This document shows, piece after piece, positions 1-64,000 of a stretch of DNA of 64,000 nt; positions within the stretch are counted from its first letter, which is position 1, and every line of letters begins with the position of its first letter. The stretch covers positions 27,889 through 91,888 of the IMG/VR virus record IMGVR_UViG_3300021356_000007. One strand, written 5' to 3'. The notes beneath the pieces are model-generated. The model saw only the letters and a program-made list of their open reading frames with translations. It ran no database searches and was not told the DNA's origin. Both the position numbers and the translations under genes were made by a program. This stretch comes from a virus.

Positions 1-658
1 GTTGCTGTCCATACCTTTGTGCATCGAGTCTTAGAGGTTGTTTGGTTTCAACACCTAAGTGAGTCCTGTGTACAGCAAGAGGGGCTCTATCTAATCCTCT
101 CTTTTTCTGAGGACTCATAGTCCTTGACTGTTGTTTAGAACGCCTACTGGTTGCTGATGCGATGTTAGAACCGCCCGGTTGAATCTCAAATTGAGGCTGA
201 CTCCAAGTCTTATCCTTGGCAGTACCCATCTCATCTAACTTAGACTTCATCAAACTAGACCAAGCATCCTCCATAGGCTCACCTGTAGCGAGCATACCGC
301 CCGGTGCAGGCATAGTCCCAGTAGCAGCACCAAGACTGAGGTTACCCATATCGGGCATACCTGTCATAGCACCGAACTGCTGACCTTCATTGAATTGGTC
401 GCTCATCTGTAAAGGGTCTTCTTCTTCCTCCATCATAGGAGGCATCATAGGAGGTTCTTGTTGAGGGATTGATATTTGTAGATGCGGTAGAGTTTCACTC
501 ATAACAGGCTTTTCCTTTTCAGCCTGCTTTTCGTCACGCACCTTTTCCATTTCTTCAGGGTCGCCATAACCATGCTTGTAGTCTTCATCTTTGGAATAAC
601 CAAGATTAGACTCACTTCTAGGTGAGTACATGCGTGTATCAGAACCTGTACTTGGCAT
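1..658 (-). CDS. Hypothetical, probably virion-associated protein (3' end truncated by window edge) with internal TGEPMEDAWSSLMKS motif
   Basis: Not in the ORF track because it runs off the edge. ATG at 658 follows GAGGTGA RBS; hand translation MPSTGSDTRMYSPRSE... is open to position 1; acidic/Pro-Met N-half, basic C-half. Confidence 0.75.
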   Translation of the reverse strand, partial: MPSTGSDTRMYSPRSESNLGYSKDEDYKHGYGDPEEMEKVRDEKQAEKEKPVMSETLPHLQISIPQQEPPMMPPMMEEEEDPLQMSDQFNEGQQFGAMTGMPDMGNLSLGAATGTMPAPGGMLATGEPMEDAWSSLMKSKLDEMGTAKDKTWSQPQFEIQPGGSNIASATSRRSKQQSRTMSPQKKRGLDRAPLAVHRTHLGVETKQPLRLDAQRYGQQ

Positions 659-669
659 GTTTCTTCACC

Positions 670-1371
670 TCATAAAATGTCAAGGATGTCCTCATCCACT
701 GTTCCATCAGCGTTGGCGAGTAGGCTGGCCTTGACTCGCTTCCATACATCGGTACTTTCTTTGCCTAATTCAACTTTGAGGACATTTATCGTATTATTGG
801 CTACATTTGTAGATGGTTCAGCCCATTTTTCTTGGTAAGCACTCAAATCCTTGAGTGTCTCTCTGACCTCTTTGTGGAGTCTTACCATGTCACTGATGAC
901 ACCGTCATCGTGTATGTTGGTTTCTTCCATATACTGTGCTAACTTACCGTTCAGTCCTTGTACATTGTTCCTAAGAATATCAATTTCTTCGCCTACTTTG
1001 ATAGCAACTACGGCTGCGGAACTCTTTCTAACTAGAGGCTGGAAGTGTTGCTTCATGTGTCTATACACTGAATCTTCACTGCACTCTAGTTCCGTGGCAA
1101 TATCGTCACTGGTCCTTTCACCTTCAAAATATGCTACTTCCAATTCCTTTCGATTCTCGCTAGTGCATACTGCACATGAATGATTAGAAGTAGAATGATA
1201 TTCACCTACATGATTTTTCATGTGACGCTCTGCTGTGTTGGCTCTCCAGCCCATATCTTTATCCATTATTTGGGGGTTAGCGATACCGTCAATGATACTC
1301 TGCTCTAAAGCATCACGGTCACCATGTTGACAAAAAGAACAACTTCTCTTTGTCTGACGAGTACCTCCCAT
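670..1371 (-). CDS. Protein with two tandem CxxC...HTH...RHxxxH (Zn/HTH) units and a C-terminal coiled coil; terminase small subunit-like candidate
   Basis: CSFCQH..RDALE...ERHMKNH and CAVCTS..RKELE...YRHMKQH repeats followed by a heptad-like helix; start moved to MGGTRQ. Confidence 0.5.
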   Translation of the reverse strand: MGGTRQTKRSCSFCQHGDRDALEQSIIDGIANPQIMDKDMGWRANTAERHMKNHVGEYHSTSNHSCAVCTSENRKELEVAYFEGERTSDDIATELECSEDSVYRHMKQHFQPLVRKSSAAVVAIKVGEEIDILRNNVQGLNGKLAQYMEETNIHDDGVISDMVRLHKEVRETLKDLSAYQEKWAEPSTNVANNTINVLKVELGKESTDVWKRVKASLLANADGTVDEDILDIL

Positions 1372-1431
1372 ACCATGTCGGAGGGGGCTGGTATGAATAA
1401 CCTTTTTGAATGGGAAGGTTACCCTCATTTT

Positions 1432-1743
1432 GTGAAACTGCCTAGAATTAAGCCCAAAATCATGGGTGTACCTGTTTCTATAGAAACTGCTCGTGGCTTG
1501 TCAAGAGCCTCTAAGGATATATTAAGAAAAAGAGTAGTCCCTGAAGAAATAAAGCAAGAAAGACTCGACATTTGTATGTCCTGTCCCAGTTGGAAAAACT
1601 ACAGATGTATGGAATGTGGTTGTCAAATGCGTGTCAAGACTACACTAACATCGAGCAGATGCCCCAAAGGTAAATGGAAAGAGTACCTAGACTTCAGAAA
1701 TACGGGAATAAATACCAGTCAACATGAAGAAAGCACCGAATAA
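1432..1743 (+). CDS. Small Cys-rich protein (DUF6171-like)
   Basis: ERLDICMSCP...CMECGC...CPKGKW pattern; start uncertain (1324, 1432 or 1462). Confidence 0.6.
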   Translation: MKLPRIKPKIMGVPVSIETARGLSRASKDILRKRVVPEEIKQERLDICMSCPSWKNYRCMECGCQMRVKTTLTSSRCPKGKWKEYLDFRNTGINTSQHEESTE

Positions 1744-1929
1744 TCCCAGCACAAGGTAAGCCATTGTATTACTAGCCATCTTGCCACCTGATGTCAGCAG
1801 TAAAACTGTGAGAGTGACTATTATTGTCAATAGTTGAACCATAACCATGTCAATGATTACACTTTTACGAGGTGCAAATATTTCCATAGCAGTCCCTGAA
1901 AAGCCAGCAATTGGTGTAAAATCCTTCAT
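1687..1929 (-). CDS. Small two-TM membrane protein, last gene of the GTPase operon
   Basis: Two hydrophobic stretches (VIIDMVMVQLLTIIVTLTVLLL; MAYLVLGLFGAFFMLTGIY); GAGGTGA RBS. Confidence 0.75.
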   Translation of the reverse strand: MKDFTPIAGFSGTAMEIFAPRKSVIIDMVMVQLLTIIVTLTVLLLTSGGKMASNTMAYLVLGLFGAFFMLTGIYSRISEV

Positions 1930-1934
1930 CTATA

Positions 1935-2567
1935 TCACCTCGTACCCATAAAATTACCCATGAACTTACCCGCAGCAGAACCTGCCTTGTCCATCAGATT
2001 GTCATTAGCCAGTGCAGCACTCAAAGCCCCGCCCATCATAGATTGTTGAGCGAAAGCAGCAATCTGCTGTTGCTGCATCTCTGCGTTTTGAATACTCTGT
2101 TGACTTGCCATCTGTAAATTACTGAACTGACCTTTGACATTCTCTGCACTCATAGTCTGTAGACTATCAGGTAGAGAAGTTACATCCATTTTCATTGTCC
2201 CTTCTTTGTCGTTAATCACGAATTCGGCATTCTTTAGTATCTCAAGTACAGAAAAACTCACTAAATCGTTCATCATTTGTAAGAAAACAGCCATCTGAGC
2301 CCCTACTACGAACCTATCAATAGGTGCAAGTGAGCGCATCATAGCCATTTGTATCTCCATTTCACTCGGAGGTTGTATAGGTTGCTGCATCATATTCGCT
2401 TGCATACCCATTCCGCCCATCATTCCGCCCACAAATGTATTCTGAGAAGCCTGTTGCATCATACCTTGTGGTGCGAATGGGTTCATTTGGGCAGCCATTG
2501 GGCTAGAATTACCTTGTGCGCTGAGATTCAGTGCGCCGTTTTGCTGTTGTCCATTACCAAATATCAT
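1935..2567 (-). CDS. Gln/Met/Gly-rich low-complexity protein
   Basis: 210-aa ORF with GAGGTGA RBS, tightly spaced in the operon. Confidence 0.75.
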   Translation of the reverse strand: MIFGNGQQQNGALNLSAQGNSSPMAAQMNPFAPQGMMQQASQNTFVGGMMGGMGMQANMMQQPIQPPSEMEIQMAMMRSLAPIDRFVVGAQMAVFLQMMNDLVSFSVLEILKNAEFVINDKEGTMKMDVTSLPDSLQTMSAENVKGQFSNLQMASQQSIQNAEMQQQQIAAFAQQSMMGGALSAALANDNLMDKAGSAAGKFMGNFMGTR

Positions 2568-2578
2568 ATCTTTTCACC

Positions 2579-3592
2579 TCATACTGTGGATTGTGTAAAT
2601 ATACCTTGCTCTGTCTGTGGCAGGACATCCTGATTGATAACACCATTGGCATTTTCTTGGGGTAAACTCTGCGCTACACTAGGTTGAGGGACTTGATTTA
2701 TACCCAATTGAGTGATAGCATCGGACAAAGTAGGGCTCATATTAGCCATTTCTTGTTGAAATAGCCTCAAATCGAACACAATCATAGTCACATCGTTGAT
2801 TCCAGTCTCAGGATTCTTGTAATGTAATAGGTTAATACCGTTATATGCCTTAGAATCCTTCTCTAATTGCATGAAAAATGGCTCATATTTCTTCAATAAT
2901 TCAGGTGTATTGTCCTTCTTTTTGACTACTGCAATGGGTACAGCGACTGTAGAAACGCCCTTTTTCACCATTTCTTTCATGCCCATGCTAGTTTTATTGT
3001 GGTCTTTGTCTGCTTCAGACTCCCATTTGCACAATAAATGGTACAAATGTAGGTGTTCAGGGCAATATGTACCCTTCATTTTCCTACCATTAGTAACTTG
3101 TTCTCTTGCTACAAAGGCTTCAGGGGCATTAGTTACAGGGTTTTTCCAATACATTTCCCACAAACTCTTACCTGAAACCTCATCTGTAATCTTAGCATAG
3201 AGATTATCATACTTGATTAACTCTTCACAGTCACAACCATCAATCACACAAAGATTACTTTGTCTATTATATCTATATTTTCTACCCCAAATCCACCTTA
3301 GAGGACTGTACCACTTACGCTTAGTAGGTGTCAAAAGCCTTCTCGCACTTCTGATGTCTTGTTTTCTTGCCTTTCTTGGGTCAGGGTGACGACTTGGGTA
3401 GAAATTCACCTTTGGAACTTCTATATTCTGCTTAGCAATTTCTTGCATACCTTGTTGAGCAGCCTGCATTTCGAGTAACTGTTCATGACTAGCATTACCC
3501 TGCTGGCTCAAAGCCATCATGTGCGCCTGACTCATATTAGCCAAATTCACATCCCCTTGTGGGACTCTTCCATATCCGCCTATCCTCATCAT
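2579..3592 (-). CDS. Hypothetical protein with Gln-rich termini and a Cys/His core (CVIDGC; YCPEHLH)
   Basis: 337-aa ORF, AGGTGA RBS, operon context. Confidence 0.75.
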   Translation of the reverse strand: MMRIGGYGRVPQGDVNLANMSQAHMMALSQQGNASHEQLLEMQAAQQGMQEIAKQNIEVPKVNFYPSRHPDPRKARKQDIRSARRLLTPTKRKWYSPLRWIWGRKYRYNRQSNLCVIDGCDCEELIKYDNLYAKITDEVSGKSLWEMYWKNPVTNAPEAFVAREQVTNGRKMKGTYCPEHLHLYHLLCKWESEADKDHNKTSMGMKEMVKKGVSTVAVPIAVVKKKDNTPELLKKYEPFFMQLEKDSKAYNGINLLHYKNPETGINDVTMIVFDLRLFQQEMANMSPTLSDAITQLGINQVPQPSVAQSLPQENANGVINQDVLPQTEQGIFTQSTV

Positions 3593-3600
3593 AATATCAC

Positions 3601-4317
3601 CTAACTTAGTAACTCCATCATTGTATTTTCAACATTCCAGCCTATTCTTGTAGCCATCATTCCCCTCTTCGTAGGAACGCCCGCTTTTTGGAGGCGTACA
3701 AGGTCTTCTCTGAAGGGGTCGAACATCTTGTGTTCACCCAATCTTTGTTGCTGCCAAAGTATATTGGCTTGCTCATCCCACCATTCATCTGCTTTATTTG
3801 CAACCAACATAATAGTCTTTGGAACATACTTTTTACCTCTCAATCTACTTTTAAAATTTCTATAACGATACTGCCTGTGGAGTATTGAATCTACGAGGAA
3901 CTTAAAACCCCCCACTGCTTGTACTGCTGGGTCTCCACCTAATGTAGTTCTGTTATCAAATAAGAATATAATGGCTTCAACTTGTCTATTAACCATATCA
4001 TCTATCCAAAGATTCCAAAACCTTTCCTCACCTGCTATGTCAGAAGAATAAACTACTCTCTTGTCACCTTTCCAAGCAACTCTTTTTCTTGTAGGGTTTG
4101 GTAACAAGAATCTGTTTATACCCGGCACTTTGAAATGTTTAGTCCTTTCACTAAGAGGTATCTCTTCCATTTCGCCCGGTGTTGTCATGTAGCGGTCAAG
4201 TGTAGTCTTACCTACCATTGTCGGTCCGTACACCCCTACTCTTCTTGGCTTCCAGTAGTGGTAGAATTCCTTAGCGAACACCACTCCGCCAACTAAAGCA
4301 CTACCACCCAATGACAT
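3601..4317 (-). CDS. Ras-superfamily (Arf/Rab-like) small GTPase with N-terminal hydrophobic helix
   Basis: G1 GPTMVGKTT, G2-like RT, G3 DIAGEERF, G4 ANKAD; N-terminus MSLGGSALVGGVVFA. Confidence 0.85.
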   Translation of the reverse strand: MSLGGSALVGGVVFAKEFYHYWKPRRVGVYGPTMVGKTTLDRYMTTPGEMEEIPLSERTKHFKVPGINRFLLPNPTRKRVAWKGDKRVVYSSDIAGEERFWNLWIDDMVNRQVEAIIFLFDNRTTLGGDPAVQAVGGFKFLVDSILHRQYRYRNFKSRLRGKKYVPKTIMLVANKADEWWDEQANILWQQQRLGEHKMFDPFREDLVRLQKAGVPTKRGMMATRIGWNVENTMMELLS

Positions 4318-4318
4318 T

Positions 4319-4576
4319 TCAATTTCTCCAACTGAATATAGCGTCAGACCACTCTCTTAACTTTTCTTTGAGCCAGTCTCCAGTTGACTCCCATAAATTC
4401 CAATCAGTGTAAAACTCAAACGCACTGACTACAAACGCAGTACAAACAGAAAAAATGACGGTCCTAATCCAGCCCCACCCTCTTTCGTATGCTACATCAA
4501 CCGTATTGGCTATGTGCATACTCCTCAGTGTTTCTTCAACTGCGTCATCACTGGGGGTCTTGAAGATTCGACCCAT
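4319..4576 (-). CDS. Small single-TM protein with Trp-rich amphipathic C-terminus
   Basis: GWGWIRTVIFSVCTAFVVSAF hydrophobic segment; stop lies 1 nt from the GTPase start. Confidence 0.75.
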   Translation of the reverse strand: MGRIFKTPSDDAVEETLRSMHIANTVDVAYERGWGWIRTVIFSVCTAFVVSAFEFYTDWNLWESTGDWLKEKLREWSDAIFSWRN

Positions 4577-4582
4577 AAGTTA

Positions 4583-5137
4583 TCACTTCTCCTTTTTCTT
4601 GAATGTCCCATCTGCGTTTCTCTTTCTCTTAGCGTCTTTTTCATCATCAGTTTCTTCGAATGTTAAACCAAGTGACATAGGCTCTTTTGATACTGGTTGA
4701 GTTGCTGGTACAAAATCAGCAGTGCTAGTAGTAGGTGGATTCATCCTTTCTTGAATCCAAGGTGGAGTTTGACCGGGGTTTTGCTCAAGCCAGTTTAGTT
4801 CAGCCTCCAACTGTGCTTCTTGAAGTCTTAATTCCATGTCTTGTCTTCTACGGTCAAAGTTCATCTCCATACTTCTGTACCTTGTTTTTCTCTGTTTTTC
4901 CTGTGCGGCCAATCTCGCTCTTTCATCCATACCTTGTTGGAAGAACATTTTGAAAAGATAGTACGCTACACCCTGAACAGCAAATGCTGCCATAGCATAA
5001 GTAATTCCGTTAACTGTAGGGTCGTCTAATTTTAACCAGTATTCTGCATCGAAAACGGCTATTGCTATACCGATTGATACGGCTTGGGTGAGTATCAAAC
5101 CCATCAATCTTATTTCTGCTTGGTCTACATCTCTCAT
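4583..5137 (-). CDS. Two-TM membrane protein with long cytoplasmic coiled coil
   Basis: Two hydrophobic helices followed by a charged heptad segment (DERARLAAQEKQRK...LQEAQLEAELNW); start placed at MRDVDQ. Confidence 0.75.
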   Translation of the reverse strand: MRDVDQAEIRLMGLILTQAVSIGIAIAVFDAEYWLKLDDPTVNGITYAMAAFAVQGVAYYLFKMFFQQGMDERARLAAQEKQRKTRYRSMEMNFDRRRQDMELRLQEAQLEAELNWLEQNPGQTPPWIQERMNPPTTSTADFVPATQPVSKEPMSLGLTFEETDDEKDAKRKRNADGTFKKKEK

Positions 5138-5221
5138 TGTCTCTCTGCCACTCTGCAAAGTTATCCCTCTAACCTTCTGCAAGACCACTGCGTAAATAAA
5201 GGTATCACAAAATTAGAAGGC

Positions 5222-5257
5222 GGGTCGGCAGGGAATGAGAGAGAACCTGACCGACCC
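5222..5257 (-). terminator. Intergenic stem-loop (possible terminator or processing site)
   Basis: GGGTCGG-CAGG ... CCTG-A-CCGACCC inverted repeat just downstream of ORF 5277-6572. Confidence 0.5.
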
Positions 5258-5276
5258 ATGTGTTGTAATTATATCA

Positions 5277-6572
5277 TCAATCTTTTTTCTTTTCAGAATC
5301 AAGTTTTTCCCTCTTGCCATTCTTTGAAGGGCCCGGGCCTGCTTTAGAACCGATAACAATAACCATGCCATGTGCTGGCTTTTTGCTACCTTCTTTTTTG
5401 TTCAAATCTTCTTCACCTTTACCGTCAGCAGCGAACTTAGGGACTTTCTTGCCCTCATGCTCTACCATTTCCAGTTCTCCCTTAGCCGTACATCCCATTT
5501 TATTGACGCAGTTTTCTTTACCGCATCCGGGGCATTTAGCCTTAGACATTTCTTCATTCATCCCGTAAGGGCAGGTCATTTTACCGATGCACTCAGGTTT
5601 AGCGCATCCAGCGCACCTTGCTTTGTACATCATATCTTCAACTTGCTTCTTTATTTCTTCGCCTATATTGTTTGTAAACATATACTCACCTAATGATTTC
5701 CTAGTCCCGCCATACTCTGCCTGTTGTTCGAAAGCAGAACCCTGATTCGGATTCCAAATCTCTCTATCAAGAACAGAACTACTCTGAACATTGGAAATAT
5801 CACCCATACCTGCATTAGTCTGACCTAGACCAAATGTTGAACCTGAACCACCCCCACCAATCAAAGACGAAAGGTTTGTCCCTTGCCCGCCACCGCCACC
5901 ACCGGGCGTATTATTTTGCATATAATTCAGACCTGCCATACCGAGTCCTACTGCACCTGCACCCAAAGCACCAAGACCAGCCATTCTTCCAAGAGAAATA
6001 GACTCGTCTACTCCTTTAGCACCCCTTCCAATTTGACTGTAAGCACCTTGTCTGAAAGCACCCCTACGGGCAGCATCTGTTCCGGCTTCTCTTGCCATTC
6101 TTCGAGTATAAGGTTGGTTTCTTGCTAGTTCAAATAATCGAGCGTCTGCGTTAGCAGCAGTCACAGGAGGAAGTTGTCGGCTGACTGCATCAGCCTGCTC
6201 TCTTGCAATACGGTTTCTAGTAGCAGTTTCTGCTGCTTCTCTTGCTGCTGCTCTCTGTGAAGCAATTTGAGCCCCTCTTCTTCCAGCGAGTCTTCCCACT
6301 CCCTTAGCACCTAACTTAACTGCTGCACCTGCACCAAGACCTTGAGCCATTCCTGTACCAAACTCAAGTGCATTAGAACCAAAACTATCGTCACCTTCAG
6401 CGAGTTCCATACCAATGAATGGGTCTGTGATTTGATTATCACGGACATTCTTATAACCTTGATAAGCACCATAGCCCAATAATGCCAATGGTATAAGCGG
6501 AAGTGCCTTGTTTACGGTGTCTTCTTTAACCACCGACCATGCTCGGTCAATCGGCGAAATAGATTCCGACAT
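5277..6572 (-). CDS. Gly/Ala-rich putative internal virion/ejection protein with AWxxxK leader, hydrophobic glycine zippers and a duplicated Cys motif
   Basis: SPIDRAWSVVKE leader; ALPLIPLALLGYGAY; GRMAGLGALGAGAVGLGMAG; KARCAGCAKPEC and KAKCPGCGKENC. Confidence 0.65.
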   Translation of the reverse strand: MSESISPIDRAWSVVKEDTVNKALPLIPLALLGYGAYQGYKNVRDNQITDPFIGMELAEGDDSFGSNALEFGTGMAQGLGAGAAVKLGAKGVGRLAGRRGAQIASQRAAAREAAETATRNRIAREQADAVSRQLPPVTAANADARLFELARNQPYTRRMAREAGTDAARRGAFRQGAYSQIGRGAKGVDESISLGRMAGLGALGAGAVGLGMAGLNYMQNNTPGGGGGGQGTNLSSLIGGGGSGSTFGLGQTNAGMGDISNVQSSSVLDREIWNPNQGSAFEQQAEYGGTRKSLGEYMFTNNIGEEIKKQVEDMMYKARCAGCAKPECIGKMTCPYGMNEEMSKAKCPGCGKENCVNKMGCTAKGELEMVEHEGKKVPKFAADGKGEEDLNKKEGSKKPAHGMVIVIGSKAGPGPSKNGKREKLDSEKKKD

Positions 6573-6750
6573 GAATATCCCCATGCTGTTTGTTTTCATA
6601 AGCCTGTTGCAAGTAATGGTAACTTTCTGCGGCTTCAACAAGTAGGTTCATAGCCTCTATGCTACCGTCTTGAAGGTCTTGTATCTTACTCAAGTTGTAT
6701 TCACTAACCTTGAGTAACTCTTTCAAAAGTGTGTTCCAAAAATCTTCCAA
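6547..6750 (-). CDS. Small hypothetical protein (TTG start; MEDFWNTLLKE leader variant)
   Basis: Purine-rich RBS before TTG; fills the gap in the operon. Confidence 0.55.
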   Translation of the reverse strand: MEDFWNTLLKELLKVSEYNLSKIQDLQDGSIEAMNLLVEAAESYHYLQQAYENKQHGDIHVGIYFAD

Positions 6751-6760
6751 GTCAGTCCCT

Positions 6761-7324
6761 CTACCTAACCAGTACTATATCTGATTTAAGAGTACCTCGT
6801 TCTTTGAAATGTCGGGCTCTGTTGCTATGAGGGTCTTCTGCTACCAAAGTGTGGTCTTTGGTGTGACTCATATCAGGTCCACCCTGTCCGTAAATACCTC
6901 TTTTCCTGCGCTCACGATTCAACTCTTCACGATACTTGACACGCTTAGGACTAGACTCATACTTCTTGTCATACTCCAACTTGTGCCTTTTGGCTTCAGG
7001 GCTGACAGGACTCTTGATAACCAAGACTCCTTTGACAATAGTAGGCTTACCGCCGACACCTTGTTTCTTAGCACGCTTTCTTTTGGTAGCAGCCTGCTTC
7101 TGACCGCTAGTCATTTCACCACTGGTCTTGGGTGTTTTGCTGCTGACTCTCACACTTGGTCTACACTTTGGATAGCCTTTGCTTCCTTTCTTGGCTTTCG
7201 ACCTACCACAAGGAGGGTGCTTACCATCCTTGTCTTTACGACTGACATCTACCCACTTTTCTTTGAACCATCTGTTGAGGTTCTTGACAACTAATGTGTC
7301 ATGACAAGTGCATCTATCGTTCAT
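6761..7324 (-). CDS. Highly basic two-module protein: N-terminal LNRWFKEKWVD module (DUF5872-like) and C-terminal degenerate HNH-like module
   Basis: K/R-rich; PCGR...YPKCRP; GPDMSH...HSNRARH. Confidence 0.55.
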   Translation of the reverse strand: MNDRCTCHDTLVVKNLNRWFKEKWVDVSRKDKDGKHPPCGRSKAKKGSKGYPKCRPSVRVSSKTPKTSGEMTSGQKQAATKRKRAKKQGVGGKPTIVKGVLVIKSPVSPEAKRHKLEYDKKYESSPKRVKYREELNRERRKRGIYGQGGPDMSHTKDHTLVAEDPHSNRARHFKERGTLKSDIVLVR

Positions 7325-7527
7325 TTTTTACCCGCCCAAGCATCACATACATGGTCTGCTCGACACATGAAGTCGTACCATTCACAATAGCCCGTCATAG
7401 GGTCATCGGTCTTCGAGGAGTCCCACGCTTTACAATTACCGCACTTTTCAGAGCCAGTGGCTTTTCTATAATTAGGCGCATCCTCTTTGCCCTTAATTAT
7501 AGCCCACGCTTCTTCGAGAGGTATCAT
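7321..7527 (-). CDS. Small HiPIP-like four-Cys protein with AWxxxK leader
   Basis: PNYR....KCGNC...GYC...VCDAW resembles high-potential iron-sulfur protein Cys spacing; leader PLEEAWAIIKG. Confidence 0.5.
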   Translation of the reverse strand: MIPLEEAWAIIKGKEDAPNYRKATGSEKCGNCKAWDSSKTDDPMTGYCEWYDFMCRADHVCDAWAGKK

Positions 7528-7727
7528 TTCTTCTTCCCCTTTTTCTTACCACGGAACTTACCCTTACAGTATTGAACAGCCCAGCCATTTGCATAAGCAG
7601 ATGGATAAACTTTGAATTTTCTTTTTGCTGCTGCTTTACCAGCAGGACAGAGTTTCTTTTCTAAAAAATCAAAAGCAGAGTCGATACCTATGCAATGTCC
7701 ACAGTCGCACTCACTCAACAGTTCCAC
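7524..7727 (-). CDS. Small basic protein (KFKVYPSAYANGW motif, DUF5872-like)
   Basis: Motif common in small basic phage proteins; Cys-containing leader ending in SAFDFLEKK. Confidence 0.55.
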   Translation of the reverse strand: MELLSECDCGHCIGIDSAFDFLEKKLCPAGKAAAKRKFKVYPSAYANGWAVQYCKGKFRGKKKGKKK

Positions 7728-8104
7728 CTCTTTAATGCCGCACCTTTAGGTGTTAATTTACCTTTTTTACTGGTTGGACCTTTAACTCCACTCATACGAG
7801 CACAGAATGATTTTCTCCTTTTCGATGCCTTGCTACCCCTTTTTAGTTTAGAAGGCTTCTTAGTGACAGGTCTTTTCAGATTTGCGCCCGTCTTACGCTT
7901 TGCTGCCGCACGACCCTTAGCATTGAGTCCTCCAGTCTTGGCGTGTTTGTTAGGATTGTAACCGTGGAAAGGTTTTGACTTTTTCTTGGCTTTCATAACC
8001 GCAAGACTGAGTTCCATAGGACTACAGCAATCACAGAAATTGACATCCGACCAGTCGGTTTTACCTACAATGTCAGCCTCAGTCAACCATTCTATATCTG
8101 TCAT
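7715..8104 (-). CDS. Small basic protein (RRKSFCARM...ALKRWNC motif)
   Basis: Acidic Cys leader ending in AVMKA, then a very K/R-rich domain; ATG overlaps the upstream TGA. Confidence 0.6.
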   Translation of the reverse strand: MTDIEWLTEADIVGKTDWSDVNFCDCCSPMELSLAVMKAKKKSKPFHGYNPNKHAKTGGLNAKGRAAAKRKTGANLKRPVTKKPSKLKRGSKASKRRKSFCARMSGVKGPTSKKGKLTPKGAALKRWNC

Positions 8105-8925
8105 ACTAATCCCTTCAATAATCTCCAAGCCATATTCATCGGCTCGCCTGTTTGTATATCCCTTTCTTCGTCTCTTCTCCTTACTGCATCCCTAAACGCA
8201 GGTGGTAAATTAGCATATTTATCAAAAGGCTCAGGTGCAGGCGGAGGAGTTTGTAAATCTTCAAAGGTAGACGGTACATCTCTTGGGAAGAAATCTACCC
8301 TGTTAGGTAGCCCTTCGTGGATTCTTGAGTTGTTGTGTGTATCTTGCTCAGGAAGTATAGGGCTTGTCGTAGGTAAAACATGTATGTTTTGTCGAGTTTT
8401 ATCATTTAGCATACCATGCCCTATAGTCTTGAGTTGCAACTTATCATTCTCATCTAAGTTAAAATGAGGAGTTACGGTATGACTCAGTCCCATTTGCTTT
8501 TCACTTTCGTCAAGTTTAGGGTCATCAGTTCTCATCACATCAAAACTCAGACTAGGTTCACGCTCATCTAGTCGCTCATCAGATGCAGGCTTCTTGAGTT
8601 TCATAGCCTCAATTATCTCAGGATGATTGTTAGCCAAATCGTTAGCCATAAAGGAAAAGATGTCTGCTAAATTGAACTTATAGCCTTTCATACCTCTTTT
8701 CTTGAATGCATTCGGCAACTCTTGATTTTCATTGTATCTCTGACTTAATCGCTTTTTGTAATGCTCATGAGGGTTAGCGTTAACATGTTCAAGTGGTTTT
8801 CTACTCTTCACCCTGTCCATCATTCGTTGTGACAAATTGTCGTAATACTCTTCAGGGAGGTGATTAAGTAAAGTATAATCTTTGAGTAAAACCCAAGCCT
8901 GCTGTAGACTATGGCTTTCGCTCAT
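8101..8925 (-). CDS. Hypothetical protein carrying the AWxxLK motif at both ends
   Basis: N-terminal SLQQAWVLLKD, C-terminal IQTGEPMNMAWRLLKG; internal HEHYKKRLSQR. Confidence 0.7.
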   Translation of the reverse strand: MSESHSLQQAWVLLKDYTLLNHLPEEYYDNLSQRMMDRVKSRKPLEHVNANPHEHYKKRLSQRYNENQELPNAFKKRGMKGYKFNLADIFSFMANDLANNHPEIIEAMKLKKPASDERLDEREPSLSFDVMRTDDPKLDESEKQMGLSHTVTPHFNLDENDKLQLKTIGHGMLNDKTRQNIHVLPTTSPILPEQDTHNNSRIHEGLPNRVDFFPRDVPSTFEDLQTPPPAPEPFDKYANLPPAFRDAVRRRDEERDIQTGEPMNMAWRLLKGLV

Positions 8926-8962
8926 GGCTGTCGCATGTTTGCACAGAACAAAAAGATTAGGG

Positions 8963-9024
8963 TGGCTGACAGGAAAAAAAGAGGAAGTGCAACCCCGGTT
9001 GGTGTTAGGTCGGCCTGTCAGCCA
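8963..9024 (-). terminator. 11-bp stem-loop containing a T-tract on the minus strand
   Basis: TGGCTGACAGG (8963-8973) pairs with CCTGTCAGCCA (9014-9024). Confidence 0.5.
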
Positions 9025-9048
9025 AAGTTGAATCCAAAGTAGACTATA

Positions 9049-9186
9049 TTATTCTTTTGTAAAAAGAGTGCACATTTCACAATACCAAGCGAGCCCTCTG
9101 AAAACACCGTTGACTTTCATGTAAACTCTTTTGGTAGGATGATGAAAACAATGTTCGCATTTGATGCTTTTTCTTTTACCCGCCAA
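9049..9186 (-). CDS. 45-aa Zn-ribbon micro-protein
   Basis: Hand translation from TTG after GGTGAGG RBS: MAGKRKSIKCEHCFHHPTKRVYMKVNGVFRGLAWYCEMCTLFTKE. Confidence 0.55.
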   Translation of the reverse strand: MAGKRKSIKCEHCFHHPTKRVYMKVNGVFRGLAWYCEMCTLFTKE

Positions 9187-9247
9187 GTCCTCACCCGCTT
9201 ACAGGGCAAGTGAAGTGCATTCACTACTTGTAGTTTGGTGTCACTAT

Positions 9248-10501
9248 TCAGGCTGACCTATCAATTTCACCCTGAACCTTAGAACCATCTTGGCGACCCA
9301 TGTTCATTGCTGCCTGCATAAGTTGCTGTCTAGCAAATTGTTGTGCCTCCGGGCTAGATGGGTCAGCGAATGCTCTCATAGTTGGTGTATTTCTTAAGCC
9401 CGGACTTAGCATTATTTCTTTTTCTTCAGCACTCATAGGTTGCCTTTGCATGTCATCCATTGCTTGTCTCCTTGCGCCAGTCATCCTTGGCTCGAATAAT
9501 TTACGAGAAACTCTCTCAGGTTTGTCCTCTTCGACAGGTGCTTCTTGTATTTTAGAACCGCCCGGTGTCATCATACCTTCGAGCATTGCTCGGATTCTAT
9601 CTTCTTGGCTCATTTCTTGAGGTGCTTCTTCTTGTTCAGGTTGAATGAATCTAGTTGTCATACCGGATAGAGGGTCTTTTCCAAAACCTCCAGTCTTCAT
9701 ACCTTCGACATTGCTAAGTTTTGAAGCAGACCTTTGACGAGCAAATGGATTTCTTTGGACCCTGCCAGTCTTATCACTGACTACTGGCTGATTGAATTGG
9801 TCTGTTTGCATACCAAGGTTCAGTAAATTTTGACCTGACCTAGCACCACCTCTAACATCGAACCTACCGCCTCTGCTACCTGAAACCATACGGTCAGCAG
9901 CAGATGTCATACCTTCTCTACCTCTTGCTCTTTCAAGCGGAGTAGTGAAACTTTGTTCAGGGTCTACATCCATCATAGGGATAGTCTGTGTAGGGTGTCT
10001 CACTTCTAGTTGCCCTGTGTTTGGGTTCAAAGCCATACTCGTACCCATTTGGTCTACCACATCTTCTCTTAGAGGACTGATGTCTCTCTCGATAGCAGCG
10101 ACACTTTGAGGGATAGGGTCACCCCTGCCTCCTCCAAGGTTACCTAGAGGAACTGGAACGCTCGCTGTCATTTCACCGGGTCTTTCTACATCACGCTGTA
10201 CTGCGTCACCTCTACCACTAAAGGTATCAGTCATCCCCTCTAGTTCAGCCCTTTGCTCAGGAGTAAGCATCTCCAAATCTTTACCTCTTAGTCTGTTGAG
10301 CATACCGCCCCTCATTGTCGCTACTGGGTTCAAAACTCTTGTAGCGATACCTTGACGATTATCTAAAGCACTGTCGCCCATGTATTCATCAATGTATTCG
10401 TTAGACGGCATACCTGCAATAGCAGGGTGAACTGTACCGTATATACCCTGTGCGCCGGGTTGTGCTTTCAATGTAGTCCAAGCGTTTTCGAGTGCGCTCA
10501 T
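9248..10501 (-). CDS. Low-complexity Met/Gln/Arg-rich protein with AWxxLK leader; putative internal virion protein
   Basis: MSALENAWTTLKA start; T-rich TATA-like box about 25 nt upstream. Confidence 0.7.
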   Translation of the reverse strand: MSALENAWTTLKAQPGAQGIYGTVHPAIAGMPSNEYIDEYMGDSALDNRQGIATRVLNPVATMRGGMLNRLRGKDLEMLTPEQRAELEGMTDTFSGRGDAVQRDVERPGEMTASVPVPLGNLGGGRGDPIPQSVAAIERDISPLREDVVDQMGTSMALNPNTGQLEVRHPTQTIPMMDVDPEQSFTTPLERARGREGMTSAADRMVSGSRGGRFDVRGGARSGQNLLNLGMQTDQFNQPVVSDKTGRVQRNPFARQRSASKLSNVEGMKTGGFGKDPLSGMTTRFIQPEQEEAPQEMSQEDRIRAMLEGMMTPGGSKIQEAPVEEDKPERVSRKLFEPRMTGARRQAMDDMQRQPMSAEEKEIMLSPGLRNTPTMRAFADPSSPEAQQFARQQLMQAAMNMGRQDGSKVQGEIDRSA

Positions 10502-11343
10502 GAGGTGGGGATAGCGAGACCACTAAAAAAAGTGTTGATTGATTTTGCAAAGTCAGTTGCTTTCCCCAGCATCTTCTCGTCTACCCCTGTTTCAAAGCCC
10601 CAAGCGTGTAGATGGCTGACAAGAAGGGCAGTATCAAGATTAGCCCCGCTGCCCTCTGCGAAGGGACAACCACCCAATCCCCCGATGCTAGAATCAAATT
10701 GCCTGATACCGGAAAATAAGCCAGCCCTAACAAGCCTGATTGCCTGTTCTTCTGAGCCTTTATGGTGCAAATGCAGAGCCGGAGTTAGGTCTTCTTCGTA
10801 TACAATAGAAGCCCAGTCCTTTACCTCTTGCTCAGTCGCAGCACCAACCGTATCGCTGAGAACTACAGTAGAGCCTAGCATCTTCGCATCTCTGATGCAA
10901 GACTTGATTTCTGACTCAGAAAAACTACCGCTATATGGACTACCAAACGCCATGCTTATGTATACCCTAACTAAATCCTTGGGGTAAGCGTTGAGCATCG
11001 TCTTGTACATCAGAACAATTTCGCTTCGAGTCTTACCCATGTTCTTCAGGTTGAATGTCTCACAAGGGCTGAACACGATGTTGATGTAGTCCATACCTAA
11101 ATCCATAGCCCTGTCAAAGCCCCTCTGATTCATGACAAGCCCAGCACCTATGCCAGTCCAAACTTCCTCTGCATCAGCCATCTGCGGCAAGATTTTCGGG
11201 TGAGCGAAACTGACTTCCTCAATCTCAGTCAGCCCGCTGTCATACAGAAGCCCTATGAGTTTCTGTTTGTCAGAGGTAGGGACAAAGTGCTTGATGTATT
11301 GCAACCCATCTCTAGGACCAACTTCGTAGACTGTGATTTTCAT
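10498..11343 (-). CDS. hmgL: Hydroxymethylglutaryl-CoA lyase (DRE-TIM metallolyase), auxiliary metabolic gene
   Basis: EVGPRDGLQ, SFAHPK..PQMADA, LSDTVG, HLH metal motif, GLGGCPFA..GANL. Confidence 0.88.
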   Translation of the reverse strand: MKITVYEVGPRDGLQYIKHFVPTSDKQKLIGLLYDSGLTEIEEVSFAHPKILPQMADAEEVWTGIGAGLVMNQRGFDRAMDLGMDYINIVFSPCETFNLKNMGKTRSEIVLMYKTMLNAYPKDLVRVYISMAFGSPYSGSFSESEIKSCIRDAKMLGSTVVLSDTVGAATEQEVKDWASIVYEEDLTPALHLHHKGSEEQAIRLVRAGLFSGIRQFDSSIGGLGGCPFAEGSGANLDTALLVSHLHAWGFETGVDEKMLGKATDFAKSINTFFSGLAIPTS

Positions 11344-11478
11344 AAGACCGTTCATACGAGTCCGGTGTAGAAATTAAACTTGTTGGTGATTACTCAAGTA
11401 GAAAAACTAGCGGGCTCTTTGGTATACCAAATTTTCTGTAAAATTTTTTTTGTTGGAACGCCGTGTGCGGTTAAAGGA

Positions 11479-11590
11479 GGCTAAACTCCCGTCTAAACTC
11501 CATCCCTCCGTCTAAACTCAGCCGTCTAAACTGCCGTCTAAACCGCAGTCCCCCAGTCTATAGACCGTATCACAGCGAGCCCGTCTAAAC
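11479..11590 (+). repeat. Cluster of iteron-like CCGTCTAAAC repeats
   Basis: GTCTAAAC at 11491, 11510, 11524, 11536 and 11583; variants at 11479 and 11819; one more copy at 11834. Confidence 0.85.
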
Positions 11591-11888
11591 TCCAGTCGCT
11601 CGTAGGCGTACCTCTCGTATGTCATGCGTACCGTTGGTATTCGAAAGGGGCATTGGTGTCCATGTGAGCGAGCCAGCCCACACACTAATCGGGGTACTGC
11701 GAGCCAGTCGAGTACCAGTGGGCGGGCTGGTACTCGTGGGTAGGTGGTGGGGCGTGGGGAGTACCTCCCTCAACCCACGCATATGGGTGGTACATATTGC
11801 CCATTACCATACTTACACGCCTAAACCCCATGTGTCTAAACGCACGCATATGATTCCTCTGCTAACTGGAAAACGATGGACTGAGCCG

Positions 11889-11914
11889 AACTGGTTATAA
11901 AGACCCAACAAAGG
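11889..11914 (+). promoter_or_regulatory. Early promoter copy 1 (variant)
   Basis: AACTGGTTATAAAGACCCAACAAAGG; TTATAAA is an archaeal TATA box. Confidence 0.7.
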
Positions 11915-12082
11915 AGATGTTCGCCGAAAACGGCAGTCAACAACCACCTCCCCTCCCCTCCTCGACACATGGGGTGGGGCAGTACACCCTCATGGTGTAC
12001 TACGGTGGTGTACTCGAATGGTTTCGAGTGCATCAGGGTGGTTGTATATATCCTGCTAAATGATAACCGACTGACTGAACAG

Positions 12083-12108
12083 AACTGGTTATAAAAACCC
12101 AACAAAGG
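12083..12108 (+). promoter_or_regulatory. Early promoter copy 2 (variant), upstream of first early gene
   Basis: AACTGGTTATAAAAACCCAACAAAGG. Confidence 0.75.
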
Positions 12109-12159
12109 ATATGACTGCCGAAATCGGCAACCAAAACAAAACAAAAAGGAGAGATACAA

Positions 12160-12810
12160 ATGAGTAATAAACACACAATGGAACAACTGAAAGTAACAGG
12201 GGTAGCAATACCTGTGCAATTCAACGCTTGCACAGAGTTAATGAGGCAACATGTAAATGCCAAAGGTAGTGCGAAACTTGCGCTACCTATACAACCTGAC
12301 GCTTTTGAGAACGGTAGGCTTGAATGGGATGACAAGATGAACGACTTTACTAAGGCTGACATCCACAGAGGTCTTGCGGCTATCGTGAAACTGGGTCAAG
12401 AACTGAACATAACAAATGCAAACGGACTACCAACCGCAGGTAAGGCTGTCGGTTCAAAGGCTATCCTAAGCAGTTACCACACACCTACAAGAGGCAAGAA
12501 CATAGGCAAGAGATTCTTCAACATCTTGATTGTATGGCAGAAGATTAAGCAAGCAGAGAAAGCCAACGCTAACATGCAGGCTCTTGAGGTTGCTAAGAAA
12601 TTCGGTATGCAAGTCTATGTCGAAACAGTCACACTGAAAGACGGTTCGCACAGAGCATTCACTGACATCAAGAAAGCAATGGGTGCATATTGCAGACAAA
12701 ACTTTGGTAATGAATGGCACAATTCGCCTAACAAAAGATTGTATCAGGCTGAAGCAATGGGTGCTATCATGTCTGCTGATGACGAAAGAATCGTTCACCC
12801 ACAAGAGTGA
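12160..12810 (+). CDS. Hypothetical basic protein, first gene of the early block
   Basis: 216-aa ORF with AGGAG RBS downstream of promoter copy 2. Confidence 0.75.
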   Translation: MSNKHTMEQLKVTGVAIPVQFNACTELMRQHVNAKGSAKLALPIQPDAFENGRLEWDDKMNDFTKADIHRGLAAIVKLGQELNITNANGLPTAGKAVGSKAILSSYHTPTRGKNIGKRFFNILIVWQKIKQAEKANANMQALEVAKKFGMQVYVETVTLKDGSHRAFTDIKKAMGAYCRQNFGNEWHNSPNKRLYQAEAMGAIMSADDERIVHPQE

Positions 12811-12837
12811 ACCTATCAAACTCATACAGAAGTAGTA

Positions 12838-13255
12838 CGGCGTTATGCCGAGACCAACGATTCCCCAGCGGGGAGGGGTAGTAACAATATCCCCCGCATC
12901 ACATTCCACTGGAGAGAGAATGCTGACGGGCATGGTGGCGACTGAGGTGTAAGATACCTTATCTCGAAACATCTATCTGTAACACGACCAAAGAATTCGG
13001 TCAGTGTTGAAAACCGAGGACAACATACGCAAGTATCGAGTCGCCTGTTAGCAGACGGGAATGAACTAATCTCGTAGCGGTGAGAGATAATTGACCGCCG
13101 ACTGGGTGCGATGCCCAGTTATATTCGTGGTTGCTACCCTTCTTGGAAAATAAAGCCACACCCTCGGAGAGCCGTATGCAACCAGCATCCTCCACCTACC
13201 CACGGCATTTCATTATCACATTCCACCAGCCTCTTACCTGTAAGGTAATCGAGGC
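12838..13255 (+). ncRNA. Candidate large structured non-coding RNA of unknown class
   Basis: No credible ORF; many complementary segments, e.g. GGCGACT/AGTCGCC, AACAC-GACC/GGTC-A-GTGTT, ATAC-GCAA-GTAT, ACTGGG/CCCAGT, TGGTTGC/GCAACCA; strand inferred from flanking transcription. Confidence 0.5.
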
Positions 13256-13419
13256 ACTGCTAAGAAGTAGTAAGAAATAGTATAGTAATAATACAATTAA
13301 TACAATATATACAACATACTACTTTACTTTATTATAATATTAGGGGCTTACCATATTGTTGTATATTATATTCCGAACATTGAATACATTGAATTAACCA
13401 TAAAAAGGAGACTGAAAGC

Positions 13420-14157
13420 ATGACGATAGCATTTGTGAAAGGACAAAGAGCAAGAGGAAAGAGACTGATACTAACTGGCGATGCAATAGTAAGACAGTTA
13501 CATGAACTAGCCGAGGATATAATCTACCATGATGTAGATGAATACAATAACTTGGGTGACGAATGCCGTGTGCCTCCTGACTATGCCGAGGCTTGTATGC
13601 TAGTAGACAATCTCAGGATAGTCACACAGAAGTTCCAAAAGATAACAGATAAGATTAGCAGGTGGGGCTATCAAAAATACTACGCTCAATCATACAAAGA
13701 AGGGAGTACCTTGAGAGAGATAGATGGCTTCGGACTTGAAGACTGGGAGTCCGAGTATCAAGAGAAAGCACACAGGTGCATGGGCAAAATACAGGAGAAG
13801 TTCGACACACTCATGGACACAATCAAGAACCTTGAGCCCAGTGACTTGCACGATTCTATTTCCTTTTTCGACCAAAGTTATCAAGCAAGTAGCGGGAGAT
13901 GGGAATACGAATCAACGAAAGTAGTCATTGTCAAAGGGTTCGATGACTTTGGTATCGAGGACAACAGAACACGCTACAAAGATATGACACTCAAAGAAAT
14001 GCATGACGCACAAGAGCAAGCGTACTGGGATAGCCTCTCCGATGCACAGAAGCAGAAGGAAGAGGAGTACGCTAAACCTGACATCACATACATGAGAGAG
14101 AACGGCTACACTTCCTTCGCATGTAATGACAACGGTACAATATCCTACTGGAGATGA
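13420..14157 (+). CDS. Hypothetical acidic early protein
   Basis: 245-aa ORF, AGGAG RBS. Confidence 0.75.
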   Translation: MTIAFVKGQRARGKRLILTGDAIVRQLHELAEDIIYHDVDEYNNLGDECRVPPDYAEACMLVDNLRIVTQKFQKITDKISRWGYQKYYAQSYKEGSTLREIDGFGLEDWESEYQEKAHRCMGKIQEKFDTLMDTIKNLEPSDLHDSISFFDQSYQASSGRWEYESTKVVIVKGFDDFGIEDNRTRYKDMTLKEMHDAQEQAYWDSLSDAQKQKEEEYAKPDITYMRENGYTSFACNDNGTISYWR

Positions 14158-14161
14158 TAAC

Positions 14162-14542
14162 ATGAGAACAAAAGCAGAATGGTTCGACCAACAACCAATG
14201 ATGAAAAAGCGGGTAGGGAATATTTCATATGAGATATGGGCTAATGGAACATTCGCTTGCACCGCACCTAATGGTGATAGGTTCAAGCATTACGATAGCG
14301 CAGAAGATTGGTTAGTCGCAAGAGGCATCACTAATGATGAAGAGTTAAGCGCAATGCAAAACGGTGAGAAAGAAGGATGGTCTTGCGACATGAACCGTTG
14401 GTTCGAGTTAATTGTATTCAAGGGTGAAGACAACTGTATGACAGAATTGTATTGTGATGATGTATTCTTTGAATGGGATAAAGAGTATGCAAGCACAGTC
14501 ATACACGAAGCAATCGAGAGAGATAAGGAGGTGAATGTATGA
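14162..14542 (+). CDS. Hypothetical early protein
   Basis: ORF with GGAG RBS, coupled to next gene by ATGA. Confidence 0.7.
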   Translation: MRTKAEWFDQQPMMKKRVGNISYEIWANGTFACTAPNGDRFKHYDSAEDWLVARGITNDEELSAMQNGEKEGWSCDMNRWFELIVFKGEDNCMTELYCDDVFFEWDKEYASTVIHEAIERDKEVNV

Positions 14543-14985
14543 ACAACAGTTGGCTAAGTCATAGTACTTGTAAGGTATGCAACCAAAGACTTGAAGCAAG
14601 CGGTCATCCCTACGGTGATGTATTCCTTTCATGCACATACTGTGGATGGTTCAGCGAGGAAGAGGATGGTGAATCCACATACCTCAACACCGAACCTACC
14701 ATGAAGATGTCAGTGGAAGTGATTGACCTCATGAACTATCTTCAATCACAGATGAAACACAACGACACTGTAAATGAAATTACAAGAGCAGTCATGGCTT
14801 GCTTGCGTACTAATGTGAACAAGGACTACCGCTTACAAATACAAATGTATGATGATGACGGTGAACTTTCATGGGAAGATTACAGTGAGAAAAGATTCGC
14901 TACTAAAGCACAAGCAATTGTGTGGAGAAATAAATACACAGAAGATGAACCATACAACTTCCGTGTACATGAGGTGATTGAATGA
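14539..14985 (+). CDS. Zn-ribbon early protein
   Basis: CKVC...CTYCG; GGAGGTGA RBS. Confidence 0.7.
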   Translation: MNNSWLSHSTCKVCNQRLEASGHPYGDVFLSCTYCGWFSEEEDGESTYLNTEPTMKMSVEVIDLMNYLQSQMKHNDTVNEITRAVMACLRTNVNKDYRLQIQMYDDDGELSWEDYSEKRFATKAQAIVWRNKYTEDEPYNFRVHEVIE

Positions 14986-15027
14986 CGACCTCATCGAGTG
15001 CTACTAAGGAATCGAAGGACTGGATAG

Positions 15028-15052
15028 AACTGGTTATAAAGAAACAATAAAG
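15028..15052 (+). promoter_or_regulatory. Early promoter copy 3
   Basis: AACTGGTTATAAAGAAACAATAAAG (exact 25-mer). Confidence 0.85.
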
Positions 15053-15055
15053 AAG

Positions 15056-15328
15056 ATGAACGGAGAAATTGAAATGACAATAACAATTGAAGAAAGAAAA
15101 GCATTGATGAAAACTGACGAAGGAATACTATGCGAGGTACTGATAGACATACTGGATTCACTGGAGGGAGGCGACATCATTGAGGATGCGACCACTCCAT
15201 TCGAAGCAGGTATCATACACACAATCAGTACCTTAACCAAAGCACTACTCGAATCAAGACTTAGGAATCTCCAAGTCCGTAAGGAAATGGATGACATCAT
15301 TAGGAACAAAACAAACACAGAGGAATGA
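15056..15328 (+). CDS. Hypothetical early protein
   Basis: ORF after promoter; true start may be 15074. Confidence 0.65.
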   Translation: MNGEIEMTITIEERKALMKTDEGILCEVLIDILDSLEGGDIIEDATTPFEAGIIHTISTLTKALLESRLRNLQVRKEMDDIIRNKTNTEE

Positions 15329-15768
15329 ACATGAAGATTAAAACAATTTACACAGTAAAACAAAAGCGAGTCGTTGAAGACTATTACAGAGTCGAAGCAA
15401 CGAGTAAGGCTGAGGCACTTCGCAAGTTCGAAGATGGCGAACACGGTTATGACTACGAGTCTTACACTGACAAAGAGTACAACCCAAGTGTCGAGAAACT
15501 ACACGACATACTTGAGTGTCCTAACAAAGGTGAGGCATGGACAAACATACCTCTCAGTCAAATCGCTGGTATTGATTTCACTAAGTATGGCTGGGGTCTT
15601 GACTGGCACTACAATGGTAAGTGTCAAGGTGAGAGAACTGACAGCCAAACGCACTGCCACAATTGTAAAAGTTCTATGCTCAGGGGACTCAGATTACTTA
15701 CACTTGAGGAAAAGAAATACCTCAAGAGAACTTACTCATTCAATGAGGACTTAAACACAGAGGAATGA
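15325..15768 (+). CDS. Hypothetical early protein (CxxC)
   Basis: ATGA-coupled ORF. Confidence 0.65.
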   Translation: MNMKIKTIYTVKQKRVVEDYYRVEATSKAEALRKFEDGEHGYDYESYTDKEYNPSVEKLHDILECPNKGEAWTNIPLSQIAGIDFTKYGWGLDWHYNGKCQGERTDSQTHCHNCKSSMLRGLRLLTLEEKKYLKRTYSFNEDLNTEE

Positions 15769-15950
15769 ACATGGAAGAAACAACAGAAGAACTAGCAATA
15801 TATGTGCTGAGATGGCTGGATAGAAACGACCTCAGCATGACTAACCTGAGAGAGATGATGGACTTGATGGCTAACTACAACAGAACACTTGAGGAAGCAA
15901 GAGACAGGCAGAAGGAGAGACAATACCAACACGGTGATACATATGAATGA
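15765..15950 (+). CDS. Small hypothetical early protein
   Basis: ATGA-coupled ORF. Confidence 0.55.
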   Translation: MNMEETTEELAIYVLRWLDRNDLSMTNLREMMDLMANYNRTLEEARDRQKERQYQHGDTYE

Positions 15951-16380
15951 TATAAAATACACAGAGACAAACCAAGCAGATACACTGAACAGACTGGACT
16001 ACCTCTTGCAGGTAGTCAAAGACAGACAAGCCATGCAGAGAGGTGACGAAGGATGGGAGTACGGCTTCGATAGTGATGCAGAAATCACCATCAGTACAGC
16101 GTACGATGGGGCTCTCATCAGACCATCTAAGACTATGGCTAAGCAATGGATTAAAGATTCATGGAACAGTATGAGAAGAATGTACGACCCTGATAACTTA
16201 CCCGATTACATAGAGTCTGTATCTCCTGAGTTCGACCTTGAACTTACGAAGTACGGTACGATTTGGTTGAGACCTCGTGTGAGAACAGAAAGGTCAGAAC
16301 AAAACAAAGCGTACCTTGCTGAAGCACAGCAAGCGAGAGAAGAAATTTATTCAAAGCACTACGGAGATGATGAAGAATGA
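15943..16380 (+). CDS. Hypothetical early protein
   Basis: GGTGA RBS before MNDIKY. Confidence 0.65.
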   Translation: MNDIKYTETNQADTLNRLDYLLQVVKDRQAMQRGDEGWEYGFDSDAEITISTAYDGALIRPSKTMAKQWIKDSWNSMRRMYDPDNLPDYIESVSPEFDLELTKYGTIWLRPRVRTERSEQNKAYLAEAQQAREEIYSKHYGDDEE

Positions 16381-16543
16381 ATGACGCAGATTGGATAATA
16401 TTATCACAGGCTGAAATAGATTACATTGTTAATTGTATGTGGTATTTACAATCCTATAAAGTAAATAGAGAAGAATTAGCGAAGAAAATAACGAGCCTAC
16501 CTGCTGGTAGAAAGAGGCTACAATACTGGGGAGATGATGAAGA

Positions 16544-17077
16544 ATGACAGAAGAGATACACTTCGAGAAAGAAGCATGTGTACAATGCTTAGGTTGCTAC
16601 AACGAAGGGAGACTGAACTTCAAGTGGGTCAACGCTGAGTACATACAAGAGAACATCCAAGACCTGAACCCATGCAAGCGAGCCGACCATGAAGAATACA
16701 TGATGGCTGATACTAACTTTGGACTGACCCACAAGATGGGTGAGTACCCTGACTGGGAAGTAGTAGCACAGGTGATGGAACTGATTGAAGAACACGGAGA
16801 GCCGTTCAAAGTGTGGCTCACTTACTCAGACACAGACCACTTGGATGTCAGCGAACTTGCTGACATATTCATGGAAGAATATCGTGGCGAAATGTCTGAG
16901 AAAGATTACGCATACGAATACATAAATTCCATTTACTCACTTTCTGACCTCGACTACATCATTACAGGCAACATCGACTACGAGGGTGTGTGGATTGACC
17001 TCAGTCACGGACAACACTGGAGTCACACAACTGGCTCACCTAACTATAACACTTACATATTTGAGAGGCGATACTAA
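16544..17077 (+). CDS. ardA: ArdA-like antirestriction (DNA-mimic) protein
   Basis: VQCLGCYNEGRLNFKWV, EEYMMAD, EEYRGE, IDYEGVWIDL match the ArdA pattern; very acidic. Confidence 0.7.
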   Translation: MTEEIHFEKEACVQCLGCYNEGRLNFKWVNAEYIQENIQDLNPCKRADHEEYMMADTNFGLTHKMGEYPDWEVVAQVMELIEEHGEPFKVWLTYSDTDHLDVSELADIFMEEYRGEMSEKDYAYEYINSIYSLSDLDYIITGNIDYEGVWIDLSHGQHWSHTTGSPNYNTYIFERRY

Positions 17078-17484
17078 TGGGAATAGAAAATTGGAACATG
17101 TACGAAATGGAAGAGAGAGAACTATGGACACCGAGGTTCGGAGGTAACCTAGCAGAGTTCATAAGAAGAATGGTTGAGCAAGAGGGCTTCACACTTGGTA
17201 ACCTCTTCCCTTTTTACGAGGGCAGACATCACAACATCATCGAGGGGAAAGGTATTGCTCTTGATGACTACGAAGAGATTGCTTACCAAGCACTGAACTA
17301 TGAACACACTAACCTTGACTTCGAGAAAGAAGGACACGGACAGACTGTATCAATCATGTGCAGTGGAGATGCTTGGTGCGATGTAGTTCCTATCAACGAC
17401 TGGTCGTTCAAGAGAGACAAAGAAGATGTGGTTGACAGAGTGTACAACACAATGAGAAAAGAAATCATGGGAGATGAGGCTTGA
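17077..17484 (+). CDS. Hypothetical acidic early protein
   Basis: TAATG-coupled ORF. Confidence 0.65.
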   Translation: MGIENWNMYEMEERELWTPRFGGNLAEFIRRMVEQEGFTLGNLFPFYEGRHHNIIEGKGIALDDYEEIAYQALNYEHTNLDFEKEGHGQTVSIMCSGDAWCDVVPINDWSFKRDKEDVVDRVYNTMRKEIMGDEA

Positions 17485-17698
17485 TGGCGTTGCCTCCCGA
17501 TGGCGACCCAATAGACCCCCATGCTTTACCGAGAACTATTGTACAACAAATTACATCTGCTATTTATGAGATTGAATTTAGGAATGACACGGAACTAGGA
17601 CTGGTTAAGTTATACCGCTTACTCAGACACATGGAAGACCCTGAAAATTACTAAGGTGATACTATGACATGGAAAGATAAAGCAATGGAGATGATTGA

Positions 17699-17995
17699 AT
17701 GAACAAAGAAGAACTAATAGAAATACTACAAAGTAACTACGATGATGAAGCACCCGTTGAGGTGAACGATGAACTGTGGACACTCGCTGACTTGTTCGCA
17801 CGACAGTACCTGAACAATGGCGGGGATGGATTTCACATGACAGATGTCAGAGCGATGTATGTATTGTTGTGCAAGAACAAAGAATTGCTTCTTGATAACA
17901 ACATGATAAGTGAATCGGCAAGTAACAATTCAGGCTATCCTCTTTGGGATAACTTTGACTTTGACTCATACTACCGAGAGGAGATGATTGAATGA
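17699..17995 (+). CDS. Hypothetical early protein
   Basis: ORF with GGAG RBS. Confidence 0.6.
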   Translation: MNKEELIEILQSNYDDEAPVEVNDELWTLADLFARQYLNNGGDGFHMTDVRAMYVLLCKNKELLLDNNMISESASNNSGYPLWDNFDFDSYYREEMIE

Positions 17996-18600
17996 ACAAA
18001 CTAACACAACACGAACAAGAAGCAATTGACTGGTGGAATGAAAAACTATCCGAACAAGAGTACCCCTCTGACTACGGGGGAGAGGACTACTGGAAAGATG
18101 ACGGATGGATTCTTGCTACCTCTTGGAATCCTTCATTGGGTAAAGTAAATGAGATAGCATTCGATTTATTCAAGCAAGACTTAGAAGAAGAAGAACCTGA
18201 CAACATTGAGCAAGTTAGGTTCAAGCACTGGGCTTGTGGCTATGTGCTACAACTGAATGTCAGACCCATCGTTAACAATAGACTAACCAAAGTCGGAGAG
18301 ATGGTGTACGATTACAGCATCAACGATGGCTCGATGGATTACTTTGACTTAGCATACGAGGATGAAAGATACTACGAATGGTGTGCAGAAATGATGAGAG
18401 ACTATGTTGAGTGGGAACTCAGAGATGAAGAAGAGTTCGATGACTTGACTGACGAACAATACGAATTGATTACTACCGCACTTGAGCATGAAGAACCCTA
18501 CGCTACTGTTGAGTATGATGGTAGTGTATACATAAGTGACAGAAACTTTGACCTAATCACATTCGCAAGAGAGATACTAGCAAAGGAGGAAGAAGAATGA
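17992..18600 (+). CDS. Very acidic early protein
   Basis: D/E-rich 202-aa ORF; RFKHWACGYV motif. Confidence 0.7.
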   Translation: MNKLTQHEQEAIDWWNEKLSEQEYPSDYGGEDYWKDDGWILATSWNPSLGKVNEIAFDLFKQDLEEEEPDNIEQVRFKHWACGYVLQLNVRPIVNNRLTKVGEMVYDYSINDGSMDYFDLAYEDERYYEWCAEMMRDYVEWELRDEEEFDDLTDEQYELITTALEHEEPYATVEYDGSVYISDRNFDLITFAREILAKEEEE

Positions 18601-18887
18601 AAGAAGAAACAAGAAAGAAATTAGAATACATCGAGAAACAGAAAGAAAAATATCGAAAGTACAGCAAAGAACGATTGATAGAAATGGCCCTAAGTGCTGG
18701 TGCTCTTTGGGAAATCGCAGACAACTGGGGCATGTGTGAAGATGACTATACCATGCACGACCTATACGAAAAACTTGACGAGCGTTATGCTTGGGATGAT
18801 GGTTGGGATGGAAGCAGAATTATTCTCAAAGAACTATACACATACACAGAAGAAGATGGATGGATAAGAAAGGAGGAAGAAGAATGA
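18597..18887 (+). CDS. Hypothetical early protein
   Basis: ATGA-coupled ORF. Confidence 0.6.
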   Translation: MKEETRKKLEYIEKQKEKYRKYSKERLIEMALSAGALWEIADNWGMCEDDYTMHDLYEKLDERYAWDDGWDGSRIILKELYTYTEEDGWIRKEEEE

Positions 18888-19013
18888 GCAAGAAAGAAGA
18901 ACAACTGAACGCACTAATGATTGACACCGCAGGAACTGAACCACTAACTCAGGGGGAGTGGATGAGCGCAGTGAATATCATCATGCGAATAATGAAACAA
19001 GAGGACTGAACTG

Positions 19014-19038
19014 AACTGGTTATAAAGAAACAATAAAG
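19014..19038 (+). promoter_or_regulatory. Early promoter copy 4
   Basis: Exact AACTGGTTATAAAGAAACAATAAAG. Confidence 0.85.
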
Positions 19039-19055
19039 AGAATGGAGAGATTGAA

Positions 19056-19706
19056 ATGATGAAGAAATGGATTAAGAGAATGATTACAGAACTACTGGAT
19101 GAGAAAGAAACTATTGAGCAAGTCGCAGAGCATATCAGTGACAAGGTTACTGATGCTTGTGTTGCTTCTATGAGTGCACAAGATGTGGCTCATGAGATGG
19201 ACTACTCAGAAGTTGCCGAACACATTAGTACTAGCGACATCGCTAGTGACTTGGCATACGACATTGATGCTGGAGAAGTTGCAGAAAACATATCACTGGA
19301 TGACCTAGCATACCACTTAGACAACGATGAGATAGCAGACTACCTTGACAAAGCAGAGGTAGCAGAAAGTATCAGACTTGACGACTTGGCTGGTGCAATT
19401 GATTACAGGAACTTAGCAGATTACATAGACTCAGACGACATCGAAGTTGACTTGCATGACTTACAAAGTCACATTGACATGAGTGAATTGGGTGAGTACA
19501 CTGCCGACCACATTGATTACGAGTCAGTGGTTGGTGCTATGGATGACACCGCACTTTACAATCAATTGAGAGATGCGTTTGAGACTGACATCGAGCAACT
19601 TCACATCGAACTAAATAAGAAAATGAAATCACTCATTCACTGCTTCGAGTCTATAGAACTAGCAGTGACAGAGATGAGAATGACACTAGGGAGTGAAGAG
19701 GAATGA
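19056..19706 (+). CDS. Acidic 9-residue tandem-repeat protein
   Basis: YSEVAEHIS / AGEVAENIS / LDDLAYHLD / NDEIADYLD / KAEVAESIR / LDDLAGAID / YRNLADYID. Confidence 0.75.
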   Translation: MMKKWIKRMITELLDEKETIEQVAEHISDKVTDACVASMSAQDVAHEMDYSEVAEHISTSDIASDLAYDIDAGEVAENISLDDLAYHLDNDEIADYLDKAEVAESIRLDDLAGAIDYRNLADYIDSDDIEVDLHDLQSHIDMSELGEYTADHIDYESVVGAMDDTALYNQLRDAFETDIEQLHIELNKKMKSLIHCFESIELAVTEMRMTLGSEEE

Positions 19707-19931
19707 GTATACTACCACTCATCAAATACATAATGACAGGAGAGATACCTGAAGAACAAACAGAGGAGGAATGAATATGACAGAGAACACAAAGGACTGG
19801 AAAAAATACGAGAAGAAATACAACTGTACAAGGAATCAGTATAGGCGAATCGTCAACGGTGCGCCATACCAACTTGAACTTGATGGACCGTATGAAGAGT
19901 ACACCGCACGAAAGGAACTGATTGGAAAGGA

Positions 19932-20918
19932 ATGAACATGGGACAGACAGAATGGAAATACAGAAGAGACCTAGCACCCAAGATTAAATGGGTGAAGACT
20001 GCTGGGCAATTGAAGTTCAAGGGTGCTGAGGCATATGACAAACAGATGCTCAAGAAACTCAAGGCTGGAGATAATCATTGGGAGAAACTCAGTCTCGACC
20101 AACTAGAAGAACTAAAGCAATGGGCTTTAGAGAAAAGAAAATACATTTGGACTGACAACAGAAACGCAAGTTCTTATTCTAGTTACCCACAGTACATGAT
20201 AGCACTAGAACCTAACATCAAACTGTCAGGGCGTTTCAAAGGTAAAAAGAATACTTTGTGCAGAAGACAGTTCAACATCGAGGAACACCTACACACGAGG
20301 ACTACTACATACAATTGGTCGTATCGCAATACTGAAGACAAAACCACTGTGAGTGTTTACAGAGGACTGTTCGATTACATAGACGACAGACTTGAGGAAG
20401 GTGAGGACTCTGTGTTCAAAGCCAATGTCGCTGAGAGAGTCAGACAAATGAATGTGAAGTACAAGGAGAATGTACAAGCAAGAGGCAGGGTCGGCATACC
20501 CGAAGAGCAAGCGACCAAATCTTACATCCTCAGACAAATGCTTGAGACAGTAAAGAGTGAAGCCATCGGAGGAAGTCAGTCATTCACTCGGAGTAATTAC
20601 ACTAGAGGACTAGACAGGGAAAACGATAAGGGTGGATGGAATGAAACTGTTATCCTGAGAGTCACACCTGCGTCAGACGAAGGGATTGCAGACGCACTGT
20701 ACGGTGCAGTCAATGGGACTCGTTATGATGCCATTGGCTTCAGTGACGAAGTGGAAGAGTTCGCTAAGGACATTATCATCAAGCAACACCTCACTGACTA
20801 CACCAATCGTATCAGGCTACAAGAGCAAGCATCTCAAAACTGGTGCGAAGTTATGACACAGTTAGAGACGGCACTGAAAGAAATGCTAGACGGAGTAGAG
20901 GAGTCGTGGAAAATATGA
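19932..20918 (+). CDS. Hypothetical early protein (basic N-half)
   Basis: 328-aa ORF. Confidence 0.7.
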   Translation: MNMGQTEWKYRRDLAPKIKWVKTAGQLKFKGAEAYDKQMLKKLKAGDNHWEKLSLDQLEELKQWALEKRKYIWTDNRNASSYSSYPQYMIALEPNIKLSGRFKGKKNTLCRRQFNIEEHLHTRTTTYNWSYRNTEDKTTVSVYRGLFDYIDDRLEEGEDSVFKANVAERVRQMNVKYKENVQARGRVGIPEEQATKSYILRQMLETVKSEAIGGSQSFTRSNYTRGLDRENDKGGWNETVILRVTPASDEGIADALYGAVNGTRYDAIGFSDEVEEFAKDIIIKQHLTDYTNRIRLQEQASQNWCEVMTQLETALKEMLDGVEESWKI

Positions 20919-21175
20919 ACACAGACAAAGAATCAGTGTGGATTACTGACGAGGAACTATTGCACAACGCTCGTATAGACATAGAGAATCAGATAGATAA
21001 CGGACTGATGTATGTGATTGGAGAAGAACCTGAACCATTCAATGACGGAGATAATCTACACACAATAGTTACTGCTCATGCTCAGTATCAAAAAGATGAG
21101 GGCAGAGCGCACAAGATATTGTGGGAGATGTTCAGGAAAGAATACCCTCAATACTTAGGGGAGGCAATCGAATGA
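20915..21175 (+). CDS. Small hypothetical protein (MNTDK start)
   Basis: ATGA-coupled ORF. Confidence 0.6.
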   Translation: MNTDKESVWITDEELLHNARIDIENQIDNGLMYVIGEEPEPFNDGDNLHTIVTAHAQYQKDEGRAHKILWEMFRKEYPQYLGEAIE

Positions 21176-21272
21176 ACACAATCCAAACAAGACATGGAAA
21201 AGCAACTCTCATTTGTATCGCTGAGAGTGAAGACGGACAAACCGAAATGATACTACAACTGGAGGAATAAAC

Positions 21273-21953
21273 ATGCCACTAACAATAGGGATAACATTGG
21301 AGAAAGCAAACGAAAACGGAATAACAGAAACAGAAAGAATGATAGCGAACTCATTTGAGTTCGGCATTGTCTGTATGCACGCTGGTGTATGCAAACTAGA
21401 AGGTACATACTACGGTACTAACTACAAGAAAAGACCTATCACTATTGATGAGGTACTTGAGAGATTCACTGTCGTGGAGAATGAGTTCAAGGTTCTTGAG
21501 CAAACACACAGAGGAGAAGGTGATGAGAAAATCAATGGGAAAGATTTCATCTTGAACAAGGACAACCTCATCAGGCTACACAATGCTGGCTGGGAATGCA
21601 ACGCTGGCTGGAAGTCAAGTGAGGAATTCATTTGGCACATGGGTAGGTTGGCTGTGGAGAATGTGTTCAAGAACACTGAGCATCTAGGCTACGAACAAAC
21701 CTATGACACATACGATGACTACCTGAAAAGAAAGAGAGTACCTGCTCATGTTGTAGGTATGCTATTGACTGGTGAGAAGAAAATGTTCTTCGACACTGAC
21801 AAGGAATTCGCTGAAATGATTATCGAAGAAGGTAACATGTACGACCAGTACTGGAACAAGTCATTCTATCAAGATGCTAATGGTACTGACTGGTACTTGC
21901 ACTGGCACGATGATGGTACATTCACAATCGACACAAGTAAACAGGAGGAATGA
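21273..21953 (+). CDS. Hypothetical early protein
   Basis: 226-aa ORF, GGAGG RBS. Confidence 0.7.
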   Translation: MPLTIGITLEKANENGITETERMIANSFEFGIVCMHAGVCKLEGTYYGTNYKKRPITIDEVLERFTVVENEFKVLEQTHRGEGDEKINGKDFILNKDNLIRLHNAGWECNAGWKSSEEFIWHMGRLAVENVFKNTEHLGYEQTYDTYDDYLKRKRVPAHVVGMLLTGEKKMFFDTDKEFAEMIIEEGNMYDQYWNKSFYQDANGTDWYLHWHDDGTFTIDTSKQEE

Positions 21954-22207
21954 ATATGGGAGGCGCATGGAGAAACATGGTAAGAGTAGCCTGTTATGTT
22001 TCCATAGACATCTATGATTGGGGTAAGAATGAGATAGAGTTAATGGTAGAAGATATACGGTGTGTAGAAACTGTAGTTGATTTCTTGAGAGCATATCAAA
22101 GCACATTTGGTGTTGATATGAAAGATAAAATCGAATGGGCTTTCTTAGCCGATATAAAGATACAAGAGGAATACTATGCTTCGAAAGAAAAGGAGGAGGA
22201 AGAATGA
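21950..22207 (+). CDS. Small hypothetical protein
   Basis: ATGA-coupled ORF. Confidence 0.55.
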   Translation: MNMGGAWRNMVRVACYVSIDIYDWGKNEIELMVEDIRCVETVVDFLRAYQSTFGVDMKDKIEWAFLADIKIQEEYYASKEKEEEE

Positions 22208-22632
22208 GAGCCTTCCCCTACTCAAAACACAGGAGAACGGTTGAGATTTCTAACCACCAATATGTACTCAAGCAACTCATGAACAAGTTCAAACTAACTG
22301 ACTATCAGATAGTCAGGTACGAAGATGAGGACTGGATAGAAGTCAAAGAGTCGCAAGGTGCATACGAATTCATACAACAGTGCATGAAGGCAGAGGAACA
22401 ATACCCTGTCCTAAATGATATGCACTACGCAGAACTTGAGTGGGCTGGAATCGTTGACGCTATGCGTAGCAGGGCGAAGTCATTGGGCACTATCATCGTC
22501 TCCATCGAGGACTTCCATGACGCACTAATAGACCACTCTATCGAGATAATAGAGGACACCCCACAGAAGTACATTGTACTATGTGGTGACGACACCTTCC
22601 TGAAAATACTGAACGGAGATGAAGAAGAATGA
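22204..22632 (+). CDS. Hypothetical protein
   Basis: Start at MRAFPY by ATGA coupling; YPVLNDMHYAELE motif. Confidence 0.65.
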   Translation: MRAFPYSKHRRTVEISNHQYVLKQLMNKFKLTDYQIVRYEDEDWIEVKESQGAYEFIQQCMKAEEQYPVLNDMHYAELEWAGIVDAMRSRAKSLGTIIVSIEDFHDALIDHSIEIIEDTPQKYIVLCGDDTFLKILNGDEEE

Positions 22633-22868
22633 ATGATGCTGAAAAGGAATTAGTTGAAAGGTTGTTCGCAGAAGTCGAAAGACTGCAAGCAATAGTCGAA
22701 GAAGATAACGAAGTGCTGAGGAATTCGATAGATACTATCGCAGAACTGCGTATTCAGAACAGGCGACTGCGTTCAATTGCAGATGACTTGTATGCTTACA
22801 TTGTAAGTGATGCAGATATTTCACTAAAGGTGATTGAAGAACAGATGGACTGGAGGGAAGAAGAATGA
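22629..22868 (+). CDS. Small coiled-coil protein (LFAEVERL block)
   Basis: ATGA-coupled ORF. Confidence 0.6.
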   Translation: MNDAEKELVERLFAEVERLQAIVEEDNEVLRNSIDTIAELRIQNRRLRSIADDLYAYIVSDADISLKVIEEQMDWREEE

Positions 22869-23092
22869 TTGACACAGACAAATTGATAAATTGGTTGAGA
22901 GAATATCTGGACTTATTAGAGAAAGAAGTCAAGGGGTTGCGTAGAGATAGGGACTTGTTATGGGATGCTATACGCTTTGCAGGAACAGGCGGTAATCAAG
23001 AAGAAGAAATCGCTTTTTGGCATGAGAAACTTCTCAATATGAATGAAGCCGAATTGAAAAAGGCTCTCAAAGAACACTACGGGGATGATTGA
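22865..23092 (+). CDS. MIDTDK-family small protein
   Basis: Shares N-terminus with 23093, 23338 and 25069. Confidence 0.65.
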   Translation: MIDTDKLINWLREYLDLLEKEVKGLRRDRDLLWDAIRFAGTGGNQEEEIAFWHEKLLNMNEAELKKALKEHYGDD

Positions 23093-23341
23093 ATGATTGA
23101 CACAGACAAATACGAAGGACTCACACATGACGAAGCGTTAGAAGTTTGGAACACAAAAGGCATACCTATGGGTAGGTGCGATTATTGTTTGGGCTTCTTT
23201 CCTATGACACATTTCAATTCATTGAATGCACAAAAGCACATCACTTTTCAAGACGAGATTTGCGTTAAGTGCTTTGAAGAAAAGAAAAGAACAGGCGGTT
23301 ATTCTAAAGAACAATTGAAACTATGGGGTGAAGAAGAATGA
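23093..23341 (+). CDS. MIDTDK-family small protein with CxxC..CxxC Zn finger
   Basis: MIDTDKYEG...CDYC...CVKC. Confidence 0.65.
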   Translation: MIDTDKYEGLTHDEALEVWNTKGIPMGRCDYCLGFFPMTHFNSLNAQKHITFQDEICVKCFEEKKRTGGYSKEQLKLWGEEE

Positions 23342-23619
23342 TTGACACAGACAAATACGAAAGGATGAGACTACTGTTCCTTGACTTCATTGATACTGCT
23401 TCTGATGAAGTAGACGAGGAAGCATGGAAAGACAAACTAACAGCACTCGATGAACTACTCGCAGAAGTCAAGCGACTACAAAAGAAAGTCAGGAAACTCA
23501 ACTGGGTACTAACCGACCTTGATGAAAAGATACGGAACTACGAAAGTCATGTTGAACTCATGAAGGCATTTGAGCAAGGGCTAGAGTTACCTGAGACTTG
23601 GAAGGAGATGGTCGAATGA
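23338..23619 (+). CDS. MIDTDK-family coiled-coil protein
   Basis: MIDTDKYE...LLAEVKRLQ. Confidence 0.65.
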   Translation: MIDTDKYERMRLLFLDFIDTASDEVDEEAWKDKLTALDELLAEVKRLQKKVRKLNWVLTDLDEKIRNYESHVELMKAFEQGLELPETWKEMVE

Positions 23620-23784
23620 CTGAGAAACACTGTGCTTACTGCGAAGAAGTAATTCAAGGGGAAGCAACGATGACTACATACGGAACACCGTATCATCACT
23701 ACTGCGCTGACAAATTGATTGAAATGAAGCATCGAGGCTACGATGGTCTTGACGAAGAAGATATTGCATATTGGGGTGATTAAA

Positions 23785-24075
23785 ATGACCGACAAACCCG
23801 AATGGGCTGAATGCACCAAAGAAGAAGATTACCACAGATACATGTCCGACTGGAAGGATGTAATAGTTATGCACTTGATTGGTGGCTACGGTGTTCTTGA
23901 ATGGCAGTATTATCAACACATGGTTAACCATGCAGGATGGTGTCCTGTTTGTTTAAGACCCGATGATGGTGATGGTAGTTCGAAGTATTGGCAAGGCAGA
24001 ACACTGGGTAAAGACGAAGATGGTAACTACGAATGTTTTTACTGCGATGAAAGAGAGGTGAATGAAAATGATTGA
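23785..24075 (+). CDS. Small Zn-finger protein
   Basis: CPVC...CFYC; GGGGTGA RBS. Confidence 0.6.
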   Translation: MTDKPEWAECTKEEDYHRYMSDWKDVIVMHLIGGYGVLEWQYYQHMVNHAGWCPVCLRPDDGDGSSKYWQGRTLGKDEDGNYECFYCDEREVNEND

Positions 24076-24430
24076 ATGTAATTTAACAAGAGAAGAATTG
24101 ATTGACGAGTGTTTGAGACTATGGGAAGGGATAGACTATCTAATGCGCTATGCACCGAATACTATTGGAGTCAATGTCAAATACGGATGGAGAGTATCGG
24201 AATGCTTACAGCGTGATAAGTTTGTGGAAGAAGGCGGTGAAGATATTCTTTACGGTGATGTATACGAGCAAAAACACACTAGCGACTTTGCGCCTGAATC
24301 TATGCAAGAAAGATATGCAACACTTCCCCCAAGAGATTTCTTTTGGAAAAGATTAGAGAAAGCGATAGACGAAAGCGCAAGGCTAGGAAAGAAACGATGG
24401 GAAAAAGCAAGAAAGGAGATAGAAGAATGA
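24062..24430 (+). CDS. Hypothetical protein
   Basis: GAGGTGA RBS. Confidence 0.6.
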   Translation: MKMIECNLTREELIDECLRLWEGIDYLMRYAPNTIGVNVKYGWRVSECLQRDKFVEEGGEDILYGDVYEQKHTSDFAPESMQERYATLPPRDFFWKRLEKAIDESARLGKKRWEKARKEIEE

Positions 24431-24666
24431 TTGACGATAGCAAATTCACATACGAAAAGGACTGGACTGAAATCTTTCAATTGCTAGAGTTCGCTGAGGC
24501 TGAAAGAGCGAAGCACAAGAGATTAATTCATGACAAGGACACTACGATGAAAGACAGAGCCAAACACATGAGAGATTACAAGGGGTTGCAGGGTGTCTGC
24601 TATTCACTTAGATGGGTGATGGGCGACCCACAAATCAGCCTAAACAAAGTACTAGGGAGAGAATGA
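24427..24666 (+). CDS. Small hypothetical protein (MIDDSK start; SLRWVMG motif)
   Basis: ATGA-coupled ORF. Confidence 0.6.
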   Translation: MIDDSKFTYEKDWTEIFQLLEFAEAERAKHKRLIHDKDTTMKDRAKHMRDYKGLQGVCYSLRWVMGDPQISLNKVLGRE

Positions 24667-25064
24667 AAATGGAAAAAGAGAGTATGTATTTCATATTTGC
24701 AGATGGAAAAGACCACATAATAGCAGAAGGCGAGGAAGAAGAACACTATGTCACTATGACATGGCATCTTCCTTATTCCGAGATTAGGGATTATGTGAAT
24801 GAATGGACTGATAGTTTGAGGGAAGACCAAGAATGGAGGCGTAGCCCTTATGAGATTGCCCACAAATTCGCATACGGCAAGTGGGAAGATGAACCCTACG
24901 GTATGAATTGGGCTGAATGCGTAAAGGATGCAATAATTAGTCGTCTTAGAACATCCGATGGTTACTCAACAAGTGTTACCTATGATTTGAACGAACCAAT
25001 GACAAAAGCGGAGATAAGGTCATTCCTCACAGGAATTGATGAAAGGTATCTAACTAGGAGATGA
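24663..25064 (+). CDS. Hypothetical protein
   Basis: ATGA-coupled ORF. Confidence 0.6.
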   Translation: MKMEKESMYFIFADGKDHIIAEGEEEEHYVTMTWHLPYSEIRDYVNEWTDSLREDQEWRRSPYEIAHKFAYGKWEDEPYGMNWAECVKDAIISRLRTSDGYSTSVTYDLNEPMTKAEIRSFLTGIDERYLTRR

Positions 25065-25068
25065 AAGA

Positions 25069-25368
25069 ATGATTGACACAGATAAATACGAAGGACACTT
25101 GATAGACAAAGCAGTAGAGGACAACTCACAAGTTTGGGTTTGGAAGAATTGGATGCTCAAGAATGCTGAAACGATTGAACAACACAGGGCTACCTCCGCA
25201 CTACTGAATGACGCACCACTTCTCTTAGAAGAAGTCAAGCGGTTGTGTAAAGGTATTTGTGGCATTTTATCGGACTATGACATTACTGAACTTATCCGTG
25301 ATGTTCCCGAAGAGGAATGGAACTTTGAGCAACGAGCATTAGTGCGAATGAAGGAGTTGATTGAATGA
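25069..25368 (+). CDS. MIDTDK-family small protein
   Basis: MIDTDKYEG...APLLLEEVKRL. Confidence 0.65.
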   Translation: MIDTDKYEGHLIDKAVEDNSQVWVWKNWMLKNAETIEQHRATSALLNDAPLLLEEVKRLCKGICGILSDYDITELIRDVPEEEWNFEQRALVRMKELIE

Positions 25369-25380
25369 CTGACAAATCCA

Positions 25381-25405
25381 AACTGGTTATAAAGAAACAA
25401 TAAAG
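25381..25405 (+). promoter_or_regulatory. Early promoter copy 5
   Basis: Exact AACTGGTTATAAAGAAACAATAAAG. Confidence 0.85.
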
Positions 25406-25421
25406 ATAATGAGGGAGACAA

Positions 25422-25811
25422 ATGACAACGACAAAGAATACACTTAGAAAAGAACTCCGTAAGATACAGGAGAAGATGGAACTACTATCGGATTTCGAGA
25501 GTTACAATTTCGAACACAAGACTTGCGAAAACAACGAACATGAATGGGCAAACCCTGAAGTCATATCGCACGAGGCAGGTTGTATCAAAACAAGTGATAC
25601 TTGCAGACTTTGTGGCGTGACGACCATCAGGATATACAACCTAGACAAAGTCGTATACGAAGATGACTACGAGGAATTCAGAGACGAATCCCTCGACCAA
25701 GAAACCACAGAAACAGATGACAAACCTACACTTCCACTGGAGAAAACCAGCCAAAGCGATGGCACATACAAAGTGGATGTTGCTAGTATTTTAGGGAGAG
25801 ATGAAGAATGA
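25422..25811 (+). CDS. Hypothetical protein (C/H Zn motif, acidic tail)
   Basis: ORF directly after promoter. Confidence 0.65.
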   Translation: MTTTKNTLRKELRKIQEKMELLSDFESYNFEHKTCENNEHEWANPEVISHEAGCIKTSDTCRLCGVTTIRIYNLDKVVYEDDYEEFRDESLDQETTETDDKPTLPLEKTSQSDGTYKVDVASILGRDEE

Positions 25812-26008
25812 ATGAGAAGGAACAAGAGTTACGGGAAATAGAGGAACTGGCTAAGTTGGCTGATGAAGTAGAAGGAATGGTAAGCCATCTCCTAGAAGAG
25901 ATGAGACATCATGACTTCCAAGAGCCACACGGCTGGCTGTCACAGATAGTCCACGAACTGAGGACAGAGATTGAACAGAAGCACAAAGAACTGGAGGCGA
26001 AAGAATGA
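25808..26008 (+). CDS. Small helical protein
   Basis: ATGA-coupled ORF. Confidence 0.55.
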   Translation: MNEKEQELREIEELAKLADEVEGMVSHLLEEMRHHDFQEPHGWLSQIVHELRTEIEQKHKELEAKE

Positions 26009-26180
26009 GACAACTAGCAAGAGGGGCGGCAAGCATCCGTATGGAACTCACAGATGGACAACTATTAGTATTCCACGGTGATGACGGTATCAAGTTACAT
26101 CAAAGACCAATCTACGAAGGAGAGTGGGATGAACTTTGGAACTGGATAAGAACTACACCGGAAGAACTGGAGGCGAAAGA

Positions 26181-26597
26181 ATGAGGCAACTAATTAGCAT
26201 AGACGAAATACAAAGACTCGGATTGACAAAGGAGATGATACCGCCACAGAAAGGGTATCAACTGGATGCAATGTATGCCTTTGACTTGAGCGAAACTCAG
26301 CGAAACGGCAAGAGAGATGAACTGCTTGAGGATGGCTATACTGAGGAACAGATAGTATGGGAAGTAGTCGAAGGTAACACACTCCTTTGGCTACCTATTG
26401 ACCCTGACAGAAAATACAGGAACATCAGACTCACTTTCACGAACGACTCATACTCATCCTGCGCCCTGCCGTGGGAGACAGATACGACACTCTACGATAT
26501 TGCTTACTGGAATGAAAGTGAGGAAGACATCAGTTACCTCATCGGACAACTGGAAGAGGCTTGTGCAGAAATAGTGAAGAAATGGAATGGTGAATAA
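26181..26597 (+). CDS. Hypothetical acidic protein
   Basis: GGAGG RBS before MRQLIS. Confidence 0.6.
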   Translation: MRQLISIDEIQRLGLTKEMIPPQKGYQLDAMYAFDLSETQRNGKRDELLEDGYTEEQIVWEVVEGNTLLWLPIDPDRKYRNIRLTFTNDSYSSCALPWETDTTLYDIAYWNESEEDISYLIGQLEEACAEIVKKWNGE

Positions 26598-27113
26598 GAA
26601 TGAAGGTGAAACAAAGAAATTGGCTAGAAATAGTGATGAAGGTATTCGAAGCACAGAGAGAGATGTACCACCAAATTGATGAGTCTCGTGGGTTAGACCT
26701 ATCCGATTTGAGCGAGCAAGAGAAAATGGAATGGATAGCAGATTTAATAGAGTGTGAACAAAGATGACTACACTACCAAAAGATATGATTGGGATAAAAA
26801 TGGAACCCATTTGGGAAAATGAATACTATGAAATTAACTTTGAAGATTTTTCGGATGAAGAATTGATAGATTTGAGAAATTGGATAAATAAATATCTATC
26901 ATTTAGATTAATAATAGAAGTAATAGGAGATGAATGAATGAGCGAAACAGAACAGACAGTAAATGAGATAAGAGAACATCTCGAAGATGCAGTACATCTA
27001 GCCCACTCTCTGATGATGGCTCTTGAAATGAAAGATAGTGACTACAGTTACTTCAACAACACAGTCGCAGCACTAGAGATGATGCTATCAAGAACAGTAC
27101 TAGGTGAATAGAT

Positions 27114-29219
27114 ATGGAGATAGTAACCACAGTAGTCTACAAGAATGACTACGGTGACGAGAGGCTGGGTCTCAAGTACAATTACAACCCTGACACAAAT
27201 GAAATGCTCAAAGCCAATCTTAGATTTCCTAAGTTCGCTTGGGACAAAGACAGAAAGATGTGGAATGTTGAGAACAACAAATCAGTAATCAAACAACTGT
27301 GTGACACACTCGATGCGATTGGTCGCTATGATACATCGGCAATCAGAGACTACGCAGAGGTGTACTCCACTGATGCACCCAGCAGAAGTGACTGCTGGAC
27401 TAAAGTGAAGCGCACCCGTATGTATCTGAACTGGCCTTGGATTAACGACCCTGACTTGAGAGATGATGTCAGACTCGCAGTGAAGAGTATCAGTGGTAGC
27501 CGGTGGCACAATGCGGAGAAAAGTTGGTCTATACCTACGCCACAGGCTACCACCCTACACGGACTGCTAGAGGACTTGTACCCACCACTGGCTGAAGCAA
27601 TCATCAGCAACGAGGACATCAAGGAAGCAGTAGTCAAGAGCATTGAGCGTGTCAAGATAAGCGGTGCTAAGCAACTAGACGAAGCAACACAACTTGACAT
27701 TGACAGCAGACTGGCTGGTAAATTCCCTGAAGGTCTTGACCTCTACCCGTTCCAAAAGGTAGCGGTGGCTTTCGCAGAGATGGCTGGCGGTAGGTGTTTG
27801 ATTGGTGACGAGATGGGCATTGGTAAAACAATCAGTGCTATCGGTTACTCAGCCTTGCACCCTGAAGCGAGACCAGCGATTGTTCTTTGTCCTTCGAATG
27901 TAAAGTTCAACTGGAAGAAGGAACTGAACAAGTGGTTACCTACTGAATCAGTGCATGTAGTGCAACCTGACAACGAACTGAAGGTTCAGTACTTCAAGGA
28001 CATCGCTGAATCTCTAGGAGGTACAGGAGAACAAATCAGAACTGGCAACAATGCCAAGAAGTACATCAAGTCAAAGGGTTTCAATCCTATGACATACATA
28101 CCCAAGTGTGATTTCGTAGTTGTCAACTACGATGTGATTGAGAAGTTCAAGGACTCACTCATCGACATATCACCGAAACTAATCATACTCGATGAGAGCC
28201 ACTACATCAAGAACAGTGGCTCTAATAACAAACCTGTTCAGAGGACTGTGGCTACGCTAGAAGTGTGTAGTTACATTGAGAAGGTAATCGCACTATCAGG
28301 TACAGCGATTGCAAGTAGACCGAAGGAGTTCTTCAACACATTGAACCTACTCAACCCTGCTCTGTTCAGGAGTGAATGGGATTTCAAGCAGAGGTACTGT
28401 GACCCTTTCCATAACGGAATCGGATGGGACTTCAATGGCGCATCCAATACCAAAGAACTGAATGAGAGAACAAGAGACCTGTGTATCAGGAGACTCAAGA
28501 GCGAAGTACTACCTGAACTCCCACCAAAGACTAGAACATTCTTACCGATTGTACTGGACAAGGCTACTAGAAGCCCTTACGACTCAGCACAAGATGAGTG
28601 GGACAAGAAGATTGACAGTTATTATCTCAACGGTCAACCCCTACCAGCAGGTACGATGCTGAACATGATTAACGACTTGCGTCACATGTGCGGTCACATC
28701 AAAGTCAATTACGCAGTTGGTTGGATTAACCAGTACCGTGAACAAACAGGTAAGCCGATTGTAGTATTCACGCATCACTGAGATGTTCTCAGTCGTTTGG
28801 CTGAGAAGATGAGCAATGTCAAAACCATCACAGGTGACACACCTTCGCACACTAGACAGGAGATAGTCGATGACTTCCAAGCAGGCAACATCGGTGTACT
28901 CATCTGTAACACAGTCGCAGCGAAGGAAGGTATCACACTCACTAGAGCAGACACAGTTCTGTTCCTAGAGCGTGAATGGACTCCTACTGACGAAGAACAA
29001 GCAGAGGACAGAGTGTATCGTATTGGGCAAGAGAGCCAGCATGTACACGCTGTCTATCTGTCATGCGAAGGGACAATTGATGAACACTTTGACAGAGTCA
29101 TTGAGTCTAAGAGAGCAGTAGTCAAAGCAGTGCTGGATGGCGGAGATGTAGAACAGCGAAAGGGATTGGTCGCCCAACTTGTCAAGCGACTACAACAAGA
29201 GAGAGGTTGGAAGATATGA
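27114..29219 (+). pseudogene. SNF2/SMARCAL1(HARP)-like SF2 helicase interrupted by one in-frame TGA at 28779-28781
   Basis: LYPFQ, DEMGIGKT, LDESHYIK, LSGT, RRLKSEVLPELP; after TGA the same frame gives DVLSRL...ITGDT...KEGITLT...EQAEDRVYRIGQ. Confidence 0.85.
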
Positions 29220-29413
29220 GAGAGAATTGGAATGGTAGAACACAAGAGATACACAAGGACATGATTATGTACATCATGGACTGTTATACCCACAGAAGAG
29301 AAGACAGAGAACACTTCATGGATATGAGAGACATCAGTAAAGAACTAGAAGAATCCCTGTGGTGGGAATTGGCTCATCTTGTCGCAAAGAAGTTTAACAT
29401 AAAGGGTGACTGA
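29216..29413 (+). CDS. Small hypothetical protein
   Basis: ATGA-coupled ORF. Confidence 0.55.
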   Translation: MRENWNGRTQEIHKDMIMYIMDCYTHRREDREHFMDMRDISKELEESLWWELAHLVAKKFNIKGD

Positions 29414-29600
29414 AATGAAGAGAATAACGAAACACACTAAGCAATTAGTATGGCACATATTGAGTGAAGGGATGGATAGAGAATGCCCGTCTTTACTAGA
29501 GATAGCAAACCATGAATGGGAATGCGAGACAAACAGACCATACACCATGGAAGATTACTGGGATGCTTACTATTGGATTCTCAAGAAGGTAGGTAATTGA
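29406..29600 (+). CDS. Small hypothetical protein
   Basis: ORF in operon. Confidence 0.5.
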   Translation: MTEMKRITKHTKQLVWHILSEGMDRECPSLLEIANHEWECETNRPYTMEDYWDAYYWILKKVGN

Positions 29601-29601
29601 C

Positions 29602-29931
29602 ATGGGTATCGGAGTAGAATATATTCAAGACCACAACCAAGAATACTGGTACGACAATCTCTTAGGAATGCTCAAGATGGTAGACCAAATTATCAGAATC
29701 TACGGTGATGACGAAGAGACATTCAGAGAGCGTATCAGTGACTACATGTGGGAATTAGTCGTCAGGAATCTTGACGCTGATACCAAAGCAAGACATGACG
29801 GCGAGTTCGAGAGGTGCGGTACATTCCCTAAGTTCAAGGGCGAGCCGGGCATCAGTCATCTGATTGCTGAGGCTTACCCTAGAGAGAATCCACTCAAGCC
29901 TCAAGACCTAGAAGACCAAGAATCCGATTGA
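29602..29931 (+). CDS. Hypothetical protein
   Basis: ORF in operon. Confidence 0.6.
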   Translation: MGIGVEYIQDHNQEYWYDNLLGMLKMVDQIIRIYGDDEETFRERISDYMWELVVRNLDADTKARHDGEFERCGTFPKFKGEPGISHLIAEAYPRENPLKPQDLEDQESD

Positions 29932-30694
29932 GTTCGGTTTGCTGGTTACTGACACGGTCAGACAAATCTAGTTCTTGTTGTGCAGTCATTGGTACTTCAG
30001 AATCGAACACTGGGTCAACGAAGTCTTCAAATGACTGTGCATCTATTTGTCTAGCGAATGGCTGTAACTGAGCGTCAGTTAATTCATAGTCAATCCCATA
30101 CCTGCGAGGGTCTTTTCTAGCCAACCTAGAAGCCATCTGAGCGACTGGGTCTTTTGGGTGAGCAGCACCATAGAACATAGGGTCATTGAATAAAGCGTGT
30201 CCTTCTATGGGTCTACCAGTAACCTGACTCGCAGTCAATGCCGTGGGTCGGTCTACTGCCATCCAGTTAGGAGGCTTTGCATCTGCTACGCCGGTAGCCT
30301 CTGCTAGGGGTATGGCATGGTGTATGGATGTAGCGAGTGTTCTACCTCTGTCTGAGTCAGCCTTTGGATTACCTGATTCGGCAAATGGTCTGCCTCTTAT
30401 CTGTTGAGATAAAATAGGCGTACCACGACCTGACATAAATTGTTGAGCCTCCGGTGGCAATTCATAAGTCTGCGCTATTGGTGTCTGTTCAACAAAGATG
30501 TCCGGCATCAAACGAGCCAACTGGCTCGCAAGGTACATGTCACTCAATGTATTACCGTGACCTACCTTAGTAACATCAGGATTACCTTCTTGACCGAACA
30601 CCATCTGATTCATCCCCTGCCCTATCCGAACACCTTCGGAGGGTTGGAAGACAGCCTTGAGCAATAACCATGCTCTCTCAAATGGGCTGTTCAT
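29894..30694 (-). CDS. Lone antisense gene with AWxxLK leader and a possible protein-kinase-like fold
   Basis: MNSPFERAWLLLKA; IGQGMNQMVF (G-loop-like), VTKVG (VAIK-like), DAKPPNW (DxKxxN), LFNDP (DFG-like). Confidence 0.55.
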   Translation of the reverse strand: MNSPFERAWLLLKAVFQPSEGVRIGQGMNQMVFGQEGNPDVTKVGHGNTLSDMYLASQLARLMPDIFVEQTPIAQTYELPPEAQQFMSGRGTPILSQQIRGRPFAESGNPKADSDRGRTLATSIHHAIPLAEATGVADAKPPNWMAVDRPTALTASQVTGRPIEGHALFNDPMFYGAAHPKDPVAQMASRLARKDPRRYGIDYELTDAQLQPFARQIDAQSFEDFVDPVFDSEVPMTAQQELDLSDRVSNQQTELNRILGLLGLEA

Positions 30695-30743
30695 GCACAT
30701 CGCAAGGCGTGATGTGTAATATCACTTTCCGCTTACCAAGCCA

Positions 30744-30768
30744 AACTGGTTATAAAGAAACAATAAAG
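30744..30768 (+). promoter_or_regulatory. Early promoter copy 6
   Basis: Exact AACTGGTTATAAAGAAACAATAAAG. Confidence 0.85.
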
Positions 30769-30831
30769 GAAATGGCTGGGACTTTGGAAAAAACCACAAA
30801 AACAAATAAGAAATGAAAACGAGGAGATAAT

Positions 30832-32343
30832 ATGGAAGACATAGTATTGATAGGAAAAGTAACGCAAAGCACACCGAACACAGTAGAAGTGGAGTACCCT
30901 TCTATTGTGGGAATCAACGCCGTAAGAGTACCAAGAACAATGGTAGCAAGATTCGAAAGAATCAGCGGTGGTAGAGTGGCAGTGCTGGTAAGAACAGACG
31001 AAACAGAAAAAGGCAAGAACTTGTATCAGCATATTGGTATCGACCAAGCACCATTGCATGTAACAGATGAGCACATGAGCATCGTTTCAGCACTGGAATA
31101 CAACGAACCAATCCCAGCAGGACTAACACAAGACACAGCAGAGGAGTCAGTGATGTGGGGCGCATCAGCCCCAGTCAACAATCAACCTCTCATCACCATT
31201 GCTAACAATGATGGTACAGAAGAATTTGTGATTGCTAATGAGGCATTCGATGCAATGCTTTTCTCAGGCGGTAGAAAGAAAGTTGAGAGCATCAACTGGG
31301 ACTTCACACCATCTAGGAAGCCAGCATTTGTAATGCACGAAGAAGGACAATCAGGTACAACCGTAGCAAGAGTCAATGACAATGCTGGTAAACCTGTTGC
31401 CTACCACATCTTCAATCCAACTTACGCTAATGAATCAAGACCAGCAGGTGCTTACCTTGGTACATTCAGTGGCTCATATTACCCAATGCCATACAGAGAT
31501 GGCTACCAACCAATCATGGACATGTCTGCTGAAAGAGGCTGGCCTTGTCAAGTGATTGCTTGGGATGAAGGTAAGAGGTCTGCTCTGTTCTGTGATGTTA
31601 CAAGCAGTGTAGATTGGGACAAAGCAACCAAGGGATTCGGCAATAGGTGGTCGGGTCTTGTTAACACTGGTGACTACAGAATCGGTATCGCTGTGTACAA
31701 CAGCCTTGACGGTTCATCATCATTCAAAGTACAAGCGGTAGCGATGAGACTTACATGTTCTAACGGTATGTTCATGGGAGACTCTGCTACTCTAATCAAC
31801 CTCAAGCACACAGTCAACACACTGGGTAACTATGACTTTGAGAAGTTGGCTGGTAGAATTATGGATGTCATTGAGACCGCAGCACAAGAAATTGTTGTCA
31901 CTGAATCAATGCGTGATGTCGAAATTAACAGAGATACCTTTGAGAAACTCATGACTATCTGTGAGAAGAAAGGACTAATCACCAAGCCTGTCATCAAAAG
32001 AGATGACACTGGCAATGTATCTGCTGTCACTAGAGGACACATGTGGAGACTGATGGGACAAGGATGGACTAACCCAAGCGAGCCTTGGGTTGCAGTCGAT
32101 GAACAAGACACTGGTTCTCTTTACCATGTATACAATATCATGACTGGTGCTATCACCCACAAACCTGTGTGGACTGATGGGGCAACCAAACTAGAAGGAA
32201 GTAAACTTAACTTCAGCACACTCACTGACAGACTGAGCAAGGTTCACAAAATCTTTGGTGACATCGCAAACAAGTCAATCAACGGTACACCTGTTGAGGA
32301 ACAACTTGAGAAGGTCAAGATGTTCAGTGAGATACTATACTGA
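30832..32343 (+). CDS. DUF932-like protein with N-terminal extension
   Basis: YNSLDGSSSFKV..VAMRLTCSNGM....LKHT signature. Confidence 0.7.
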   Translation: MEDIVLIGKVTQSTPNTVEVEYPSIVGINAVRVPRTMVARFERISGGRVAVLVRTDETEKGKNLYQHIGIDQAPLHVTDEHMSIVSALEYNEPIPAGLTQDTAEESVMWGASAPVNNQPLITIANNDGTEEFVIANEAFDAMLFSGGRKKVESINWDFTPSRKPAFVMHEEGQSGTTVARVNDNAGKPVAYHIFNPTYANESRPAGAYLGTFSGSYYPMPYRDGYQPIMDMSAERGWPCQVIAWDEGKRSALFCDVTSSVDWDKATKGFGNRWSGLVNTGDYRIGIAVYNSLDGSSSFKVQAVAMRLTCSNGMFMGDSATLINLKHTVNTLGNYDFEKLAGRIMDVIETAAQEIVVTESMRDVEINRDTFEKLMTICEKKGLITKPVIKRDDTGNVSAVTRGHMWRLMGQGWTNPSEPWVAVDEQDTGSLYHVYNIMTGAITHKPVWTDGATKLEGSKLNFSTLTDRLSKVHKIFGDIANKSINGTPVEEQLEKVKMFSEILY

Positions 32344-32352
32344 GGAGATAAA

Positions 32353-32622
32353 ATGAAAACACACTACATAGAAACAGACCACGGAGTATACGAGATTGTC
32401 CCACTATGGGATAGTCACGCACACTACATGAGAGAAAGGTATGACGAGGATGATGCAAAGTGGGAGATATTTGCACCTAAAGGTAGAAACTTCAACACTT
32501 GTCATTCTTACCTAGAGATTTCCTACGAAAACTGCTTAGGTCATGTAGGTGAAGCAGATTACACTTGTAACATCGACAACGACTGTGGGTGCTTAGAGAA
32601 TATGAATGAGGGAGACGAATGA
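32353..32622 (+). CDS. Small hypothetical protein
   Basis: GAGGAG RBS. Confidence 0.6.
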   Translation: MKTHYIETDHGVYEIVPLWDSHAHYMRERYDEDDAKWEIFAPKGRNFNTCHSYLEISYENCLGHVGEADYTCNIDNDCGCLENMNEGDE

Positions 32623-33335
32623 CACAAACACCGGAAGAAGAACTACAGACCATACTTGAAAGAGTGATAGACGGAGGACTATGGCAACCAGCAGGGCTGG
32701 GACTATCCTATGTCCGTAGTGGAGACAGAGAGATTCAACTTGTATCTCAAGAGAACAACCCTACATCGGCTCAAGCAAGAATCAGAATGAAACTGCTGGC
32801 TGAAAGCATAGGTTGGTCTGTCGATGAAAGTAATGTACAACTGAAAGATGTCCAGCACTTGTCTCCTCAAGAGGCACACATGCAAGAGATGGCTCTCAGA
32901 CAAGAGATGGCACAGAACTGGAAATGCCAATGTGGTACACCACTGTCAGCCTTCCCACTGGAAGATGGTAAGTGGGTTCATGACGGACAGTCAGAAATGA
33001 AACTACCCCATGGTGAAGTTGAACTGGTTGAGCAGTGGTCTGTCGCAATCGACTGCCCTGTGTGTGAACTGAGAATACCACTTGAGCCATACGACTACGG
33101 TCTGTTGGCTGGCGATGATGCTATGCTCACTTACAAGACACCCAATGGTGTAACATACACAGCACTTTCGAGACCTGAAATCATAGAAAGAATTGACAGC
33201 GAGGCGACTGGTAACTTTGACCTGAATAGTTTACTCATGGTACTTGGGACATTTTGTCCTAGGTACGGAGACTTGCTACCTCCTCATGTAAGAGGTAGCG
33301 TTGTATTGAAAACAGAAGGAGATGAAGAAGAATGA
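32619..33335 (+). CDS. Zn-binding hypothetical protein
   Basis: CQCG, CPVC and FCP motifs. Confidence 0.7.
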   Translation: MTQTPEEELQTILERVIDGGLWQPAGLGLSYVRSGDREIQLVSQENNPTSAQARIRMKLLAESIGWSVDESNVQLKDVQHLSPQEAHMQEMALRQEMAQNWKCQCGTPLSAFPLEDGKWVHDGQSEMKLPHGEVELVEQWSVAIDCPVCELRIPLEPYDYGLLAGDDAMLTYKTPNGVTYTALSRPEIIERIDSEATGNFDLNSLLMVLGTFCPRYGDLLPPHVRGSVVLKTEGDEEE

Positions 33336-33486
33336 TACTAGAAGATAAATTGGAGGAGATGAACTCTGTAGACCTTGAAGAACTGATTAATAAACTGAAG
33401 AAGCGACTAAAAAGGGTGAAGGAAGATGAATTCTTGGCGGAATTTCATGCAAAGCATTTCTCAGGACAAAGCGAGAGGGAAGAAGA

Positions 33487-33753
33487 ATGAAGGTAGAAAT
33501 GATACCGATTGAGGGAGTCATCGTAAGATGTCTCATAGTAGACGACAATGACAAATGGACTCACTGTGAGAACTGTGGGGCTCAGAATTACAATCACGAA
33601 TTACTGGCTAAGGAAGACGATGAATGGTGTATGGATTGCAACGACAAGCATTACCGTAAAGATTGGTCTGACATGCAATTGGGACAATGGACTGTCCAGC
33701 AAATGATTGCTGGTAAGATTACCCATGTAGTCCGTGATGCGAACAAAAAATGA
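33487..33753 (+). CDS. Small Zn-finger protein
   Basis: CENCG...CMDC. Confidence 0.6.
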   Translation: MKVEMIPIEGVIVRCLIVDDNDKWTHCENCGAQNYNHELLAKEDDEWCMDCNDKHYRKDWSDMQLGQWTVQQMIAGKITHVVRDANKK

Positions 33754-33974
33754 GAGGAATAGATATGAAGAGATTTCCAAAATCAAAAGGTAAGATACAG
33801 GCACTGAACATTTGCATCATGCAATACACATGTATTGAGGGAAGCGAAAGAGATTGGTTCAAAACATACAATGACGGTATGGACACTTTCGGTAGACCTA
33901 TCATTTGTACAGCAGAAGATATTGATTGGGCTATGGAATACCTGTGGGAAAGATGTCAGAAGGTGGAAGCATGA
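33750..33974 (+). CDS. Small hypothetical protein
   Basis: ORF coupled to the glycosylase gene. Confidence 0.5.
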   Translation: MRGIDMKRFPKSKGKIQALNICIMQYTCIEGSERDWFKTYNDGMDTFGRPIICTAEDIDWAMEYLWERCQKVEA

Positions 33975-34480
33975 ACATATTTGTATTAGACAAAGACCCT
34001 GTCAAGGCAGCGAAGTACATTGACGACCAAAGAATCAGCAAGATGATTATTGAGTCAGGACAAATGATGCGAGCAGCACTGGGTAGACATGGCATGAGTG
34101 AAGAAGACTGCCGACAGTTCGGCATCCTGACTAAGAGTGGTAACCCTTGGCGTGTCACTCACAAGAATCATCCTTGTACACTGTGGGCTGGTGAAACTAG
34201 AATGAACTTCATGTGGCTTGCTACTCATGCCCTTGCTATGTGCAAAGAGTTTGAGTATCGTTATCTCAAAGAACACGCATGTCGTAAACCAATCATGCAC
34301 ATGATTGACTACATGGACATGTTCATTCCTGAAGGTGACTACACACCTTTCGCTCAGGCTATGCCTGACGAGTACAAGGATGACGATGCAGTATTTGCTT
34401 ATCGTAGATACTACAAGAGCAAGGACAACATCAGATACAGAAAAACAGATGTCCCTACTTGGTGGGAGGTGACGGCGTGA
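33971..34480 (+). CDS. Pyrimidine-dimer DNA glycosylase / DenV-like protein
   Basis: MNIFVLD.DP..AA, KMIIESGQM, HKNHPCTLW, TPFAQAMPDEYK, AYRRYY. Confidence 0.75.
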   Translation: MNIFVLDKDPVKAAKYIDDQRISKMIIESGQMMRAALGRHGMSEEDCRQFGILTKSGNPWRVTHKNHPCTLWAGETRMNFMWLATHALAMCKEFEYRYLKEHACRKPIMHMIDYMDMFIPEGDYTPFAQAMPDEYKDDDAVFAYRRYYKSKDNIRYRKTDVPTWWEVTA

Positions 34481-34632
34481 GTGAATGCTTTGATGACGAG
34501 TATTGGGAACACCATGCAAAAGAGCAATTGCTGAAATGCAAAGGTTGTACTGGTTGCCCTATTACTTACTATCCTCTTACTACAATAGTAGGCTATGGTT
34601 TAGAGTGTGAATGCGTGGAGGTGACGGCGTGA
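34477..34632 (+). CDS. Cys-rich micro-ORF cassette 1 (51 aa, ends EVTA)
   Basis: Hand translation; GTG start inside repeat 1, TGA inside repeat 2. Confidence 0.6.
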   Translation: MSECFDDEYWEHHAKEQLLKCKGCTGCPITYYPLTTIVGYGLECECVEVTA

Positions 34633-34838
34633 AGGATATTGTAGAATACAGAATCCATTATGGTGAGGATGGAGACTCACACGACATTCTGTATTATGAG
34701 GGTAAGGATTGGCGCAAGTGGAAACAGCACATTGGCGAAGAAGGAGTCCAATGGATTGAGAGAGTGGTTGACACTTTCTGTTCCAACGGGGATTTGATTA
34801 GTTCGGAGTATGAAACCCTGTGGGAGGTGACGGCGTGA
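34629..34838 (+). CDS. Micro-ORF cassette 2 (ends EVTA)
   Basis: GTG in repeat 2, TGA in repeat 3. Confidence 0.6.
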   Translation: MKDIVEYRIHYGEDGDSHDILYYEGKDWRKWKQHIGEEGVQWIERVVDTFCSNGDLISSEYETLWEVTA

Positions 34839-34966
34839 ATCATGAATACAGAATAAAGCGAATTAGAAATATCATCAAGCGGTTTGAAGAAAAGGAAGGT
34901 GGCAACATTGGTGACCTCGTGGACGCTTGGGAAAGAATCAAAGAACAAGTGGAGGTGACGGAGTGA
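34835..34966 (+). CDS. Micro-ORF cassette 3 (43 aa, ends EVTE)
   Basis: Hand translation open between repeats 3 and 4. Confidence 0.55.
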   Translation: MNHEYRIKRIRNIIKRFEEKEGGNIGDLVDAWERIKEQVEVTE

Positions 34967-35139
34967 AGTGCATACCAAAGAAAAACAGTCGTGCAATTTC
35001 CTATTCAAGCCAAGTTGATTGGTTGCTGGACATTGACTGCGCTACTTGTAGGAGTCGGACATCAATGTGTAGGGTCAAGGTGACAATGGATGAAATGGAA
35101 GATTGGATTGCTGAACGAGGCGTGGAGGTGACGGCATGA
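34963..35139 (+). CDS. Micro-ORF cassette 4 (CxxC, ends EVTA)
   Basis: GTG in repeat 4, TGA in repeat 5. Confidence 0.6.
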   Translation: MKCIPKKNSRAISYSSQVDWLLDIDCATCRSRTSMCRVKVTMDEMEDWIAERGVEVTA

Positions 35140-35297
35140 AGTGTTGTGAGAAGATAGATGATGATTGGATAAATGGTGATATGTGGCATGATAATCACAC
35201 TACATTTGGGTTTAGTGGCAGGATGCTTTTAGTGACTTACCAATGCCCTCACTGTGGTAAAAGAAGTGAGAGAGATTTCTTAGAGGTGAATGAGTGA
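35136..35297 (+). CDS. Micro-ORF cassette 5 (CC...CPHCG, ends EVNE)
   Basis: Hand translation; TGA overlaps the MTase GTG. Confidence 0.55.
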   Translation: MKCCEKIDDDWINGDMWHDNHTTFGFSGRMLLVTYQCPHCGKRSERDFLEVNE

Positions 35298-36073
35298 AGA
35301 GCATTCTAAGATATGTCGGTGGTAAGAGTAGGGCAGTCAAGCACATCCTACCTTACCTTGAGGGCGCAGACACATTGTACTCTCCCTTCTTTGGGGGAGG
35401 CTCAATCGAGTTTGCCTTCTCCGAGAAAGGTAAGGTCATCGGTTGTGACTTGTACAAACCAGTCGCAATGTTTTGGCAACAGGTACTCAGAGACCCTGAC
35501 CTTGTAGCAGACGAGGTACAGAAATTTCACCCTCTACCAAAGTGTGACTTTGTTTCTTTACAGCATCTGTTACCTCACATGGAAATACCAGTCAACATAG
35601 CATGTTCCTTTTATGTCCTGAACAGGGCATCATTTTCAGGCTCAACAAATTCAGGTGGTATGTCACCTGAACATCCAAGATTTAATCAAGCGTCTATTGA
35701 CAGATTGAGAGAATTCTCAGCACCAAATGTAGAGGTGCATCACAGTGACGCATTCGTTTTCCTCAAAGGTTTGATGGGGCAGAATCCATCAGGCAAAGTG
35801 ATTTACCTTGACCCACCTTACATGATTAAGAACAACTTGTACGGTAACAAAGGAGACATGCACAGAAACTTCGACCATGAAAAGTTAGTCGAGGTCGTCA
35901 AAGGATTAGATGCACTGGGTTGGAAGATAGTCATGTCTTACAACAATAACGAGGATATTGAGAAGTGGTATAGTGACTTTGAAATCATCCCGCTTGAATG
36001 GAAGTATGGGATGAATAGTAGTAAAGAATCAAATGAGATTTTGATAGTAAGTAAAAGAGAGGTGAATGAATGA
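35294..36073 (+). CDS. Dam-like (D12 class) N6-adenine DNA methyltransferase
   Basis: RYVGGKS, SPFFGGGS, YVLNRASFSG, YLDPPY. Confidence 0.88.
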   Translation: MKSILRYVGGKSRAVKHILPYLEGADTLYSPFFGGGSIEFAFSEKGKVIGCDLYKPVAMFWQQVLRDPDLVADEVQKFHPLPKCDFVSLQHLLPHMEIPVNIACSFYVLNRASFSGSTNSGGMSPEHPRFNQASIDRLREFSAPNVEVHHSDAFVFLKGLMGQNPSGKVIYLDPPYMIKNNLYGNKGDMHRNFDHEKLVEVVKGLDALGWKIVMSYNNNEDIEKWYSDFEIIPLEWKYGMNSSKESNEILIVSKREVNE

Positions 36074-36239
36074 AAGAAAAAACAGTCTGCGTATGTGGTT
36101 CAACCACTTTCAATATGTACATGCCAACCGAACACGGAGAGGAAGATATATTCCTATGCACTGAATGTGGTAGGATTTACAATCGAACCGTACTAGGTTA
36201 CTGGTCGGATGAAACAAAGAAAAAGGAGAAGGTGAAAGA

Positions 36240-36551
36240 ATGAATAGGAAAGATGTAATTTGGAGTAATGAGATAAAGGACTTTGCCGCTTATCTCTTTG
36301 GCTTTACAGGAGTGTCTAAGCAAGCGGCTGACTATCTATGGGGTAGAGCAGTTGGCTGGTACAAACGAGGACTTACAGGTGTAAGTGAAGAAGGTTTAGA
36401 ACAAGAAATTGCTGATGACATGATGTCAACAAAGGAATACAAAGACATAGTGAAATTGTTACACTGCTTGTCAGCGTATTTTGGGCACGACCATCCGAAA
36501 GAATTTGTTGATTATTTCAAAGAGTACTATTTAGTAGAGGTGAAAGTATGA
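36240..36551 (+). CDS. Hypothetical protein
   Basis: AGGTGA RBS. Confidence 0.6.
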   Translation: MNRKDVIWSNEIKDFAAYLFGFTGVSKQAADYLWGRAVGWYKRGLTGVSEEGLEQEIADDMMSTKEYKDIVKLLHCLSAYFGHDHPKEFVDYFKEYYLVEVKV

Positions 36552-36793
36552 AGAAAGAATTTTGGGAAAACAGATATGAAGAATTGATGAATGCAGTGAA
36601 GCAAGGTGCTGATATAGCGTTCTGTGACAAATGTGACGAATGGTACGACTATGAGCAAGGTAGGCAATGTGGTTGCTGCCCCATCTGTGTAGGTGACTGG
36701 GATGGTGACATGGATGGTAACATATGTAGGAGTTGCTTAGAAGAAATGACGGCAGCCCCTGCGACCATGAGTGCTTGGGAGAGAAACGCATGA
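36548..36793 (+). CDS. Small Cys-rich protein
   Basis: CDKC, CGCCPIC, CRSC. Confidence 0.6.
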   Translation: MKKEFWENRYEELMNAVKQGADIAFCDKCDEWYDYEQGRQCGCCPICVGDWDGDMDGNICRSCLEEMTAAPATMSAWERNA

Positions 36794-37041
36794 TAACTGC
36801 CGAGTTCGCTAACGGTAAGGCTCAGGCTAACCTCATCAAGGGTGAGAAAGAAACATACCATGTAACTGTATATTCTGATGCACCTAAACACGATTATCAA
36901 TGTATCATGGACACAATCTCTTGGGGAAGCAAACAGGGCTTTGCTATTATGAGTACAAGAGAAAAGCGTATTGTCTCGGTCACGCCTGAGTACAAAGGTA
37001 AGTCAGTAAAACAATTCAGATTCGTAAAGGTAGATGAGTGA
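36790..37041 (+). CDS. Small hypothetical protein
   Basis: ATGA-coupled ORF. Confidence 0.55.
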   Translation: MITAEFANGKAQANLIKGEKETYHVTVYSDAPKHDYQCIMDTISWGSKQGFAIMSTREKRIVSVTPEYKGKSVKQFRFVKVDE

Positions 37042-37318
37042 CATGAGAGGATTCAGTCAGATAATCAAGTGGAGAGTTCCTGCTACTACTTTCAGGTGGA
37101 AAGGTAAGGCAGAAGTCATCATGAGTGTGGCTGACCCTAAAGGTGACTCTGAGCCTAAAATAGACATTAGAGTTAGAAGAACAATTGAGCATCCACAAGG
37201 AGAGGGCTATACAAAAGAGGGAGTGCGCCTGAGTCTTGAAGATGCGAGTTCACTAGCAAAGGCAATCCAACACTCCCTCAAAGAACTGAGGGAAACAGAT
37301 GACACGCAAGAAACTTGA
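37034..37318 (+). CDS. PC4-like ssDNA-binding protein
   Basis: KIDIRV......GYTKEGVRLSLED matches the PC4 fold consensus. Confidence 0.65.
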   Translation: MSDMRGFSQIIKWRVPATTFRWKGKAEVIMSVADPKGDSEPKIDIRVRRTIEHPQGEGYTKEGVRLSLEDASSLAKAIQHSLKELRETDDTQET

Positions 37319-37610
37319 TTATGCTCTGTTAGAGGAAGCACACAAGTTGGCTTTCGACTCACTGGACAAAGATGAAATGTACAGACCGAGAAAAATCTCA
37401 ATTAGAATAACTGAGGCTTACTCGGTTTTACTCAAAAACTGCTACAGAGAAGGCAATCAATACGGCAATAGGAAGCAACTGAGAATAAAAAGAAAGTGGG
37501 CTAGAAAACTAGGCTGGGATTCTCGTGTTTTCAGAGACCATGAAATCATTAAGGGTAAGATATATCCTTGTGAAAACACCAAGTATTTCTACATAGGAGA
37601 GGAAGAGTGA
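37299..37610 (+). CDS. Small basic hypothetical protein
   Basis: ORF coupled to the ligase-like gene. Confidence 0.6.
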   Translation: MTRKKLDYALLEEAHKLAFDSLDKDEMYRPRKISIRITEAYSVLLKNCYREGNQYGNRKQLRIKRKWARKLGWDSRVFRDHEIIKGKIYPCENTKYFYIGEEE

Positions 37611-39064
37611 TGCTACTAGCAGAGGCTGCTACTATCTCAGAGAGTCTGAGAACTCTGTACAGTAAGTACATGACAGACGCTGAAGAGAAGTCTAAGCATT
37701 TCAGAAAGATGCTAGACCTAATCAGGCAAGCAGTCAACAACTCAATTGATGATAGTTCTCAGTTGATTGACATGTACTATCCTGAGTATTCGAGATACCC
37801 AAGGCAGTTCATTTCAATCAGAGAGATAAGAGACGATGTCTGTCGTAAACTATCCATCTCCCCGCTAGTGTGGGATGAGTCATTGGCAGGCAAACCGATA
37901 GTACCTCTGTTGGCTCTTGAGTCTCCTGAATATGGAGGTCAGGGACTGACAGTCAAGCAAGCGTTCAATCTCATGGCTAGGATAAGAGACGAAGGCTTTC
38001 TTCAAGTTGCCAGCAAAATGAATGAGAGAGAAGCCCTACTCTTTTGGGGCAGGGCTACAGACGAGCGACCTCCTATGCCAGTCAATCGTTTTCTACAGAT
38101 AGTGTCGTACACTACAGAGAAGGGGGCTCAGAGCCTCCAATCAATCAATATCATGTTACAGACCATGACTCCCTCTGAGATTATACAGAGGCTGTACTCT
38201 GAGAAAGAGGACATGGAAGTTCGCACTATGCAACCGGGACAGGCTTTCCTTGGCTCGGTCTATAGAGCATGGGACAAGTTAACAACTCCTGATGATGTCT
38301 ATGCAGATGTCATTGAAGGAGACAGGAGATTCCTACACATCACTGAATTCCCAGTAGGGACATTCAAGGGTGTGTTTTACAACCGTCACAAGCAAATGAT
38401 GGGCAAGTCACATGAGCCCATCTACACAGATAGTGAGGCTATCTTTGAGGTAGAAGTTGACGGTAACCAAGTCAAGTATGTTACTGATGTATATGCAGTC
38501 GATGACGATTGGAATGTATACAAAGAGAACTACAAGGACAGGCAAGATAAACTTGCCAAACTGAGACTGGCTGTGCCTACCAAGTCAGGTAAATTCATAC
38601 CTGCCTCTACGGATTTCAGCCATTTGCTTGGGACTTTGGAAGACAACCAAAGGCTCAGATTCGTAAGCACTGGTGCTATCAAATTGGGTAGCAACGGTGG
38701 GTGGGCTATCCTCAAGGATGCCTTTCACATCAATCTACTTGTCACTGCTGTCAAGCGTGACCGTGAGTTCGAGACACACATTAGAGTGTCTGCTATGGAT
38801 GGGTTCGAAACCTATGAAGTAGGACAGATACAGTTAACTGTAGAAGTCGCTCAGCACATGCGTCAGAGGTTGGCATTACAAGGTGTACTCGCAGGACAGG
38901 ACTGGTTACCTGTCGATGAGTATGCTATGGTGGTGGTAGTTGAACTCGCAGAGTTTTCTCTCAGTGACCTTTCTCTTGAGAAAGTGGAACTGAAATACCT
39001 TGATGACGACTTGGGCTACAGTGATGTAACTCAATTAACTGACCTGATAGAAATGAGCAACTGA
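37607..39064 (+). CDS. ATP-dependent DNA ligase-like protein, apparently lacking the catalytic lysine
   Basis: Ligase motifs in order: DVIEGDRRFLH (I), FYNR, IFEVEV (III), YVTDVY (IIIa), WAILK (V), OB domain YEVGQI...WLP..VVVEL. Confidence 0.6.
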   Translation: MMLLAEAATISESLRTLYSKYMTDAEEKSKHFRKMLDLIRQAVNNSIDDSSQLIDMYYPEYSRYPRQFISIREIRDDVCRKLSISPLVWDESLAGKPIVPLLALESPEYGGQGLTVKQAFNLMARIRDEGFLQVASKMNEREALLFWGRATDERPPMPVNRFLQIVSYTTEKGAQSLQSINIMLQTMTPSEIIQRLYSEKEDMEVRTMQPGQAFLGSVYRAWDKLTTPDDVYADVIEGDRRFLHITEFPVGTFKGVFYNRHKQMMGKSHEPIYTDSEAIFEVEVDGNQVKYVTDVYAVDDDWNVYKENYKDRQDKLAKLRLAVPTKSGKFIPASTDFSHLLGTLEDNQRLRFVSTGAIKLGSNGGWAILKDAFHINLLVTAVKRDREFETHIRVSAMDGFETYEVGQIQLTVEVAQHMRQRLALQGVLAGQDWLPVDEYAMVVVVELAEFSLSDLSLEKVELKYLDDDLGYSDVTQLTDLIEMSN

Positions 39065-39068
39065 GAGA

Positions 39069-39093
39069 AACTGGTTATAAAGAAACAATAAAG
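39069..39093 (+). promoter_or_regulatory. Early promoter copy 7, heading the replication operon
   Basis: Exact AACTGGTTATAAAGAAACAATAAAG. Confidence 0.85.
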
Positions 39094-39112
39094 TAAATGT
39101 GGTGAGCCAAAA

Positions 39113-40039
39113 ATGAATTTTAGAGAGAAATACAGACCATCCACTTTGGATGATTTGACAGGTTGTGATGAGTTCGTAAAGTCTGCTAAGACTTGGACCA
39201 TCGACACCTGCCCTCCTAACATTCTAATTGTCGGTAAACCGGGCATCGGTAAGACCAGTGCAGCATACGCCTTAGCAAAGGATATGCTCGGTGAGTTCTT
39301 CGACCCTATGAACTTCAGAGTCACTAATGCTAGTGACGACAGAGGCATTGATTCAGTAAGAGACCTCAAGAGAGTGAGCAAGCAAAAGGGACTAGGAGTA
39401 TCGAGGAAGATTGAGTTCCTAGATGAGTTCGAGAGTTACACATCTCCAGCACAGAAAGCACTCAGACAAATCATGGAGGAGAGTCACAAGACTACTGTAT
39501 TTATCCTGACAGCCAACGACATCTCACCTATACACTCTGCTATCAGAGACAGATGTATCACATTCCACTTCAAGCCAATTGACGATGAGAACACAGGTCG
39601 ATTGGAATACATCATAGATGAAGAAGGACTTCCACAAGAATGGAAAGAACACCTACCTCACCTAATCAAATCTACAGGGGGCTCTCTGAGAAAGTCTATT
39701 GACACACTTGAGAGCCTAGTCAGAGAGCCTGACGCTTTGTCTGAGAGAATCCGCAGAGACGGTAACTACCTCAGCAAGGCTGCTCTCAATCTAATGGGTA
39801 GTGACTACCCTAAATTAACAGCCTACTTGGTTCAAGCACTTGAATCAGGTATCTCCGGCTTTGGAGTCATCAAAGGACTCCGATGGAGAGCCAAGCCCCT
39901 CATGGAGAATGAGGCAGACTGGCACAATTTCATGCTCACATACGGCGAGTTTGCCGTCTTGTCTACACAATGGCCTGACGATGACTTATCGTATGTTGAG
40001 TACTTTGTAGCAAAACTAAGAAAAAATATGGAGAGATAA
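39113..40039 (+). CDS. rfcS: Replication factor C small subunit (clamp loader)
   Basis: EKYRP, GKPGIGKT, NASDDRGID, LDE, QKALRQIME, IRDRC. Confidence 0.92.
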   Translation: MNFREKYRPSTLDDLTGCDEFVKSAKTWTIDTCPPNILIVGKPGIGKTSAAYALAKDMLGEFFDPMNFRVTNASDDRGIDSVRDLKRVSKQKGLGVSRKIEFLDEFESYTSPAQKALRQIMEESHKTTVFILTANDISPIHSAIRDRCITFHFKPIDDENTGRLEYIIDEEGLPQEWKEHLPHLIKSTGGSLRKSIDTLESLVREPDALSERIRRDGNYLSKAALNLMGSDYPKLTAYLVQALESGISGFGVIKGLRWRAKPLMENEADWHNFMLTYGEFAVLSTQWPDDDLSYVEYFVAKLRKNMER

Positions 40040-40041
40040 AA

Positions 40042-41280
40042 ATGAGCGAAACAACAGGTTACCCAGCAGATGTAATGGAAAGACTCGAAGGCTATGCTGA
40101 AAAATTCGGCATCAGTGTCGGGGAGGCAGCGAACAAGTTCGGTGCGTGGTTGAAAGAAGAGTACGAGATAGAAAACCCACTCACTGAAGACCCGTTCTAC
40201 TTGAGCCAATGGTCGGAACAATTCGTCATCGAGACAAGAAATGCAAGTGCTGGCAAACAAAGAGAGACTGTAGCATATGTCGGTATGTTTGTCGGTGTCG
40301 AAGACGAGCCAAGAGACAACAGAAAGGGTATGTATGACAAGGCAATGAACTTGTTCAGAAACAACAGAGACAGAGCAATCAATGAGAACCTCATTGGTAT
40401 ACTGACTGCCAAAGAAGGTAGATGGCACATCAACGGTAAAGTCACAGAAGACAGAGTCAGCGGAAGCGACTTACCTTGGTATGGATTTGAGCACAACGAT
40501 ATGATTCTATGTTTGTTGAACACTCGTGATGGCAAGGTTAGCCCTGTAGCACCAAAGAGCCTCAGCAAAGCAGCATACTTCTTGGGTTCAAGAGAAGGTG
40601 GAAGCGACATCAAGATGTGGCGTGTCAACTTACAAGGTAAGGCTATGGAAGCAAACTACACACAATGGACAGCAAGTCGTATTCAAGTCATTGAACCTAC
40701 CAAAGAAGGTATGGACACACTATACACCAACAACAACTTCCATGAGACTGTCGAGTACACTGACAGTTGGCTGGCTGAGAATCTAAGACAAGCATTCAGT
40801 GCTGAAAGATTACTGGTTAATCAAAAGATGCACAATGAATATGTCCCTCTAGGTGAACTGCTTGAGGCTCACCCTGAGAGAAAGATTACTACCAGCAATG
40901 GTATGACACTCAATCCTATTGTTATCACTAGAGGTCTCATCACATATCTGAACAGAGACCCAATGGACAGTGAGTACGACCCTACAGGTCGCTCTTACAG
41001 ACTACAGATTTACGGTACTGGCGTAGAGCCAGTAACAGTATGGGTCTCAGGTTCAATGCATGACAGAGACAATGTATTCCAATACACAGATGTCAACGGT
41101 AATGTCAGGCATTACAATGAGAAGACCAGTGTCATAGTAGTCGGTAGACTGAAACTAAGACCATATCAAAACGAGATGCAACCATCTATGTCTGCTCTCG
41201 GTATCTACATTCCACCAAGAACTGCTCGCCCAGCGGGCGGTGTTGGAGACACAAGTTTGGAACAATTTAGAGGTGAATGA
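40042..41280 (+). CDS. Putative OB-fold ssDNA-binding protein (RPA-like)
   Basis: Position between RFC and recombinase; OB-like C-terminal strands (VTVWV...VIVVGRLK); PIP-like tail DTSLEQF. Confidence 0.5.
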   Translation: MSETTGYPADVMERLEGYAEKFGISVGEAANKFGAWLKEEYEIENPLTEDPFYLSQWSEQFVIETRNASAGKQRETVAYVGMFVGVEDEPRDNRKGMYDKAMNLFRNNRDRAINENLIGILTAKEGRWHINGKVTEDRVSGSDLPWYGFEHNDMILCLLNTRDGKVSPVAPKSLSKAAYFLGSREGGSDIKMWRVNLQGKAMEANYTQWTASRIQVIEPTKEGMDTLYTNNNFHETVEYTDSWLAENLRQAFSAERLLVNQKMHNEYVPLGELLEAHPERKITTSNGMTLNPIVITRGLITYLNRDPMDSEYDPTGRSYRLQIYGTGVEPVTVWVSGSMHDRDNVFQYTDVNGNVRHYNEKTSVIVVGRLKLRPYQNEMQPSMSALGIYIPPRTARPAGGVGDTSLEQFRGE

Positions 41281-42347
41281 AAATGAGTTGGGAAGCATTA
41301 GCAGAAGGAAACACAGCAAGTAACAACAACCCAGTGAGGGTTGCTGAACTACCAAAGAAGGTCGGTGAGCCAATAGAGAAGGCTACACCAGCACCAGTGA
41401 CACCAGCACCAGTGCAAACTGATGCCAAAGTCCCTGAACCAGTGACACTGACATCTTCGGACTTTATCAGCAAGTTCCCCGGAATTGCCGAGGAAATGAG
41501 AGCACAAGAAAAGCCACCTGAGATAGAACCGAGTTCTGTTTTCTGCGCTTTCGTAGGACACGAGGGTACAGGTAAGACAGGGCTGGCTATGGATGCACAC
41601 TTTCACAAGCATCCTGATGGCTTGGCTATTGTACTTGACAATGATAACGGAGGACTATCTTGTAAGAATGCCCACTACAACGGGAATACTAACATTCGTA
41701 TCTTCTCCCCTTGGGTCATGCAACAAGAAGACACAACGGCTTACAATTACTTACTGAGTTATATCAGGACAATGGAGATTGCTAAGTTCGCAGTCGAGTA
41801 TGCAGAGAGACAGACAGAGCCCGGATTCGAAGGGCAACTACTGAAGTCATTCATCGTCACTGGTGTAGACCAGTTCGATGAGATGTGTGTCAATTGTATG
41901 AAGATATACGACCTTGACATGAAGGCGACAGATGCTGTCGAAGCAAGTCATGCTAAACTGAATTCTGAGATTGGATGGAACTGGAGTATTCGTTCCACGA
42001 GATTCAAGCAACTCACAGCACAGTGTCAAAAGTTGAACAGACTTGGCGTTGATGTTTACTGGGAGACTCACTTGAAGCCTGATGACGGATTGTTGAGTCA
42101 TGATGGATTCAAGTTCGTATGGGAAAAGAGTGCTAACAAAGACCTATTCCAAATCGTTTGGGTCAAGGGTAAGCCTGTCCGTAACAATGACGGTGGCTTG
42201 ACCGGAGAGACAAGATACACAGCAAAATTCTACAAGAGTAAGACCAACCCTAACCTACTCAATCAAGAGAGGTTATACTTCGTCACCAAAGAAGGTGAAG
42301 ATGCACAATGGTATGGGCTACCTGAACTAAGGGATGGTGTTATCTGA
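41277..42347 (+). CDS. RecA-superfamily / AAA_24 (Sak4-like) ATPase, putative recombinase
   Basis: Walker A GHEGTGKT; atypical Walker B IVTGVD; WETH; Pro-rich N-terminal linker. Confidence 0.7.
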   Translation: MKMSWEALAEGNTASNNNPVRVAELPKKVGEPIEKATPAPVTPAPVQTDAKVPEPVTLTSSDFISKFPGIAEEMRAQEKPPEIEPSSVFCAFVGHEGTGKTGLAMDAHFHKHPDGLAIVLDNDNGGLSCKNAHYNGNTNIRIFSPWVMQQEDTTAYNYLLSYIRTMEIAKFAVEYAERQTEPGFEGQLLKSFIVTGVDQFDEMCVNCMKIYDLDMKATDAVEASHAKLNSEIGWNWSIRSTRFKQLTAQCQKLNRLGVDVYWETHLKPDDGLLSHDGFKFVWEKSANKDLFQIVWVKGKPVRNNDGGLTGETRYTAKFYKSKTNPNLLNQERLYFVTKEGEDAQWYGLPELRDGVI

Positions 42348-42350
42348 TTA

Positions 42351-42452
42351 ACTACACATGGGGGTTCGCTCGGTAATATTGAGAAACATCATCCAATGAG
42401 CATAGTGCTTTTCTTTCTATTTTGCATGAACTCAATCCCCCCGCCTGTAGTT
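42351..42452 (+). terminator. Structured intergenic region with T-tract
   Basis: AACTACA/TGTAGTT and GGGGG/CCCCC enclose TTTTTCTTTCTATTTT. Confidence 0.4.
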
Positions 42453-42465
42453 TGGAGGTCTTAGT

Positions 42466-43227
42466 ATGGTATCATTTACAATCACAAGAGATAGTTTGAA
42501 TTCATTTTTGAATTCATTCGGTAAGGAACTGGCTGATATAGCAATCACAGTAAGCAGTGACAACATCTATGCAGCGGTGGGGAAGAGTACACACTTCATC
42601 TCAAGACAAGTGCAGTGCGTCAGTAGCAACACTGGCAACCTGTACATATCGGATATACCGAAAGTCAAAGCCTTTCTAAGTACCAGCAAAACGCCTGAGT
42701 TATCTTTCACTCAAAATGGGAAGACAGGTACATTGCATATCGCTAGTGGTAACACTACACTACAGATACCTACCACATCCCACATCGGGTCGCAAGATAA
42801 GGTCGGCTTGATGTCTAAGACAATCGAAGACTCAAGAAACAGTATGTGGCGTAAGTGGTTCAACATACCACTGACACACCACGCTAGAGTTACAGCAGAC
42901 TCGCTGAAACCTGCCACAGGATTCAAGAAGGTACTAGGTGACAAGTTCGCTTGTAAGACCGAGTTCGATGTAGAGGGTGAGATGCTGATTATCAGAGGCG
43001 GTAAGAAGGCGACAGGTAAGATGTTCGTCAAAGCCCCTCTGACTAACATAGAGGCTACTACTTTACCAGTGAGGTCAGCGTTTGACAAGTGGTTGCCTGA
43101 GTTACTAACTAATCTACCGAGTGGGTCATTCGACCTACATACGGGAGACGAGACTGTGATTATCCTAGAGCAACCATCTACCAATTTCTTGATGGTCGTT
43201 ATAGACCAAGAATATGAGGAGGACTGA
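42466..43227 (+). CDS. PCNA-like sliding clamp
   Basis: 253 aa; two-domain beta/alpha pattern, PCNA-like start (FTITRDSLNSFL) and end (LHTGDETVIILE...FLMVVID); located between RFC and PolB. Confidence 0.6.
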   Translation: MVSFTITRDSLNSFLNSFGKELADIAITVSSDNIYAAVGKSTHFISRQVQCVSSNTGNLYISDIPKVKAFLSTSKTPELSFTQNGKTGTLHIASGNTTLQIPTTSHIGSQDKVGLMSKTIEDSRNSMWRKWFNIPLTHHARVTADSLKPATGFKKVLGDKFACKTEFDVEGEMLIIRGGKKATGKMFVKAPLTNIEATTLPVRSAFDKWLPELLTNLPSGSFDLHTGDETVIILEQPSTNFLMVVIDQEYEED

Positions 43228-43229
43228 AT

Positions 43230-43412
43230 ATGAACATAGAATATATTGACAAGGATAGAAGAGATGTATGTTGGTTCTGTGGAGGCAGACTGATATGGGG
43301 GAGTGACTTTGATGCAGAGGACTTAGGTTATGACCGGGCGGGCATCGTTGCTCAACTACATTGCTCTAACTGCGGTGCTTTCGTAGAGTACACATTGCTT
43401 GAAGAGGAATAG
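43230..43412 (+). CDS. Small Zn-ribbon protein
   Basis: CWFCGG.LIWGSDFD...LHCSNCGA. Confidence 0.7.
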   Translation: MNIEYIDKDRRDVCWFCGGRLIWGSDFDAEDLGYDRAGIVAQLHCSNCGAFVEYTLLEEE

Positions 43413-43550
43413 TCATGAAAAGAATGAAGCACAGAATGAGATGTAAACAATGCTGGAAAATAGTAGGCATTTCACATCACAATTTTGAGGATAAGGTATT
43501 CTTTTGTAGCGAAGAGTGTATGGAAAAGTTCGGTAAGGGGATGAGTAAGC

Positions 43551-43763
43551 ATGGTTATTAAGTCGTTACTTGATTCTTTATTCGGTCCTGATGACAGTTT
43601 ACCTAAGTGTGCATACGGTTGCGGTTATGATGATGAGGAAATGCTGTTCCGACACAAGGGTGAATTGACCTGTGCGACATGTCTTGAATCTTATGAAGGT
43701 ATAGTATACAATCATGCAACTAAGCGTTACAGAAAAGTAGAGTCCTACCTAAAAGAGGAATAG
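43551..43763 (+). CDS. Small Zn-finger protein
   Basis: CAYGC...CATC. Confidence 0.55.
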   Translation: MVIKSLLDSLFGPDDSLPKCAYGCGYDDEEMLFRHKGELTCATCLESYEGIVYNHATKRYRKVESYLKEE

Positions 43764-43765
43764 AT

Positions 43766-46159
43766 ATGATTATTGAAGCGTACAATCCTGACTACACTGG
43801 CTCTGATTACATCTACAAGAGATGGAGAGACAGCGAAGGGAATCTCATCGAAGAAACAGTAACTGACTTCAGACCATACTTTTGGATTAAGTCAAGCACG
43901 AGCCCTAGATTCGTTGACAACATTATCGACCAATTCCCCGGTTCAAGGGTAGACTGGGATGACAGAGCAGAAGCCCTGAGAACGGGCGAAGAACTGGTTA
44001 AAGTATACGCATTCAGACAAAGAGAGGTCAAGGATATGGCTCGTATGTTTGGTAAGACATGGGAGGCTGACCTCAGTTTGGAAGACAGGTATCTAATCGA
44101 CAAAGTAGAGAAGATGCCTAACTGGAAGCCTAGAGTTTGGCACTTTGACCTTGAATGGTGTACCAAGACCAAGCAAACGACAGTCATGGCTGTCATTGAC
44201 AATTACAACAACAGACTGGTTGCCTTCTGCTGGAAGAAGGACAATCCGAATGGACTATTCCACGGTGACTATCACATTGAGCAGAGAGCCACCGAATACG
44301 AATACAAGGGAGAGCAAATCCCTTTGACCTACGAGAGACATCTGTACGGCTCAGAACAAGAGATGCACGATGCCTTCCTTCACTACATGGATGAATGTAA
44401 TCCTGACATCTTCGTGGCTCACGCTATGATGTGGGCTGACCTACCTCACTTGGTAGAGAGAATGTCTGAGTACAAACGACTCAGTCCTCTAGGTAGAGTG
44501 CTACCGGGCAGGAATGGTTACGACTATGTAGACCAACCAATCTACGGTAGGCTCTGCTTCGACACTGCCTCTCCGATGAGAAGTGGTAGTGGATTCGAGA
44601 GAGTATGGAAAGACAGCGGTAAGCCTCAACTAAAGAATCTCAAACTAGATACAATCGCAAGAGTATGTGGTTACGGTGGTAAGTTGGATATGGATGTTCA
44701 CACAGGATGGACAGAGAGATTCGATGACTATGTTGACTACTGTATGGTAGATACATTCCTACTGAAACACATAGATGAGGACAACCATGTACTCAATTTC
44801 TTCCTGTCATTACAGGAATTCACAGGGGTGAGTTTCCCATCTTGTCACAATGTCACTAGATTCGCAAGAGGTCTACTACAGAGAAGAACAGATTGGAAAG
44901 CACCGACACATTCGGGTCAGGAAAAAGAGGACTACGAGGGTGCTTTCATTCCACCGCCCAAGCCGGGCAGATACGAGGGAGTAGCCTGTGTGGATTACAA
45001 AGGTCTGTACCCTTCACTTATTCTAAGTCACAATCTATCATGGGAATCTCAAGTCCCAAAAAGCATGTCAGGTGAGGCAAATGTCAGAGAATTACCTGAC
45101 GGCACTTGCTGGAGGCAAGATGTTGATGCTCTCCTTCCAAGCATGGTAACTGAACTGTTTGAGGTTAGAGACCAGTACAAGAAAAACATGAAGGAAGCCC
45201 CTACCGAATCTGAGAGAAACGGATGGAACACATTGCAACTAGCAGTAAAGCGTGTGATGGCGAGCCTATACGGTGCGACAGCGAGCCCTTACTGGGGCTG
45301 GTGTGATTTCGACATAGCCTCTGCTATCACAGCATGTGGTAGACAAGCAATCAAAGGTCTGATGGAAGAGTCAGAGAACGCAGGTTACAAAGCACTGTAC
45401 GGGCACACTGACTCTGCCTTCGTACAAGTCCCATTCGATGAGGCGCATGACCTCGCCAAGCATCTCACTGAGACTATACAGAGAGAACATCAAGCGAGTC
45501 ATCTGATAGTAGAATTCGAGGCTTACATGCCCTACTGGATTGTAGGAGGTAAGAATCTCTACTATGGAATCTGCTCTTACCCTCCTGAAGATGAAGGGAA
45601 GACAAAGAGTGCTAGATGGGGTAAGATAAGTACACTTGCCCCTATATCCAAGAACCTCGAAAACGATGTACTGACAGCCATTTGTTCGGGTGCTGATGAA
45701 GAAGAAGTCATCGGTATGGTTAGACCACTGGCTAAGAAGATACAGCGTGGCGATGTAGAACTGAAAGAAATCGCCACTACAACGAGATTACAAAAGTCAC
45801 TTGACAAGTATGCTCACTCCATCGGAGGGGCTGTCAAAGCAGCGAGATATTACAATCAGCACATTGTAGGTCGCAAAGCCCTAGGTGATGGAGATTCAGT
45901 CAACTGGGTGTATGTCAATCAGTTCCCTGAAGGTAAGCCTAATTATATCATAGCCAAGAACCTCGATACCAAAGAACAGGTAGAAGTCAAGGTAGATGTA
46001 GTGGCTTTCGAAAATGATAGCGATTTAGATGGCTTTAGTCTCGACCATGATATAATGGTTGACCGACTGATTAAGAGAAAACTCAAGCCTATCTTCAAGG
46101 CACTTGATTGGGACTTGGAGAGAGCGAGTGGGGCAGCGATGCCTAAACAATATTGGTGA
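43766..46159 (+). CDS. polB: Family B DNA polymerase with 3'-5' exonuclease domain
   Basis: FDLE, YCMVD, DYKGLYPS, KRVMASLYG, YGHTDS, KNLYYG. Confidence 0.96.
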   Translation: MIIEAYNPDYTGSDYIYKRWRDSEGNLIEETVTDFRPYFWIKSSTSPRFVDNIIDQFPGSRVDWDDRAEALRTGEELVKVYAFRQREVKDMARMFGKTWEADLSLEDRYLIDKVEKMPNWKPRVWHFDLEWCTKTKQTTVMAVIDNYNNRLVAFCWKKDNPNGLFHGDYHIEQRATEYEYKGEQIPLTYERHLYGSEQEMHDAFLHYMDECNPDIFVAHAMMWADLPHLVERMSEYKRLSPLGRVLPGRNGYDYVDQPIYGRLCFDTASPMRSGSGFERVWKDSGKPQLKNLKLDTIARVCGYGGKLDMDVHTGWTERFDDYVDYCMVDTFLLKHIDEDNHVLNFFLSLQEFTGVSFPSCHNVTRFARGLLQRRTDWKAPTHSGQEKEDYEGAFIPPPKPGRYEGVACVDYKGLYPSLILSHNLSWESQVPKSMSGEANVRELPDGTCWRQDVDALLPSMVTELFEVRDQYKKNMKEAPTESERNGWNTLQLAVKRVMASLYGATASPYWGWCDFDIASAITACGRQAIKGLMEESENAGYKALYGHTDSAFVQVPFDEAHDLAKHLTETIQREHQASHLIVEFEAYMPYWIVGGKNLYYGICSYPPEDEGKTKSARWGKISTLAPISKNLENDVLTAICSGADEEEVIGMVRPLAKKIQRGDVELKEIATTTRLQKSLDKYAHSIGGAVKAARYYNQHIVGRKALGDGDSVNWVYVNQFPEGKPNYIIAKNLDTKEQVEVKVDVVAFENDSDLDGFSLDHDIMVDRLIKRKLKPIFKALDWDLERASGAAMPKQYW

Positions 46160-46163
46160 TAAC

Positions 46164-46352
46164 ATGAGTAGCATAGAAGATACAGTTTGTGAGAAGATAC
46201 AGAAAAGAGCCGAACTAGGTAAGAACAAGTATGGGGTAACGATGGAAAGAGACGACCTCAAGTTCCTTGATTGGTTAGTACACTTGCATGAAGAACTGAT
46301 GGATGCTACAGTCTACCTTCAACGCATCATCGAAGAGGAGGGAGGCGAATGA
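46164..46352 (+). CDS. Small all-alpha MazG-like / NTP-pyrophosphatase-like protein
   Basis: RAELGKNKYG...WLVHLHEELMDATVY. Confidence 0.55.
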   Translation: MSSIEDTVCEKIQKRAELGKNKYGVTMERDDLKFLDWLVHLHEELMDATVYLQRIIEEEGGE

Positions 46353-46519
46353 GTAAGTGGAAGTTTTGGAAGAAGATTAGAGAAACTCCTATAAAGCCTA
46401 ATGTTAACAGAAGAATCCCCTGCCCGACCTGTGGTAGGGTAGACGAAAAAGAGACTCGACAAAGTAAACTATTCGAATACACAATCATGCAACAAAGGAC
46501 ACTGGAGGCATACAAATGA
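46349..46519 (+). CDS. 56-aa micro-protein with CPTCG and two PIP-box-like motifs
   Basis: Hand translation: ...CPTCGRVDEKETRQSKLFEYTIMQQRTLEAYK; GGAGG RBS, ATGA coupling at both ends. Confidence 0.55.
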   Translation: MSKWKFWKKIRETPIKPNVNRRIPCPTCGRVDEKETRQSKLFEYTIMQQRTLEAYK

Positions 46520-46622
46520 AAGTACTGAAATTTATGTTAAATGTATTGAGGGGACTGAGAGACAGTGGTGCTGAACTTGACCCTGATATAGAAGCAGTCA
46601 TTGATTTGATGGAGGAATTAGA

Positions 46623-47624
46623 ATGAGTGACAGAGACTGGAGTGCATACGCCAAGTCTGAATACAACTGGACACCCGGTAGTGAGAAGCATCTGCGAATG
46701 ACTAAGACCAGTTTGACAAGTGATTTTGACTTCTGCCCTAAGCAGTATGAGTACAAAAGAATACACCGTTTACCTGAGCCATCCACTGATGCTATGGTGA
46801 AGGGTACTAATGTCCACGATGCTATTGAGAAGTACTATGATAATGTTCCAACGGTTCTTGATGAACTGTATACATTGGTTCAGAGAGACAAATGGAATGA
46901 AGCAATGCAACTTGCCCTGAGTGTTATTCCTGAACAGGACTATCAACTCGGAGAAGAAGGCTCTATAGAACAAAGAATCAGATGGGATTTACAGAGACTA
47001 CAGAGTGGAGGTAAAGAAGCCTACATGCCCGTAATCAACGAGTTAGAAGTTCATGCCTTTGTCGAAGAAGAGTTTGAGTTCAACGGCGAAGTCCACACAG
47101 TTCCTATCCATTTTGCTGGGAGTATTGACCGAGGTTATGCGACAGAAGATGGTACATACGCTGTAATGGAATTGAAGACAGGTAAGTGGGTTCAGACCAA
47201 AAACAAGAATGATGTGTGGGAAGACTCATCCTTCAAGATGCAATCCATGAGAACAGAGATGGCGTTTTACAAGAGGCTACTAGATTGGGCTAATCACCCG
47301 TTCCAAGATGTCACCCACTGGGGGTGGGTATATCCTTCAGGTGGAGAGAAAGAAGTAGAACCCATGAACAAATACGGCAAAGAACAGAGAGCCGTTAACA
47401 AAATCGTATACGAGGCTTGTACAGGTAGGACTTGGACAACATACTCGAAGAAGATTGATAGAATGAAGAATGCACTATTGACTGCTTATTTCACTGGAGA
47501 CTTCCCTACAAAGGCAAGTACAGGTAAGTGTTCTTGGTGCAATTTCAAATCTATTTGCCCCAGTTGGGAGGGCAGTGATAATCCACAAGAATATCTCGAC
47601 AACTATGAGGGGGATGAGGAATGA
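46623..47624 (+). CDS. Cas4/AddB-like PD-(D/E)xK exonuclease with Fe-S cysteines
   Basis: FCPKQY, GTNVH, GSIDR, ELKTG, CSWCNFKSIC. Confidence 0.85.
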   Translation: MSDRDWSAYAKSEYNWTPGSEKHLRMTKTSLTSDFDFCPKQYEYKRIHRLPEPSTDAMVKGTNVHDAIEKYYDNVPTVLDELYTLVQRDKWNEAMQLALSVIPEQDYQLGEEGSIEQRIRWDLQRLQSGGKEAYMPVINELEVHAFVEEEFEFNGEVHTVPIHFAGSIDRGYATEDGTYAVMELKTGKWVQTKNKNDVWEDSSFKMQSMRTEMAFYKRLLDWANHPFQDVTHWGWVYPSGGEKEVEPMNKYGKEQRAVNKIVYEACTGRTWTTYSKKIDRMKNALLTAYFTGDFPTKASTGKCSWCNFKSICPSWEGSDNPQEYLDNYEGDEE

Positions 47625-47893
47625 GACCTGTAGAAAATTTAGAGCAAGAAACTAGAGAGATTGAAAGAATGATGAGCGAGGTGACTGGTAGACCTGTACA
47701 GGTTTCGTTTTCACTTTTAGGTCAGTACAAGAATTACACTGTAGCCATACAGAAAACTCTGTTTGAGTTTGATGGTGAAGCAAGTGGTCCAAAGGGTGTG
47801 ATGTATGTCACATTCAATCGAAACCTGTTGATGAATGAACATGGTTTGAGGGCTGTGGCAGGACAAGTAGCAAGGAAGTACAAGGGTGCTTGA
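47621..47893 (+). CDS. Small protein with PIP-box-like QKTLFEF
   Basis: ATGA-coupled ORF. Confidence 0.6.
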   Translation: MRPVENLEQETREIERMMSEVTGRPVQVSFSLLGQYKNYTVAIQKTLFEFDGEASGPKGVMYVTFNRNLLMNEHGLRAVAGQVARKYKGA

Positions 47894-48997
47894 ATGCAGA
47901 TTGTATTCGACTTCCCAAGGGAAGTTATGGAACTGAGCCCTGAGAGAGGCAGGGGTTACAGGAAAATCGTTAGGAACAATAACGACCTAGAAAGATACTG
48001 GGAAGGGAAGAACGGGGTTTCTAATGCCTACATGACAGTGTATGGTTACAGAGCAACTCTACCCCCCTACAACAAGCGTGTCAACCTAGAGACCCCTATT
48101 ATCAGGCATTTCGTTATGGATTTCGACCCAAAGGATTTCAGAAAGAACAAGGGTAACTCTGTCGATATAGAAGCACCCCTTGAGCAAACCAAGCGTCTAC
48201 ATTACCATCTATTAGAGAGTGACATCTCTCACTGTATATGGTACAGCGGTGGAGGCTTCCATGTATGGATAGGACTCGACAAAGCGTACATCCCTAGTGG
48301 TGGTGACAATCTATCTGACATCAAGGAAGCAGGTATGAAGCAAGTCAGTGACTGGATTCATCAGTTAGACTTGTATTGTTCAGACCCTGCCGTTCCTTTC
48401 GATACCAGTGGAATGATTCGTATTCCTAACTCTTACAATTCAAAGCGTGGACTGTGGTCTGTACCGCTGACAACTAATGACCTAGAAAGAGGGCTGGAAC
48501 ATATCATGCTCAAGGCACTTGAGCCCGGCAAAGGTATGATACCTTACGGGTCAGAAGGCTTGAAACTTGATGTCGTAAAAGGCAAGAGTAGAGGTAAGAT
48601 ATTCAATCCTAACTCTAAGCCCATCGACCTACCTACAATATCAATGGATGGTGTCATTATCTTACCTTGTTTGAATCAGTCGGCATGTAGAGTGGGTAGC
48701 AACCCAAGTCATGATGAGCGAGTGCAACTCGTCAAGTATCTATCAAAACGGCTGAGAAATTTCATACCTGTTGAAAGAATAGACAGGTCAAAGATAGAAG
48801 AACACACAGAAACAATTGTCAATTTCATCAAATCACTAGAGTGGGCTGATTTCAAAGAAGAAACGACCCGCTACCAAGTGAGCACCATAGTAGGGACTGA
48901 ATACCCTCAGACTTGTTCTATGCTTTACAAGAAAGGTATGTGCCTAGGTAAATGCAGATACTGGGACAAAACTGGTGCTATAGATGAGGAGGAATGA
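47894..48997 (+). CDS. Archaeo-eukaryotic primase, PriS catalytic domain fused to PriL-like Fe-S domain
   Basis: MDFD, YSGGGFH, DTSGMIRIPNSYN; LPCL..HDER...YQV...TCSML..GMC..KC. Confidence 0.85.
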   Translation: MQIVFDFPREVMELSPERGRGYRKIVRNNNDLERYWEGKNGVSNAYMTVYGYRATLPPYNKRVNLETPIIRHFVMDFDPKDFRKNKGNSVDIEAPLEQTKRLHYHLLESDISHCIWYSGGGFHVWIGLDKAYIPSGGDNLSDIKEAGMKQVSDWIHQLDLYCSDPAVPFDTSGMIRIPNSYNSKRGLWSVPLTTNDLERGLEHIMLKALEPGKGMIPYGSEGLKLDVVKGKSRGKIFNPNSKPIDLPTISMDGVIILPCLNQSACRVGSNPSHDERVQLVKYLSKRLRNFIPVERIDRSKIEEHTETIVNFIKSLEWADFKEETTRYQVSTIVGTEYPQTCSMLYKKGMCLGKCRYWDKTGAIDEEE

Positions 48998-49206
48998 ACA
49001 TGCGAAGATGCAGGATATGTGAGGCTAGAATATACAGAAGAACAACTAAGATTTGTCAAAAGTGCTATACCAAAGGTCCGTATGGACATGATGATAGTAC
49101 TCTGATAGCGAAAGCCTGTAAAGGTCAAAACGCTCAAGGTAAGCCTTGTAGCAAGTGGTCTTTGGAAGATAGCGATTATTGTGCTTGGCATGGGAAAGAT
49201 GATTGA
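48994..49206 (+). CDS. Small Cys/His-rich protein
   Basis: CRIC, CQKC, C..G.PC..YCAWH. Confidence 0.6.
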   Translation: MNMRRCRICEARIYRRTTKICQKCYTKGPYGHDDSTLIAKACKGQNAQGKPCSKWSLEDSDYCAWHGKDD

Positions 49207-49323
49207 TATGACTTGGACTGAGTATCTACGATTTGCATTCATAGAATTACCGTTAGCGGTATTGAAAGGAACAATATTAGTAGTTACATATCCAATATAC
49301 AAAGTACTCAAGGAACTGATAGG

Positions 49324-50055
49324 ATGAAGAAGACACAACCTCTACTGATTGACTCTAACGAGCGTGGTCCATTACATGATGCCATAGTCAGAGCAGTCGA
49401 GAGAGAGGGCTACCCCGTAAAGAAAGTACACTTACAGGGTATGGGTGATTACAAAGCAGGGAATGCTAACATAGAGTGTAAAAGTATCTCTGACCTCATC
49501 CAATCCACATTCAAAGGACATTTACAGCGTCAGATAGAAAACCTTGATGCTAACTGTGAGCGTGTAGTGCTTGTAGTACATGGTGACATAGCGAAGTATG
49601 TCGCAATGTGTAGAAACCAAGGCAGACCGACCAGTTACGCTAAAACGCTTGACCTGATGTTAGGTATCTTTGCTAGATTGACAGCAGACTTTGATTGTCA
49701 CATCTATAGAGCGAAGGACTACGCTGAAGCAGGTATATTCATAGCAAAATTACATAGTAAGATGCACAAGCCAGCAAGTAGGCATGGTGCAAGAGCAGTA
49801 ACGAGGACAAGTACCAATGATGTGAGGGCTGATATGCTCGTCACCATACCCGGAATCGGTCCTGAAATGGTAGAGAAACTGCTGAAACAATGCGGTTCGA
49901 TAGAAGAAATGCTCTATCCCGAATCGCTTAAATCAGTGAGGGGTTTGGGTCCAAAGTTGCGCCAAAGAATCCTTGATGTATTAACATCAGAAGAACCAGT
50001 CGCAGTCCAAAAGACATACAAAAGGGGAGATAACAATGGAACACAAGGCAAGTGA
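49324..50055 (+). CDS. ERCC4/XPF-type structure-specific nuclease with HhH motifs
   Basis: LIDSNE, GDY, IECKSISDL, IPGIGPE, VRGLGPK. Confidence 0.85.
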   Translation: MKKTQPLLIDSNERGPLHDAIVRAVEREGYPVKKVHLQGMGDYKAGNANIECKSISDLIQSTFKGHLQRQIENLDANCERVVLVVHGDIAKYVAMCRNQGRPTSYAKTLDLMLGIFARLTADFDCHIYRAKDYAEAGIFIAKLHSKMHKPASRHGARAVTRTSTNDVRADMLVTIPGIGPEMVEKLLKQCGSIEEMLYPESLKSVRGLGPKLRQRILDVLTSEEPVAVQKTYKRGDNNGTQGK

Positions 50056-51466
50056 TTATGAGTGTGTAAAGAAGTACGACATTTTGAACGGGTATCTTGA
50101 GCACTTCAAAGAAGTAAGTAAGAACAACGAAATACCCGGATTGATTTCTTTCTTCTATATCCTAGGTCAGGCTTCGATACCCTATGTAAGAATACCAGTG
50201 GGTGGTAGTAACCTTGACCCAAGAGTGAGTATCTTTTGGATTCAAGATACTAGGACAGGTAAATCCGCTGCCTACCAAATGATTGAGAAGGTACTCAAAG
50301 GTGCTAATCTCAACTCTATGGATTACAACAGTGGTAACGATGCAGCACTACTAGGTACACTTGTACCTGACCCTGATTCAGAAGACCCAAGAAACCCTGA
50401 TATGATGGTTAGAGAAGGTATTCTAGCAGGTAGAAAGGGTCTGAACTTTGACGAAGGTAGCGTAGTTTTGAAGACAGGGCAATACAACGAAAGTACTACT
50501 CTCTTCTTACAATCTGCCTTGAACTCTGCTGGTACAGGTAGAAACCTGATTACCAAGAACATGGCAAGAGAGTCGTTTACAATCAAGTCAGAAGTATCTC
50601 TGTGGATTACAACATACCCACCAAAGGGTATCAAAGAGCATGTACTGGACAAAGGTATCTTCCAGCGTGTTCTGACATACTGGAGGCACTGGACACTTGA
50701 CATGAAGCGTGAAATCAACCACGCTCTTGCGGAAGATGTGTACAGTAAGAAATCATTCGAAGTACCCTTTGATGATGTAGTAGGCTTCTTCTTGGATGTG
50801 CAGAAAAGACTGAAGCGTAGAGTCATGGAACTGGCTGGCTACGCACCTATCGAATGGGACACTATGGATGGTGACGACCAAGAGCAAGTAGTCATGGACC
50901 TGTGCTGTAATCAGAAGGTCATGTTCACTATTGATGAATCATACATACCTGCTTTGATGTCGGCGATAGATGAGTACTACAGTGTTGTAGAAGTCATGAG
51001 TCCTGACAAGCAAGGTATCTGTTCTTCTTTCATTATGGGGCTACAGAACTACACTAACATCCTCGCTCACCACTTCGCTATGATAGAAGATACATGGGAA
51101 GTCACAGGCGACCATGTAGATATGGCTAAGGAGATACTCTTTGACTTGTACAGAAACCTCATCCAATGGCTCGAATCAGAGGTCAATATTGGTGCAGGTG
51201 CTTCCGAGAAGAACAAGATGCAAGGGCACTGGAAAGAAGCCTACAAGCAATCTGAGTTGTTCGACTTTGACGACCACAGAGGATTCGGATGGGTGAGCAA
51301 GAAAGACATGATGAAAGCCTTTGGAAGATTGGCTAACTACAGCAGTCCGGCTACTGTTAACGAAAAGTTCAACACTTACGGAACTGAAATGTTCAGCAAC
51401 ACAAGAGAGGGTGTTCGTGTCTATGTGCGCCTAAAAGATGAGTTCAGAAAGGGTGGTAAGTCTTGA
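50036..51466 (+). CDS. Divergent MCM-like AAA+ replicative helicase
   Basis: QDTRTGKS (Walker A), REGILA, NFDEG (Walker B), GIFQRV (Arg finger); no N-terminal Zn/OB domain evident. Confidence 0.6.
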   Translation: MEHKASDYECVKKYDILNGYLEHFKEVSKNNEIPGLISFFYILGQASIPYVRIPVGGSNLDPRVSIFWIQDTRTGKSAAYQMIEKVLKGANLNSMDYNSGNDAALLGTLVPDPDSEDPRNPDMMVREGILAGRKGLNFDEGSVVLKTGQYNESTTLFLQSALNSAGTGRNLITKNMARESFTIKSEVSLWITTYPPKGIKEHVLDKGIFQRVLTYWRHWTLDMKREINHALAEDVYSKKSFEVPFDDVVGFFLDVQKRLKRRVMELAGYAPIEWDTMDGDDQEQVVMDLCCNQKVMFTIDESYIPALMSAIDEYYSVVEVMSPDKQGICSSFIMGLQNYTNILAHHFAMIEDTWEVTGDHVDMAKEILFDLYRNLIQWLESEVNIGAGASEKNKMQGHWKEAYKQSELFDFDDHRGFGWVSKKDMMKAFGRLANYSSPATVNEKFNTYGTEMFSNTREGVRVYVRLKDEFRKGGKS

Positions 51467-51608
51467 AAACTGCTTTTTGGTATACCGAATGTCTAATATG
51501 TAAGTCCGAAATAGGCAAGGACATCGGAGGTCGTGTAGTGGGGACATATCTAAGTAAGATGGTCTGCCTATGCGAGGGATGCGCCCACCAAATGCAGGAG
51601 ATAGTAAA

Positions 51609-52217
51609 ATGAAAAAAATGCTCGCCCTCGACATTGAAACTGGGAATTTCTCCCACGAAATCGGGGGATGGGGGCAAAGTCACATGTTCGAACCTACCGT
51701 TGTAGCCACATGGGATGGGGACAAAGGCATTGTATACGCTAACGAAGGTGTTTCAAAATATCTTCCTGAAAACACAGAAGTCAAACCACTACATCCAAAA
51801 GTGATAGGTGAAGACTTGGCTAAGCATGTGTCAGAGGGAGGGATGGTTCTTGGACACAATCTCAAGAACTTCGACCTACCTATCATTAGAGACGCATTAG
51901 ATTGCTGGACAGCAGGCGACATCATGGCTAAGTCAGAAGAACAGGTGTTTGACACATCTGCTTTGCTTAGAAGTATAGTAGGTCATGCTGTACCATTATC
52001 CGATGCTTGTTATCACACACTTGCTAAAGGCAAACTGATGAACAGCCATGACGCACCTATAGAGTGGCGCAAAGGTAATTATGACAAAGTGGCAGAGTAC
52101 TGCCTCAAAGATGCTCAACTGGTTTACGAACTGTGGGAACACGGTATGAATGAAGGCTTTGTGAAAGCAAGGTGTAGACATACTGGTGACATCAAAGAGT
52201 TCGAAGTAGATTGGTAG
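51609..52217 (+). CDS. DnaQ/RNase H-like 3'-5' exonuclease
   Basis: ALDIET, GHNLKNFDLP, YCLKDA. Confidence 0.8.
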   Translation: MKKMLALDIETGNFSHEIGGWGQSHMFEPTVVATWDGDKGIVYANEGVSKYLPENTEVKPLHPKVIGEDLAKHVSEGGMVLGHNLKNFDLPIIRDALDCWTAGDIMAKSEEQVFDTSALLRSIVGHAVPLSDACYHTLAKGKLMNSHDAPIEWRKGNYDKVAEYCLKDAQLVYELWEHGMNEGFVKARCRHTGDIKEFEVDW

Positions 52218-52230
52218 GGGAGAGATTAAC

Positions 52231-53730
52231 ATGAACGAAAATGAGAGTAATACAACAGCAGTAGTCCACAACATAAGGGCAGCAAGGAGAGCAGTAAACA
52301 CGGTCAAGACTACACTTGGTCCGATGGGAATGGACAAGATGATGGTAGACGGTGGCGGTAATGTCATCGTTACCAATGACGGTGCAACCATCCTACAAGA
52401 ACTAGACATCAGCCACCCCGCTGCCAAAATGGTAGTAGAGGCTGCTAACACACAAGAGAACATGTGCTACGATGGTACGACCAGTACTGTAGTGCTTGCA
52501 GGTGAACTACTTGGTAACAGTGAACTACTATTCAACAAAGGTCTACACGCTAACATCATCTGTAGAGGTTACAGAAAGGCATCTAGGTGGGCTACAGAAC
52601 ACATAGAGGCTGAGTTAACGAAGTCATCGGAGAATCACCTTGTCAATGTAGCAAGGACATCAATCACAGGTAAAGCACTTGAATCTAGTGTAGAGCATGT
52701 CAGTCAACTTTGTGTTGACGCTGTAAAGACTGCTGGTGGAGAGTTTGAGAGAATCAGAGTTCTGTGCCAGCCGGGTGGTAGTTTGGATGACTCATCCTGC
52801 TTCTCAGGTGTAGTTTTGCACAAGGAGTTCATGCTACCTGCTATGCCACTTGTTCCTACTGGTAGGGCTCTACTAATCAACACAGGACTGAGTGACATCA
52901 AGGACAATGAAAACATACAACTCAGTCTATCATCGGCTAGTGAATACCAGCAATATAAACGCCAGTCAAGTAGAGAACAATGGATTGACAAAGCAGAAGC
53001 AATAGTCAATCTATTACCTGACGGTGGAGTAGTATTTTGTCGAGATACTGTACACGAAGTAGTCGCAGCAACGCTGGCTAAGTCAGGCATTTCTCTTGTT
53101 CATAGAATACCTGAGAGTGACATGACAGCCCTATCAAAACTACTAGGTGCAACAGTATCTCACAGTACTGATGACTTGATAGAAGCAGTAGACTGTGACG
53201 CTGAGTGTAAGCAAATAGGTGACATGAAGTATGTCGTAGTCAAGGGCAAAGGAGAAGTAACCACTCTAATTCTAAGAGGTGCTACTAAGCAAACACTTGA
53301 CGAGACAGAGCGTGGATTCGAAGATGCTCTTGGTGTAGTCTGCCTTGCTTACAACTCAGGTAAAGTCGTAGCAGGCGGAGGCTCATCTTATCTCAATTCA
53401 GCCCTACATCTAAGGTCAAGGGCAGCAGAGGCAGGTGGTCGTGAACAAATGGCTATTGATGCATTCGCTGACGCTTTAGAAGCAATCCCTGCTACTATCG
53501 CAGAGAACGCAGGGCATGACCCACTAGACACCATCTTGACACTAAGGAATGAACACAAAGCAGGTAACACTGACAGTGGTCCTGATATTGAAAACGGTGG
53601 CGGTTGCTCTATGCTTGAGCAAGATGTTTACGAACCTCTTGAATTAGTTAAGCAGGCGATTCAATCTGCTAGTGAAGTCACAATCAGTATTCTAAGAATT
53701 GACGACATCATCGGAAAGAGAGGGGAATAG
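52231..53730 (+). CDS. ths: Group II chaperonin (thermosome subunit)
   Basis: TLGPMGMDKM, TNDGATIL, HPAAK, DGTTS, VAGGG, ENAG.DP, ILRIDDII. Confidence 0.95.
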   Translation: MNENESNTTAVVHNIRAARRAVNTVKTTLGPMGMDKMMVDGGGNVIVTNDGATILQELDISHPAAKMVVEAANTQENMCYDGTTSTVVLAGELLGNSELLFNKGLHANIICRGYRKASRWATEHIEAELTKSSENHLVNVARTSITGKALESSVEHVSQLCVDAVKTAGGEFERIRVLCQPGGSLDDSSCFSGVVLHKEFMLPAMPLVPTGRALLINTGLSDIKDNENIQLSLSSASEYQQYKRQSSREQWIDKAEAIVNLLPDGGVVFCRDTVHEVVAATLAKSGISLVHRIPESDMTALSKLLGATVSHSTDDLIEAVDCDAECKQIGDMKYVVVKGKGEVTTLILRGATKQTLDETERGFEDALGVVCLAYNSGKVVAGGGSSYLNSALHLRSRAAEAGGREQMAIDAFADALEAIPATIAENAGHDPLDTILTLRNEHKAGNTDSGPDIENGGGCSMLEQDVYEPLELVKQAIQSASEVTISILRIDDIIGKRGE

Positions 53731-53874
53731 ATGGGAAAGAAAGGTAGAGTATACCTGAACTGCCCTAAATGCGGTAGCCTGCTCAAGAGGTTCTACATGC
53801 GTGAAGGTGAGAAGAAGCAATTCAAACCTAACGGTTTCACTTGCAAAGATTGCAAGATGACAGTATTCGATTAA
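53731..53874 (+). CDS. 47-aa Zn-ribbon micro-protein
   Basis: Hand translation MGKKGRVYLNCPKCGSLLKRFYMRE...FTCKDCKMTVFD. Confidence 0.55.
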   Translation: MGKKGRVYLNCPKCGSLLKRFYMREGEKKQFKPNGFTCKDCKMTVFD

Positions 53875-54125
53875 TATTTAGTAGCCTTACGCATTAGATA
53901 CCTACTGAATCTACCTTTAGCAGATTTGGCTACAGGGCTGGCTTTACGCTTGCGTTCACCTTTGAATCCAAGTTGTCCATGAAAGCGAATGTATTTGCAG
54001 AACGGACATTGATGCAGTACAGCCTTTTCACCGCTGATATAGTTACCAGCGATACTTAGAGGCAAAGCGATGCGATTGCAGTTTTCGCACTTCTGCTTCA
54101 GTTCGTCAACAAGTCTCCCCATCAA
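53871..54125 (-). CDS. Small basic Zn-ribbon protein
   Basis: CENC...CPFC. Confidence 0.65.
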   Translation of the reverse strand: MMGRLVDELKQKCENCNRIALPLSIAGNYISGEKAVLHQCPFCKYIRFHGQLGFKGERKRKASPVAKSAKGRFSRYLMRKATKY

Positions 54126-55315
54126 CTTACGGTATGCAGTTCTAACTTATGCCAGTTTGCCCCATCGTAGATGAATTTGGCATATTTGTTGATTGCTACA
54201 TCTACATTGATTTTAGTACCTGTACTGTGCCCACCACTGGTAGAATCAAAGTGCAGAGTGTGACTACCGGCTTTGTGATAGATTTCTACTACATGCCCAG
54301 CACCGAATGTACCTGTAGGGTTGATAGTACGGTTGTTGTCTGTAGTTACAATCCAAACATTACCTTGGTCGAATGTGAATGTCACATCGGCTGTTGTAGT
54401 AATCACCTCTAGGCGATTTGGTCCGAGGACATAGGTATTAGTCACAGGCGTACTGTTGAGACTCCTAGGGACTGATGCGTAGATGTTAGCGTGTTTGTTA
54501 CCAGTCTTATCTTCGTAGTGAGTCTGCCATATTGCACCGAATGTACTACCGCTGAAGTCACCATCTTCAGGGCTTGCAAAGAAAGCATCTAGGTCAGTCA
54601 CTGCGTTGGCTGTATCTACATTCCCAATCGCACCTTTTGTCAGAGGAGTCATGTACATAGGCGTAGACCTGATGTATGTCCTCCTGTCGTGGATAGTAGG
54701 GTCAGTGTTCAAAGACGCAGTAACGCTACCTGCACCACCTGTCATTGTGTATCTCAATACACCCAGTATGGTGTGATGATGATTAGCGTCAGTATTACCG
54801 CTGATACTTGGACTAGAAAGGAAACGGTTAGGAATAAGAGGCGTACCGCTGCTAGGTGAAGCAGGTGTGCCCATCTCATACATCAGATGGGCTTCAGGTG
54901 TGTTTCTACCGACTAGATAGACTACAACAAATACATCGCTGTTAGCACTTGGAACACTTGGTAAGTCTCCACTGTGGTTAGCACCAGCACCTGTAGTTCC
55001 GACTACGAATGTCTCACTCGCACCTTGACCGCCTGCGAACTCATAGAGCGTACCATCGAGTACACAGTGTCCTCCGTAGACCTTGACTTCGCCCTGACTT
55101 GAGCCTATCTCAATGAATCCGGGCGTGTTAGATATGATACTGTTTCTTAGTGTGTCACCTCTAGCACCGTCACCAAGTCTCATGATACCGTTGCCGTGTA
55201 GTCCTTCGTAGATGTTAGTCAGGCTAGGGCTAGTCAGCCCATCGCCATCTCTTAGTCCCTGTGCGTCAGTACTCATACCACTCGCACTCATGTGCCCTGC
55301 CTTTGGATTCGTCAT
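54122..55315 (-). CDS. Putative tail fibre / baseplate-associated structural protein
   Basis: G/S/T-rich beta-type composition; C-terminal FIYDGANW motif typical of fibre tips. Confidence 0.55.
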   Translation of the reverse strand: MTNPKAGHMSASGMSTDAQGLRDGDGLTSPSLTNIYEGLHGNGIMRLGDGARGDTLRNSIISNTPGFIEIGSSQGEVKVYGGHCVLDGTLYEFAGGQGASETFVVGTTGAGANHSGDLPSVPSANSDVFVVVYLVGRNTPEAHLMYEMGTPASPSSGTPLIPNRFLSSPSISGNTDANHHHTILGVLRYTMTGGAGSVTASLNTDPTIHDRRTYIRSTPMYMTPLTKGAIGNVDTANAVTDLDAFFASPEDGDFSGSTFGAIWQTHYEDKTGNKHANIYASVPRSLNSTPVTNTYVLGPNRLEVITTTADVTFTFDQGNVWIVTTDNNRTINPTGTFGAGHVVEIYHKAGSHTLHFDSTSGGHSTGTKINVDVAINKYAKFIYDGANWHKLELHTVS

Positions 55316-55668
55316 GCTGTCACCTCAATTATCGCTGAGAATTGTAGTTCGTTGTTGCTGGTCTTTTGCACAGCGTTATATGTGTATCTCATAAAGTCAG
55401 TAGTATCAGTAGAATCGCTGGGATTCTTGTACCTAATCACTACTTCCTTCAGTGGTCGTGTGAAGGAAGTATCTAATGCTAGTTTCGCTTCTACTATCAG
55501 AGTATTGTCATCTATTACTCTCACAGTAGGGGTGACTACAACAGCAGGGCTACCTATGCCACCATCTTCTTGAGTTGCAATCGTGCCATCGAAGCCAAAC
55601 ACGACTTCGTTAATACGACTCTTCAGCGTGTCAATCATAAATCTAGTTCCTTCATTTAATAGCGGTAT
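55312..55668 (-). CDS. Small putative tail/baseplate protein
   Basis: FGFDGT..TQEDG, KEVVI...RYTY...KTSNNEL pattern of tail-fibre N-terminal-like domains; start either ATA 55668 or ATG 55638. Confidence 0.55.
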   Translation of the reverse strand: MPLLNEGTRFMIDTLKSRINEVVFGFDGTIATQEDGGIGSPAVVVTPTVRVIDDNTLIVEAKLALDTSFTRPLKEVVIRYKNPSDSTDTTDFMRYTYNAVQKTSNNELQFSAIIEVTA

Positions 55669-55669
55669 A

Positions 55670-57319
55670 TCATCCTCTCCTGTTCTTTAGGTAATAACTG
55701 TGCACAGAGCCTATCTTCAAGTGTGAGTTCAGTGCTTCTGCTGCATCAGATAACAAGAATAACTCTTCGTTATCTGCTACTTTGTGTACGCTTGCTGATT
55801 TGACTACTACAGTAGTAGAGCCGATTGAAGCGAGGTGAATGTGACCTAGTTTGTTACCATTAGCAGTGTACACTGCTTGGTTATCAGTACCAAACGCAGA
55901 TGAGGCAGATGTCCCATCTACGGTGAATGATGTAGTTCCGACAGCATATCCTCCGCTATTATTGATGAATACGCCTGTACTCTCTAGTCTGCGTGAGCCG
56001 TTGATTGAGTTTCTGCGTGTCAGACCGATTGTCATACCGACACCTCTGTTCATGTCTACTCTTTCAGCCAGTTGCCAACTAACCTTGACCTTGAAACCAA
56101 AAGAGGTAGTAAATTCTTCTACAGCAAACTGTCTGTTTCTTTCTTCGTTAGCATCTATACTACCCGCTACATCTATCTCTTGGAAGCGTTGCAGTACATC
56201 TTCTAATGTGACATCTACAGAGTTGACATGTAGTTCTGCTCGCTTCTCATTCAAATCTATACTACTGCCCAATACAATGTATCTGTCATTGTCAGTCCTT
56301 GTCTGATGCGATACCATGTCACCGGGGTGCATGTGACTAGCCGATATTACATCGACCAGTCTACGACTACCTGTGGCGTTCTTAGCCATCTTCAGCATAC
56401 GCTGACCTATTACTCTAGCACTGGCTTTTGTGACAGCAGTAGGGGCATGGATGCCTCCCGGTACTTCGTTTATACCATCTTGTTGTCTACCAAAGTCATT
56501 TACTTGGACTACATTCTGCTGATTGTTTGCTATCGGTTTTCCTCTAACTACGACACGGTTAGGTGTGTTCTCGCTGGCTTCTTCTAACGAGCCGCCTAGC
56601 ACTCTGTTCTCGCCAACAAAATACTCTCGCTCGATATGATTCTGAGGGAAGTAGCATACATTCCCAAAGCGGTCTGACTTAGGACTGTAGCCATCGTGCT
56701 TAGATAGATACCTGAGCGCACTGTATGCTTCTACTCCTAGGAAGTCTTGAGCCAAGAATGTCAGACTTGGTGTTCTTGCTCTGACTCCGTTGATGCTACT
56801 GGTGTTAGCCTTAGCAACACGATGAGCCAAATCAGAAGTTCGCAATCCCACTCCAACTTTCTGAGCAAAATGGATGGTTTTGTCAGTGAAGCCAATCGAC
56901 CTCAGATTACCACCTTTGAGATTCTCTAGTCTGAATCTAGTACCTTTGGTAGCGTCTTGTATCTGTGACGCTACGAGAGCCTGCCTGCTATCCTCTGCAC
57001 CTACGATAAGAGCAGGTAGAGTGCTTGAGGTAGTCACCTTGTCTCCGTCTAGGAACAGAGCCCCTTCGTATCTGACATTCTCTGTCGGATTGTGAAGCAA
57101 ACGGATAGTATCTTCTTCTTCAATCAACTTGTAACGCTTCTCTGTAGTAGGTACAAAGTCAGATTGAGTAGGAGAATTGACTACGAAACCAGCAGAGGTC
57201 TTCGTATATTCACCATGTCTGACTGCATTATCTACGAATCTCGGCTTACGGATTACTTTCATTACAGAATTTTGGTCGGCATCAAAGCGACCAGTTGAAA
57301 GGTTCTTGCCCAGTGCCAT
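55670..57319 (-). CDS. Putative baseplate hub / tail protein
   Basis: ALRYLSKHDG..DRFGNV, PNRVVVRG, ASARVIG, HPGDMV pattern typical of hub proteins. Confidence 0.55.
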   Translation of the reverse strand: MALGKNLSTGRFDADQNSVMKVIRKPRFVDNAVRHGEYTKTSAGFVVNSPTQSDFVPTTEKRYKLIEEEDTIRLLHNPTENVRYEGALFLDGDKVTTSSTLPALIVGAEDSRQALVASQIQDATKGTRFRLENLKGGNLRSIGFTDKTIHFAQKVGVGLRTSDLAHRVAKANTSSINGVRARTPSLTFLAQDFLGVEAYSALRYLSKHDGYSPKSDRFGNVCYFPQNHIEREYFVGENRVLGGSLEEASENTPNRVVVRGKPIANNQQNVVQVNDFGRQQDGINEVPGGIHAPTAVTKASARVIGQRMLKMAKNATGSRRLVDVISASHMHPGDMVSHQTRTDNDRYIVLGSSIDLNEKRAELHVNSVDVTLEDVLQRFQEIDVAGSIDANEERNRQFAVEEFTTSFGFKVKVSWQLAERVDMNRGVGMTIGLTRRNSINGSRRLESTGVFINNSGGYAVGTTSFTVDGTSASSAFGTDNQAVYTANGNKLGHIHLASIGSTTVVVKSASVHKVADNEELFLLSDAAEALNSHLKIGSVHSYYLKNRRG

Positions 57320-57324
57320 GTGCC

Positions 57325-60300
57325 TCACTCCCCACTGTGGTCTCCTGTGTTATAAGTTGCATCGCCTTTACTGCCCTTTGGATGTAATGTTTGACTGAAT
57401 CTAGGCTGTACGCTATAGTCGCCGTCTTCATCGTCTGTAGAACGCCTACTAGCATCAGAACGGAAGTGTTCTAGTGTGTTCTCAGACATGACTACTCTTG
57501 CTACTGGTGACCTGATGTCAGTCTTGTCGTAGCCAGTAACCTCTACACCCTGAATCTTTGGTCCGTCACTATCAGGTTCAATGATACTAACAGTAGGGTC
57601 TACTGTATACACTGGTGCGTAAGGCGGGCTACTCGGTGTACCAGTCCTTGCACTTGGTACATCGCTAGTGAACAGACCGTACTTTCCACCGGCAGTCGCT
57701 CTGTAGAAGTTAGAACCAGCCTGTGGACCAGTGGTATCTAGGAACGCCCTGAACATTTGACTGTGCTTGTAGTCCAGTCCGTATGCAGGTCTGTAGATGA
57801 ACTGTATCACACTATCTGTATAATTGATATTCTCAAGTGCAGGGTCGTGGTTAGCGTCTTGATATGGGTTAGATGAGGAAGAAGCACCAGCCTTACCCCA
57901 GCCTTTGACATCTAACACCCCTGCGTGTTTACTCCACTCCATGATGTATGTACCTCCGAGAGACCACATAGCGTGGGCGTTAGAATGCTTGACTACACCT
58001 GTGACTGGTTTATCAGACCAGTTGAGGGCAGTCATGTCCAAATCTTTCAGAGTTCTGCTACCTACATTGTAAGCACCACGGATGTTAGTTCTTTGACCTA
58101 CTTCCTTGTCTGTGTGTAGACTGTGAGCCTCTGTAGAGATAACGACATACTCACGAGAGACACCGTCATTCAATTCGGCTAATGTATCTACATCCAGCCC
58201 AATCCTGACATCGTTTCTTGATACAGGTTCAGCACCTCTGTTGTCTGCGTTGACTGTCTCTGTAGCCTCCCCTACATTCGCAGAAGGTTTGAGTAGACCG
58301 TCATCAGAGTTCAAATCAACCCTGTCGCTGATACCTCTTTCTACTTCTCCGTCTTGTAGGGCGAGGTTACTTGGTCTGACAAGTCCTTGTCCGAATATAG
58401 GTTCTGCTGTACTGTGACTCAATACAAGCCCGGTAGCGTCATGCTTTTCGCTGACAGCCATCAACATACTTTCGTTGAACACTGTAGGCCACCTGACACC
58501 TCTACCGTCTCCTCTGTCACCTACTCTGAGTGCGCTGGCTGGGTTGAACCAGTCAACCTTACTCATGTTACTTGCAGAGTTGTTGTCGCTGTTGGTGTTA
58601 CCACTATAGCGGTCATTACCATCTCCGCCAAACAAATCATGCGCTGCTGGTCTGTGTGTGACATTCGTATCTGCATAAGCGTCTTCTGCATCCCATGAAG
58701 GTCTCAATCCGAATCCTCTTACAGGGAATCGCCTGACATCTTCACCACGAGTGTTACCCCACCAGTCTACCATATAGTGACGATGAGCCCTTGCTAAATC
58801 TTCTACACCTTGACCGCTTTCGTCATTGGGGTACATTCTTGTAGTAGTGGAAGCATTCCTCAAGGTTCTCACTGGGCAGCCGAATGGCGCAGTCATTCTT
58901 CTACCATCGCTGTATCTTACCTGTCTGCCGATTTGGTCTTGACCTAACAAACTAGAAACTTGAGTCAATCTTTCTAAGATACCTACATATAGAGCATTAA
59001 CATCTTGGTCGGACTCAGCAGAATCGCTACCGACATAATCCCAGCCATTTGATTTAGAGTCCCATTGAACAAGCGGTCCGTGGTAGTAACCTAGCATAGC
59101 ATTACTGTTGGCTACTTCAAGCCAGCCTCTAACATACGGAGACCATCTTGGTCTGTTATACAATTGCCTGACAGCCATCCTGTAACCAAAACATCTGTTA
59201 CGGTCAGAAGGCAGAGTAAGTTCTGCTACTCCTGATGAGTCTTGGTAAGTATTACAGTCCATTCCGAAAGTGTCACTGCCCCATCCTATGAGTGAGTGAC
59301 CGTAAGATTCGAGCCTACTGACAGCACCTCCACCGTGGCTACCGCCTCCCCAAAAGCCTGAGAAGTTGTATTTGTTAGAGCCGATAGTACCTCCTTGGTG
59401 CGCTAAGTTCACTTCTGCATCTATTTCTGTAGCAGTGAAGTTAGCACCTGCACCTCCATGAGATGTAGTTGTGGTAATCGAGAACTCAATGACAGGGAAA
59501 GTATTGGTTCTGCTTCCCCCTTCACCAGTAACAGTTGCAGGTAATGGTGCACCAGTTACGGCACTAGCCTTGGTTACACCCCAAAGAGTGATGACATACA
59601 ATTTACTACCGTCATCATTCCAAGAGATACCTGCCAACCAAGGTGTTGTTCCAGTGTTACTACTCGGTCTCCAAGGTGATACTCCTTCTACATCAAAGAA
59701 AGAAGTCAAATCAAGAGTATAATCTAGTGATTGACTGGTCGGGTCAAATGGTGTGCTGAGAGTATACTCCCTGACATAACCTGTATGTTGACTCACCCAC
59801 ATCTTAGAACCATCGGAATTAAACAAAATGTCACTGACATTCGCATAAGATAAGTTCAGAACAGACCCTTCAGTGTCTCCACTTGCTGTCTCATAAGCAG
59901 TCGCAGCCGTAAACTGTCTGATTACGCTGGTACTTCCACTTGTCCCGTAGCCCATGTAATACTTAGTACCGTCATTGTTCCAAGAACATGCTCTTACCCC
60001 ATTACCACCTGAACTCTTTTGGCTTCCAGTCAAAGCAAATGTACTAGACAAATCGAATCCTGTGGCAAGAGATGCACTTCTTACACCGTGTCCGTGGAAA
60101 TTGGCAATCAGTAATTTAGTTCCGTCTGCGCTAATATCAAAGCCGTCACTGCTACTTAGTACTCCGCCGTCTATATCCAACTGCTGCGTGTGTTCACCAT
60201 CAGCATTGACGATTGGTAATTTAGATAATAGTATATCCGAGTCGTCAAATGAATTACTGTTACCTCTGTTGGAGATATACATATTAGAACCTACCACACG

Positions 60301-63300
60301 AATACCTGTCATCCAAGCAGAATCATTACCTATCAGCGGCAGAGTTTGACCTCCACCTGCAAGGAAGTTTCTACCTACTACATTCGCTATTGTAGACATA
60401 GAGTCGTTGACACCTTCTAATGAATAAGTCACTGGTCTAGTAAACGGAGGTTTTAGCCACTCCATACCTAATCCGAATGGACCTTTACTCGCTACATAGT
60501 TGAAGTCATGGTAGTGTACAGTTTCGAAATGCTCAGGTACATGGTTGTAAGGCTTCTTGTCAACAGGAGTGTCAGCCAATCCAGTGTTAGCGTAGAAAGA
60601 CCTACTACTGTCATCACTGTACCAAGTGTAAGGTCTACCTAAATTAGGATGCCACATACACAAATAAGCGTCTGTAGGTTGCAAGGAATTGCTGTCTCTG
60701 CTACCGTTAGATAGTTGCTCAAGATTTCTTGTCGCCACGCTTGTAGATATGTCAGTATATATTTCGCTTGCATCTCCGTTGTCGTACGGACTTGTGAGAT
60801 GAAGGATGGTGTTAGCACTGATGTTAGCCCAAAACTCTGCACTACCTGTGACCCCTTCGAAAGTATCACTTTCACCAAGAGTAGCATGAGCAAGCGTACC
60901 TGTACGATTAGTGTATGTAGCAGTGTATCTAATGCCGTTCTTATAGTAAACTAAGTTTTCACCGTAGTAAGGTTGCACAGGGAATAAGTCGTTGTTGTCT
61001 ACAGTAATCGTAGAAGAACCGTTGTTACTAATGACTACGCAGTTAGGGTTCTGACTTCTCAGGCGTTTGTGTGGCTCGTAGATGTCGAGATAACTGGTAG
61101 GATAACCAGCCAATGTCAACTGAGCCCCGACAACACCGTAATTGGCTCTACAGAACTGGTAGTAGTTGTCAGGCTTGTGCCACTCAAGGTGTTTGAATTT
61201 ATCCGCACTGCTCGATGTAGCACCGTCTTTGTGCAGAATACCCCACCAAGGAATATTCAGAGTTCTGCCCGGAGTTGAAGACACGAACATACCGGGTCTG
61301 TAAGGAAGGCTTCTCCTTGTAAAAGAAGGACTGGTACTCTCTTGTACACCTAGAGGATTGTAAAGAGCCAGTGGTGCTAAGTTAGTAAACTGACTTCCTG
61401 CATCAGGTTCGATGTCTAGTATTACTTCATTCAGTATTACTTCACACCCTCTGACATCAGCCATCATAGCCTCTGCTAAAATCAAAGCATAAGCCCCTCT
61501 TGTGGACATATTCTTCTCTATGGCTATGACTGTGTTTACTTGTTGCCCTGTGAGTTCTGTGACCTTTGAGCCTGCTTCACTTGGGGCTTTGACTGCGTCT
61601 GAGTGATTTCTGTGGAATCCCTTGAGTTGTTGTTTGAAGACATTCGGCTGAATGATAATTTGGTAAGCACCAACTTCAAGCGGGTCAGGGAAGTGATTGT
61701 TGAGTGTGTAGGTATTGGCTGCCTCAAGAACAAGAGTATGTCCACCCTCTGCGTTGATGTCACCTGCGTTTGAACCAGCACTCGCTGCAATACCATATCC
61801 TTCGTACTTGACTTTAGTTTCAGTTAGTAGTGTAAATCCACCACCGTGTATGTCGCTCGGACCAAATGCACTAGAAGGTGTGGAGAACCAAACGAGTGAG
61901 TCTCTGACAAATCCATCTGTAGTTACATTCTCAGTTCCTGAAGTTCTTGTTGCCTCTAATGCACCAACTAAATCGTTACTGTGAGGCTGATAGTTAGAAC
62001 TCTGACAAGCAGTGTTCAAGTCGTACATTCTCTGATAAGCAGGGTGAGCATAATGTCCCGGCATCAAAGCCATCGTAGCGTTAACATAGTGATGCCCCAT
62101 TCTTGGTATAGGCATAGGTGTCATCTTTGGTTTAGTTAGGTTTGTGTAAGCAGTAGACGGCTGTGCCATAGCACCTGTACTAGCAGGCAAATTGCTGTAA
62201 AGAGTATGCCAATCAATCTTCTTCATGTCAGGACTTGCACCGCTGTATTCTGCGTGGTCTCTCAGTCTCCTTGATGCGAACATTCTCGTAGAGCCCGCTG
62301 GCATGTAATAACTCGGTACGACTTTCAGTCCAGTCTTACCAGTTATGAATGACTTGAAGTCAGGTGATACTACAACGCCTGTGAATTTGTTTGTACCTTT
62401 ACCTGTGTAGGATGCGATTACACCTTTGTCAGTAGTCGGGTCATACACTCTGAGGAAGTATCTACCACCACTTTGTTCGCTTGTGTCTACCCAAGTAGCA
62501 TCTTCAGGAGTAGAGCCTACATCAATCTCATTGTTTGTTTCGTCATAGGCAGTAAATGATAACTCGTCTACATCGTATCTGTGGGTCATTGTGATACCCA
62601 TTCTCGTTACATGGAAGAACAGACTTCTGTCATGTGGCTCGTAAGCAGACTGCAAAGGTGCATCTCCTGTATGGTCTGTCCAGCCCTCGTTAGTAGAGTT
62701 AGGTGAGGCAAGCCTAGTGTGACTCTTTGTTTGAGATACATCAGATGAGTCTTGACTGAGATGCTCCCATCCGTTGTTCTCCCATGTAGGCCAAAGCCTT
62801 GGTCCAGCATATTCATTATCGAACATCTCACGGATGTGTGTGATACTCTGCGCTGGGTGTTGCAAACCACCGCTACCCATTGTTTCATTTTGGTAGCCTT
62901 GTATTCGGTCAAATCCTGACCTGACAACTATGTTGCCCGGTATTTCATCAGGGTTAGGTAATCTAATCTTCATGTTAGGATTGACACCCGTACCTGCCAG
63001 TGCAGGCGCAAGTCCTTCAATGTCCCTGTCACTAACATGTCTGAAGTCCATGATTACAGTTCCAAGCGGGCTTCCTCCGTGTATAGTGTGCTCTTGTCCT
63101 GTGTCATCTACGACTGACATGTTTTGGAACTGCAAGTGTTCGTTAGGTAAAGCAAGTGCGTTACCTACGGTAAATCTGTGTTGTTCTGCTAACTGAGGAT
63201 GTGCAAGTTCCTGTGCTTGTATAACAGGAAACATAGCAGAGTTGGTAGTTTCGAATGAGAATCTGACATTTCCAAGTATCTTTTCTCCAACTCTTTTGTA

Positions 63301-63999
63301 CGCAGAGCCATCTTTACGCTTTACCCACGGAATCATACCGAGTCCACGAGCGTTGACGGCAGGCATCGTAGTGCTACCGCCATCCATACGCTTCCAAACA
63401 ATGTGCTCAGGTAAGAAGTTTCGAGCAGAACTTCTGCCCTCATAATAGTCATACAGACCGTTATGAGGCATATCAGTGCTACCTGCACCGATGTTCAGAT
63501 AGTCTGTATGGTCGCTTACACCTATACATTCTACTGCGTAAGTCGCAGAGTCTTGATGAAGCCCTGATGCCTTGACAACGCTCTCATCCCAAAACAAATC
63601 ACCAGTAGGGTATTTACAAGCATTCGCTCTAACCATATCGCCACTTTGTATTGTTCTGTGGAGTTGAGCATCCGTAGGTGCGCTACCTGTGTTAGGGTAA
63701 TCATCAGTAACAGAAGGTAAACTGAATCCACTATGAACCTGAGCCTCTACATGCGGTCCGGCAGTAGCAGAACCAATGTATCTACTCTTGTTGTGTACTT
63801 TACCTGTGTCCCAAGCGACTGTACCAGCGTGCTCGATGTTACCTGTTTGTCCTACATGTAGCCAATCACCGAGCCCTGTGACTCCATCTTTGTCGGCTTT
63901 CGCAATCAAAGGTAATTCACTTTCGTGTGTGATTGCTACAAGGTGTCTTGAGAAAAGACCAGTGACGCAGTATTCGTCAAAGTATGATGCAGTCGGCTG
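57325..63999 (-). CDS. Very large (>2200 aa) putative tail/structural protein, 5' end outside window; contains a beta-propeller-like insert
   Basis: Frame stays open from 63909 to the window edge; S/T/G/D-rich; xxDGxKxY repeats at about 59.5-60.4 kb. Confidence 0.7.
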   Translation of the reverse strand, partial: QPTASYFDEYCVTGLFSRHLVAITHESELPLIAKADKDGVTGLGDWLHVGQTGNIEHAGTVAWDTGKVHNKSRYIGSATAGPHVEAQVHSGFSLPSVTDDYPNTGSAPTDAQLHRTIQSGDMVRANACKYPTGDLFWDESVVKASGLHQDSATYAVECIGVSDHTDYLNIGAGSTDMPHNGLYDYYEGRSSARNFLPEHIVWKRMDGGSTTMPAVNARGLGMIPWVKRKDGSAYKRVGEKILGNVRFSFETTNSAMFPVIQAQELAHPQLAEQHRFTVGNALALPNEHLQFQNMSVVDDTGQEHTIHGGSPLGTVIMDFRHVSDRDIEGLAPALAGTGVNPNMKIRLPNPDEIPGNIVVRSGFDRIQGYQNETMGSGGLQHPAQSITHIREMFDNEYAGPRLWPTWENNGWEHLSQDSSDVSQTKSHTRLASPNSTNEGWTDHTGDAPLQSAYEPHDRSLFFHVTRMGITMTHRYDVDELSFTAYDETNNEIDVGSTPEDATWVDTSEQSGGRYFLRVYDPTTDKGVIASYTGKGTNKFTGVVVSPDFKSFITGKTGLKVVPSYYMPAGSTRMFASRRLRDHAEYSGASPDMKKIDWHTLYSNLPASTGAMAQPSTAYTNLTKPKMTPMPIPRMGHHYVNATMALMPGHYAHPAYQRMYDLNTACQSSNYQPHSNDLVGALEATRTSGTENVTTDGFVRDSLVWFSTPSSAFGPSDIHGGGFTLLTETKVKYEGYGIAASAGSNAGDINAEGGHTLVLEAANTYTLNNHFPDPLEVGAYQIIIQPNVFKQQLKGFHRNHSDAVKAPSEAGSKVTELTGQQVNTVIAIEKNMSTRGAYALILAEAMMADVRGCEVILNEVILDIEPDAGSQFTNLAPLALYNPLGVQESTSPSFTRRSLPYRPGMFVSSTPGRTLNIPWWGILHKDGATSSSADKFKHLEWHKPDNYYQFCRANYGVVGAQLTLAGYPTSYLDIYEPHKRLRSQNPNCVVISNNGSSTITVDNNDLFPVQPYYGENLVYYKNGIRYTATYTNRTGTLAHATLGESDTFEGVTGSAEFWANISANTILHLTSPYDNGDASEIYTDISTSVATRNLEQLSNGSRDSNSLQPTDAYLCMWHPNLGRPYTWYSDDSSRSFYANTGLADTPVDKKPYNHVPEHFETVHYHDFNYVASKGPFGLGMEWLKPPFTRPVTYSLEGVNDSMSTIANVVGRNFLAGGGQTLPLIGNDSAWMTGIRVVGSNMYISNRGNSNSFDDSDILLSKLPIVNADGEHTQQLDIDGGVLSSSDGFDISADGTKLLIANFHGHGVRSASLATGFDLSSTFALTGSQKSSGGNGVRACSWNNDGTKYYMGYGTSGSTSVIRQFTAATAYETASGDTEGSVLNLSYANVSDILFNSDGSKMWVSQHTGYVREYTLSTPFDPTSQSLDYTLDLTSFFDVEGVSPWRPSSNTGTTPWLAGISWNDDGSKLYVITLWGVTKASAVTGAPLPATVTGEGGSRTNTFPVIEFSITTTTSHGGAGANFTATEIDAEVNLAHQGGTIGSNKYNFSGFWGGGSHGGGAVSRLESYGHSLIGWGSDTFGMDCNTYQDSSGVAELTLPSDRNRCFGYRMAVRQLYNRPRWSPYVRGWLEVANSNAMLGYYHGPLVQWDSKSNGWDYVGSDSAESDQDVNALYVGILERLTQVSSLLGQDQIGRQVRYSDGRRMTAPFGCPVRTLRNASTTTRMYPNDESGQGVEDLARAHRHYMVDWWGNTRGEDVRRFPVRGFGLRPSWDAEDAYADTNVTHRPAAHDLFGGDGNDRYSGNTNSDNNSASNMSKVDWFNPASALRVGDRGDGRGVRWPTVFNESMLMAVSEKHDATGLVLSHSTAEPIFGQGLVRPSNLALQDGEVERGISDRVDLNSDDGLLKPSANVGEATETVNADNRGAEPVSRNDVRIGLDVDTLAELNDGVSREYVVISTEAHSLHTDKEVGQRTNIRGAYNVGSRTLKDLDMTALNWSDKPVTGVVKHSNAHAMWSLGGTYIMEWSKHAGVLDVKGWGKAGASSSSNPYQDANHDPALENINYTDSVIQFIYRPAYGLDYKHSQMFRAFLDTTGPQAGSNFYRATAGGKYGLFTSDVPSARTGTPSSPPYAPVYTVDPTVSIIEPDSDGPKIQGVEVTGYDKTDIRSPVARVVMSENTLEHFRSDASRRSTDDEDGDYSVQPRFSQTLHPKGSKGDATYNTGDHSGE

Positions 64000-64000
64000 C

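Follow-up and report, generated by a model that had tools for sequence, protein, structure and literature searches.

Why should otherwise unrelated proteins of one virus begin with, contain or end in the same short peptide? The question arises in a 64,000-nucleotide stretch of IMGVR_UViG_3300021356_000007, which we call the window (positions 27,889 to 91,888 of a full genome of 91,888 bp). A preliminary description had noticed an A-W-x-x-L-K peptide in minus-strand genes and proposed that it is a packaging and cleavage tag, cut after its Lys, which loads a variable effector set into the head for injection into an archaeal host. The 92-kb contig is a magrovirus-type genome and encodes a terminase, a portal, an S78 prohead protease-scaffold, an HK97-type capsid protein and a thermosome. 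Among viruses that infect archaea of the surface ocean, magroviruses rank with the most abundant, and we know of none in culture. We read the window's left part as the beginning of a late operon for head morphogenesis, in a tailed virus of magrovirus type that infects Poseidoniales archaea. The tagged genes form a block on the strand that also encodes, further downstream, the terminase, the portal, the S78 protease-scaffold and the capsid protein.

Copies of the tag in the window

The tag is an amphipathic helix of 10-12 residues whose hydrophobic face consists of F/M, A, W, L and L. The N-terminal consensus (10-12 residues) is M-x-[P/A]-[F/M/I]-[D/E]-x-A-W-x-[L/I/V]-L-K, and the internal form reads [G/S]-E-P-M-[D/E]-[I/L]-A-[W/F/M]-[R/Q]-L-L-K. 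When the whole 91,888-bp genome was scanned with a 10-column PSSM, seven matches reached at least 14.9 bits, and all seven of these strong copies are in minus-strand genes of late orientation, as the preliminary description had claimed. (In shuffled proteomes, chance yields 0.18 matches at a threshold of 12 bits and 0.06 at one of 16.) With an HMM, six copies scored at least 6.8 bits and all other proteins at most 0.2 bits; the HMM gene set lacks the 68-aa ORF at 7321-7527, hence six copies rather than seven. The motif does not occur in the early plus-strand genes of this genome. Five ORFs carry a strong copy at the N-terminus, one copy is C-terminal and one is internal. The copies and related features are:

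27425 to 28546 of G000, minus strand: gene for a conserved 373-aa protein, running off the window's left end (last 219 aa inside the window, at 2-658)
245 to 286, minus strand: internal tag TGEPMEDAWSSLMK, aa 129-142 of the 373-aa protein (strong copy placed at aa 132; PSSM 14.9; +1 register, A-W-x-x-L-x-K)
6525 to 6572, minus strand: N-terminal tag MSESISPIDRAWSVVK of a 431-aa Gly-rich, Cys-rich protein (gene 5277-6572; PSSM 21.4 bits)
6721 to 6750, minus strand: MEDFWNTLLK, a non-member that opens a conserved 67-aa gene (6547-6750; PSSM below 8)
6761 to 7324, minus strand: basic two-module protein of 187 aa (N-half DUF5872-like, C-half phrog_6437; module junction KGVLVIK-SPVSPE)
7492 to 7527, minus strand: N-terminal tag MIPLEEAWAIIK of a 68-aa four-Cys protein (gene 7321-7527; PSSM 19.6 bits)
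7653 to 7688, minus strand: variant tag IDSAFDFLEKK in the +1 register, preceding a small basic DUF5872-like domain (gene 7524-7727; phrog_27331)
7991 to 8023, minus strand: degenerate tag SPMELSLAVMK, preceding a DUF6321 basic domain (gene 7715-8104)
8113 to 8148, minus strand: C-terminal tag GEPMNMAWRLLK at the end of a 274-aa protein, with just GLV and the stop behind it (PSSM 26.7 bits)
8881 to 8925, minus strand: N-terminal tag MSESHSLQQAWVLLK of the same 274-aa protein (gene 8101-8925; PSSM 20.9 bits)
10466 to 10501, minus strand: N-terminal tag MSALENAWTTLK of a 417-aa low-complexity protein (gene 9248-10501; PSSM 19.5 bits)
30656 to 30694, minus strand: N-terminal tag MNSPFERAWLLLK of a kinase-like protein (gene 29894-30694; PSSM 29.7 bits)

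All of the peptides listed in the preliminary description are present in the sequence where it had placed them. Nearly all relatives keep GEPM[ED]xAWS[ST]L[ML]K in the 373-aa protein, sometimes as two copies. Orthologues of the 431-aa protein keep the tag in 23 loci (BLAST cluster 3), and A7, W8 and K12 of the tag are invariant in the 14-member family of the four-Cys protein. The C-terminal copy of the 274-aa protein recurs in L003, L004, L008 and L039; in other relatives its position is internal, with another module behind it. The two looser versions (8104 and 7727) have bona fide tags as their orthologues in relatives and are degenerate forms of them. Orthologues of gene 7715-8104 range, at the same position, from canonical APFDEAWDLLK (in one relative, APFDEAWDLLK-AKKKSK) to degenerate SPMELSLAVMK, and those of gene 7524-7727 read M[DG]xA[FW]DxLEKK, with the canonical MDTAFQILK in L023. 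The peptide at 6750, also described as a copy, is outside the tag family because its register differs and its orthologues (xDWW.ELF..ML.V) do not conserve the Lys; they also have no Ala ahead of the Trp. Relatives of the 187-aa protein carry one or two canonical tags and an inserted module at the KGVLVIK-SPVSPE junction (in L015, GGKPTIVKS-PMDIAWRLLK-[module]-PMDIAWRLLK-DAVSPE).

Distribution of the tag and the proteins that carry it

Across 80 related loci there are 457 tag matches on the gene strand versus 25 on the opposite strand, and 241 of the 457 are N-terminal (in about 130 cases with Trp 7-8 residues after Met). Bodies headed or linked by the tag fall into at least 158 unrelated BLAST clusters, and the tag's W and K are invariant over them. 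In eight further complete or nearly complete relatives, the core pattern matches 53 times versus one control match, and the copies form one or a few same-strand groups with a few scattered. More than 120 tag-bearing stretches are among the matches listed from IMG/VR, versus eight from 596 Gb of cellular genomes; these eight include a related, tag-rich 106-kb contig from a Poseidoniales single-cell genome, which supports the archaeal host proposed earlier. The tag is specific to this virus group and virtually absent from cellular genomes. Literature searches with motif strings and in magrovirus papers returned no description of it.

All four Ala, all four Pro, all six Leu and both Lys codons are used in the tag. 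As synonymous codons vary freely, selection acts on the peptide; together with the internal copies, this rules out a nucleotide-level element (promoter, leaderless-mRNA signal or repeat). It also bears on the idea that the peptide marks a recombination or shuffling junction, or is a generic oligomerisation or stability helix with no common destination. The gene content of the tagged block does change fast even among near-identical genomes, and modules lying between two identical tag peptides, as in L015, resemble inserted cassettes. However, free synonymous variation leaves poor DNA homology where the peptide is kept, and the invariance of W and K over so many bodies also speaks against the idea, which we regard as very improbable.

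Up to five tags occur in a single ORF, joining unrelated modules. The tag ahead of one and the same ADP-ribosyltransferase (ART)-fold domain is N-terminal or internal, depending on the genome, and the same modules are fused in some genomes and split in others. These layouts, and the invariant terminal Lys, are what one would expect of a pure processing site, at which a viral (S78) or host protease splits polyprotein strings with no addressing involved and N-terminal copies are relics of gene fission. But the roughly 241 N-terminal copies, placed 6-7 residues from the Met, are conserved like catalytic residues over 39-50% identity, which is unexpected for relics. Also, C-terminal copies are retained in several lineages, and 10-12 conserved residues with helical periodicity exceed what a protease site usually needs. 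We consider processing without addressing to be improbable.

The proteins behind the tag show no kinship by BLAST, in agreement with the preliminary description. Its kinase-like protein is borne out by homologue alignment, an AF2 model (mean pLDDT 88.9) and Foldseek, whose top matches are AceK, Haspin, Rio2 and OspG. The tag region is present in all aligned homologues (39-89% identity), with A8, W9, L12 and K13 invariant. In the model, residues 4-12 of the tag form a helix, at low confidence and away from the body; both AF2 models set the tag apart as a helix of its own, with a linker of low confidence behind it. Apart from the gene for this protein, which runs antisense to neighbouring early genes, no tagged gene lies outside the block; a location among early genes counts against capsid loading. 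The basic body is also upheld, as DUF6321/DUF5872 (Pfam DUF6321, E 4e-15, for gene 7715-8104). The profile of the four-Cys protein matches five HiPIP entries at E 0.1-0.8, and the HiPIP-like label stays tentative. Further tagged bodies include NUDIX, HD, DnaJ-type zinc fingers, small basic proteins and many disordered proteins. Three of the small basic proteins have untagged homologues between the scaffold and major-capsid genes of Prochlorococcus phage P-SCSP2 and pelagiphage HTVC131P, which are T7-like marine phages.

Proposed destination and cleavage of the tagged proteins

The tag is thus real, portable, selected at the protein level, virus-specific, carried by a hypervariable repertoire and confined to genes of late orientation. 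What is it for? We give about even chances to a capsid-loading tag that is trimmed by a protease, like the capsid targeting sequence (CTS) of T4; packaging, cleavage and injection are what we infer. The hydrophobic face of the tag would dock into a single virus-encoded partner in the assembling prohead, which may be the scaffold, the interior of the capsid protein or the S78 protease itself, and through this docking the tagged proteins would be co-assembled within the head. The S78 (HK97-type) protease would cut behind the invariant Lys, stripping N-terminal tags and releasing single modules from polyprotein strings that are joined by tags. Once free, the bodies (kinase-like, ART-fold, NUDIX, HD, small basic DNA-binding-like and many disordered) would exit with the DNA at infection.

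The earlier proposal stands as far as it describes a portable, protein-level tag on unrelated late-orientation proteins, specific to the group and borne by a hypervariable set that includes effector-like enzymes. Its capsid destination is suggested circumstantially, by the position of the genes at the start of the morphogenesis operon and by the three bodies with untagged homologues between scaffold and capsid genes of T7-like phages.

Another possibility is that the tag is a docking motif for a hub outside the capsid, such as a GTPase/membrane-protein module, the viral thermosome or a host protein, so that its clients would be gathered not in the head but at a compartment or membrane site made by the virus. 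In its F/M-x3-W-x2-L spacing the sequence matches amphipathic helices that classically bind grooves, and the tag is used at N-terminal, internal and C-terminal positions. Also, an operon for a small GTPase and membrane proteins (window 1687-5137) separates the tagged block from the tagged 373-aa gene and is conserved in more than 200 related contigs, and the thermosome was found in all relatives tested. (In G010, a tag-bearing genome that was a candidate for lacking the GTPase, the contig breaks exactly where the operon would lie.) Lying amid tagged genes, the GTPase/membrane-protein operon could equally be the partner, which is a point against capsid loading. However, no direct link to the GTPase module, the thermosome or a host protein was found, the tagged genes share the strand and operon of the head genes, and homologues of three bodies are in head-gene clusters of unrelated phages. 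We consider a hub outside the capsid unlikely, if less so than the two alternatives above.

For capsid loading with cleavage, a related question is whether the protease would cut after the Lys, as first proposed. The circumstantial evidence is that the protease is a Pfam Peptidase_S78 match (HK97-type), that tags lie at polyprotein-like module joins, and that the capsid protein has a comparable boundary. Among 124 capsid-protein homologues (31-57% identity), a variable N-terminal extension of 16-108 aa ends in hydrophobic-x-[K/R] directly ahead of a conserved N-arm, [A/K/S/T]-D-[A/D]-P-h-L-[T/S]-[T/S]-T, with K/R in 84% and a hydrophobic P3 in 83%. The HK97 protease cuts its capsid protein after Lys103. 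The tag ends in [L/I/V]-L-K and the capsid boundary in h-x-[K/R], with different residues behind the Lys; this likeness is a low-information match. A-D is not enriched after the tag Lys as it is in the capsid protein (10 observed versus 8 expected), and the [LI]LK tripeptide is not depleted in late proteins. In one related virus the tags end in V-V-K or V-T-K beside an unchanged L-L-K capsid site, so no co-variation was seen in this case. Finally, C-terminal copies have only 2-4 residues behind them. They make no sense as cleavage sites and fit docking only, so the peptide must do more than mark a place to cut.

The tag profile found no tag in this genome's scaffold tail, portal, protease or capsid protein, which counts against capsid loading. 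There are loose likenesses in the scaffold tail (M-D-W-S-E-V-H-R-L) and in a 164-aa protein beside the portal (A-Y-E-L-L-K). The protease-scaffold junction has a conserved F-R-I-L-K, which may be merely a strand of the fold because it lies inside the Pfam S78 match. A complex prediction with a 32-residue tag peptide, the protease-scaffold and the capsid protein (with alignments and no controls) scored 0.00 and speaks neither way on binding. A capsid-protein homologue search returned near-identical sequences only, and no solved structure sequence-related to the capsid protein or protease was useful for placing the mature N-terminus. We rejected the HFTV1 capsid protein as a guide: it sheds 100 residues but is of a different type.

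Comparison with known systems and significance

Mullaney and Black reportedly described, in 1996, the CTS of the T4 internal proteins IPI-III and Alt. As with the tag, a short leader is found on otherwise unrelated proteins whose genes are linked to head assembly; the proteins are non-essential and include small basic ones and an ADP-ribosyltransferase, and the leader's ending is compatible with the head protease (for the tag, by sequence comparison). The effector-like bodies behind the tag have a parallel in T4, whose core includes both basic internal proteins and the ADP-ribosyltransferase Alt, and which injects IPI (PMC9958956). In contrast to the CTS, the tag has no sequence similarity to MKTYQEFIAE, is also internal and C-terminal, and serves more than 100 body families in a virus of an archaeal host, where packaging is inferred. 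Also, the protease here is S78 (HK97-type) whereas T4's is gp21, and the putative cut is after Lys rather than Glu.

The giant phages phiKZ, 201phi2-1 and SPN3US offer a parallel for polyprotein-like processing of cargo. Their cut motif is of three residues, S/A/G-x-E. They have many head-internal proteins, some of them cut at several sites, with one protease motif (PMC7411985, PMC10052503). Their propeptides are long and dissimilar, whereas in the magrovirus tag the 12-residue helix itself is conserved. Encapsulin cargo-loading peptides are Gly/Ser-Leu-rich extended segments. Like the tag, they are short, conserved and found at the termini of unrelated proteins. They dock inside an HK97-fold shell without cleavage; docking of this kind, if the tag used it, would explain the C-terminal tag copies. 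However, the tag is a Trp helix, encapsulins play no part here, and the shell is a viral capsid protein in a full tailed-virus module.

Polyvalent proteins and cargo linked to MuF or the portal are also strings of unrelated enzyme modules in a beads-on-a-string layout. Iyer et al. are said to have proposed in 2017 that polyvalent-protein modules, in or beside the head module, travel in the capsid. Only this layout is shared with the magrovirus, where most modules are encoded by small genes of their own and tagged one by one. No Pfam match to MuF or a related domain was found in the portal, its 433-aa neighbour, the 1928-aa protein or the tagged proteins, nor any MuF/portal fusion or known polyvalent-protein linker domain in the tested proteins of this genome. 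In Staphylococcus phage 80alpha, Prp processes an N-terminal leader on ribosomal protein L27 and on the scaffold and capsid proteins: again a single short leader on unrelated proteins with a dedicated protease, but the protease is the host's, the motif differs, only two phage proteins are involved and there is no addressing role. A Sec/Tat signal peptide does not fit an acidic, amphipathic consensus of 12 residues that is also internal and C-terminal.

A bolder form of capsid loading, in which one prohead receptor reads the 12-residue Trp helix as the virus's sorting code and so loads an exchangeable, rapidly shuffled host-takeover arsenal (kinase-like, ART-fold, NUDIX, HD and DNA-binding proteins) for injection, seems to us possible, at somewhat less than an even chance; if true, archaeal viruses would have their first known protein-injection system, and HK97-fold shells a natural, portable tag for loading. 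If capsid loading is true, T4-style protein injection would reach archaeal viruses with HK97-type proteases, and those who engineer HK97-fold capsids would gain a compact tag for loading them. If the partner differs, the tag would point to an unknown hub in these viruses. The tag predicts exact new N-termini to seek in existing marine metaproteomes and lists candidate effectors of magroviruses genome by genome. A short peptide that marks fast-evolving accessory proteins is thus a handle on how magroviruses take over their hosts.

Distribution of the tag in this genome and its relatives

The tag (a 12-residue peptide of the A-W-x-x-L-K type, found on unrelated late proteins) is a real and strongly non-random portable peptide. 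It is apparently unpublished: we found no account of it in the magrovirus papers or by searching the literature for the motif strings. With a 10-column PSSM that was built from relatives and run on the whole genome, there were seven matches at or above 14.9 bits, and all seven lie in minus-strand genes, as had been claimed from the sequence alone. Shuffled proteomes gave 0.06 matches at 16 bits or above. An HMM scan left a clean gap between the true copies (6.8 bits or higher) and everything else (0.2 bits or lower). Five of the seven copies are at the N-terminus of their protein; of the other two, one is C-terminal and the other internal.

Every copy listed in the preliminary description is found in the sequence, but one of them is not a member of the family: the minus-strand gene that starts at 6750 is real and conserved, but neither the Lys nor the Ala-Trp pair is present in its orthologues. 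Two "loose" copies (in the genes that start at 8104 and 7727) sit where orthologues have canonical tags, and they are degenerate or +1-register members (A-W-x-x-L-x-K). The copy in a 373-aa protein is likewise of this type.

On the plus strand, a frame at 5040-5082, antisense to the gene at 4583-5137, reads A-I-P-I-D-T-A-W-V-S-I-K-P (PSSM 14.4). The corresponding frame in relatives extends to an ORF of 190-230 aa that starts M-A-I-P-I-[DE]-T-A-W. The conserved transmembrane-helix codons of the sense strand probably account for it. Also on the plus strand, in a region of micro-ORF cassettes (34889-34930), there is one regex-level match, D-L-V-D-A-W-E-R-I-K, which is probably due to chance because its PSSM score is below 8.

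A set of 80 related IMG/VR loci was retrieved via the neighbouring GTPase (63-99% identity), and these loci contain 457 PSSM matches on the gene strand versus 25 on the opposite strand. The Ala-Trp pair begins 6-7 residues past the first Met in about 130 cases, and at the N-terminus the consensus reads M-x-[P/A]-[F/M/I]-[D/E]-x-A-W-x-[L/I/V]-L-K. A second form, [G/S]-E-P-M-[D/E]-[I/L]-A-[W/F/M]-[R/Q]-L-L-K, occurs within long ORFs, where up to five copies separate unrelated modules of one ORF and a copy is sometimes at the extreme C-terminus. As the conserved columns use all of the synonymous codons, it is the peptide that is under selection, not the DNA. Two explanations are weakened by this free synonymous variation together with the strict conservation of the N-terminal copies: that the tag is a cleavage site only, and that it is a recombination junction.

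In eight further complete or nearly complete relatives, the core DNA pattern had 53 matches, versus 1 for the reversed control. Most of these copies cluster at one or a few sites, all on one strand, and a few are scattered elsewhere. (In the window, the kinase-like gene at 29894-30694 is one of these distant copies.) A stricter N-terminal pattern was found in over 120 IMG/VR stretches among the matches listed, versus 8 sites across 596 Gb of cellular genomes, which is about the level expected by chance, so the tag is specific to the magrovirus-type group.

Genome layout and the archaeal host

The window covers bases 27,889-91,888 of one viral contig, which is 91,888 bp long. The left arm of this contig encodes, on the minus strand, a T4-type large terminase, a portal, an S78 (HK97-type) prohead protease with a long scaffold-like tail fused to it, and a major capsid protein of the SU10/HK97 type. 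The gene set of the plus-strand arm includes a putative family-B polymerase (judged by the size of the gene) and a group II chaperonin (Cpn60_TCP1, E = 3e-131). Published magroviruses, viruses of Marine Group II (Poseidoniales) archaea, have a matching layout (PMC5434244). One of the eight cellular matches also bears on the host:

L174 / L177 (genome_contigs): CACGHY010000002.1, 106,262 bp, from a single-cell genome that bears the label Candidatus Poseidoniales archaeon AG-422-I20

This 106-kb contig has nine tags in 8 kb, in the variant A-W-x-[V/I]-[V/T]-K. The capsid protein that it encodes shares 66% identity with that of our virus. The contig probably belongs to a magrovirus, either infecting or resident, and would therefore be a direct host link, which strengthens the earlier proposal of an archaeal host.

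The late operon runs leftward:

5277-10501, minus strand: block of tagged genes that opens the operon
1687-5137, same strand, amid tagged genes: Ras/Arf-like small GTPase, two membrane proteins, and a Gln/Met-rich protein

Downstream of the tagged block, the order on the same strand is the small-GTPase operon, the tagged 373-aa gene, terminase, portal, a 1928-aa gene, protease-scaffold, and capsid protein. The small GTPase has the G1, D-x-A-G-E, and N-K-x-D motifs; the proteins of its operon had no match in Pfam, and the operon has homologues in over 200 IMG/VR contigs.

Within the head module, a 433-aa protein encoded between terminase and portal (G000:21722-23023, on whole-genome coordinates) contains a LAGLIDADG-like segment (A-A-G-F-L-D-A-D-G-Y-I-T-I) and had no match in Pfam; it may be derived from a homing endonuclease. 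A Gly-rich, Arg/Gln-rich protein of the 305-aa type, encoded next to the terminase gene, has a C-terminal tag (G-E-P-M-E-L-A-F-R-L-L-K...) in several relatives (L025:16907-18442, L072:14138-15055). The copy in this genome, just upstream of terminase, is without the C-terminal tag.

The tagged bodies

When ORFs were split at tags, the resulting 536 body segments formed at least 158 BLAST clusters, and the largest of these links three or more families in a chain. By BLAST, the bodies are mutually unrelated, as first described. Only about 8 of 150 cluster representatives contain a Pfam domain (DnaJ-type zinc fingers, NUDIX, HD, DUF6321, or LIM).

Of the labels given to individual bodies, "kinase-like" held up for the 266-aa protein (29894-30694), which contains the motifs G-x-G, V-T-K-V, and D-x-K-P-x-N-W. 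The best Foldseek matches of its AF2 model are all protein-kinase-like (AceK, Haspin, Rio2, and OspG), but as the TM-scores are low (0.3-0.37), the assignment is to a fold class only. For the 68-aa four-Cys protein, "HiPIP-like" holds as a weak likeness only.

A family of tagged bodies in relatives has an invariant Y-H-G-T motif:

L047:2079-2552
L059:2308-2778
L027:695-1369
L021:2850-3278
L040:6794-7453

It has weak Pfam matches to PARP and Tpt1/KptA. In Foldseek, its predicted structure matched ADP-ribosyltransferase folds only (KptA, the rifampin ART Arr, PARP10/14, and pertussis S1; best E = 3e-3). The family is a stand-alone gene in some genomes and part of polyprotein-like ORFs in others. 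Because the domain follows an N-terminal tag in the former and an internal tag in the latter, the two forms of the tag are equivalent.

Three small, very basic proteins have untagged homologues in two T7-like marine phages, where the homologues are neighbours and lie between the genes for the scaffold and the major capsid protein:

7524-8104 and 6761-7324: the basic proteins (a 67-aa ORF, the N-terminal half of a 187-aa ORF, and a DUF6321 protein)
L189:4094-5072: homologues in Prochlorococcus phage P-SCSP2
L188:4673-5162: homologues in pelagiphage HTVC131P

The basic proteins are an uncharacterised "head-gene-linked basic protein" set that spans the divide between bacterial and archaeal viruses, and the archaeal-virus families have gained an N-terminal extension that bears the tag.

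Cleavage or docking

The preliminary description proposed that the tag is a packaging signal that is cut after the Lys. The HK97 protease cleaves its capsid protein after Lys103. A conserved boundary lies to the left of the window:

G000:10478-11605, residues 30-45: boundary in the capsid protein

Among 124 capsid-protein homologues (31-57% identity), an N-terminal extension of 16-108 residues ends in hydrophobic-x-[K/R], and the next residues form a highly conserved segment, [A/K/S/T]-D-[A/D]-P-h-L-[T/S]-[T/S]-T. The boundary residue is K or R in 84%, and P3 is hydrophobic in 83%. In our virus, the boundary is S-E-L-L-K | A-D-A-P, which is invariant in all close relatives, followed by L-L-S-T-T. 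Trimming of an HK97-type capsid protein would be expected at this point, which is a likely maturation cleavage site of this SU10-type family. The tag ends similarly, in [L/I/V]-L-K, and this likeness is suggestive, if low in information. The residues behind the tag's Lys do not resemble A-D-A-P, and we did not find that late proteins avoid [LI]LK. The scaffold tail of this genome resembles the tag only loosely.

The tag has an initial Pro and hydrophobic residues at −3, 0, +1, +3, and +4, with acidic and Lys residues on the opposite side, which makes an amphipathic helix of two and a half turns. Groove-binding helices have the same F/M-x3-W-x2-L spacing. Two tagged proteins were modelled with AF2, and in both the tag is predicted to be a separate helix that is followed by a low-confidence linker, and the body folds well alone.

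In T4, basic internal proteins and the ADP-ribosyltransferase Alt carry a short capsid-targeting sequence that is cut off by the head protease (PMC9958956). Here too, there is a shared leader, a position in the late operon, and putative cargo that is both basic and enzymatic. A T4-like model fits most of the facts, including the strings of modules joined by tags, the Lys-specific-looking protease site, and the link of body homologues to head genes in other phages. However, this model alone does not explain the conserved C-terminal copies, which have just two to four residues behind them. These copies require the helix to be a docking element by itself. The main rival is that the tag docks to another hub, above all the small-GTPase/membrane-protein operon, which sits among the tagged genes and may be the partner. 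A single tag-rich genome had no GTPase match, and its contig breaks exactly where the operon would lie. Overall, we consider it about an even call that the tag loads cargo as in T4. If it does, then it would belong to a class known from that phage, the shared leader on virion cargo, and we propose that its primary role would be docking, with cleavage as a secondary role.

Follow-up and report, generated by a model that had tools for sequence, protein, structure and literature searches.

Genomic setting

The window analyzed in this work is a 64,000-nt stretch of DNA (bases 27889-91888) of a 91.9-kb IMG/VR virus record, and it encodes a family B DNA polymerase (polB) and a helicase. The closest named relatives of the polymerase are found in haloarchaeal tailed viruses, at about 25% identity, and related polymerases are present in 77 marine viral contigs with identities of 39-97%, nearly all of them at least 57%. 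The auxiliary genes reported for magroviruses include HMG-CoA lyase (PMC10160649), and the window carries an HMGL-like gene; hence, we infer that its source is a magrovirus-like virus of marine archaea, and it is treated as such in what follows. In species-representative genomes, the nearest cellular relatives of the HMGL-like protein belong to the Actinomycetota (35-43% identity over the best-matching segment) and not to the archaea; the matches in this search of cellular genomes were mostly to Actinomycetota, with none to Poseidoniales.

The genes of the window point leftward as far as 11355, and from about 11860 onward they point rightward. The features that surround this strand switch, and those that enclose the element discussed in this work, are the following:

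10498-11355, - strand: HMGL-like gene
11481-11600: five CCGTCTAAAC iterons at the strand switch
11735-11750, + strand: G-rich tract complementary at 15 of 16 positions to bases 13189-13204 of the C-rich tail (see below), a possible pairing partner
11859-11940 and 12053-12134: duplicated promoter-plus-hairpin cassette of 82 nt, the copies being 80% identical
12160-12810, + strand: 216-aa ORF, the first rightward gene, a homologue of which precedes the RNA in all nine known loci
13262-13419: AT-rich boundary stretch (GC 0.26), where an inverted repeat (13307-16/13357-66) and a TATA-like box are found along with the SD of the gene that follows

The CCGTCTAAAC iterons may represent a physical genome end or an assembly break point; the contig of one relative (G009) starts inside them, and that of another (G006) stops inside them (G006:100798-100852). 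The first copy of the promoter cassette drives no ORF and is followed by a C-rich and then a G-rich tract (11946-11982) resembling the mRNA leader of the G009-type relatives described below. The protein encoded by the 216-aa ORF matched no Pfam family, no PHROG family and no Atlas entry, and its AlphaFold2 model, which is of low confidence (mean pLDDT 64.5), gave no fold match; three closer protein relatives (P0001-P0003) include one at 55-56% identity. The gene at the other side (13420-14157) shows a sub-threshold match to the metallopeptidase toxin 2 domain (PF15638; E 5e-4, 20 bits vs a cut-off of 25).

A folded, non-coding element between two genes

The first-pass annotation of this DNA had placed a candidate large structured RNA in a gap of an otherwise gene-dense genome. 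The gap is indeed there: ORF 12160-12810 ends, the next ORF begins at 13420, and the interval between them (12811-13419) contains short ORFs only. These short ORFs are disrupted in two close relatives (L177 and L183) by a 1-nt insertion and a 2-nt deletion, and the indels that separate the two lineages of the element described below are not multiples of three. Hence, to judge from these indels, positions 12811-13262 are non-coding. The element thus delimited spans about 450 nt on the + strand and has a GC content of 0.48-0.53, against 0.26 in the AT-rich stretch behind it. Long ORF-free gaps are scarce in these virus genomes, with one to four in each, and no second copy of the element was found in the genome.

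The comparison of folding energy with dinucleotide shuffles, proposed as a check at the outset, singles out the + strand, which folds at -141.4 kcal/mol (z -2.51), a value equaled by one of 100 shuffles; the corresponding z for the - strand is -0.30, and the element of G009 reaches -3.8. A 10-nt direct repeat that had escaped notice, AGAAGTAGTA, bounds the whole window element (12828 and 13263) and is confined to the window lineage. Just after the stop codon, AAACTCATACAG (12818-12829) exactly matches the inner portion of the first hairpin module in four G009-type relatives, and it may be the leftover of a lost module.

Structure of the window copy

The structural model of the window copy comprises the following parts, in 5' to 3' order:

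12838-12850, + strand: small 5' hairpin CGGC-GUUAU-GCCG, invariant in three window-type sequences
12863-12897, + strand: candidate H-type pseudoknot PK1, in which CCCC/GGGG (12863-66/12875-78) crosses GCGGGG/CCCCGC (12868-73/12892-97)
12898-12909, + strand: G-free linker AUCACAUUCCAC, copy 1; the linkers of relatives are G-free too
12921-13053, + strand: multi-branch domain 1, with two stacked closing helices (8 + 7 bp) and three hairpins, one of them with a GCAA loop
13069-13098, + strand: candidate second H-type pseudoknot PK2, in which AUCUC/GAGAU crosses GCGGU/ACCGC
13101-13119, + strand: hairpin ACUGGG-UGCGAUG-CCCAGU
13128-13184, + strand: core hairpin P1, UGGUUGC/GCAACCA, the interior of which holds the conserved motifs GAAAAU, GCCAC and GAGCC
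13185-13228, + strand: conserved C-rich tail with almost no G, containing CCUCC and linker copy 2 (13215-13226)
13229-13255, + strand: terminal hairpin GCCUC-UUACC...GGUAA-GAGGC

The helices named in the first-pass annotation were checked by script, and all of them lie where they had been placed: GGCGACU with AGUCGCC (12937-43/13039-45), AACAC/GUGUU plus GACC/GGUC (12981-13008), the AUAC-GCAA-GUAU hairpin (13025-36), ACUGGG/CCCAGU (13101-19), UGGUUGC/GCAACCA (13128-84), the crossing pairs AUCUC/GAGAU (13069-88) and GCGGU/ACCGC (13077-98), and the terminal hairpin at 13229-55. The first helix is one pair shorter than claimed: UGCUGACG (12921-28) pairs with UGUUAGCA (13046-53) over 8 bp, and the supposed ninth pair clashes with the next helix at C13045. 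CCGAGG (13014) and CCUCGG (13162) are complementary in sequence, as are the proposed end-to-end partners. All 84 pairs of the model are kept in the two near-identical relatives (L177 and L183), and a TG>CA variant at 13239-40 falls in the loop of the terminal hairpin. In single-sequence fold predictions, the tail (13185-13228) is unpaired.

PK1, which was overlooked in the first pass, has an alternative fold as two nested hairpins; its topology and position match those of a pseudoknot in G009-type relatives, and its letters differ. The 12-nt repeat ATCACATTCCAC does occur in exact copies at 12898 and 13215, as had been claimed. It is not a special boundary flanking the structured part, but one case of a recurring G-free linker motif internal to the element, a relationship that the annotation had missed. 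A third exact copy lies at 39557-39568, inside ORF 39113-40039, with a chance expectation of about 0.01 exact copies.

Homologous loci and their common layout

Through a combination of pattern scans and ORF searches, nine homologous loci forming two deep lineages were identified in viral and metagenome contigs, with some of the metagenome loci being duplicates of one another or of G002. When the genomes of polB relatives were searched with the upstream ORF, two homologues with 32-34% identity were obtained, in G009 and G002; both are followed by long ORF-free stretches, the 3' part of which is clearly homologous to 13128-13260. A pattern drawn from this shared 3' part was used to scan metagenome contigs and led to the nine true loci. 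The window lineage includes L177 and L183, 97-98% identical to the window, and the second, G009-type lineage is composed of G009, G002, L176, L181, L182 and L185. Other searches added little. The region gave no blastn match among 50,697 phage records and nothing real among 49 related viral records; each flanking protein, used as a single probe of viral contigs, returned nothing; and the pattern GAGCC..ATGCAACCAG produced about 90 chance matches in viral contigs, the true ones being only the two known relatives. A sequence-only model (R1) run on 76 polB-related records, many of them fragments, located the element in G002 and G009 only, and a protein alignment (A4) searched against viral contigs contributed one new locus, on a contig that stops 85 nt after the ORF.

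The order of the locus is constant in every case: the ORF homologue comes first, and the element, an AT-rich inverted repeat accompanied by a TATA-like box, and the next gene follow in turn. The arrangement of the AT-rich stretch is common to all relatives, and its inverted repeat follows the element in all lineages (window 13307-13366; L081 308-509; L176 2240-2441). The elements themselves range among relatives from 445 to 994 nt and share a common layout, in which an H-type pseudoknot after the stop codon is followed by hairpin or Y-shaped modules strung on G-free linkers and by a core. This core consists of P1 (GGUUGC/GCAACC), a C-rich tail of 45-50 nt almost without G and containing CCUCC, and a small hairpin. 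To the common layout, the window copy adds the multi-branch domain (12921-13053), PK2 (13069-13098) and the hairpin at 13101-13119. Only the 3' third of the element (13128-13255) is common to distant relatives, a point missed in the first pass, and the P1 core region is the sole part that can be aligned between the two lineages; even there, MAFFT misaligns the 5' strand of P1.

The modules are stable hairpins or Y-shapes with closing stems of 13-15 bp, and the linkers that join them lack G (type ..CCCACUCAC.. or ..UAUCAC..). Their number varies even among genomes that are 92-96% identical in shared blocks. Their order varies as well: the 90-nt module B precedes the core in L176 and follows it in G009, L181, L182 and L185.

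Core identity amounts to 92-99% within the G009-type lineage and to 65-70% between types. The core keeps 95-99% identity even between genomes in which the adjacent ORF shares only 55-58% in DNA and 44-48% in protein, as for example in L185 vs L181 and G009 vs G002. Such a conserved core beside a divergent ORF implies either very strong selection or recombination between backgrounds, and both point to function. The upstream ORF occurs in two forms with 44-48% protein identity (12160-12810 and the relatives L080, L081, L181 and L185) beside a core that is 95-99% identical, a pattern that suggests mosaic recombination with the RNA as anchor.

Covariation and strand-specific pairing

The first-pass annotation had proposed pseudoknots, and comparative support for their presence is provided by the 5' pseudoknot of the G009-type relatives (UACCCG-AA-CCGCAC-CGGGUA-(9 nt)-GUGCGG), with one compensatory pair in each of its crossing helices (one G-C to A-U and one C-G to U-A). 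Over six sequences and 15 pairs, 98.9% of the cells are paired, as compared with 22-39% when the partners are slid. Module B, with 35 pairs, contains 2 compensatory pairs, 6 invariant G.U pairs and 7 further pairs that vary on one side only, nearly always to or from wobble; the GGGGUGGGG hairpin contains 2 compensatory pairs, and the relatives' counterpart of the terminal hairpin retains its pairs through two one-sided (wobble) changes. Within the window trio, all six of six stem substitutions preserve pairing, and all of them do so only in + strand RNA. In domain 1, G12944.U12960 becomes A-U in L183 and G-C in L177, the A12981-U pair becomes G.U, and C13002>U, seen in public-run contigs, turns a G-C pair into G.U; in PK2, C13098>U in L183 still pairs, as G.U; and the hairpin at 13101-13119 reads GUUGGG in L177, with two wobble replacements that pair on the + strand only.

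Since changes of the G.U type are mismatches in DNA and on the opposite strand, they argue for selection on the folding of the + strand RNA. Compensatory and strand-specific wobble changes alike speak in favor of the original claim and, by the evidence of these substitutions, pairing of the + strand RNA is under selection. Because only the 3' third can be aligned between lineages, the support for domain 1 and PK2 comes from three near-identical sequences and from variants in run contigs, and the case for the window's own domains is made by the wobble pattern and by analogy. A shuffle control on the trio (318/500) is without power on three sequences, and no consistent consensus fold was found for the interior of the core hairpin.

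These observations bear directly on the notion that the element is a feature of the DNA, consisting of MITE-like palindromic insertions or of recombination or origin hairpins accumulated in a tolerant spot, with no RNA function. The gain, loss and movement of modules between close relatives would fit such an origin, as would the short direct repeats (ACCCACTCAC, ATCACATTCCAC) that flank modules, the 10-nt repeat that bounds the window element and the frequent breaking of assemblies near the region. Nonetheless, the many G.U pairs in the stems are mismatches in DNA and on the other strand, the substitution bias is wobble-compatible on the + strand only, and the crossing helices of the pseudoknot covary. 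The fold z is also strand-specific, and the best-conserved part of the element is its single-stranded tail, so that we consider a purely DNA-level explanation improbable. MITEs and similar palindromic mobile elements would show terminal inverted repeats, a target-site duplication and copies dispersed over the genome; in a direct comparison, direct repeats do flank the modules, yet the stems covary and hold strand-specific G.U pairs, and the genome has no second copy of the element.

Tests against known RNA classes

The claim that the RNA belongs to no known class was examined with Rfam 15 (4227 models, including GOLLD, ROOL, pRNA, IMES, introns, ribozymes, RNase P, SRP and tmRNA), and it held: no match was obtained anywhere in the window at gathering thresholds. 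With the limit relaxed to E<=10, only two chance matches, of 11-15 bits and on the wrong strand, appeared in the region, and the relatives produced just a spurious match of their AT-rich inverted repeat to MIR2630, a plant microRNA model, at 37-39 bits against a cut-off of 144. The observation that signatures of RNase P, SRP and tRNA are lacking is borne out by the absence of Rfam matches and of any detected tRNA.

The description of the RNA as ribozyme-like fared differently. Its large size, its pseudoknots and its GNRA loop are what one might expect from a self-cleaving or self-splicing, intron-like ribozyme or from a riboswitch; however, no ribozyme, intron or riboswitch model matches even at E<=10, the variable order of the modules is atypical of catalytic cores, there is no exon continuity, and the one suggestive motif of the core, GAGCCGUAUGC, lies within P1. 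We therefore hold catalysis or ligand sensing to be very improbable. The motif deserves a comment in its own right, since it is identical to what we take to be the 5' strand of domain V of a yeast group II intron. The hallmark of domain V is a hairpin of 34 nt that bears the AGC triad on its own 5' strand and has a 2-nt bulge; domains IV and VI, as well as exons, flank it. In the element, GAGCCGUAUGC is the 3' strand of P1 and not part of a hairpin of its own, and Intron_gpII has no match. Because the element begins after a stop codon and no conserved frame continues on its far side, an intron would lack exons to join.

Three further candidates were tried and rejected. A recoding signal (readthrough or -1 frameshift) would have its pseudoknot 5-9 nt downstream of a slippery site or stop codon, together with a conserved extended frame, and PK1 starts 52 nt after the TGA at 12808-10; the frame after the stop is shifted in relatives by a 2-nt indel in a C-run, and L185 and L081 have no slippery heptamer. 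An antitoxin RNA of a type III TA system, expected as an array of near-identical tandem repeats that the adjacent toxin processes, is rejected by the lack of a tandem repeat family in 12811-13262, where the modules differ in sequence. As for a telomerase-like templating RNA, a search of the 91.9-kb record for a reverse transcriptase (PF00078) returned no match, with positive controls. Apart from these rejected candidates, a comparison with exoribonuclease-resistant RNAs (xrRNA/sfRNA-like), in which a compact pseudoknotted fold marks the 5' edge of a stable fragment of a 3' UTR, shows a 5'-border pseudoknot in both lineages, with covariation in one and as a candidate in the window, and no ring-type junction is recognizable.

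Possible expression and candidate pairing partners of the tail

Contigs from two RNA libraries of different studies map to 12817-12968 and 12953-13265, and one of the two libraries also has contigs on 11571-11768 and 13317-13698; being assembled, of depth 2-4 and possibly affected by DNA carry-over, these contigs speak for presence in a library and not for transcription, strand or ends. No contig from the two libraries covers ORF 12160-12810, an absence that, with assembled contigs at depth 2-4, proves nothing. The position after the first early promoter cassette and these low-depth contigs would fit early expression, without proving transcription; since a homologue of the 216-aa ORF lies upstream in all nine loci, ORF and RNA probably share a transcript.

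This shared position raises the prospect that the element is a cis-acting 3' UTR, the structures and tail of which would do no more than control the first early mRNA at the level of stability, termination or translation, either through pairing of the tail with G/U-rich tracts in the leader or with the coding region, or as a barrier before the next promoter. As such a UTR would, the element invariably comes right after a member of one ORF family and is followed by an AT-rich, promoter-like stretch. In G009-type relatives, the mRNA leader has a 40-nt G/U-rich tract, the predicted duplex of which with the tail amounts to -35 to -40 kcal/mol, and in both lineages the tail is complementary to one homologous site within the ORF. 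On the other hand, the leader of window-type loci, behind the second promoter copy, has no G-rich tract. The tail pairings, be it with the G-tract, the leader or the ORF, are indistinguishable from low-complexity complementarity between G-rich and C-rich sequence, with no demonstrated covariation, and extreme conservation of the core beside a fast-evolving ORF, together with the reshuffling of modules, would be unusual for a mere UTR. We regard a role confined to cis as rather unlikely, if well worth keeping in mind.

The tail also has candidate partners near the strand switch, where, at 1.2-1.5 kb upstream of the element and on the strand that encodes it, a G-rich tract adjoins the CCGTCTAAAC iterons. 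This geography could befit a genome-end or origin RNA, in the form of a packaging RNA similar to the pRNA of phi29 or of a primer or R-loop RNA at the iteron G-tract. The iteron cluster sits at the strand switch within that distance, and it is in iterons that the G009 contig starts and the G006 contig ends. Genome-wide, the iteron-side G-tract ranks first or second among the duplex partners of the tail in the window, G009 and G002, with the 15/16 complement at 11735-11750 in the window. The margin of the G-tract over the next-best sites is nonetheless of 1-2 kcal/mol, and the 15/16 complement is found only in the window lineage; moreover, a precise, pRNA-like ring is hard to reconcile with modules that vary in number, and no pRNA model of Rfam matches. 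A function of this type seems improbable to us. A more specific proposal, and the slimmer prospect, casts the C-rich tail as a guide: it would hybridize with the G-rich, quadruplex-prone tract by the iterons, the resulting R-loop would prime or license replication or mark the genome end, and the modules would recruit host or viral proteins. If true, this would amount to an RNA-guided origin or terminus function, which to our knowledge is without precedent in archaeal viruses.

Folded gaps in other genomes

Beyond the two lineages, in a third clade, the lone long gap of the more distant magrovirus G033, whose polB is 58% identical to that of the window, extends into a 712-nt ORF-free stretch (L223 1-712, - strand; G033:60001-60712). 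This stretch follows a 195-aa ORF, in sense orientation, at about 1.5 kb from the strand switch. It folds with a z of -7.3, starts with the linker GACCCACUCAC and holds a G-poor, C-rich run; a homologue is present in G030, with one module exchanged and with 8 compensatory pairs between the two. No part of it can be aligned with the core of the window element, and the likeness between the 216-aa protein and the 195-aa ORF is faint and not significant. We call the G033/G030 element analogous, and perhaps distantly related, to the window family. The G026 contig has, close to its start, a shorter stretch without ORFs (about 230 nt; G026:1024-1250; L207), which has a z of -3.6 on the + strand vs -1.3 on the other strand and carries a UUAUCCUCAUUAUUCAC motif like that of the tail.

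Interpretation

The core of the original claim, a large structured non-coding RNA of no known class, is upheld by an element that is conserved, folded and without an Rfam match. On the comparative evidence, which concerns structure, the window RNA is a member of a real and new RNA family. With regard to its role, we tentatively favor, with a confidence that falls somewhat short of even, an undescribed family of long, modular structured viral RNAs (0.45-1.0 kb) that form the stable 3' part of the first early transcript and act in trans as scaffold or decoy. A scaffold or decoy is the most plausible function, and it agrees with the change of modules in number and order between relatives.

In such a scheme, the RNA would be transcribed together with the 216-aa ORF from the early promoter cassette, and the 5' pseudoknot and the 3' hairpin would block exonucleases, so that a stable RNA could persist. 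It would then work in trans as a flexible scaffold or decoy, with the conserved single-stranded tail serving as the site that an ssRNA-binding protein or a G-rich nucleic acid recognizes specifically, and the hairpin modules as exchangeable beads that bind proteins or confer stability.

RNA classes that are both longer than 400 nt and elaborately structured are few, and each of them has opened a line of research. We know of no long structured non-coding RNA described for archaeal viruses, and the literature examined on magroviruses and Poseidoniales viruses does not mention non-coding RNA. [quoted passage not shown] The family is, besides, a natural experiment, in which a near-invariant core is kept while modules are swapped, lost and re-ordered.

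Comparison with known systems

Among known systems, the pRNA of phi29 resembles the window RNA, itself probably early, as an early structured RNA beside a putative genome end in a tailed virus encoding polB. The pRNA is nonetheless about 120-174 nt long and of fixed, ring-forming architecture, whereas the window family spans 445-994 nt, is variable in build and has no Rfam match. Type III TA systems of the ToxI kind recall the window arrangement, in which a pseudoknotted RNA adjoins the gene of a small basic protein of unknown function; in contrast to ToxI, the modules here are not tandem direct repeats, the RNA comes after the gene and not before it, and there is no ToxN-like match. Yeast telomerase RNA is a flexible scaffold, the protein-binding arms of which can be moved without loss of function, and the window family recalls it, as an analogy of architecture only, in that modules change order and number around a conserved core with a C-rich single strand. 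Unlike the yeast system, the genome has no reverse transcriptase, and no tandem repeats complementary to the tail were found.

A closer parallel in position is offered by the sfRNAs of flaviviruses, since the window RNA also follows a stop codon and begins with a compact 5'-border pseudoknot that leads into a chain of stem-loops; position and layout thus make a stable decoy RNA derived from a 3' UTR plausible. The carrier here is an archaeal DNA virus, the pseudoknot is of the simple H-type as opposed to a ring-forming three-way junction, there is no sequence or model similarity to the window RNA, and exonuclease resistance is in the present case only proposed. Finally, GOLLD and ROOL, known from phages and prophages, are like the window RNA several hundred nucleotides long, virus-encoded and rich in helices and pseudoknots, and they too combine a conserved core with variable peripheral helices and a function that is unknown. 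The window RNA departs from them in having no Rfam match and an archaeal host; moreover, it is fixed in position after one ORF family and reorders whole modules, so that its architecture is best likened to beads on a string, as opposed to a compact fold.

Follow-up and report, generated by a model that had tools for sequence, protein, structure and literature searches.

The window (the whole stretch of 64,000 nucleotides analysed here) contains an array of very small genes that are joined by one short sequence combining a Shine-Dalgarno (SD) sequence, a stop codon and a start codon. Single genes bounded by this junction move as units between related viruses, the breakpoints of these movements fall at the junctions, and the genes are under purifying selection. 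The best reading of the array, and one that we consider probable, is recombination over short homology at the shared coupling junction, within a hypervariable island of accessory genes. The window array would be the pristine portion of this island. The record from which the window was taken was analysed in full (91,888 bp, 89% complete), and the sequences used throughout are metagenome assemblies.

Anatomy and conservation of the junction

An earlier note on this DNA had reported five copies of a 16-bp repeat separated by 136, 190, 112 and 157 nt, and this was borne out, three of the copies being exact and two carrying a single mismatch. The exact copies of GGAGGTGACGGCGTGA are located at positions 34465..34480, 34617..34632 and 34823..34838; these, like the other junctions, the genes of the array and the genes surrounding it, are on the + strand. 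The first copy illustrates the general anatomy, with an 8-nt SD, a CGGC spacer and a GTG start that overlaps a TGA stop. The fourth copy (34951..34966, GGAGGTGACGGAGTGA) has the mismatch C12A and gives the upstream protein the tail EVTE, and the fifth (35124..35139) has the mismatch G13A and an ATG start. A sixth junction (35282..35297, AGAGGTGAATGAGTGA) is degenerate and overlaps the GTG start of a methyltransferase gene. The first five are the only copies of GGAGGTGACGGCGTGA with up to one mismatch in the whole record, and five matches were reached by none of 100 dinucleotide-preserving shuffles (mean 0.01).

In all five junctions GGAGGTGA is followed by 4 nt and then by a GTG or ATG overlapping the TGA. 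As had been claimed, each stretch between two repeats is one in-frame ORF running from the G/ATG of one repeat to the TGA of the next, and the products end in EVTA or EVTE. The full 8-nt SD, GGAGGUGA, lies out of frame within the end of the upstream ORF. Translational coupling in archaea has been described for genes with a 4-nt overlap and GGAGGUGA 3-7 nt upstream (Kramer et al. 2014, PMC3986360; Huber et al. 2019, PMC6728339). The junctions have this arrangement: stop and start overlap by 4 nt, and the SD lies within the upstream ORF, 3-7 nt ahead of the start (PMC3986360). A full-text search of the literature found no such junction described in archaeal viruses or as an RBS/stop/start element.

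The conservation of the CGGC spacer that the earlier note had pointed out was also found among related viruses, where sites of the form GGAGGTGA-N4-DTG have CGGC in 21 of 36 cases and CAGC in 5 of 36. As these loci had been fetched via the flanking gene, the conservation of the spacer is not an artefact of site picking. A logo made from 137 junctions presented a non-palindromic core of about 21 nt, in which conservation continues for about 5 nt before the 16-mer, where the bases had played no part in choosing the sites. This extended junction, (GGCGT)GGAGGTGACGGCGTGA, of 16-21 nt, is common to every junction and to many co-circulating viruses. Moreover, its codons ACG, GCG and GTG represent 6%, 9% and 15% of the Thr, Ala and Val codons in core genes, and the start codon is ATG in 13 of 14 core genes versus GTG in 82 of 109 cassettes. 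The junction is thus kept at the nucleotide level, against the codon bias of the genome. A role of the EVTA tail as a peptide tag was considered and is unlikely, given the conservation at third-codon positions and the rare codons.

Within the core, the variants at positions 8-12 are linked to neither of the adjoining cassettes; positions -9..-1 travel together with the upstream cassette and those from +16 onward with the downstream cassette. No inverted repeat or hairpin was found to coincide with any junction, and no terminator-like sites were found on the + strand within the array, where promoter-like sites occur at chance level (18 versus 17.9 expected).

Genes of the array and its surroundings

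The window array begins at the 3' end of an anchor gene (33971..34480) encoding a Pyr_excise-like protein (PF03013, E 6e-7; phrog_624, E 8e-51). The last 16 nt of this gene are the first junction copy, which appends the tail EVTA to the protein; more distant homologs end in ..P.WW, without the tail. In the loci holding a Pyr_excise-like gene, 28 of 29 arrays begin at the 3' end of that gene, which could reflect history or be a pointer to a dedicated function. Phages lacking an array commonly carry homologs of the Pyr_excise-like gene. A small ORF of 74 aa located just upstream (33750..33974) was once a cassette: its 3' junction, GAAGGTGGAAGCATGA, has decayed and its protein ends in KVEA; its homolog in relatives L176 and L191 (89.6% at the nucleotide level) is bounded by junctions and ends in KVEVTA at a perfect copy.

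Five cassettes (c1 to c5) follow the anchor gene. The Cys-rich c1 (34477..34632, 51 aa) has 93% amino acid identity to a cassette of L149 that lies beside an anchor gene of only 50% identity and is followed by another cassette than in the window; the dN/dS of c1 is 0.06. Cassette c2 (34629..34838, 69 aa), with a predicted beta-beta-alpha-beta-beta fold (AlphaFold2 model, pLDDT 81.8), has homologs in L147, at another position of the array, and in L117, fused within an ORF of 118 aa; the model had no PDB fold match by Foldseek at E<=0.001, and a search of the ESM Atlas with c2 gave no match. Cassette c3 (34835..34966, 43 aa) corresponds to a block of 86% nucleotide identity in L147 (8637-8777) that extends from junction to junction, and to a block of 85% in L095/L097. 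Its amino acid identity is 79% versus 46% for the anchor gene. In L147 the homolog of c3 precedes that of c2, the order being therefore inverted relative to the window. The Cys-rich c4 (34963..35139, 58 aa) has blocks of 88% nucleotide identity in L174 and L195, again from junction to junction and with different neighbours; its amino acid identity is 91% versus 44% for the anchor gene and its dN/dS 0.08-0.11. ESM Atlas matches of c4 (0.83, including the Ral antirestriction protein) were at noise level and were set aside. Cassette c5 (35136..35297, 53 aa) is zinc-ribbon-like, with weak zinc-ribbon matches only in Pfam, and ends at the decayed sixth junction. Its homolog in L112 (83% at the nucleotide level) is a proper cassette that ends in VEVTA at an intact junction. 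Cassettes c1 to c4 belong to no family in Pfam or PHROGs, and sequence searches of the PDB with the cassettes gave no match. Every cassette of the window has a nucleotide block in another contig, from about 70% (c1, as part of a match that continues out of the anchor gene) to 88%.

The gene that follows (35294..36073) encodes a Dam-like N6-adenine methyltransferase of the D12 class (PF02086, E 7e-26) and is itself a cassette, its homolog in L086 (84% at the nucleotide level) starting at a perfect junction after two different cassettes. Downstream of it are four small ORFs (36070..37041, consisting of 36070-36243, 36240-36551, 36548-36793 and 36790-37041) with decayed junctions of the GGTGA..ATGA type, which make up the older portion of this variable island. 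The family of the ORF at 36240 is junction-bounded in L094, L117 and L198; no homolog of the region was found in the closest relatives, L008 and L009. The right-hand anchor genes (37034..39064) encode a 94-aa product (37034-37318) and a 485-aa protein (37607-39064). They are present in most relatives, at about 40-78% by tblastn and at a variable distance from the Pyr_excise-like gene, and the ORF between them (37299-37610) has only a weak match in L009.

Exchange of cassettes among related viruses

The comparison of about 35 related contigs, comprising 41 non-redundant arrays, revealed 109 single-ORF cassettes of 72 families with the same junction as boundary. No adjacent pair of cassettes recurs (0 of 72). 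Since the window cassettes belong to different families, and 72 families are found among the 109 cassettes, an expansion of paralogs was rejected. Ten pairs of homologous cassettes with the same length have nucleotide identities of 88-100% within the cassette, and right outside the junction, on both sides, the similarity is random; the flanks of an eleventh pair (129 versus 132 nt) are likewise random. In 25 of 33 pairs the cassettes surpass the adjacent anchor gene in amino acid identity, with examples such as 100 versus 49, 96 versus 54, 93 versus 50 and 91 versus 44%.

Close relatives allow single events to be located. Between L147 and L120, whose flanks are 91-95% identical at the nucleotide level, there is cassette replacement and an indel of two cassettes, cut at junctions. 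Relatives L009, L006 and L008, with flanks of about 94%, have respectively 0, 1 and 2 cassettes in a single slot. Other stop/start junctions that these close relatives have in common, GAGGAGGAATGAACATG and GAAGAAGAATG, are the sites of further indel breakpoints between them. The proposal of an expression-ready array that gains, loses and reorders small genes at the repeat was supported by this comparison, and content and order are clearly not fixed among relatives, which is what the earlier note had named as its refutation.

The array is not an artefact of assembly, because identical arrays were assembled from different samples (L192/L117, 100%; L095/L097, 99.9%; L006/L007, 99.99%). The median dN/dS of 0.11 over 25 cassette pairs and the structure model of c2, with its pLDDT of 82, indicate that the cassettes are real genes. 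Their products are mostly Cys-rich proteins of about 50 aa, together with three classes of DNA methyltransferase and an ASCH protein, a cargo that may serve host takeover or counter-defence.

Nature of the virus

The source, about 92 kb in size, is an uncultured marine virus and probably belongs with the magrovirus-like tailed viruses of archaea, the archaeal host being probable from gene content. Magroviruses (Philosof et al. 2017, PMC5434244) have genomes of about 65-100 kb with archaeal-type replisome genes and a replicative block that includes a chaperonin, and the present genome, with a GC content of 44%, agrees with this size and gene content. It encodes a PolB whose best full-length matches are from haloarchaeal tailed viruses, at 24-25%, as well as an RFC-type clamp loader, a helicase, GroEL, and PriL-like, ERCC4/HhH and PD-(D/E)XK proteins. 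In addition, the relative L180 has a split PolB, like magrovirus group B1. Megablast with the array region and tblastn with the 485-aa protein, run against 50,697 phage records, matched no reference magrovirus genome and no cultured relative. A 20-mer scan of 185,579 cellular species detected arrays on two marine contigs only, one in a Maricaulis and one in an Opitutales bin and both probably of viral origin; the remaining matches are single copies, nearly all in high-GC Actinomycetota.

Recombination genes and possible mechanisms

At the mRNA level the junction would act as an archaeal-type signal for coupling by termination and reinitiation, with its 8-nt SD, 4-nt spacer and GTGA/ATGA overlap, so that any ORF placed between two junctions would be translated within a long operon. 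At the DNA level the identical 16-21 nt could be a homology patch for recombination or annealing, either between misaligned junction copies or between co-infecting genomes. Whole ORFs would in this way be deleted, inserted, replaced or reordered with frame and expression preserved. We infer that general short-homology recombination is at work and not a reaction of a specific enzyme. A point against this explanation is that 16-21 nt is short for classical homologous recombination.

The earlier note had suggested the participation of Sak4-like and Cas4-like proteins. The former was not confirmed, as the AAA_24 and AAA_25 models (PF13479/PF13481) match only the P-loop of the clamp loader, below the cut-off, and Rad51/RadA (PF08423) gave no match in the record; Sak4 or RadA was accordingly rejected as the enzyme. 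A Cas4-like PD-(D/E)XK nuclease, in turn, is encoded at 46623-47624, and the ERCC4/HhH nuclease is also encoded within the window. No candidate tyrosine recombinase (PF00589, which scored in 14 of 14 control genomes) or serine recombinase (PF00239) was found in the 91,888-bp record. The recombining enzyme may therefore be that of the host. The likeness to integrons drawn in the earlier note stands as an analogy only, because neither an integrase nor an attC-like hairpin was found, and the independence of the core variants from both cassettes also speaks against a literal integron.

An unlikely alternative is that the junction, of 21 nt, is a dedicated cassette-exchange site of archaeal viruses, recognised by a virus-encoded nuclease or recombinase or by an annealing protein, which would make it a functional integron analogue without integrase. 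The Pyr_excise-like protein and the PD-(D/E)XK or XPF-like nucleases would be the candidate enzymes, and the start of nearly all arrays at the Pyr_excise-like gene is in its favour, as are the presence of both nucleases in the window and the conservation of the spacer and of about 5 upstream nt beyond the needs of an SD. Moreover, the 16-mer is identical between viruses although their anchor proteins are only 40-50% identical. Nevertheless, the absence of tyrosine and serine recombinases in the searches of the record, the lack of symmetry or inverted repeats in the junction and the frequency of anchor-gene homologs in array-less phages argue against it, and the same relatives also swap cassettes at unrelated junction sequences. 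Nor do the core variants, which follow neither cassette, reveal a fixed crossover point.

Rather improbable, in our judgement, is a function of the junction at the RNA level, as a translational operator or a site where a regulator binds or cleaves early transcripts, with recombination being incidental. Such a function would account for every copy being on the coding strand within one operon, and for the conservation of CGGC and GTG while other junctions in the same genome vary their spacers and use ATG. However, it explains neither the movement of cassettes as units with breakpoints at junctions nor the decayed junctions beside apparently intact genes, and no candidate regulator was found. It is also compatible with recombination at the coupling junction and does not exclude it; a trans-acting factor reading the junction as RNA or DNA is a possible reason for the conservation of the CGGC spacer. 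Vertical inheritance with differential loss and junctions converging on optimal coupling, or assembly chimeras formed at the repeat, would do away with mobility altogether. Strong SDs with ATGA/GTGA overlaps are indeed frequent in this genome, lone copies of the 20-mer arise independently in high-GC actinobacteria, and metagenome assemblies make up the entire data. This explanation is largely refuted and very improbable, since similarity between cassettes can reach twice that of the adjacent core gene, cassette order is inverted between genomes and cassette adjacency is never conserved, the junction codons are rare in the genome, and independent samples yielded identical arrays. Moreover, the repeat does not exceed about 21 nt and the final k-mers of metagenome assemblers are usually longer than this.

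Comparison with known systems

The nearest published parallel comes from T4-type phages, whose hyperplastic regions contain PeSL (promoter-early stem-loop) cassettes that are shuffled (Arbiol et al. 2010, PMC2839356; Comeau et al. 2014, PMC4122927); for halovirus HGTV-1 a TATA-plus-inverted-repeat motif has been noted that resembles the PeSL (PMC3950731). Both systems have small non-essential ORFs in a variable region, with a short conserved expression signal recurring between them, and for both homologous recombination between repeats is proposed without an integrase. Indels and replacements between close relatives break in the PeSL repeat, and the same was observed here (L147/L120; L008/L009/L006; 11 pairs). 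However, the PeSL is an intergenic promoter with a terminator hairpin, whereas the junction has neither promoter nor stem-loop and is a translation signal of 16-21 nt inside overlapping coding sequences, made up of C-terminal codons, SD, stop and start. The cassettes described here would have no promoter of their own, each protein gains the tail (G)VEVTA and the host is probably archaeal. Mini-circles formed by exchange between neighbouring repeats have been shown for PeSLs.

With integrons the array shares polar and co-oriented cassettes, which here too may be promoterless and expressed from upstream, a position beside one conserved gene, content and order that are highly variable among relatives, and accessory or defence-related genes among the cargo. 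In contrast to integrons, IntI or any other tyrosine or serine recombinase was not found here, nor was an attC-like imperfect palindrome; attC is owned by its cassette, whereas the junction is shared between cassettes, which overlap by 4 nt and would be translationally coupled.

Haloferax operons have the same ATGA/GTGA overlap and the extended SD, GGAGGUGA, out of frame inside the upstream ORF, at distal genes. In cellular operons, however, the junction sequence differs each time, whereas here a single one, spacer and rare codons included, is present at more than 100 junctions and marks recombination breakpoints across many genomes. The modular theory of phage evolution is said to go back to Botstein in 1980, and conserved "linker" sequences at gene boundaries of lambdoid phages were reportedly described by Clark et al. 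in 2001. As in the lambdoid phages, modules are exchanged by recombination at short conserved gene-boundary sequences, but those linkers are sporadic and specific to pairs, whereas here dozens of unrelated one-gene modules are connected in tandem by one standard linker.

Conclusions

How the tiny orphan genes of viruses originate and are traded is a long-standing question. Shuffling at conserved expression signals is a principle already known from PeSLs. In the lineage described here one sequence would solve expression and exchange together: an ORF flanked by junctions could be translated at once and can be moved between viruses with core proteins of only 40-50% identity, so that the junction system amounts to a natural standard for gene assembly. 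If the exchange were a dedicated one, it would be the counterpart of an integron without integrase that keeps captured genes in frame and translationally coupled. The junction is moreover a precise and searchable marker for the mobile accessory pool of abundant uncultured marine viruses, probably of archaea. The finding also offers at least 72 families of micro-proteins under purifying selection, together with three methyltransferase classes, as candidates for host takeover and counter-defence, and a simple, testable model of recombination at very short homology.

The junction array

The junction GGAGGTGACGGCGTGA, in which the SD, stop and start signals coincide, is present on the + strand in exact copies at 34465, 34617 and 34823 and with one mismatch at 34951 and 35124, leaving gaps of 136, 190, 112 and 157 nt. 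Five matches were reached in 0 shuffles of the window, and the whole 91,888-bp record has no copy besides these. The frame across the repeat is G GAG GTG ACG GCG TGA, so that the upstream proteins all terminate in EVTA (EVTE once), and the TGA stop is overlapped by the GTG or ATG start of the following ORF. Four cassettes (c1 to c4; 51, 69, 43 and 58 aa) are exact ORFs from junction to junction, and a fifth (c5, 53 aa) terminates at a degenerate sixth junction (35282-35297) overlapping the start of a D12-class adenine methyltransferase gene (35294-36073). The upstream flank is a Pyr_excise-like/phrog_624 gene (33971-34480), here called the anchor gene. The repeat, its gaps, the one exact ORF per gap and the protein ends are as the earlier note described them.

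Loci retrieved via the Pyr_excise-like protein carry one to six copies of the same junction straight after its gene, with different spacings. An exact-match scan of IMG/VR gave further arrays of 2-10 copies on many more contigs among the matches listed, to which the array and cassette counts refer. The non-redundant set comprises at least 41 arrays. In these, at least 109 segments between junctions each consist of one open ORF in frame and, among the matches listed, 7 do not; the 109 listed ORFs have a median of 51 aa and 66 of them encode at least four Cys. In five relatives of 90-100 kb all copies lie on the coding strand in one or two short clusters. Among cellular genomes, a 20-mer version of the junction forms arrays on just two contigs, each marine and assigned to a bacterial MAG: NZMJ01000078.1 (Maricaulis sp.) and CAXXDF010000003.1 (Opitutales); both also carry the anchor gene and are probably mis-binned viral contigs. 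At loci holding that gene, its 3' end is the array start in 28 of 29 arrays. Its distant homologs end in ..P.WW without the tail, indicating that the junction was appended within this clade.

Exchange of cassettes

Among the matches listed, the 109 cassettes fall into 72 families, 27 of them multi-member; none of the 72 adjacent cassette pairs is repeated, and the neighbours of every multi-member family differ from array to array. Ten same-length cassette pairs in different backgrounds share 88-100% DNA identity inside and become random right past the junction on both sides; an eleventh, whose members differ in length (129 vs 132 nt), has equally random flanks. Cassette similarity exceeds that of the adjacent anchor gene in 25 of 33 pairs (for example 100 vs 49, 96 vs 54, 93 vs 50 for c1 and 91 vs 44 for c4). 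For each window cassette, and for the methyltransferase gene, the best nucleotide match lies in a different contig; in one related locus (L086) two other cassettes and then a perfect junction precede the same methyltransferase.

The gain, loss and reordering with breakpoints in the repeat that the earlier note had proposed were all seen. Between loci L147 and L120, with flanks 91-95% identical in nucleotides, two cassettes are replaced and a two-cassette indel is present, all cut at junctions, while one slot in L009, L006 and L008 (flanks ~94%) holds 0, 1 and 2 cassettes, respectively. Loss alone is insufficient, since the window has the family order F24-F14-F13-F04 and in L147 F13 lies three places ahead of F14. 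Chimeric assembly was ruled out because identical arrays were assembled from separate samples.

The cassettes are genes: the median dN/dS is 0.11 over 25 pairs (0.06 for c1, 0.08-0.11 for c4), and c2 (34629-34838) is confidently predicted (pLDDT 81.8, pTM 0.66) as a small alpha/beta fold of order strand-strand-helix-strand-strand, for which neither sequence comparison nor Foldseek gave a significant PDB match.

The junction as putative RNA signal and as DNA element

The layout combines a 4-nt overlap with an extended SD, GGAGGUGA, which lies within the upstream ORF in another frame and is correctly spaced, the same arrangement as in distal genes of archaeal operons (PMC3986360; PMC6728339). 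Neither promoter-like enrichment nor a + strand terminator was found within the array. The junction is, moreover, conserved as DNA beyond the needs of translation. The CGGC spacer, already described as conserved, is present in 21 of 36 sites selected regardless of spacer, and conservation reaches ~5 nt further upstream. Core genes seldom use the junction codons ACG, GCG and GTG (6%, 9% and 15% of the respective codon families), and they start with ATG whereas 75% of cassettes, among the matches listed, start with GTG. On either side, sequence outside the junction moves together with the adjoining cassette; variation at the polymorphic core positions tracks neither cassette, as expected from exchange in a shared homology patch or from recurrent mutation, and contrary to expectation for a site owned by the cassette.

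Mechanism

The array had been likened to an integron. The architecture is indeed shared but the machinery is not: searches for an integrase, a resolvase and a RadA/Sak4-type recombinase were all negative, the junction lacks a hairpin, and its core positions do not behave as a cassette-owned site. The Sak4-like protein suggested earlier was not confirmed, the record's only AAA_24/AAA_25 ('Sak4-like') signal being a sub-threshold P-loop match in the RFC-type clamp-loader gene (39113-40039). Closest among published systems is the shuffling mediated by promoter-early stem-loops in T4-type phages (PMC2839356, PMC4122927), which has the same logic but a different element. A full-text literature search found no description of this junction, nor of archaeal viruses that use RBS/stop/start linkers for exchange.

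A second dialect, (GGAG..)GAAGAATGA, links many early genes of the window (16365-16380, 16532-16547, 18585-18600, 18872-18887, 22192-22207, 22617-22632, 22853-22868, 23326-23341, 24415-24430, 25796-25811, 33320-33335 and 33475-33490), whose proteins consequently finish in EE or EEE. In the close relatives L008 and L009 other cassette replacements are delimited by other shared junction sequences, namely GAAGAATGA-type junctions and GAGGAGGAATGAACATG, so junction-mediated exchange extends beyond the EVTA motif, which is the most standardised dialect. Together with the missing recombinase and hairpin, this favours a general mechanism, in which short-homology recombination, or annealing or template switching, would act at conserved coupling junctions.

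Decayed junctions occur in the window at 33959, 35282, 36058, 36228 and 36536, and homologs of the genes beside them are bounded elsewhere by intact junctions, which suggests that a cassette may become fixed as its junction erodes. In the related locus L117 (2088-2444) a c2 homolog continues past the junction position (..EILWE|SDECL..) into a Cys-rich module; this 118-aa ORF seems to be two cassettes, one c2-like, fused by junction loss.

Virus identity and cassette function

No cultured relative of the IMG/VR contig was found. Its replication genes encode a family-B polymerase, an RFC-type clamp loader, a helicase and PriL-like, ERCC4/HhH and PD-(D/E)XK proteins, with a GroEL gene within the block. 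The best full-length matches of the polymerase are haloarchaeal tailed viruses (24-25% identity). Magroviruses, which are viruses of Marine Group II archaea, have a matching gene set and genome size (PMC5434244); on these features the virus is probably a magrovirus-like archaeal virus. The PolB homolog of a related locus is split into two adjacent pieces (L180:5474-7818; 5474-6766 and 6784-7818), an arrangement that resembles the polymerase of magrovirus group B1, also reported to be split. Conserved genes of 94 and 485 aa lie upstream of the Pyr_excise-like gene in four related loci (L018, L019, L022 and L094) and downstream in the window (33971-39064), so core synteny around the island is also rearranged.

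Larger junction-bounded cassettes elsewhere encode a C5 methyltransferase (L167:993-1619), an N4/N6 methyltransferase (L180:212-955) and an ASCH protein (L146:1274-1675). With the D12 Dam-like enzyme of the window, three DNA methyltransferase classes and an ASCH-domain protein thus occupy the same slot in different viruses. Position, size and the accompanying methyltransferases suggest that the micro-proteins may serve in host takeover or counter-defence.
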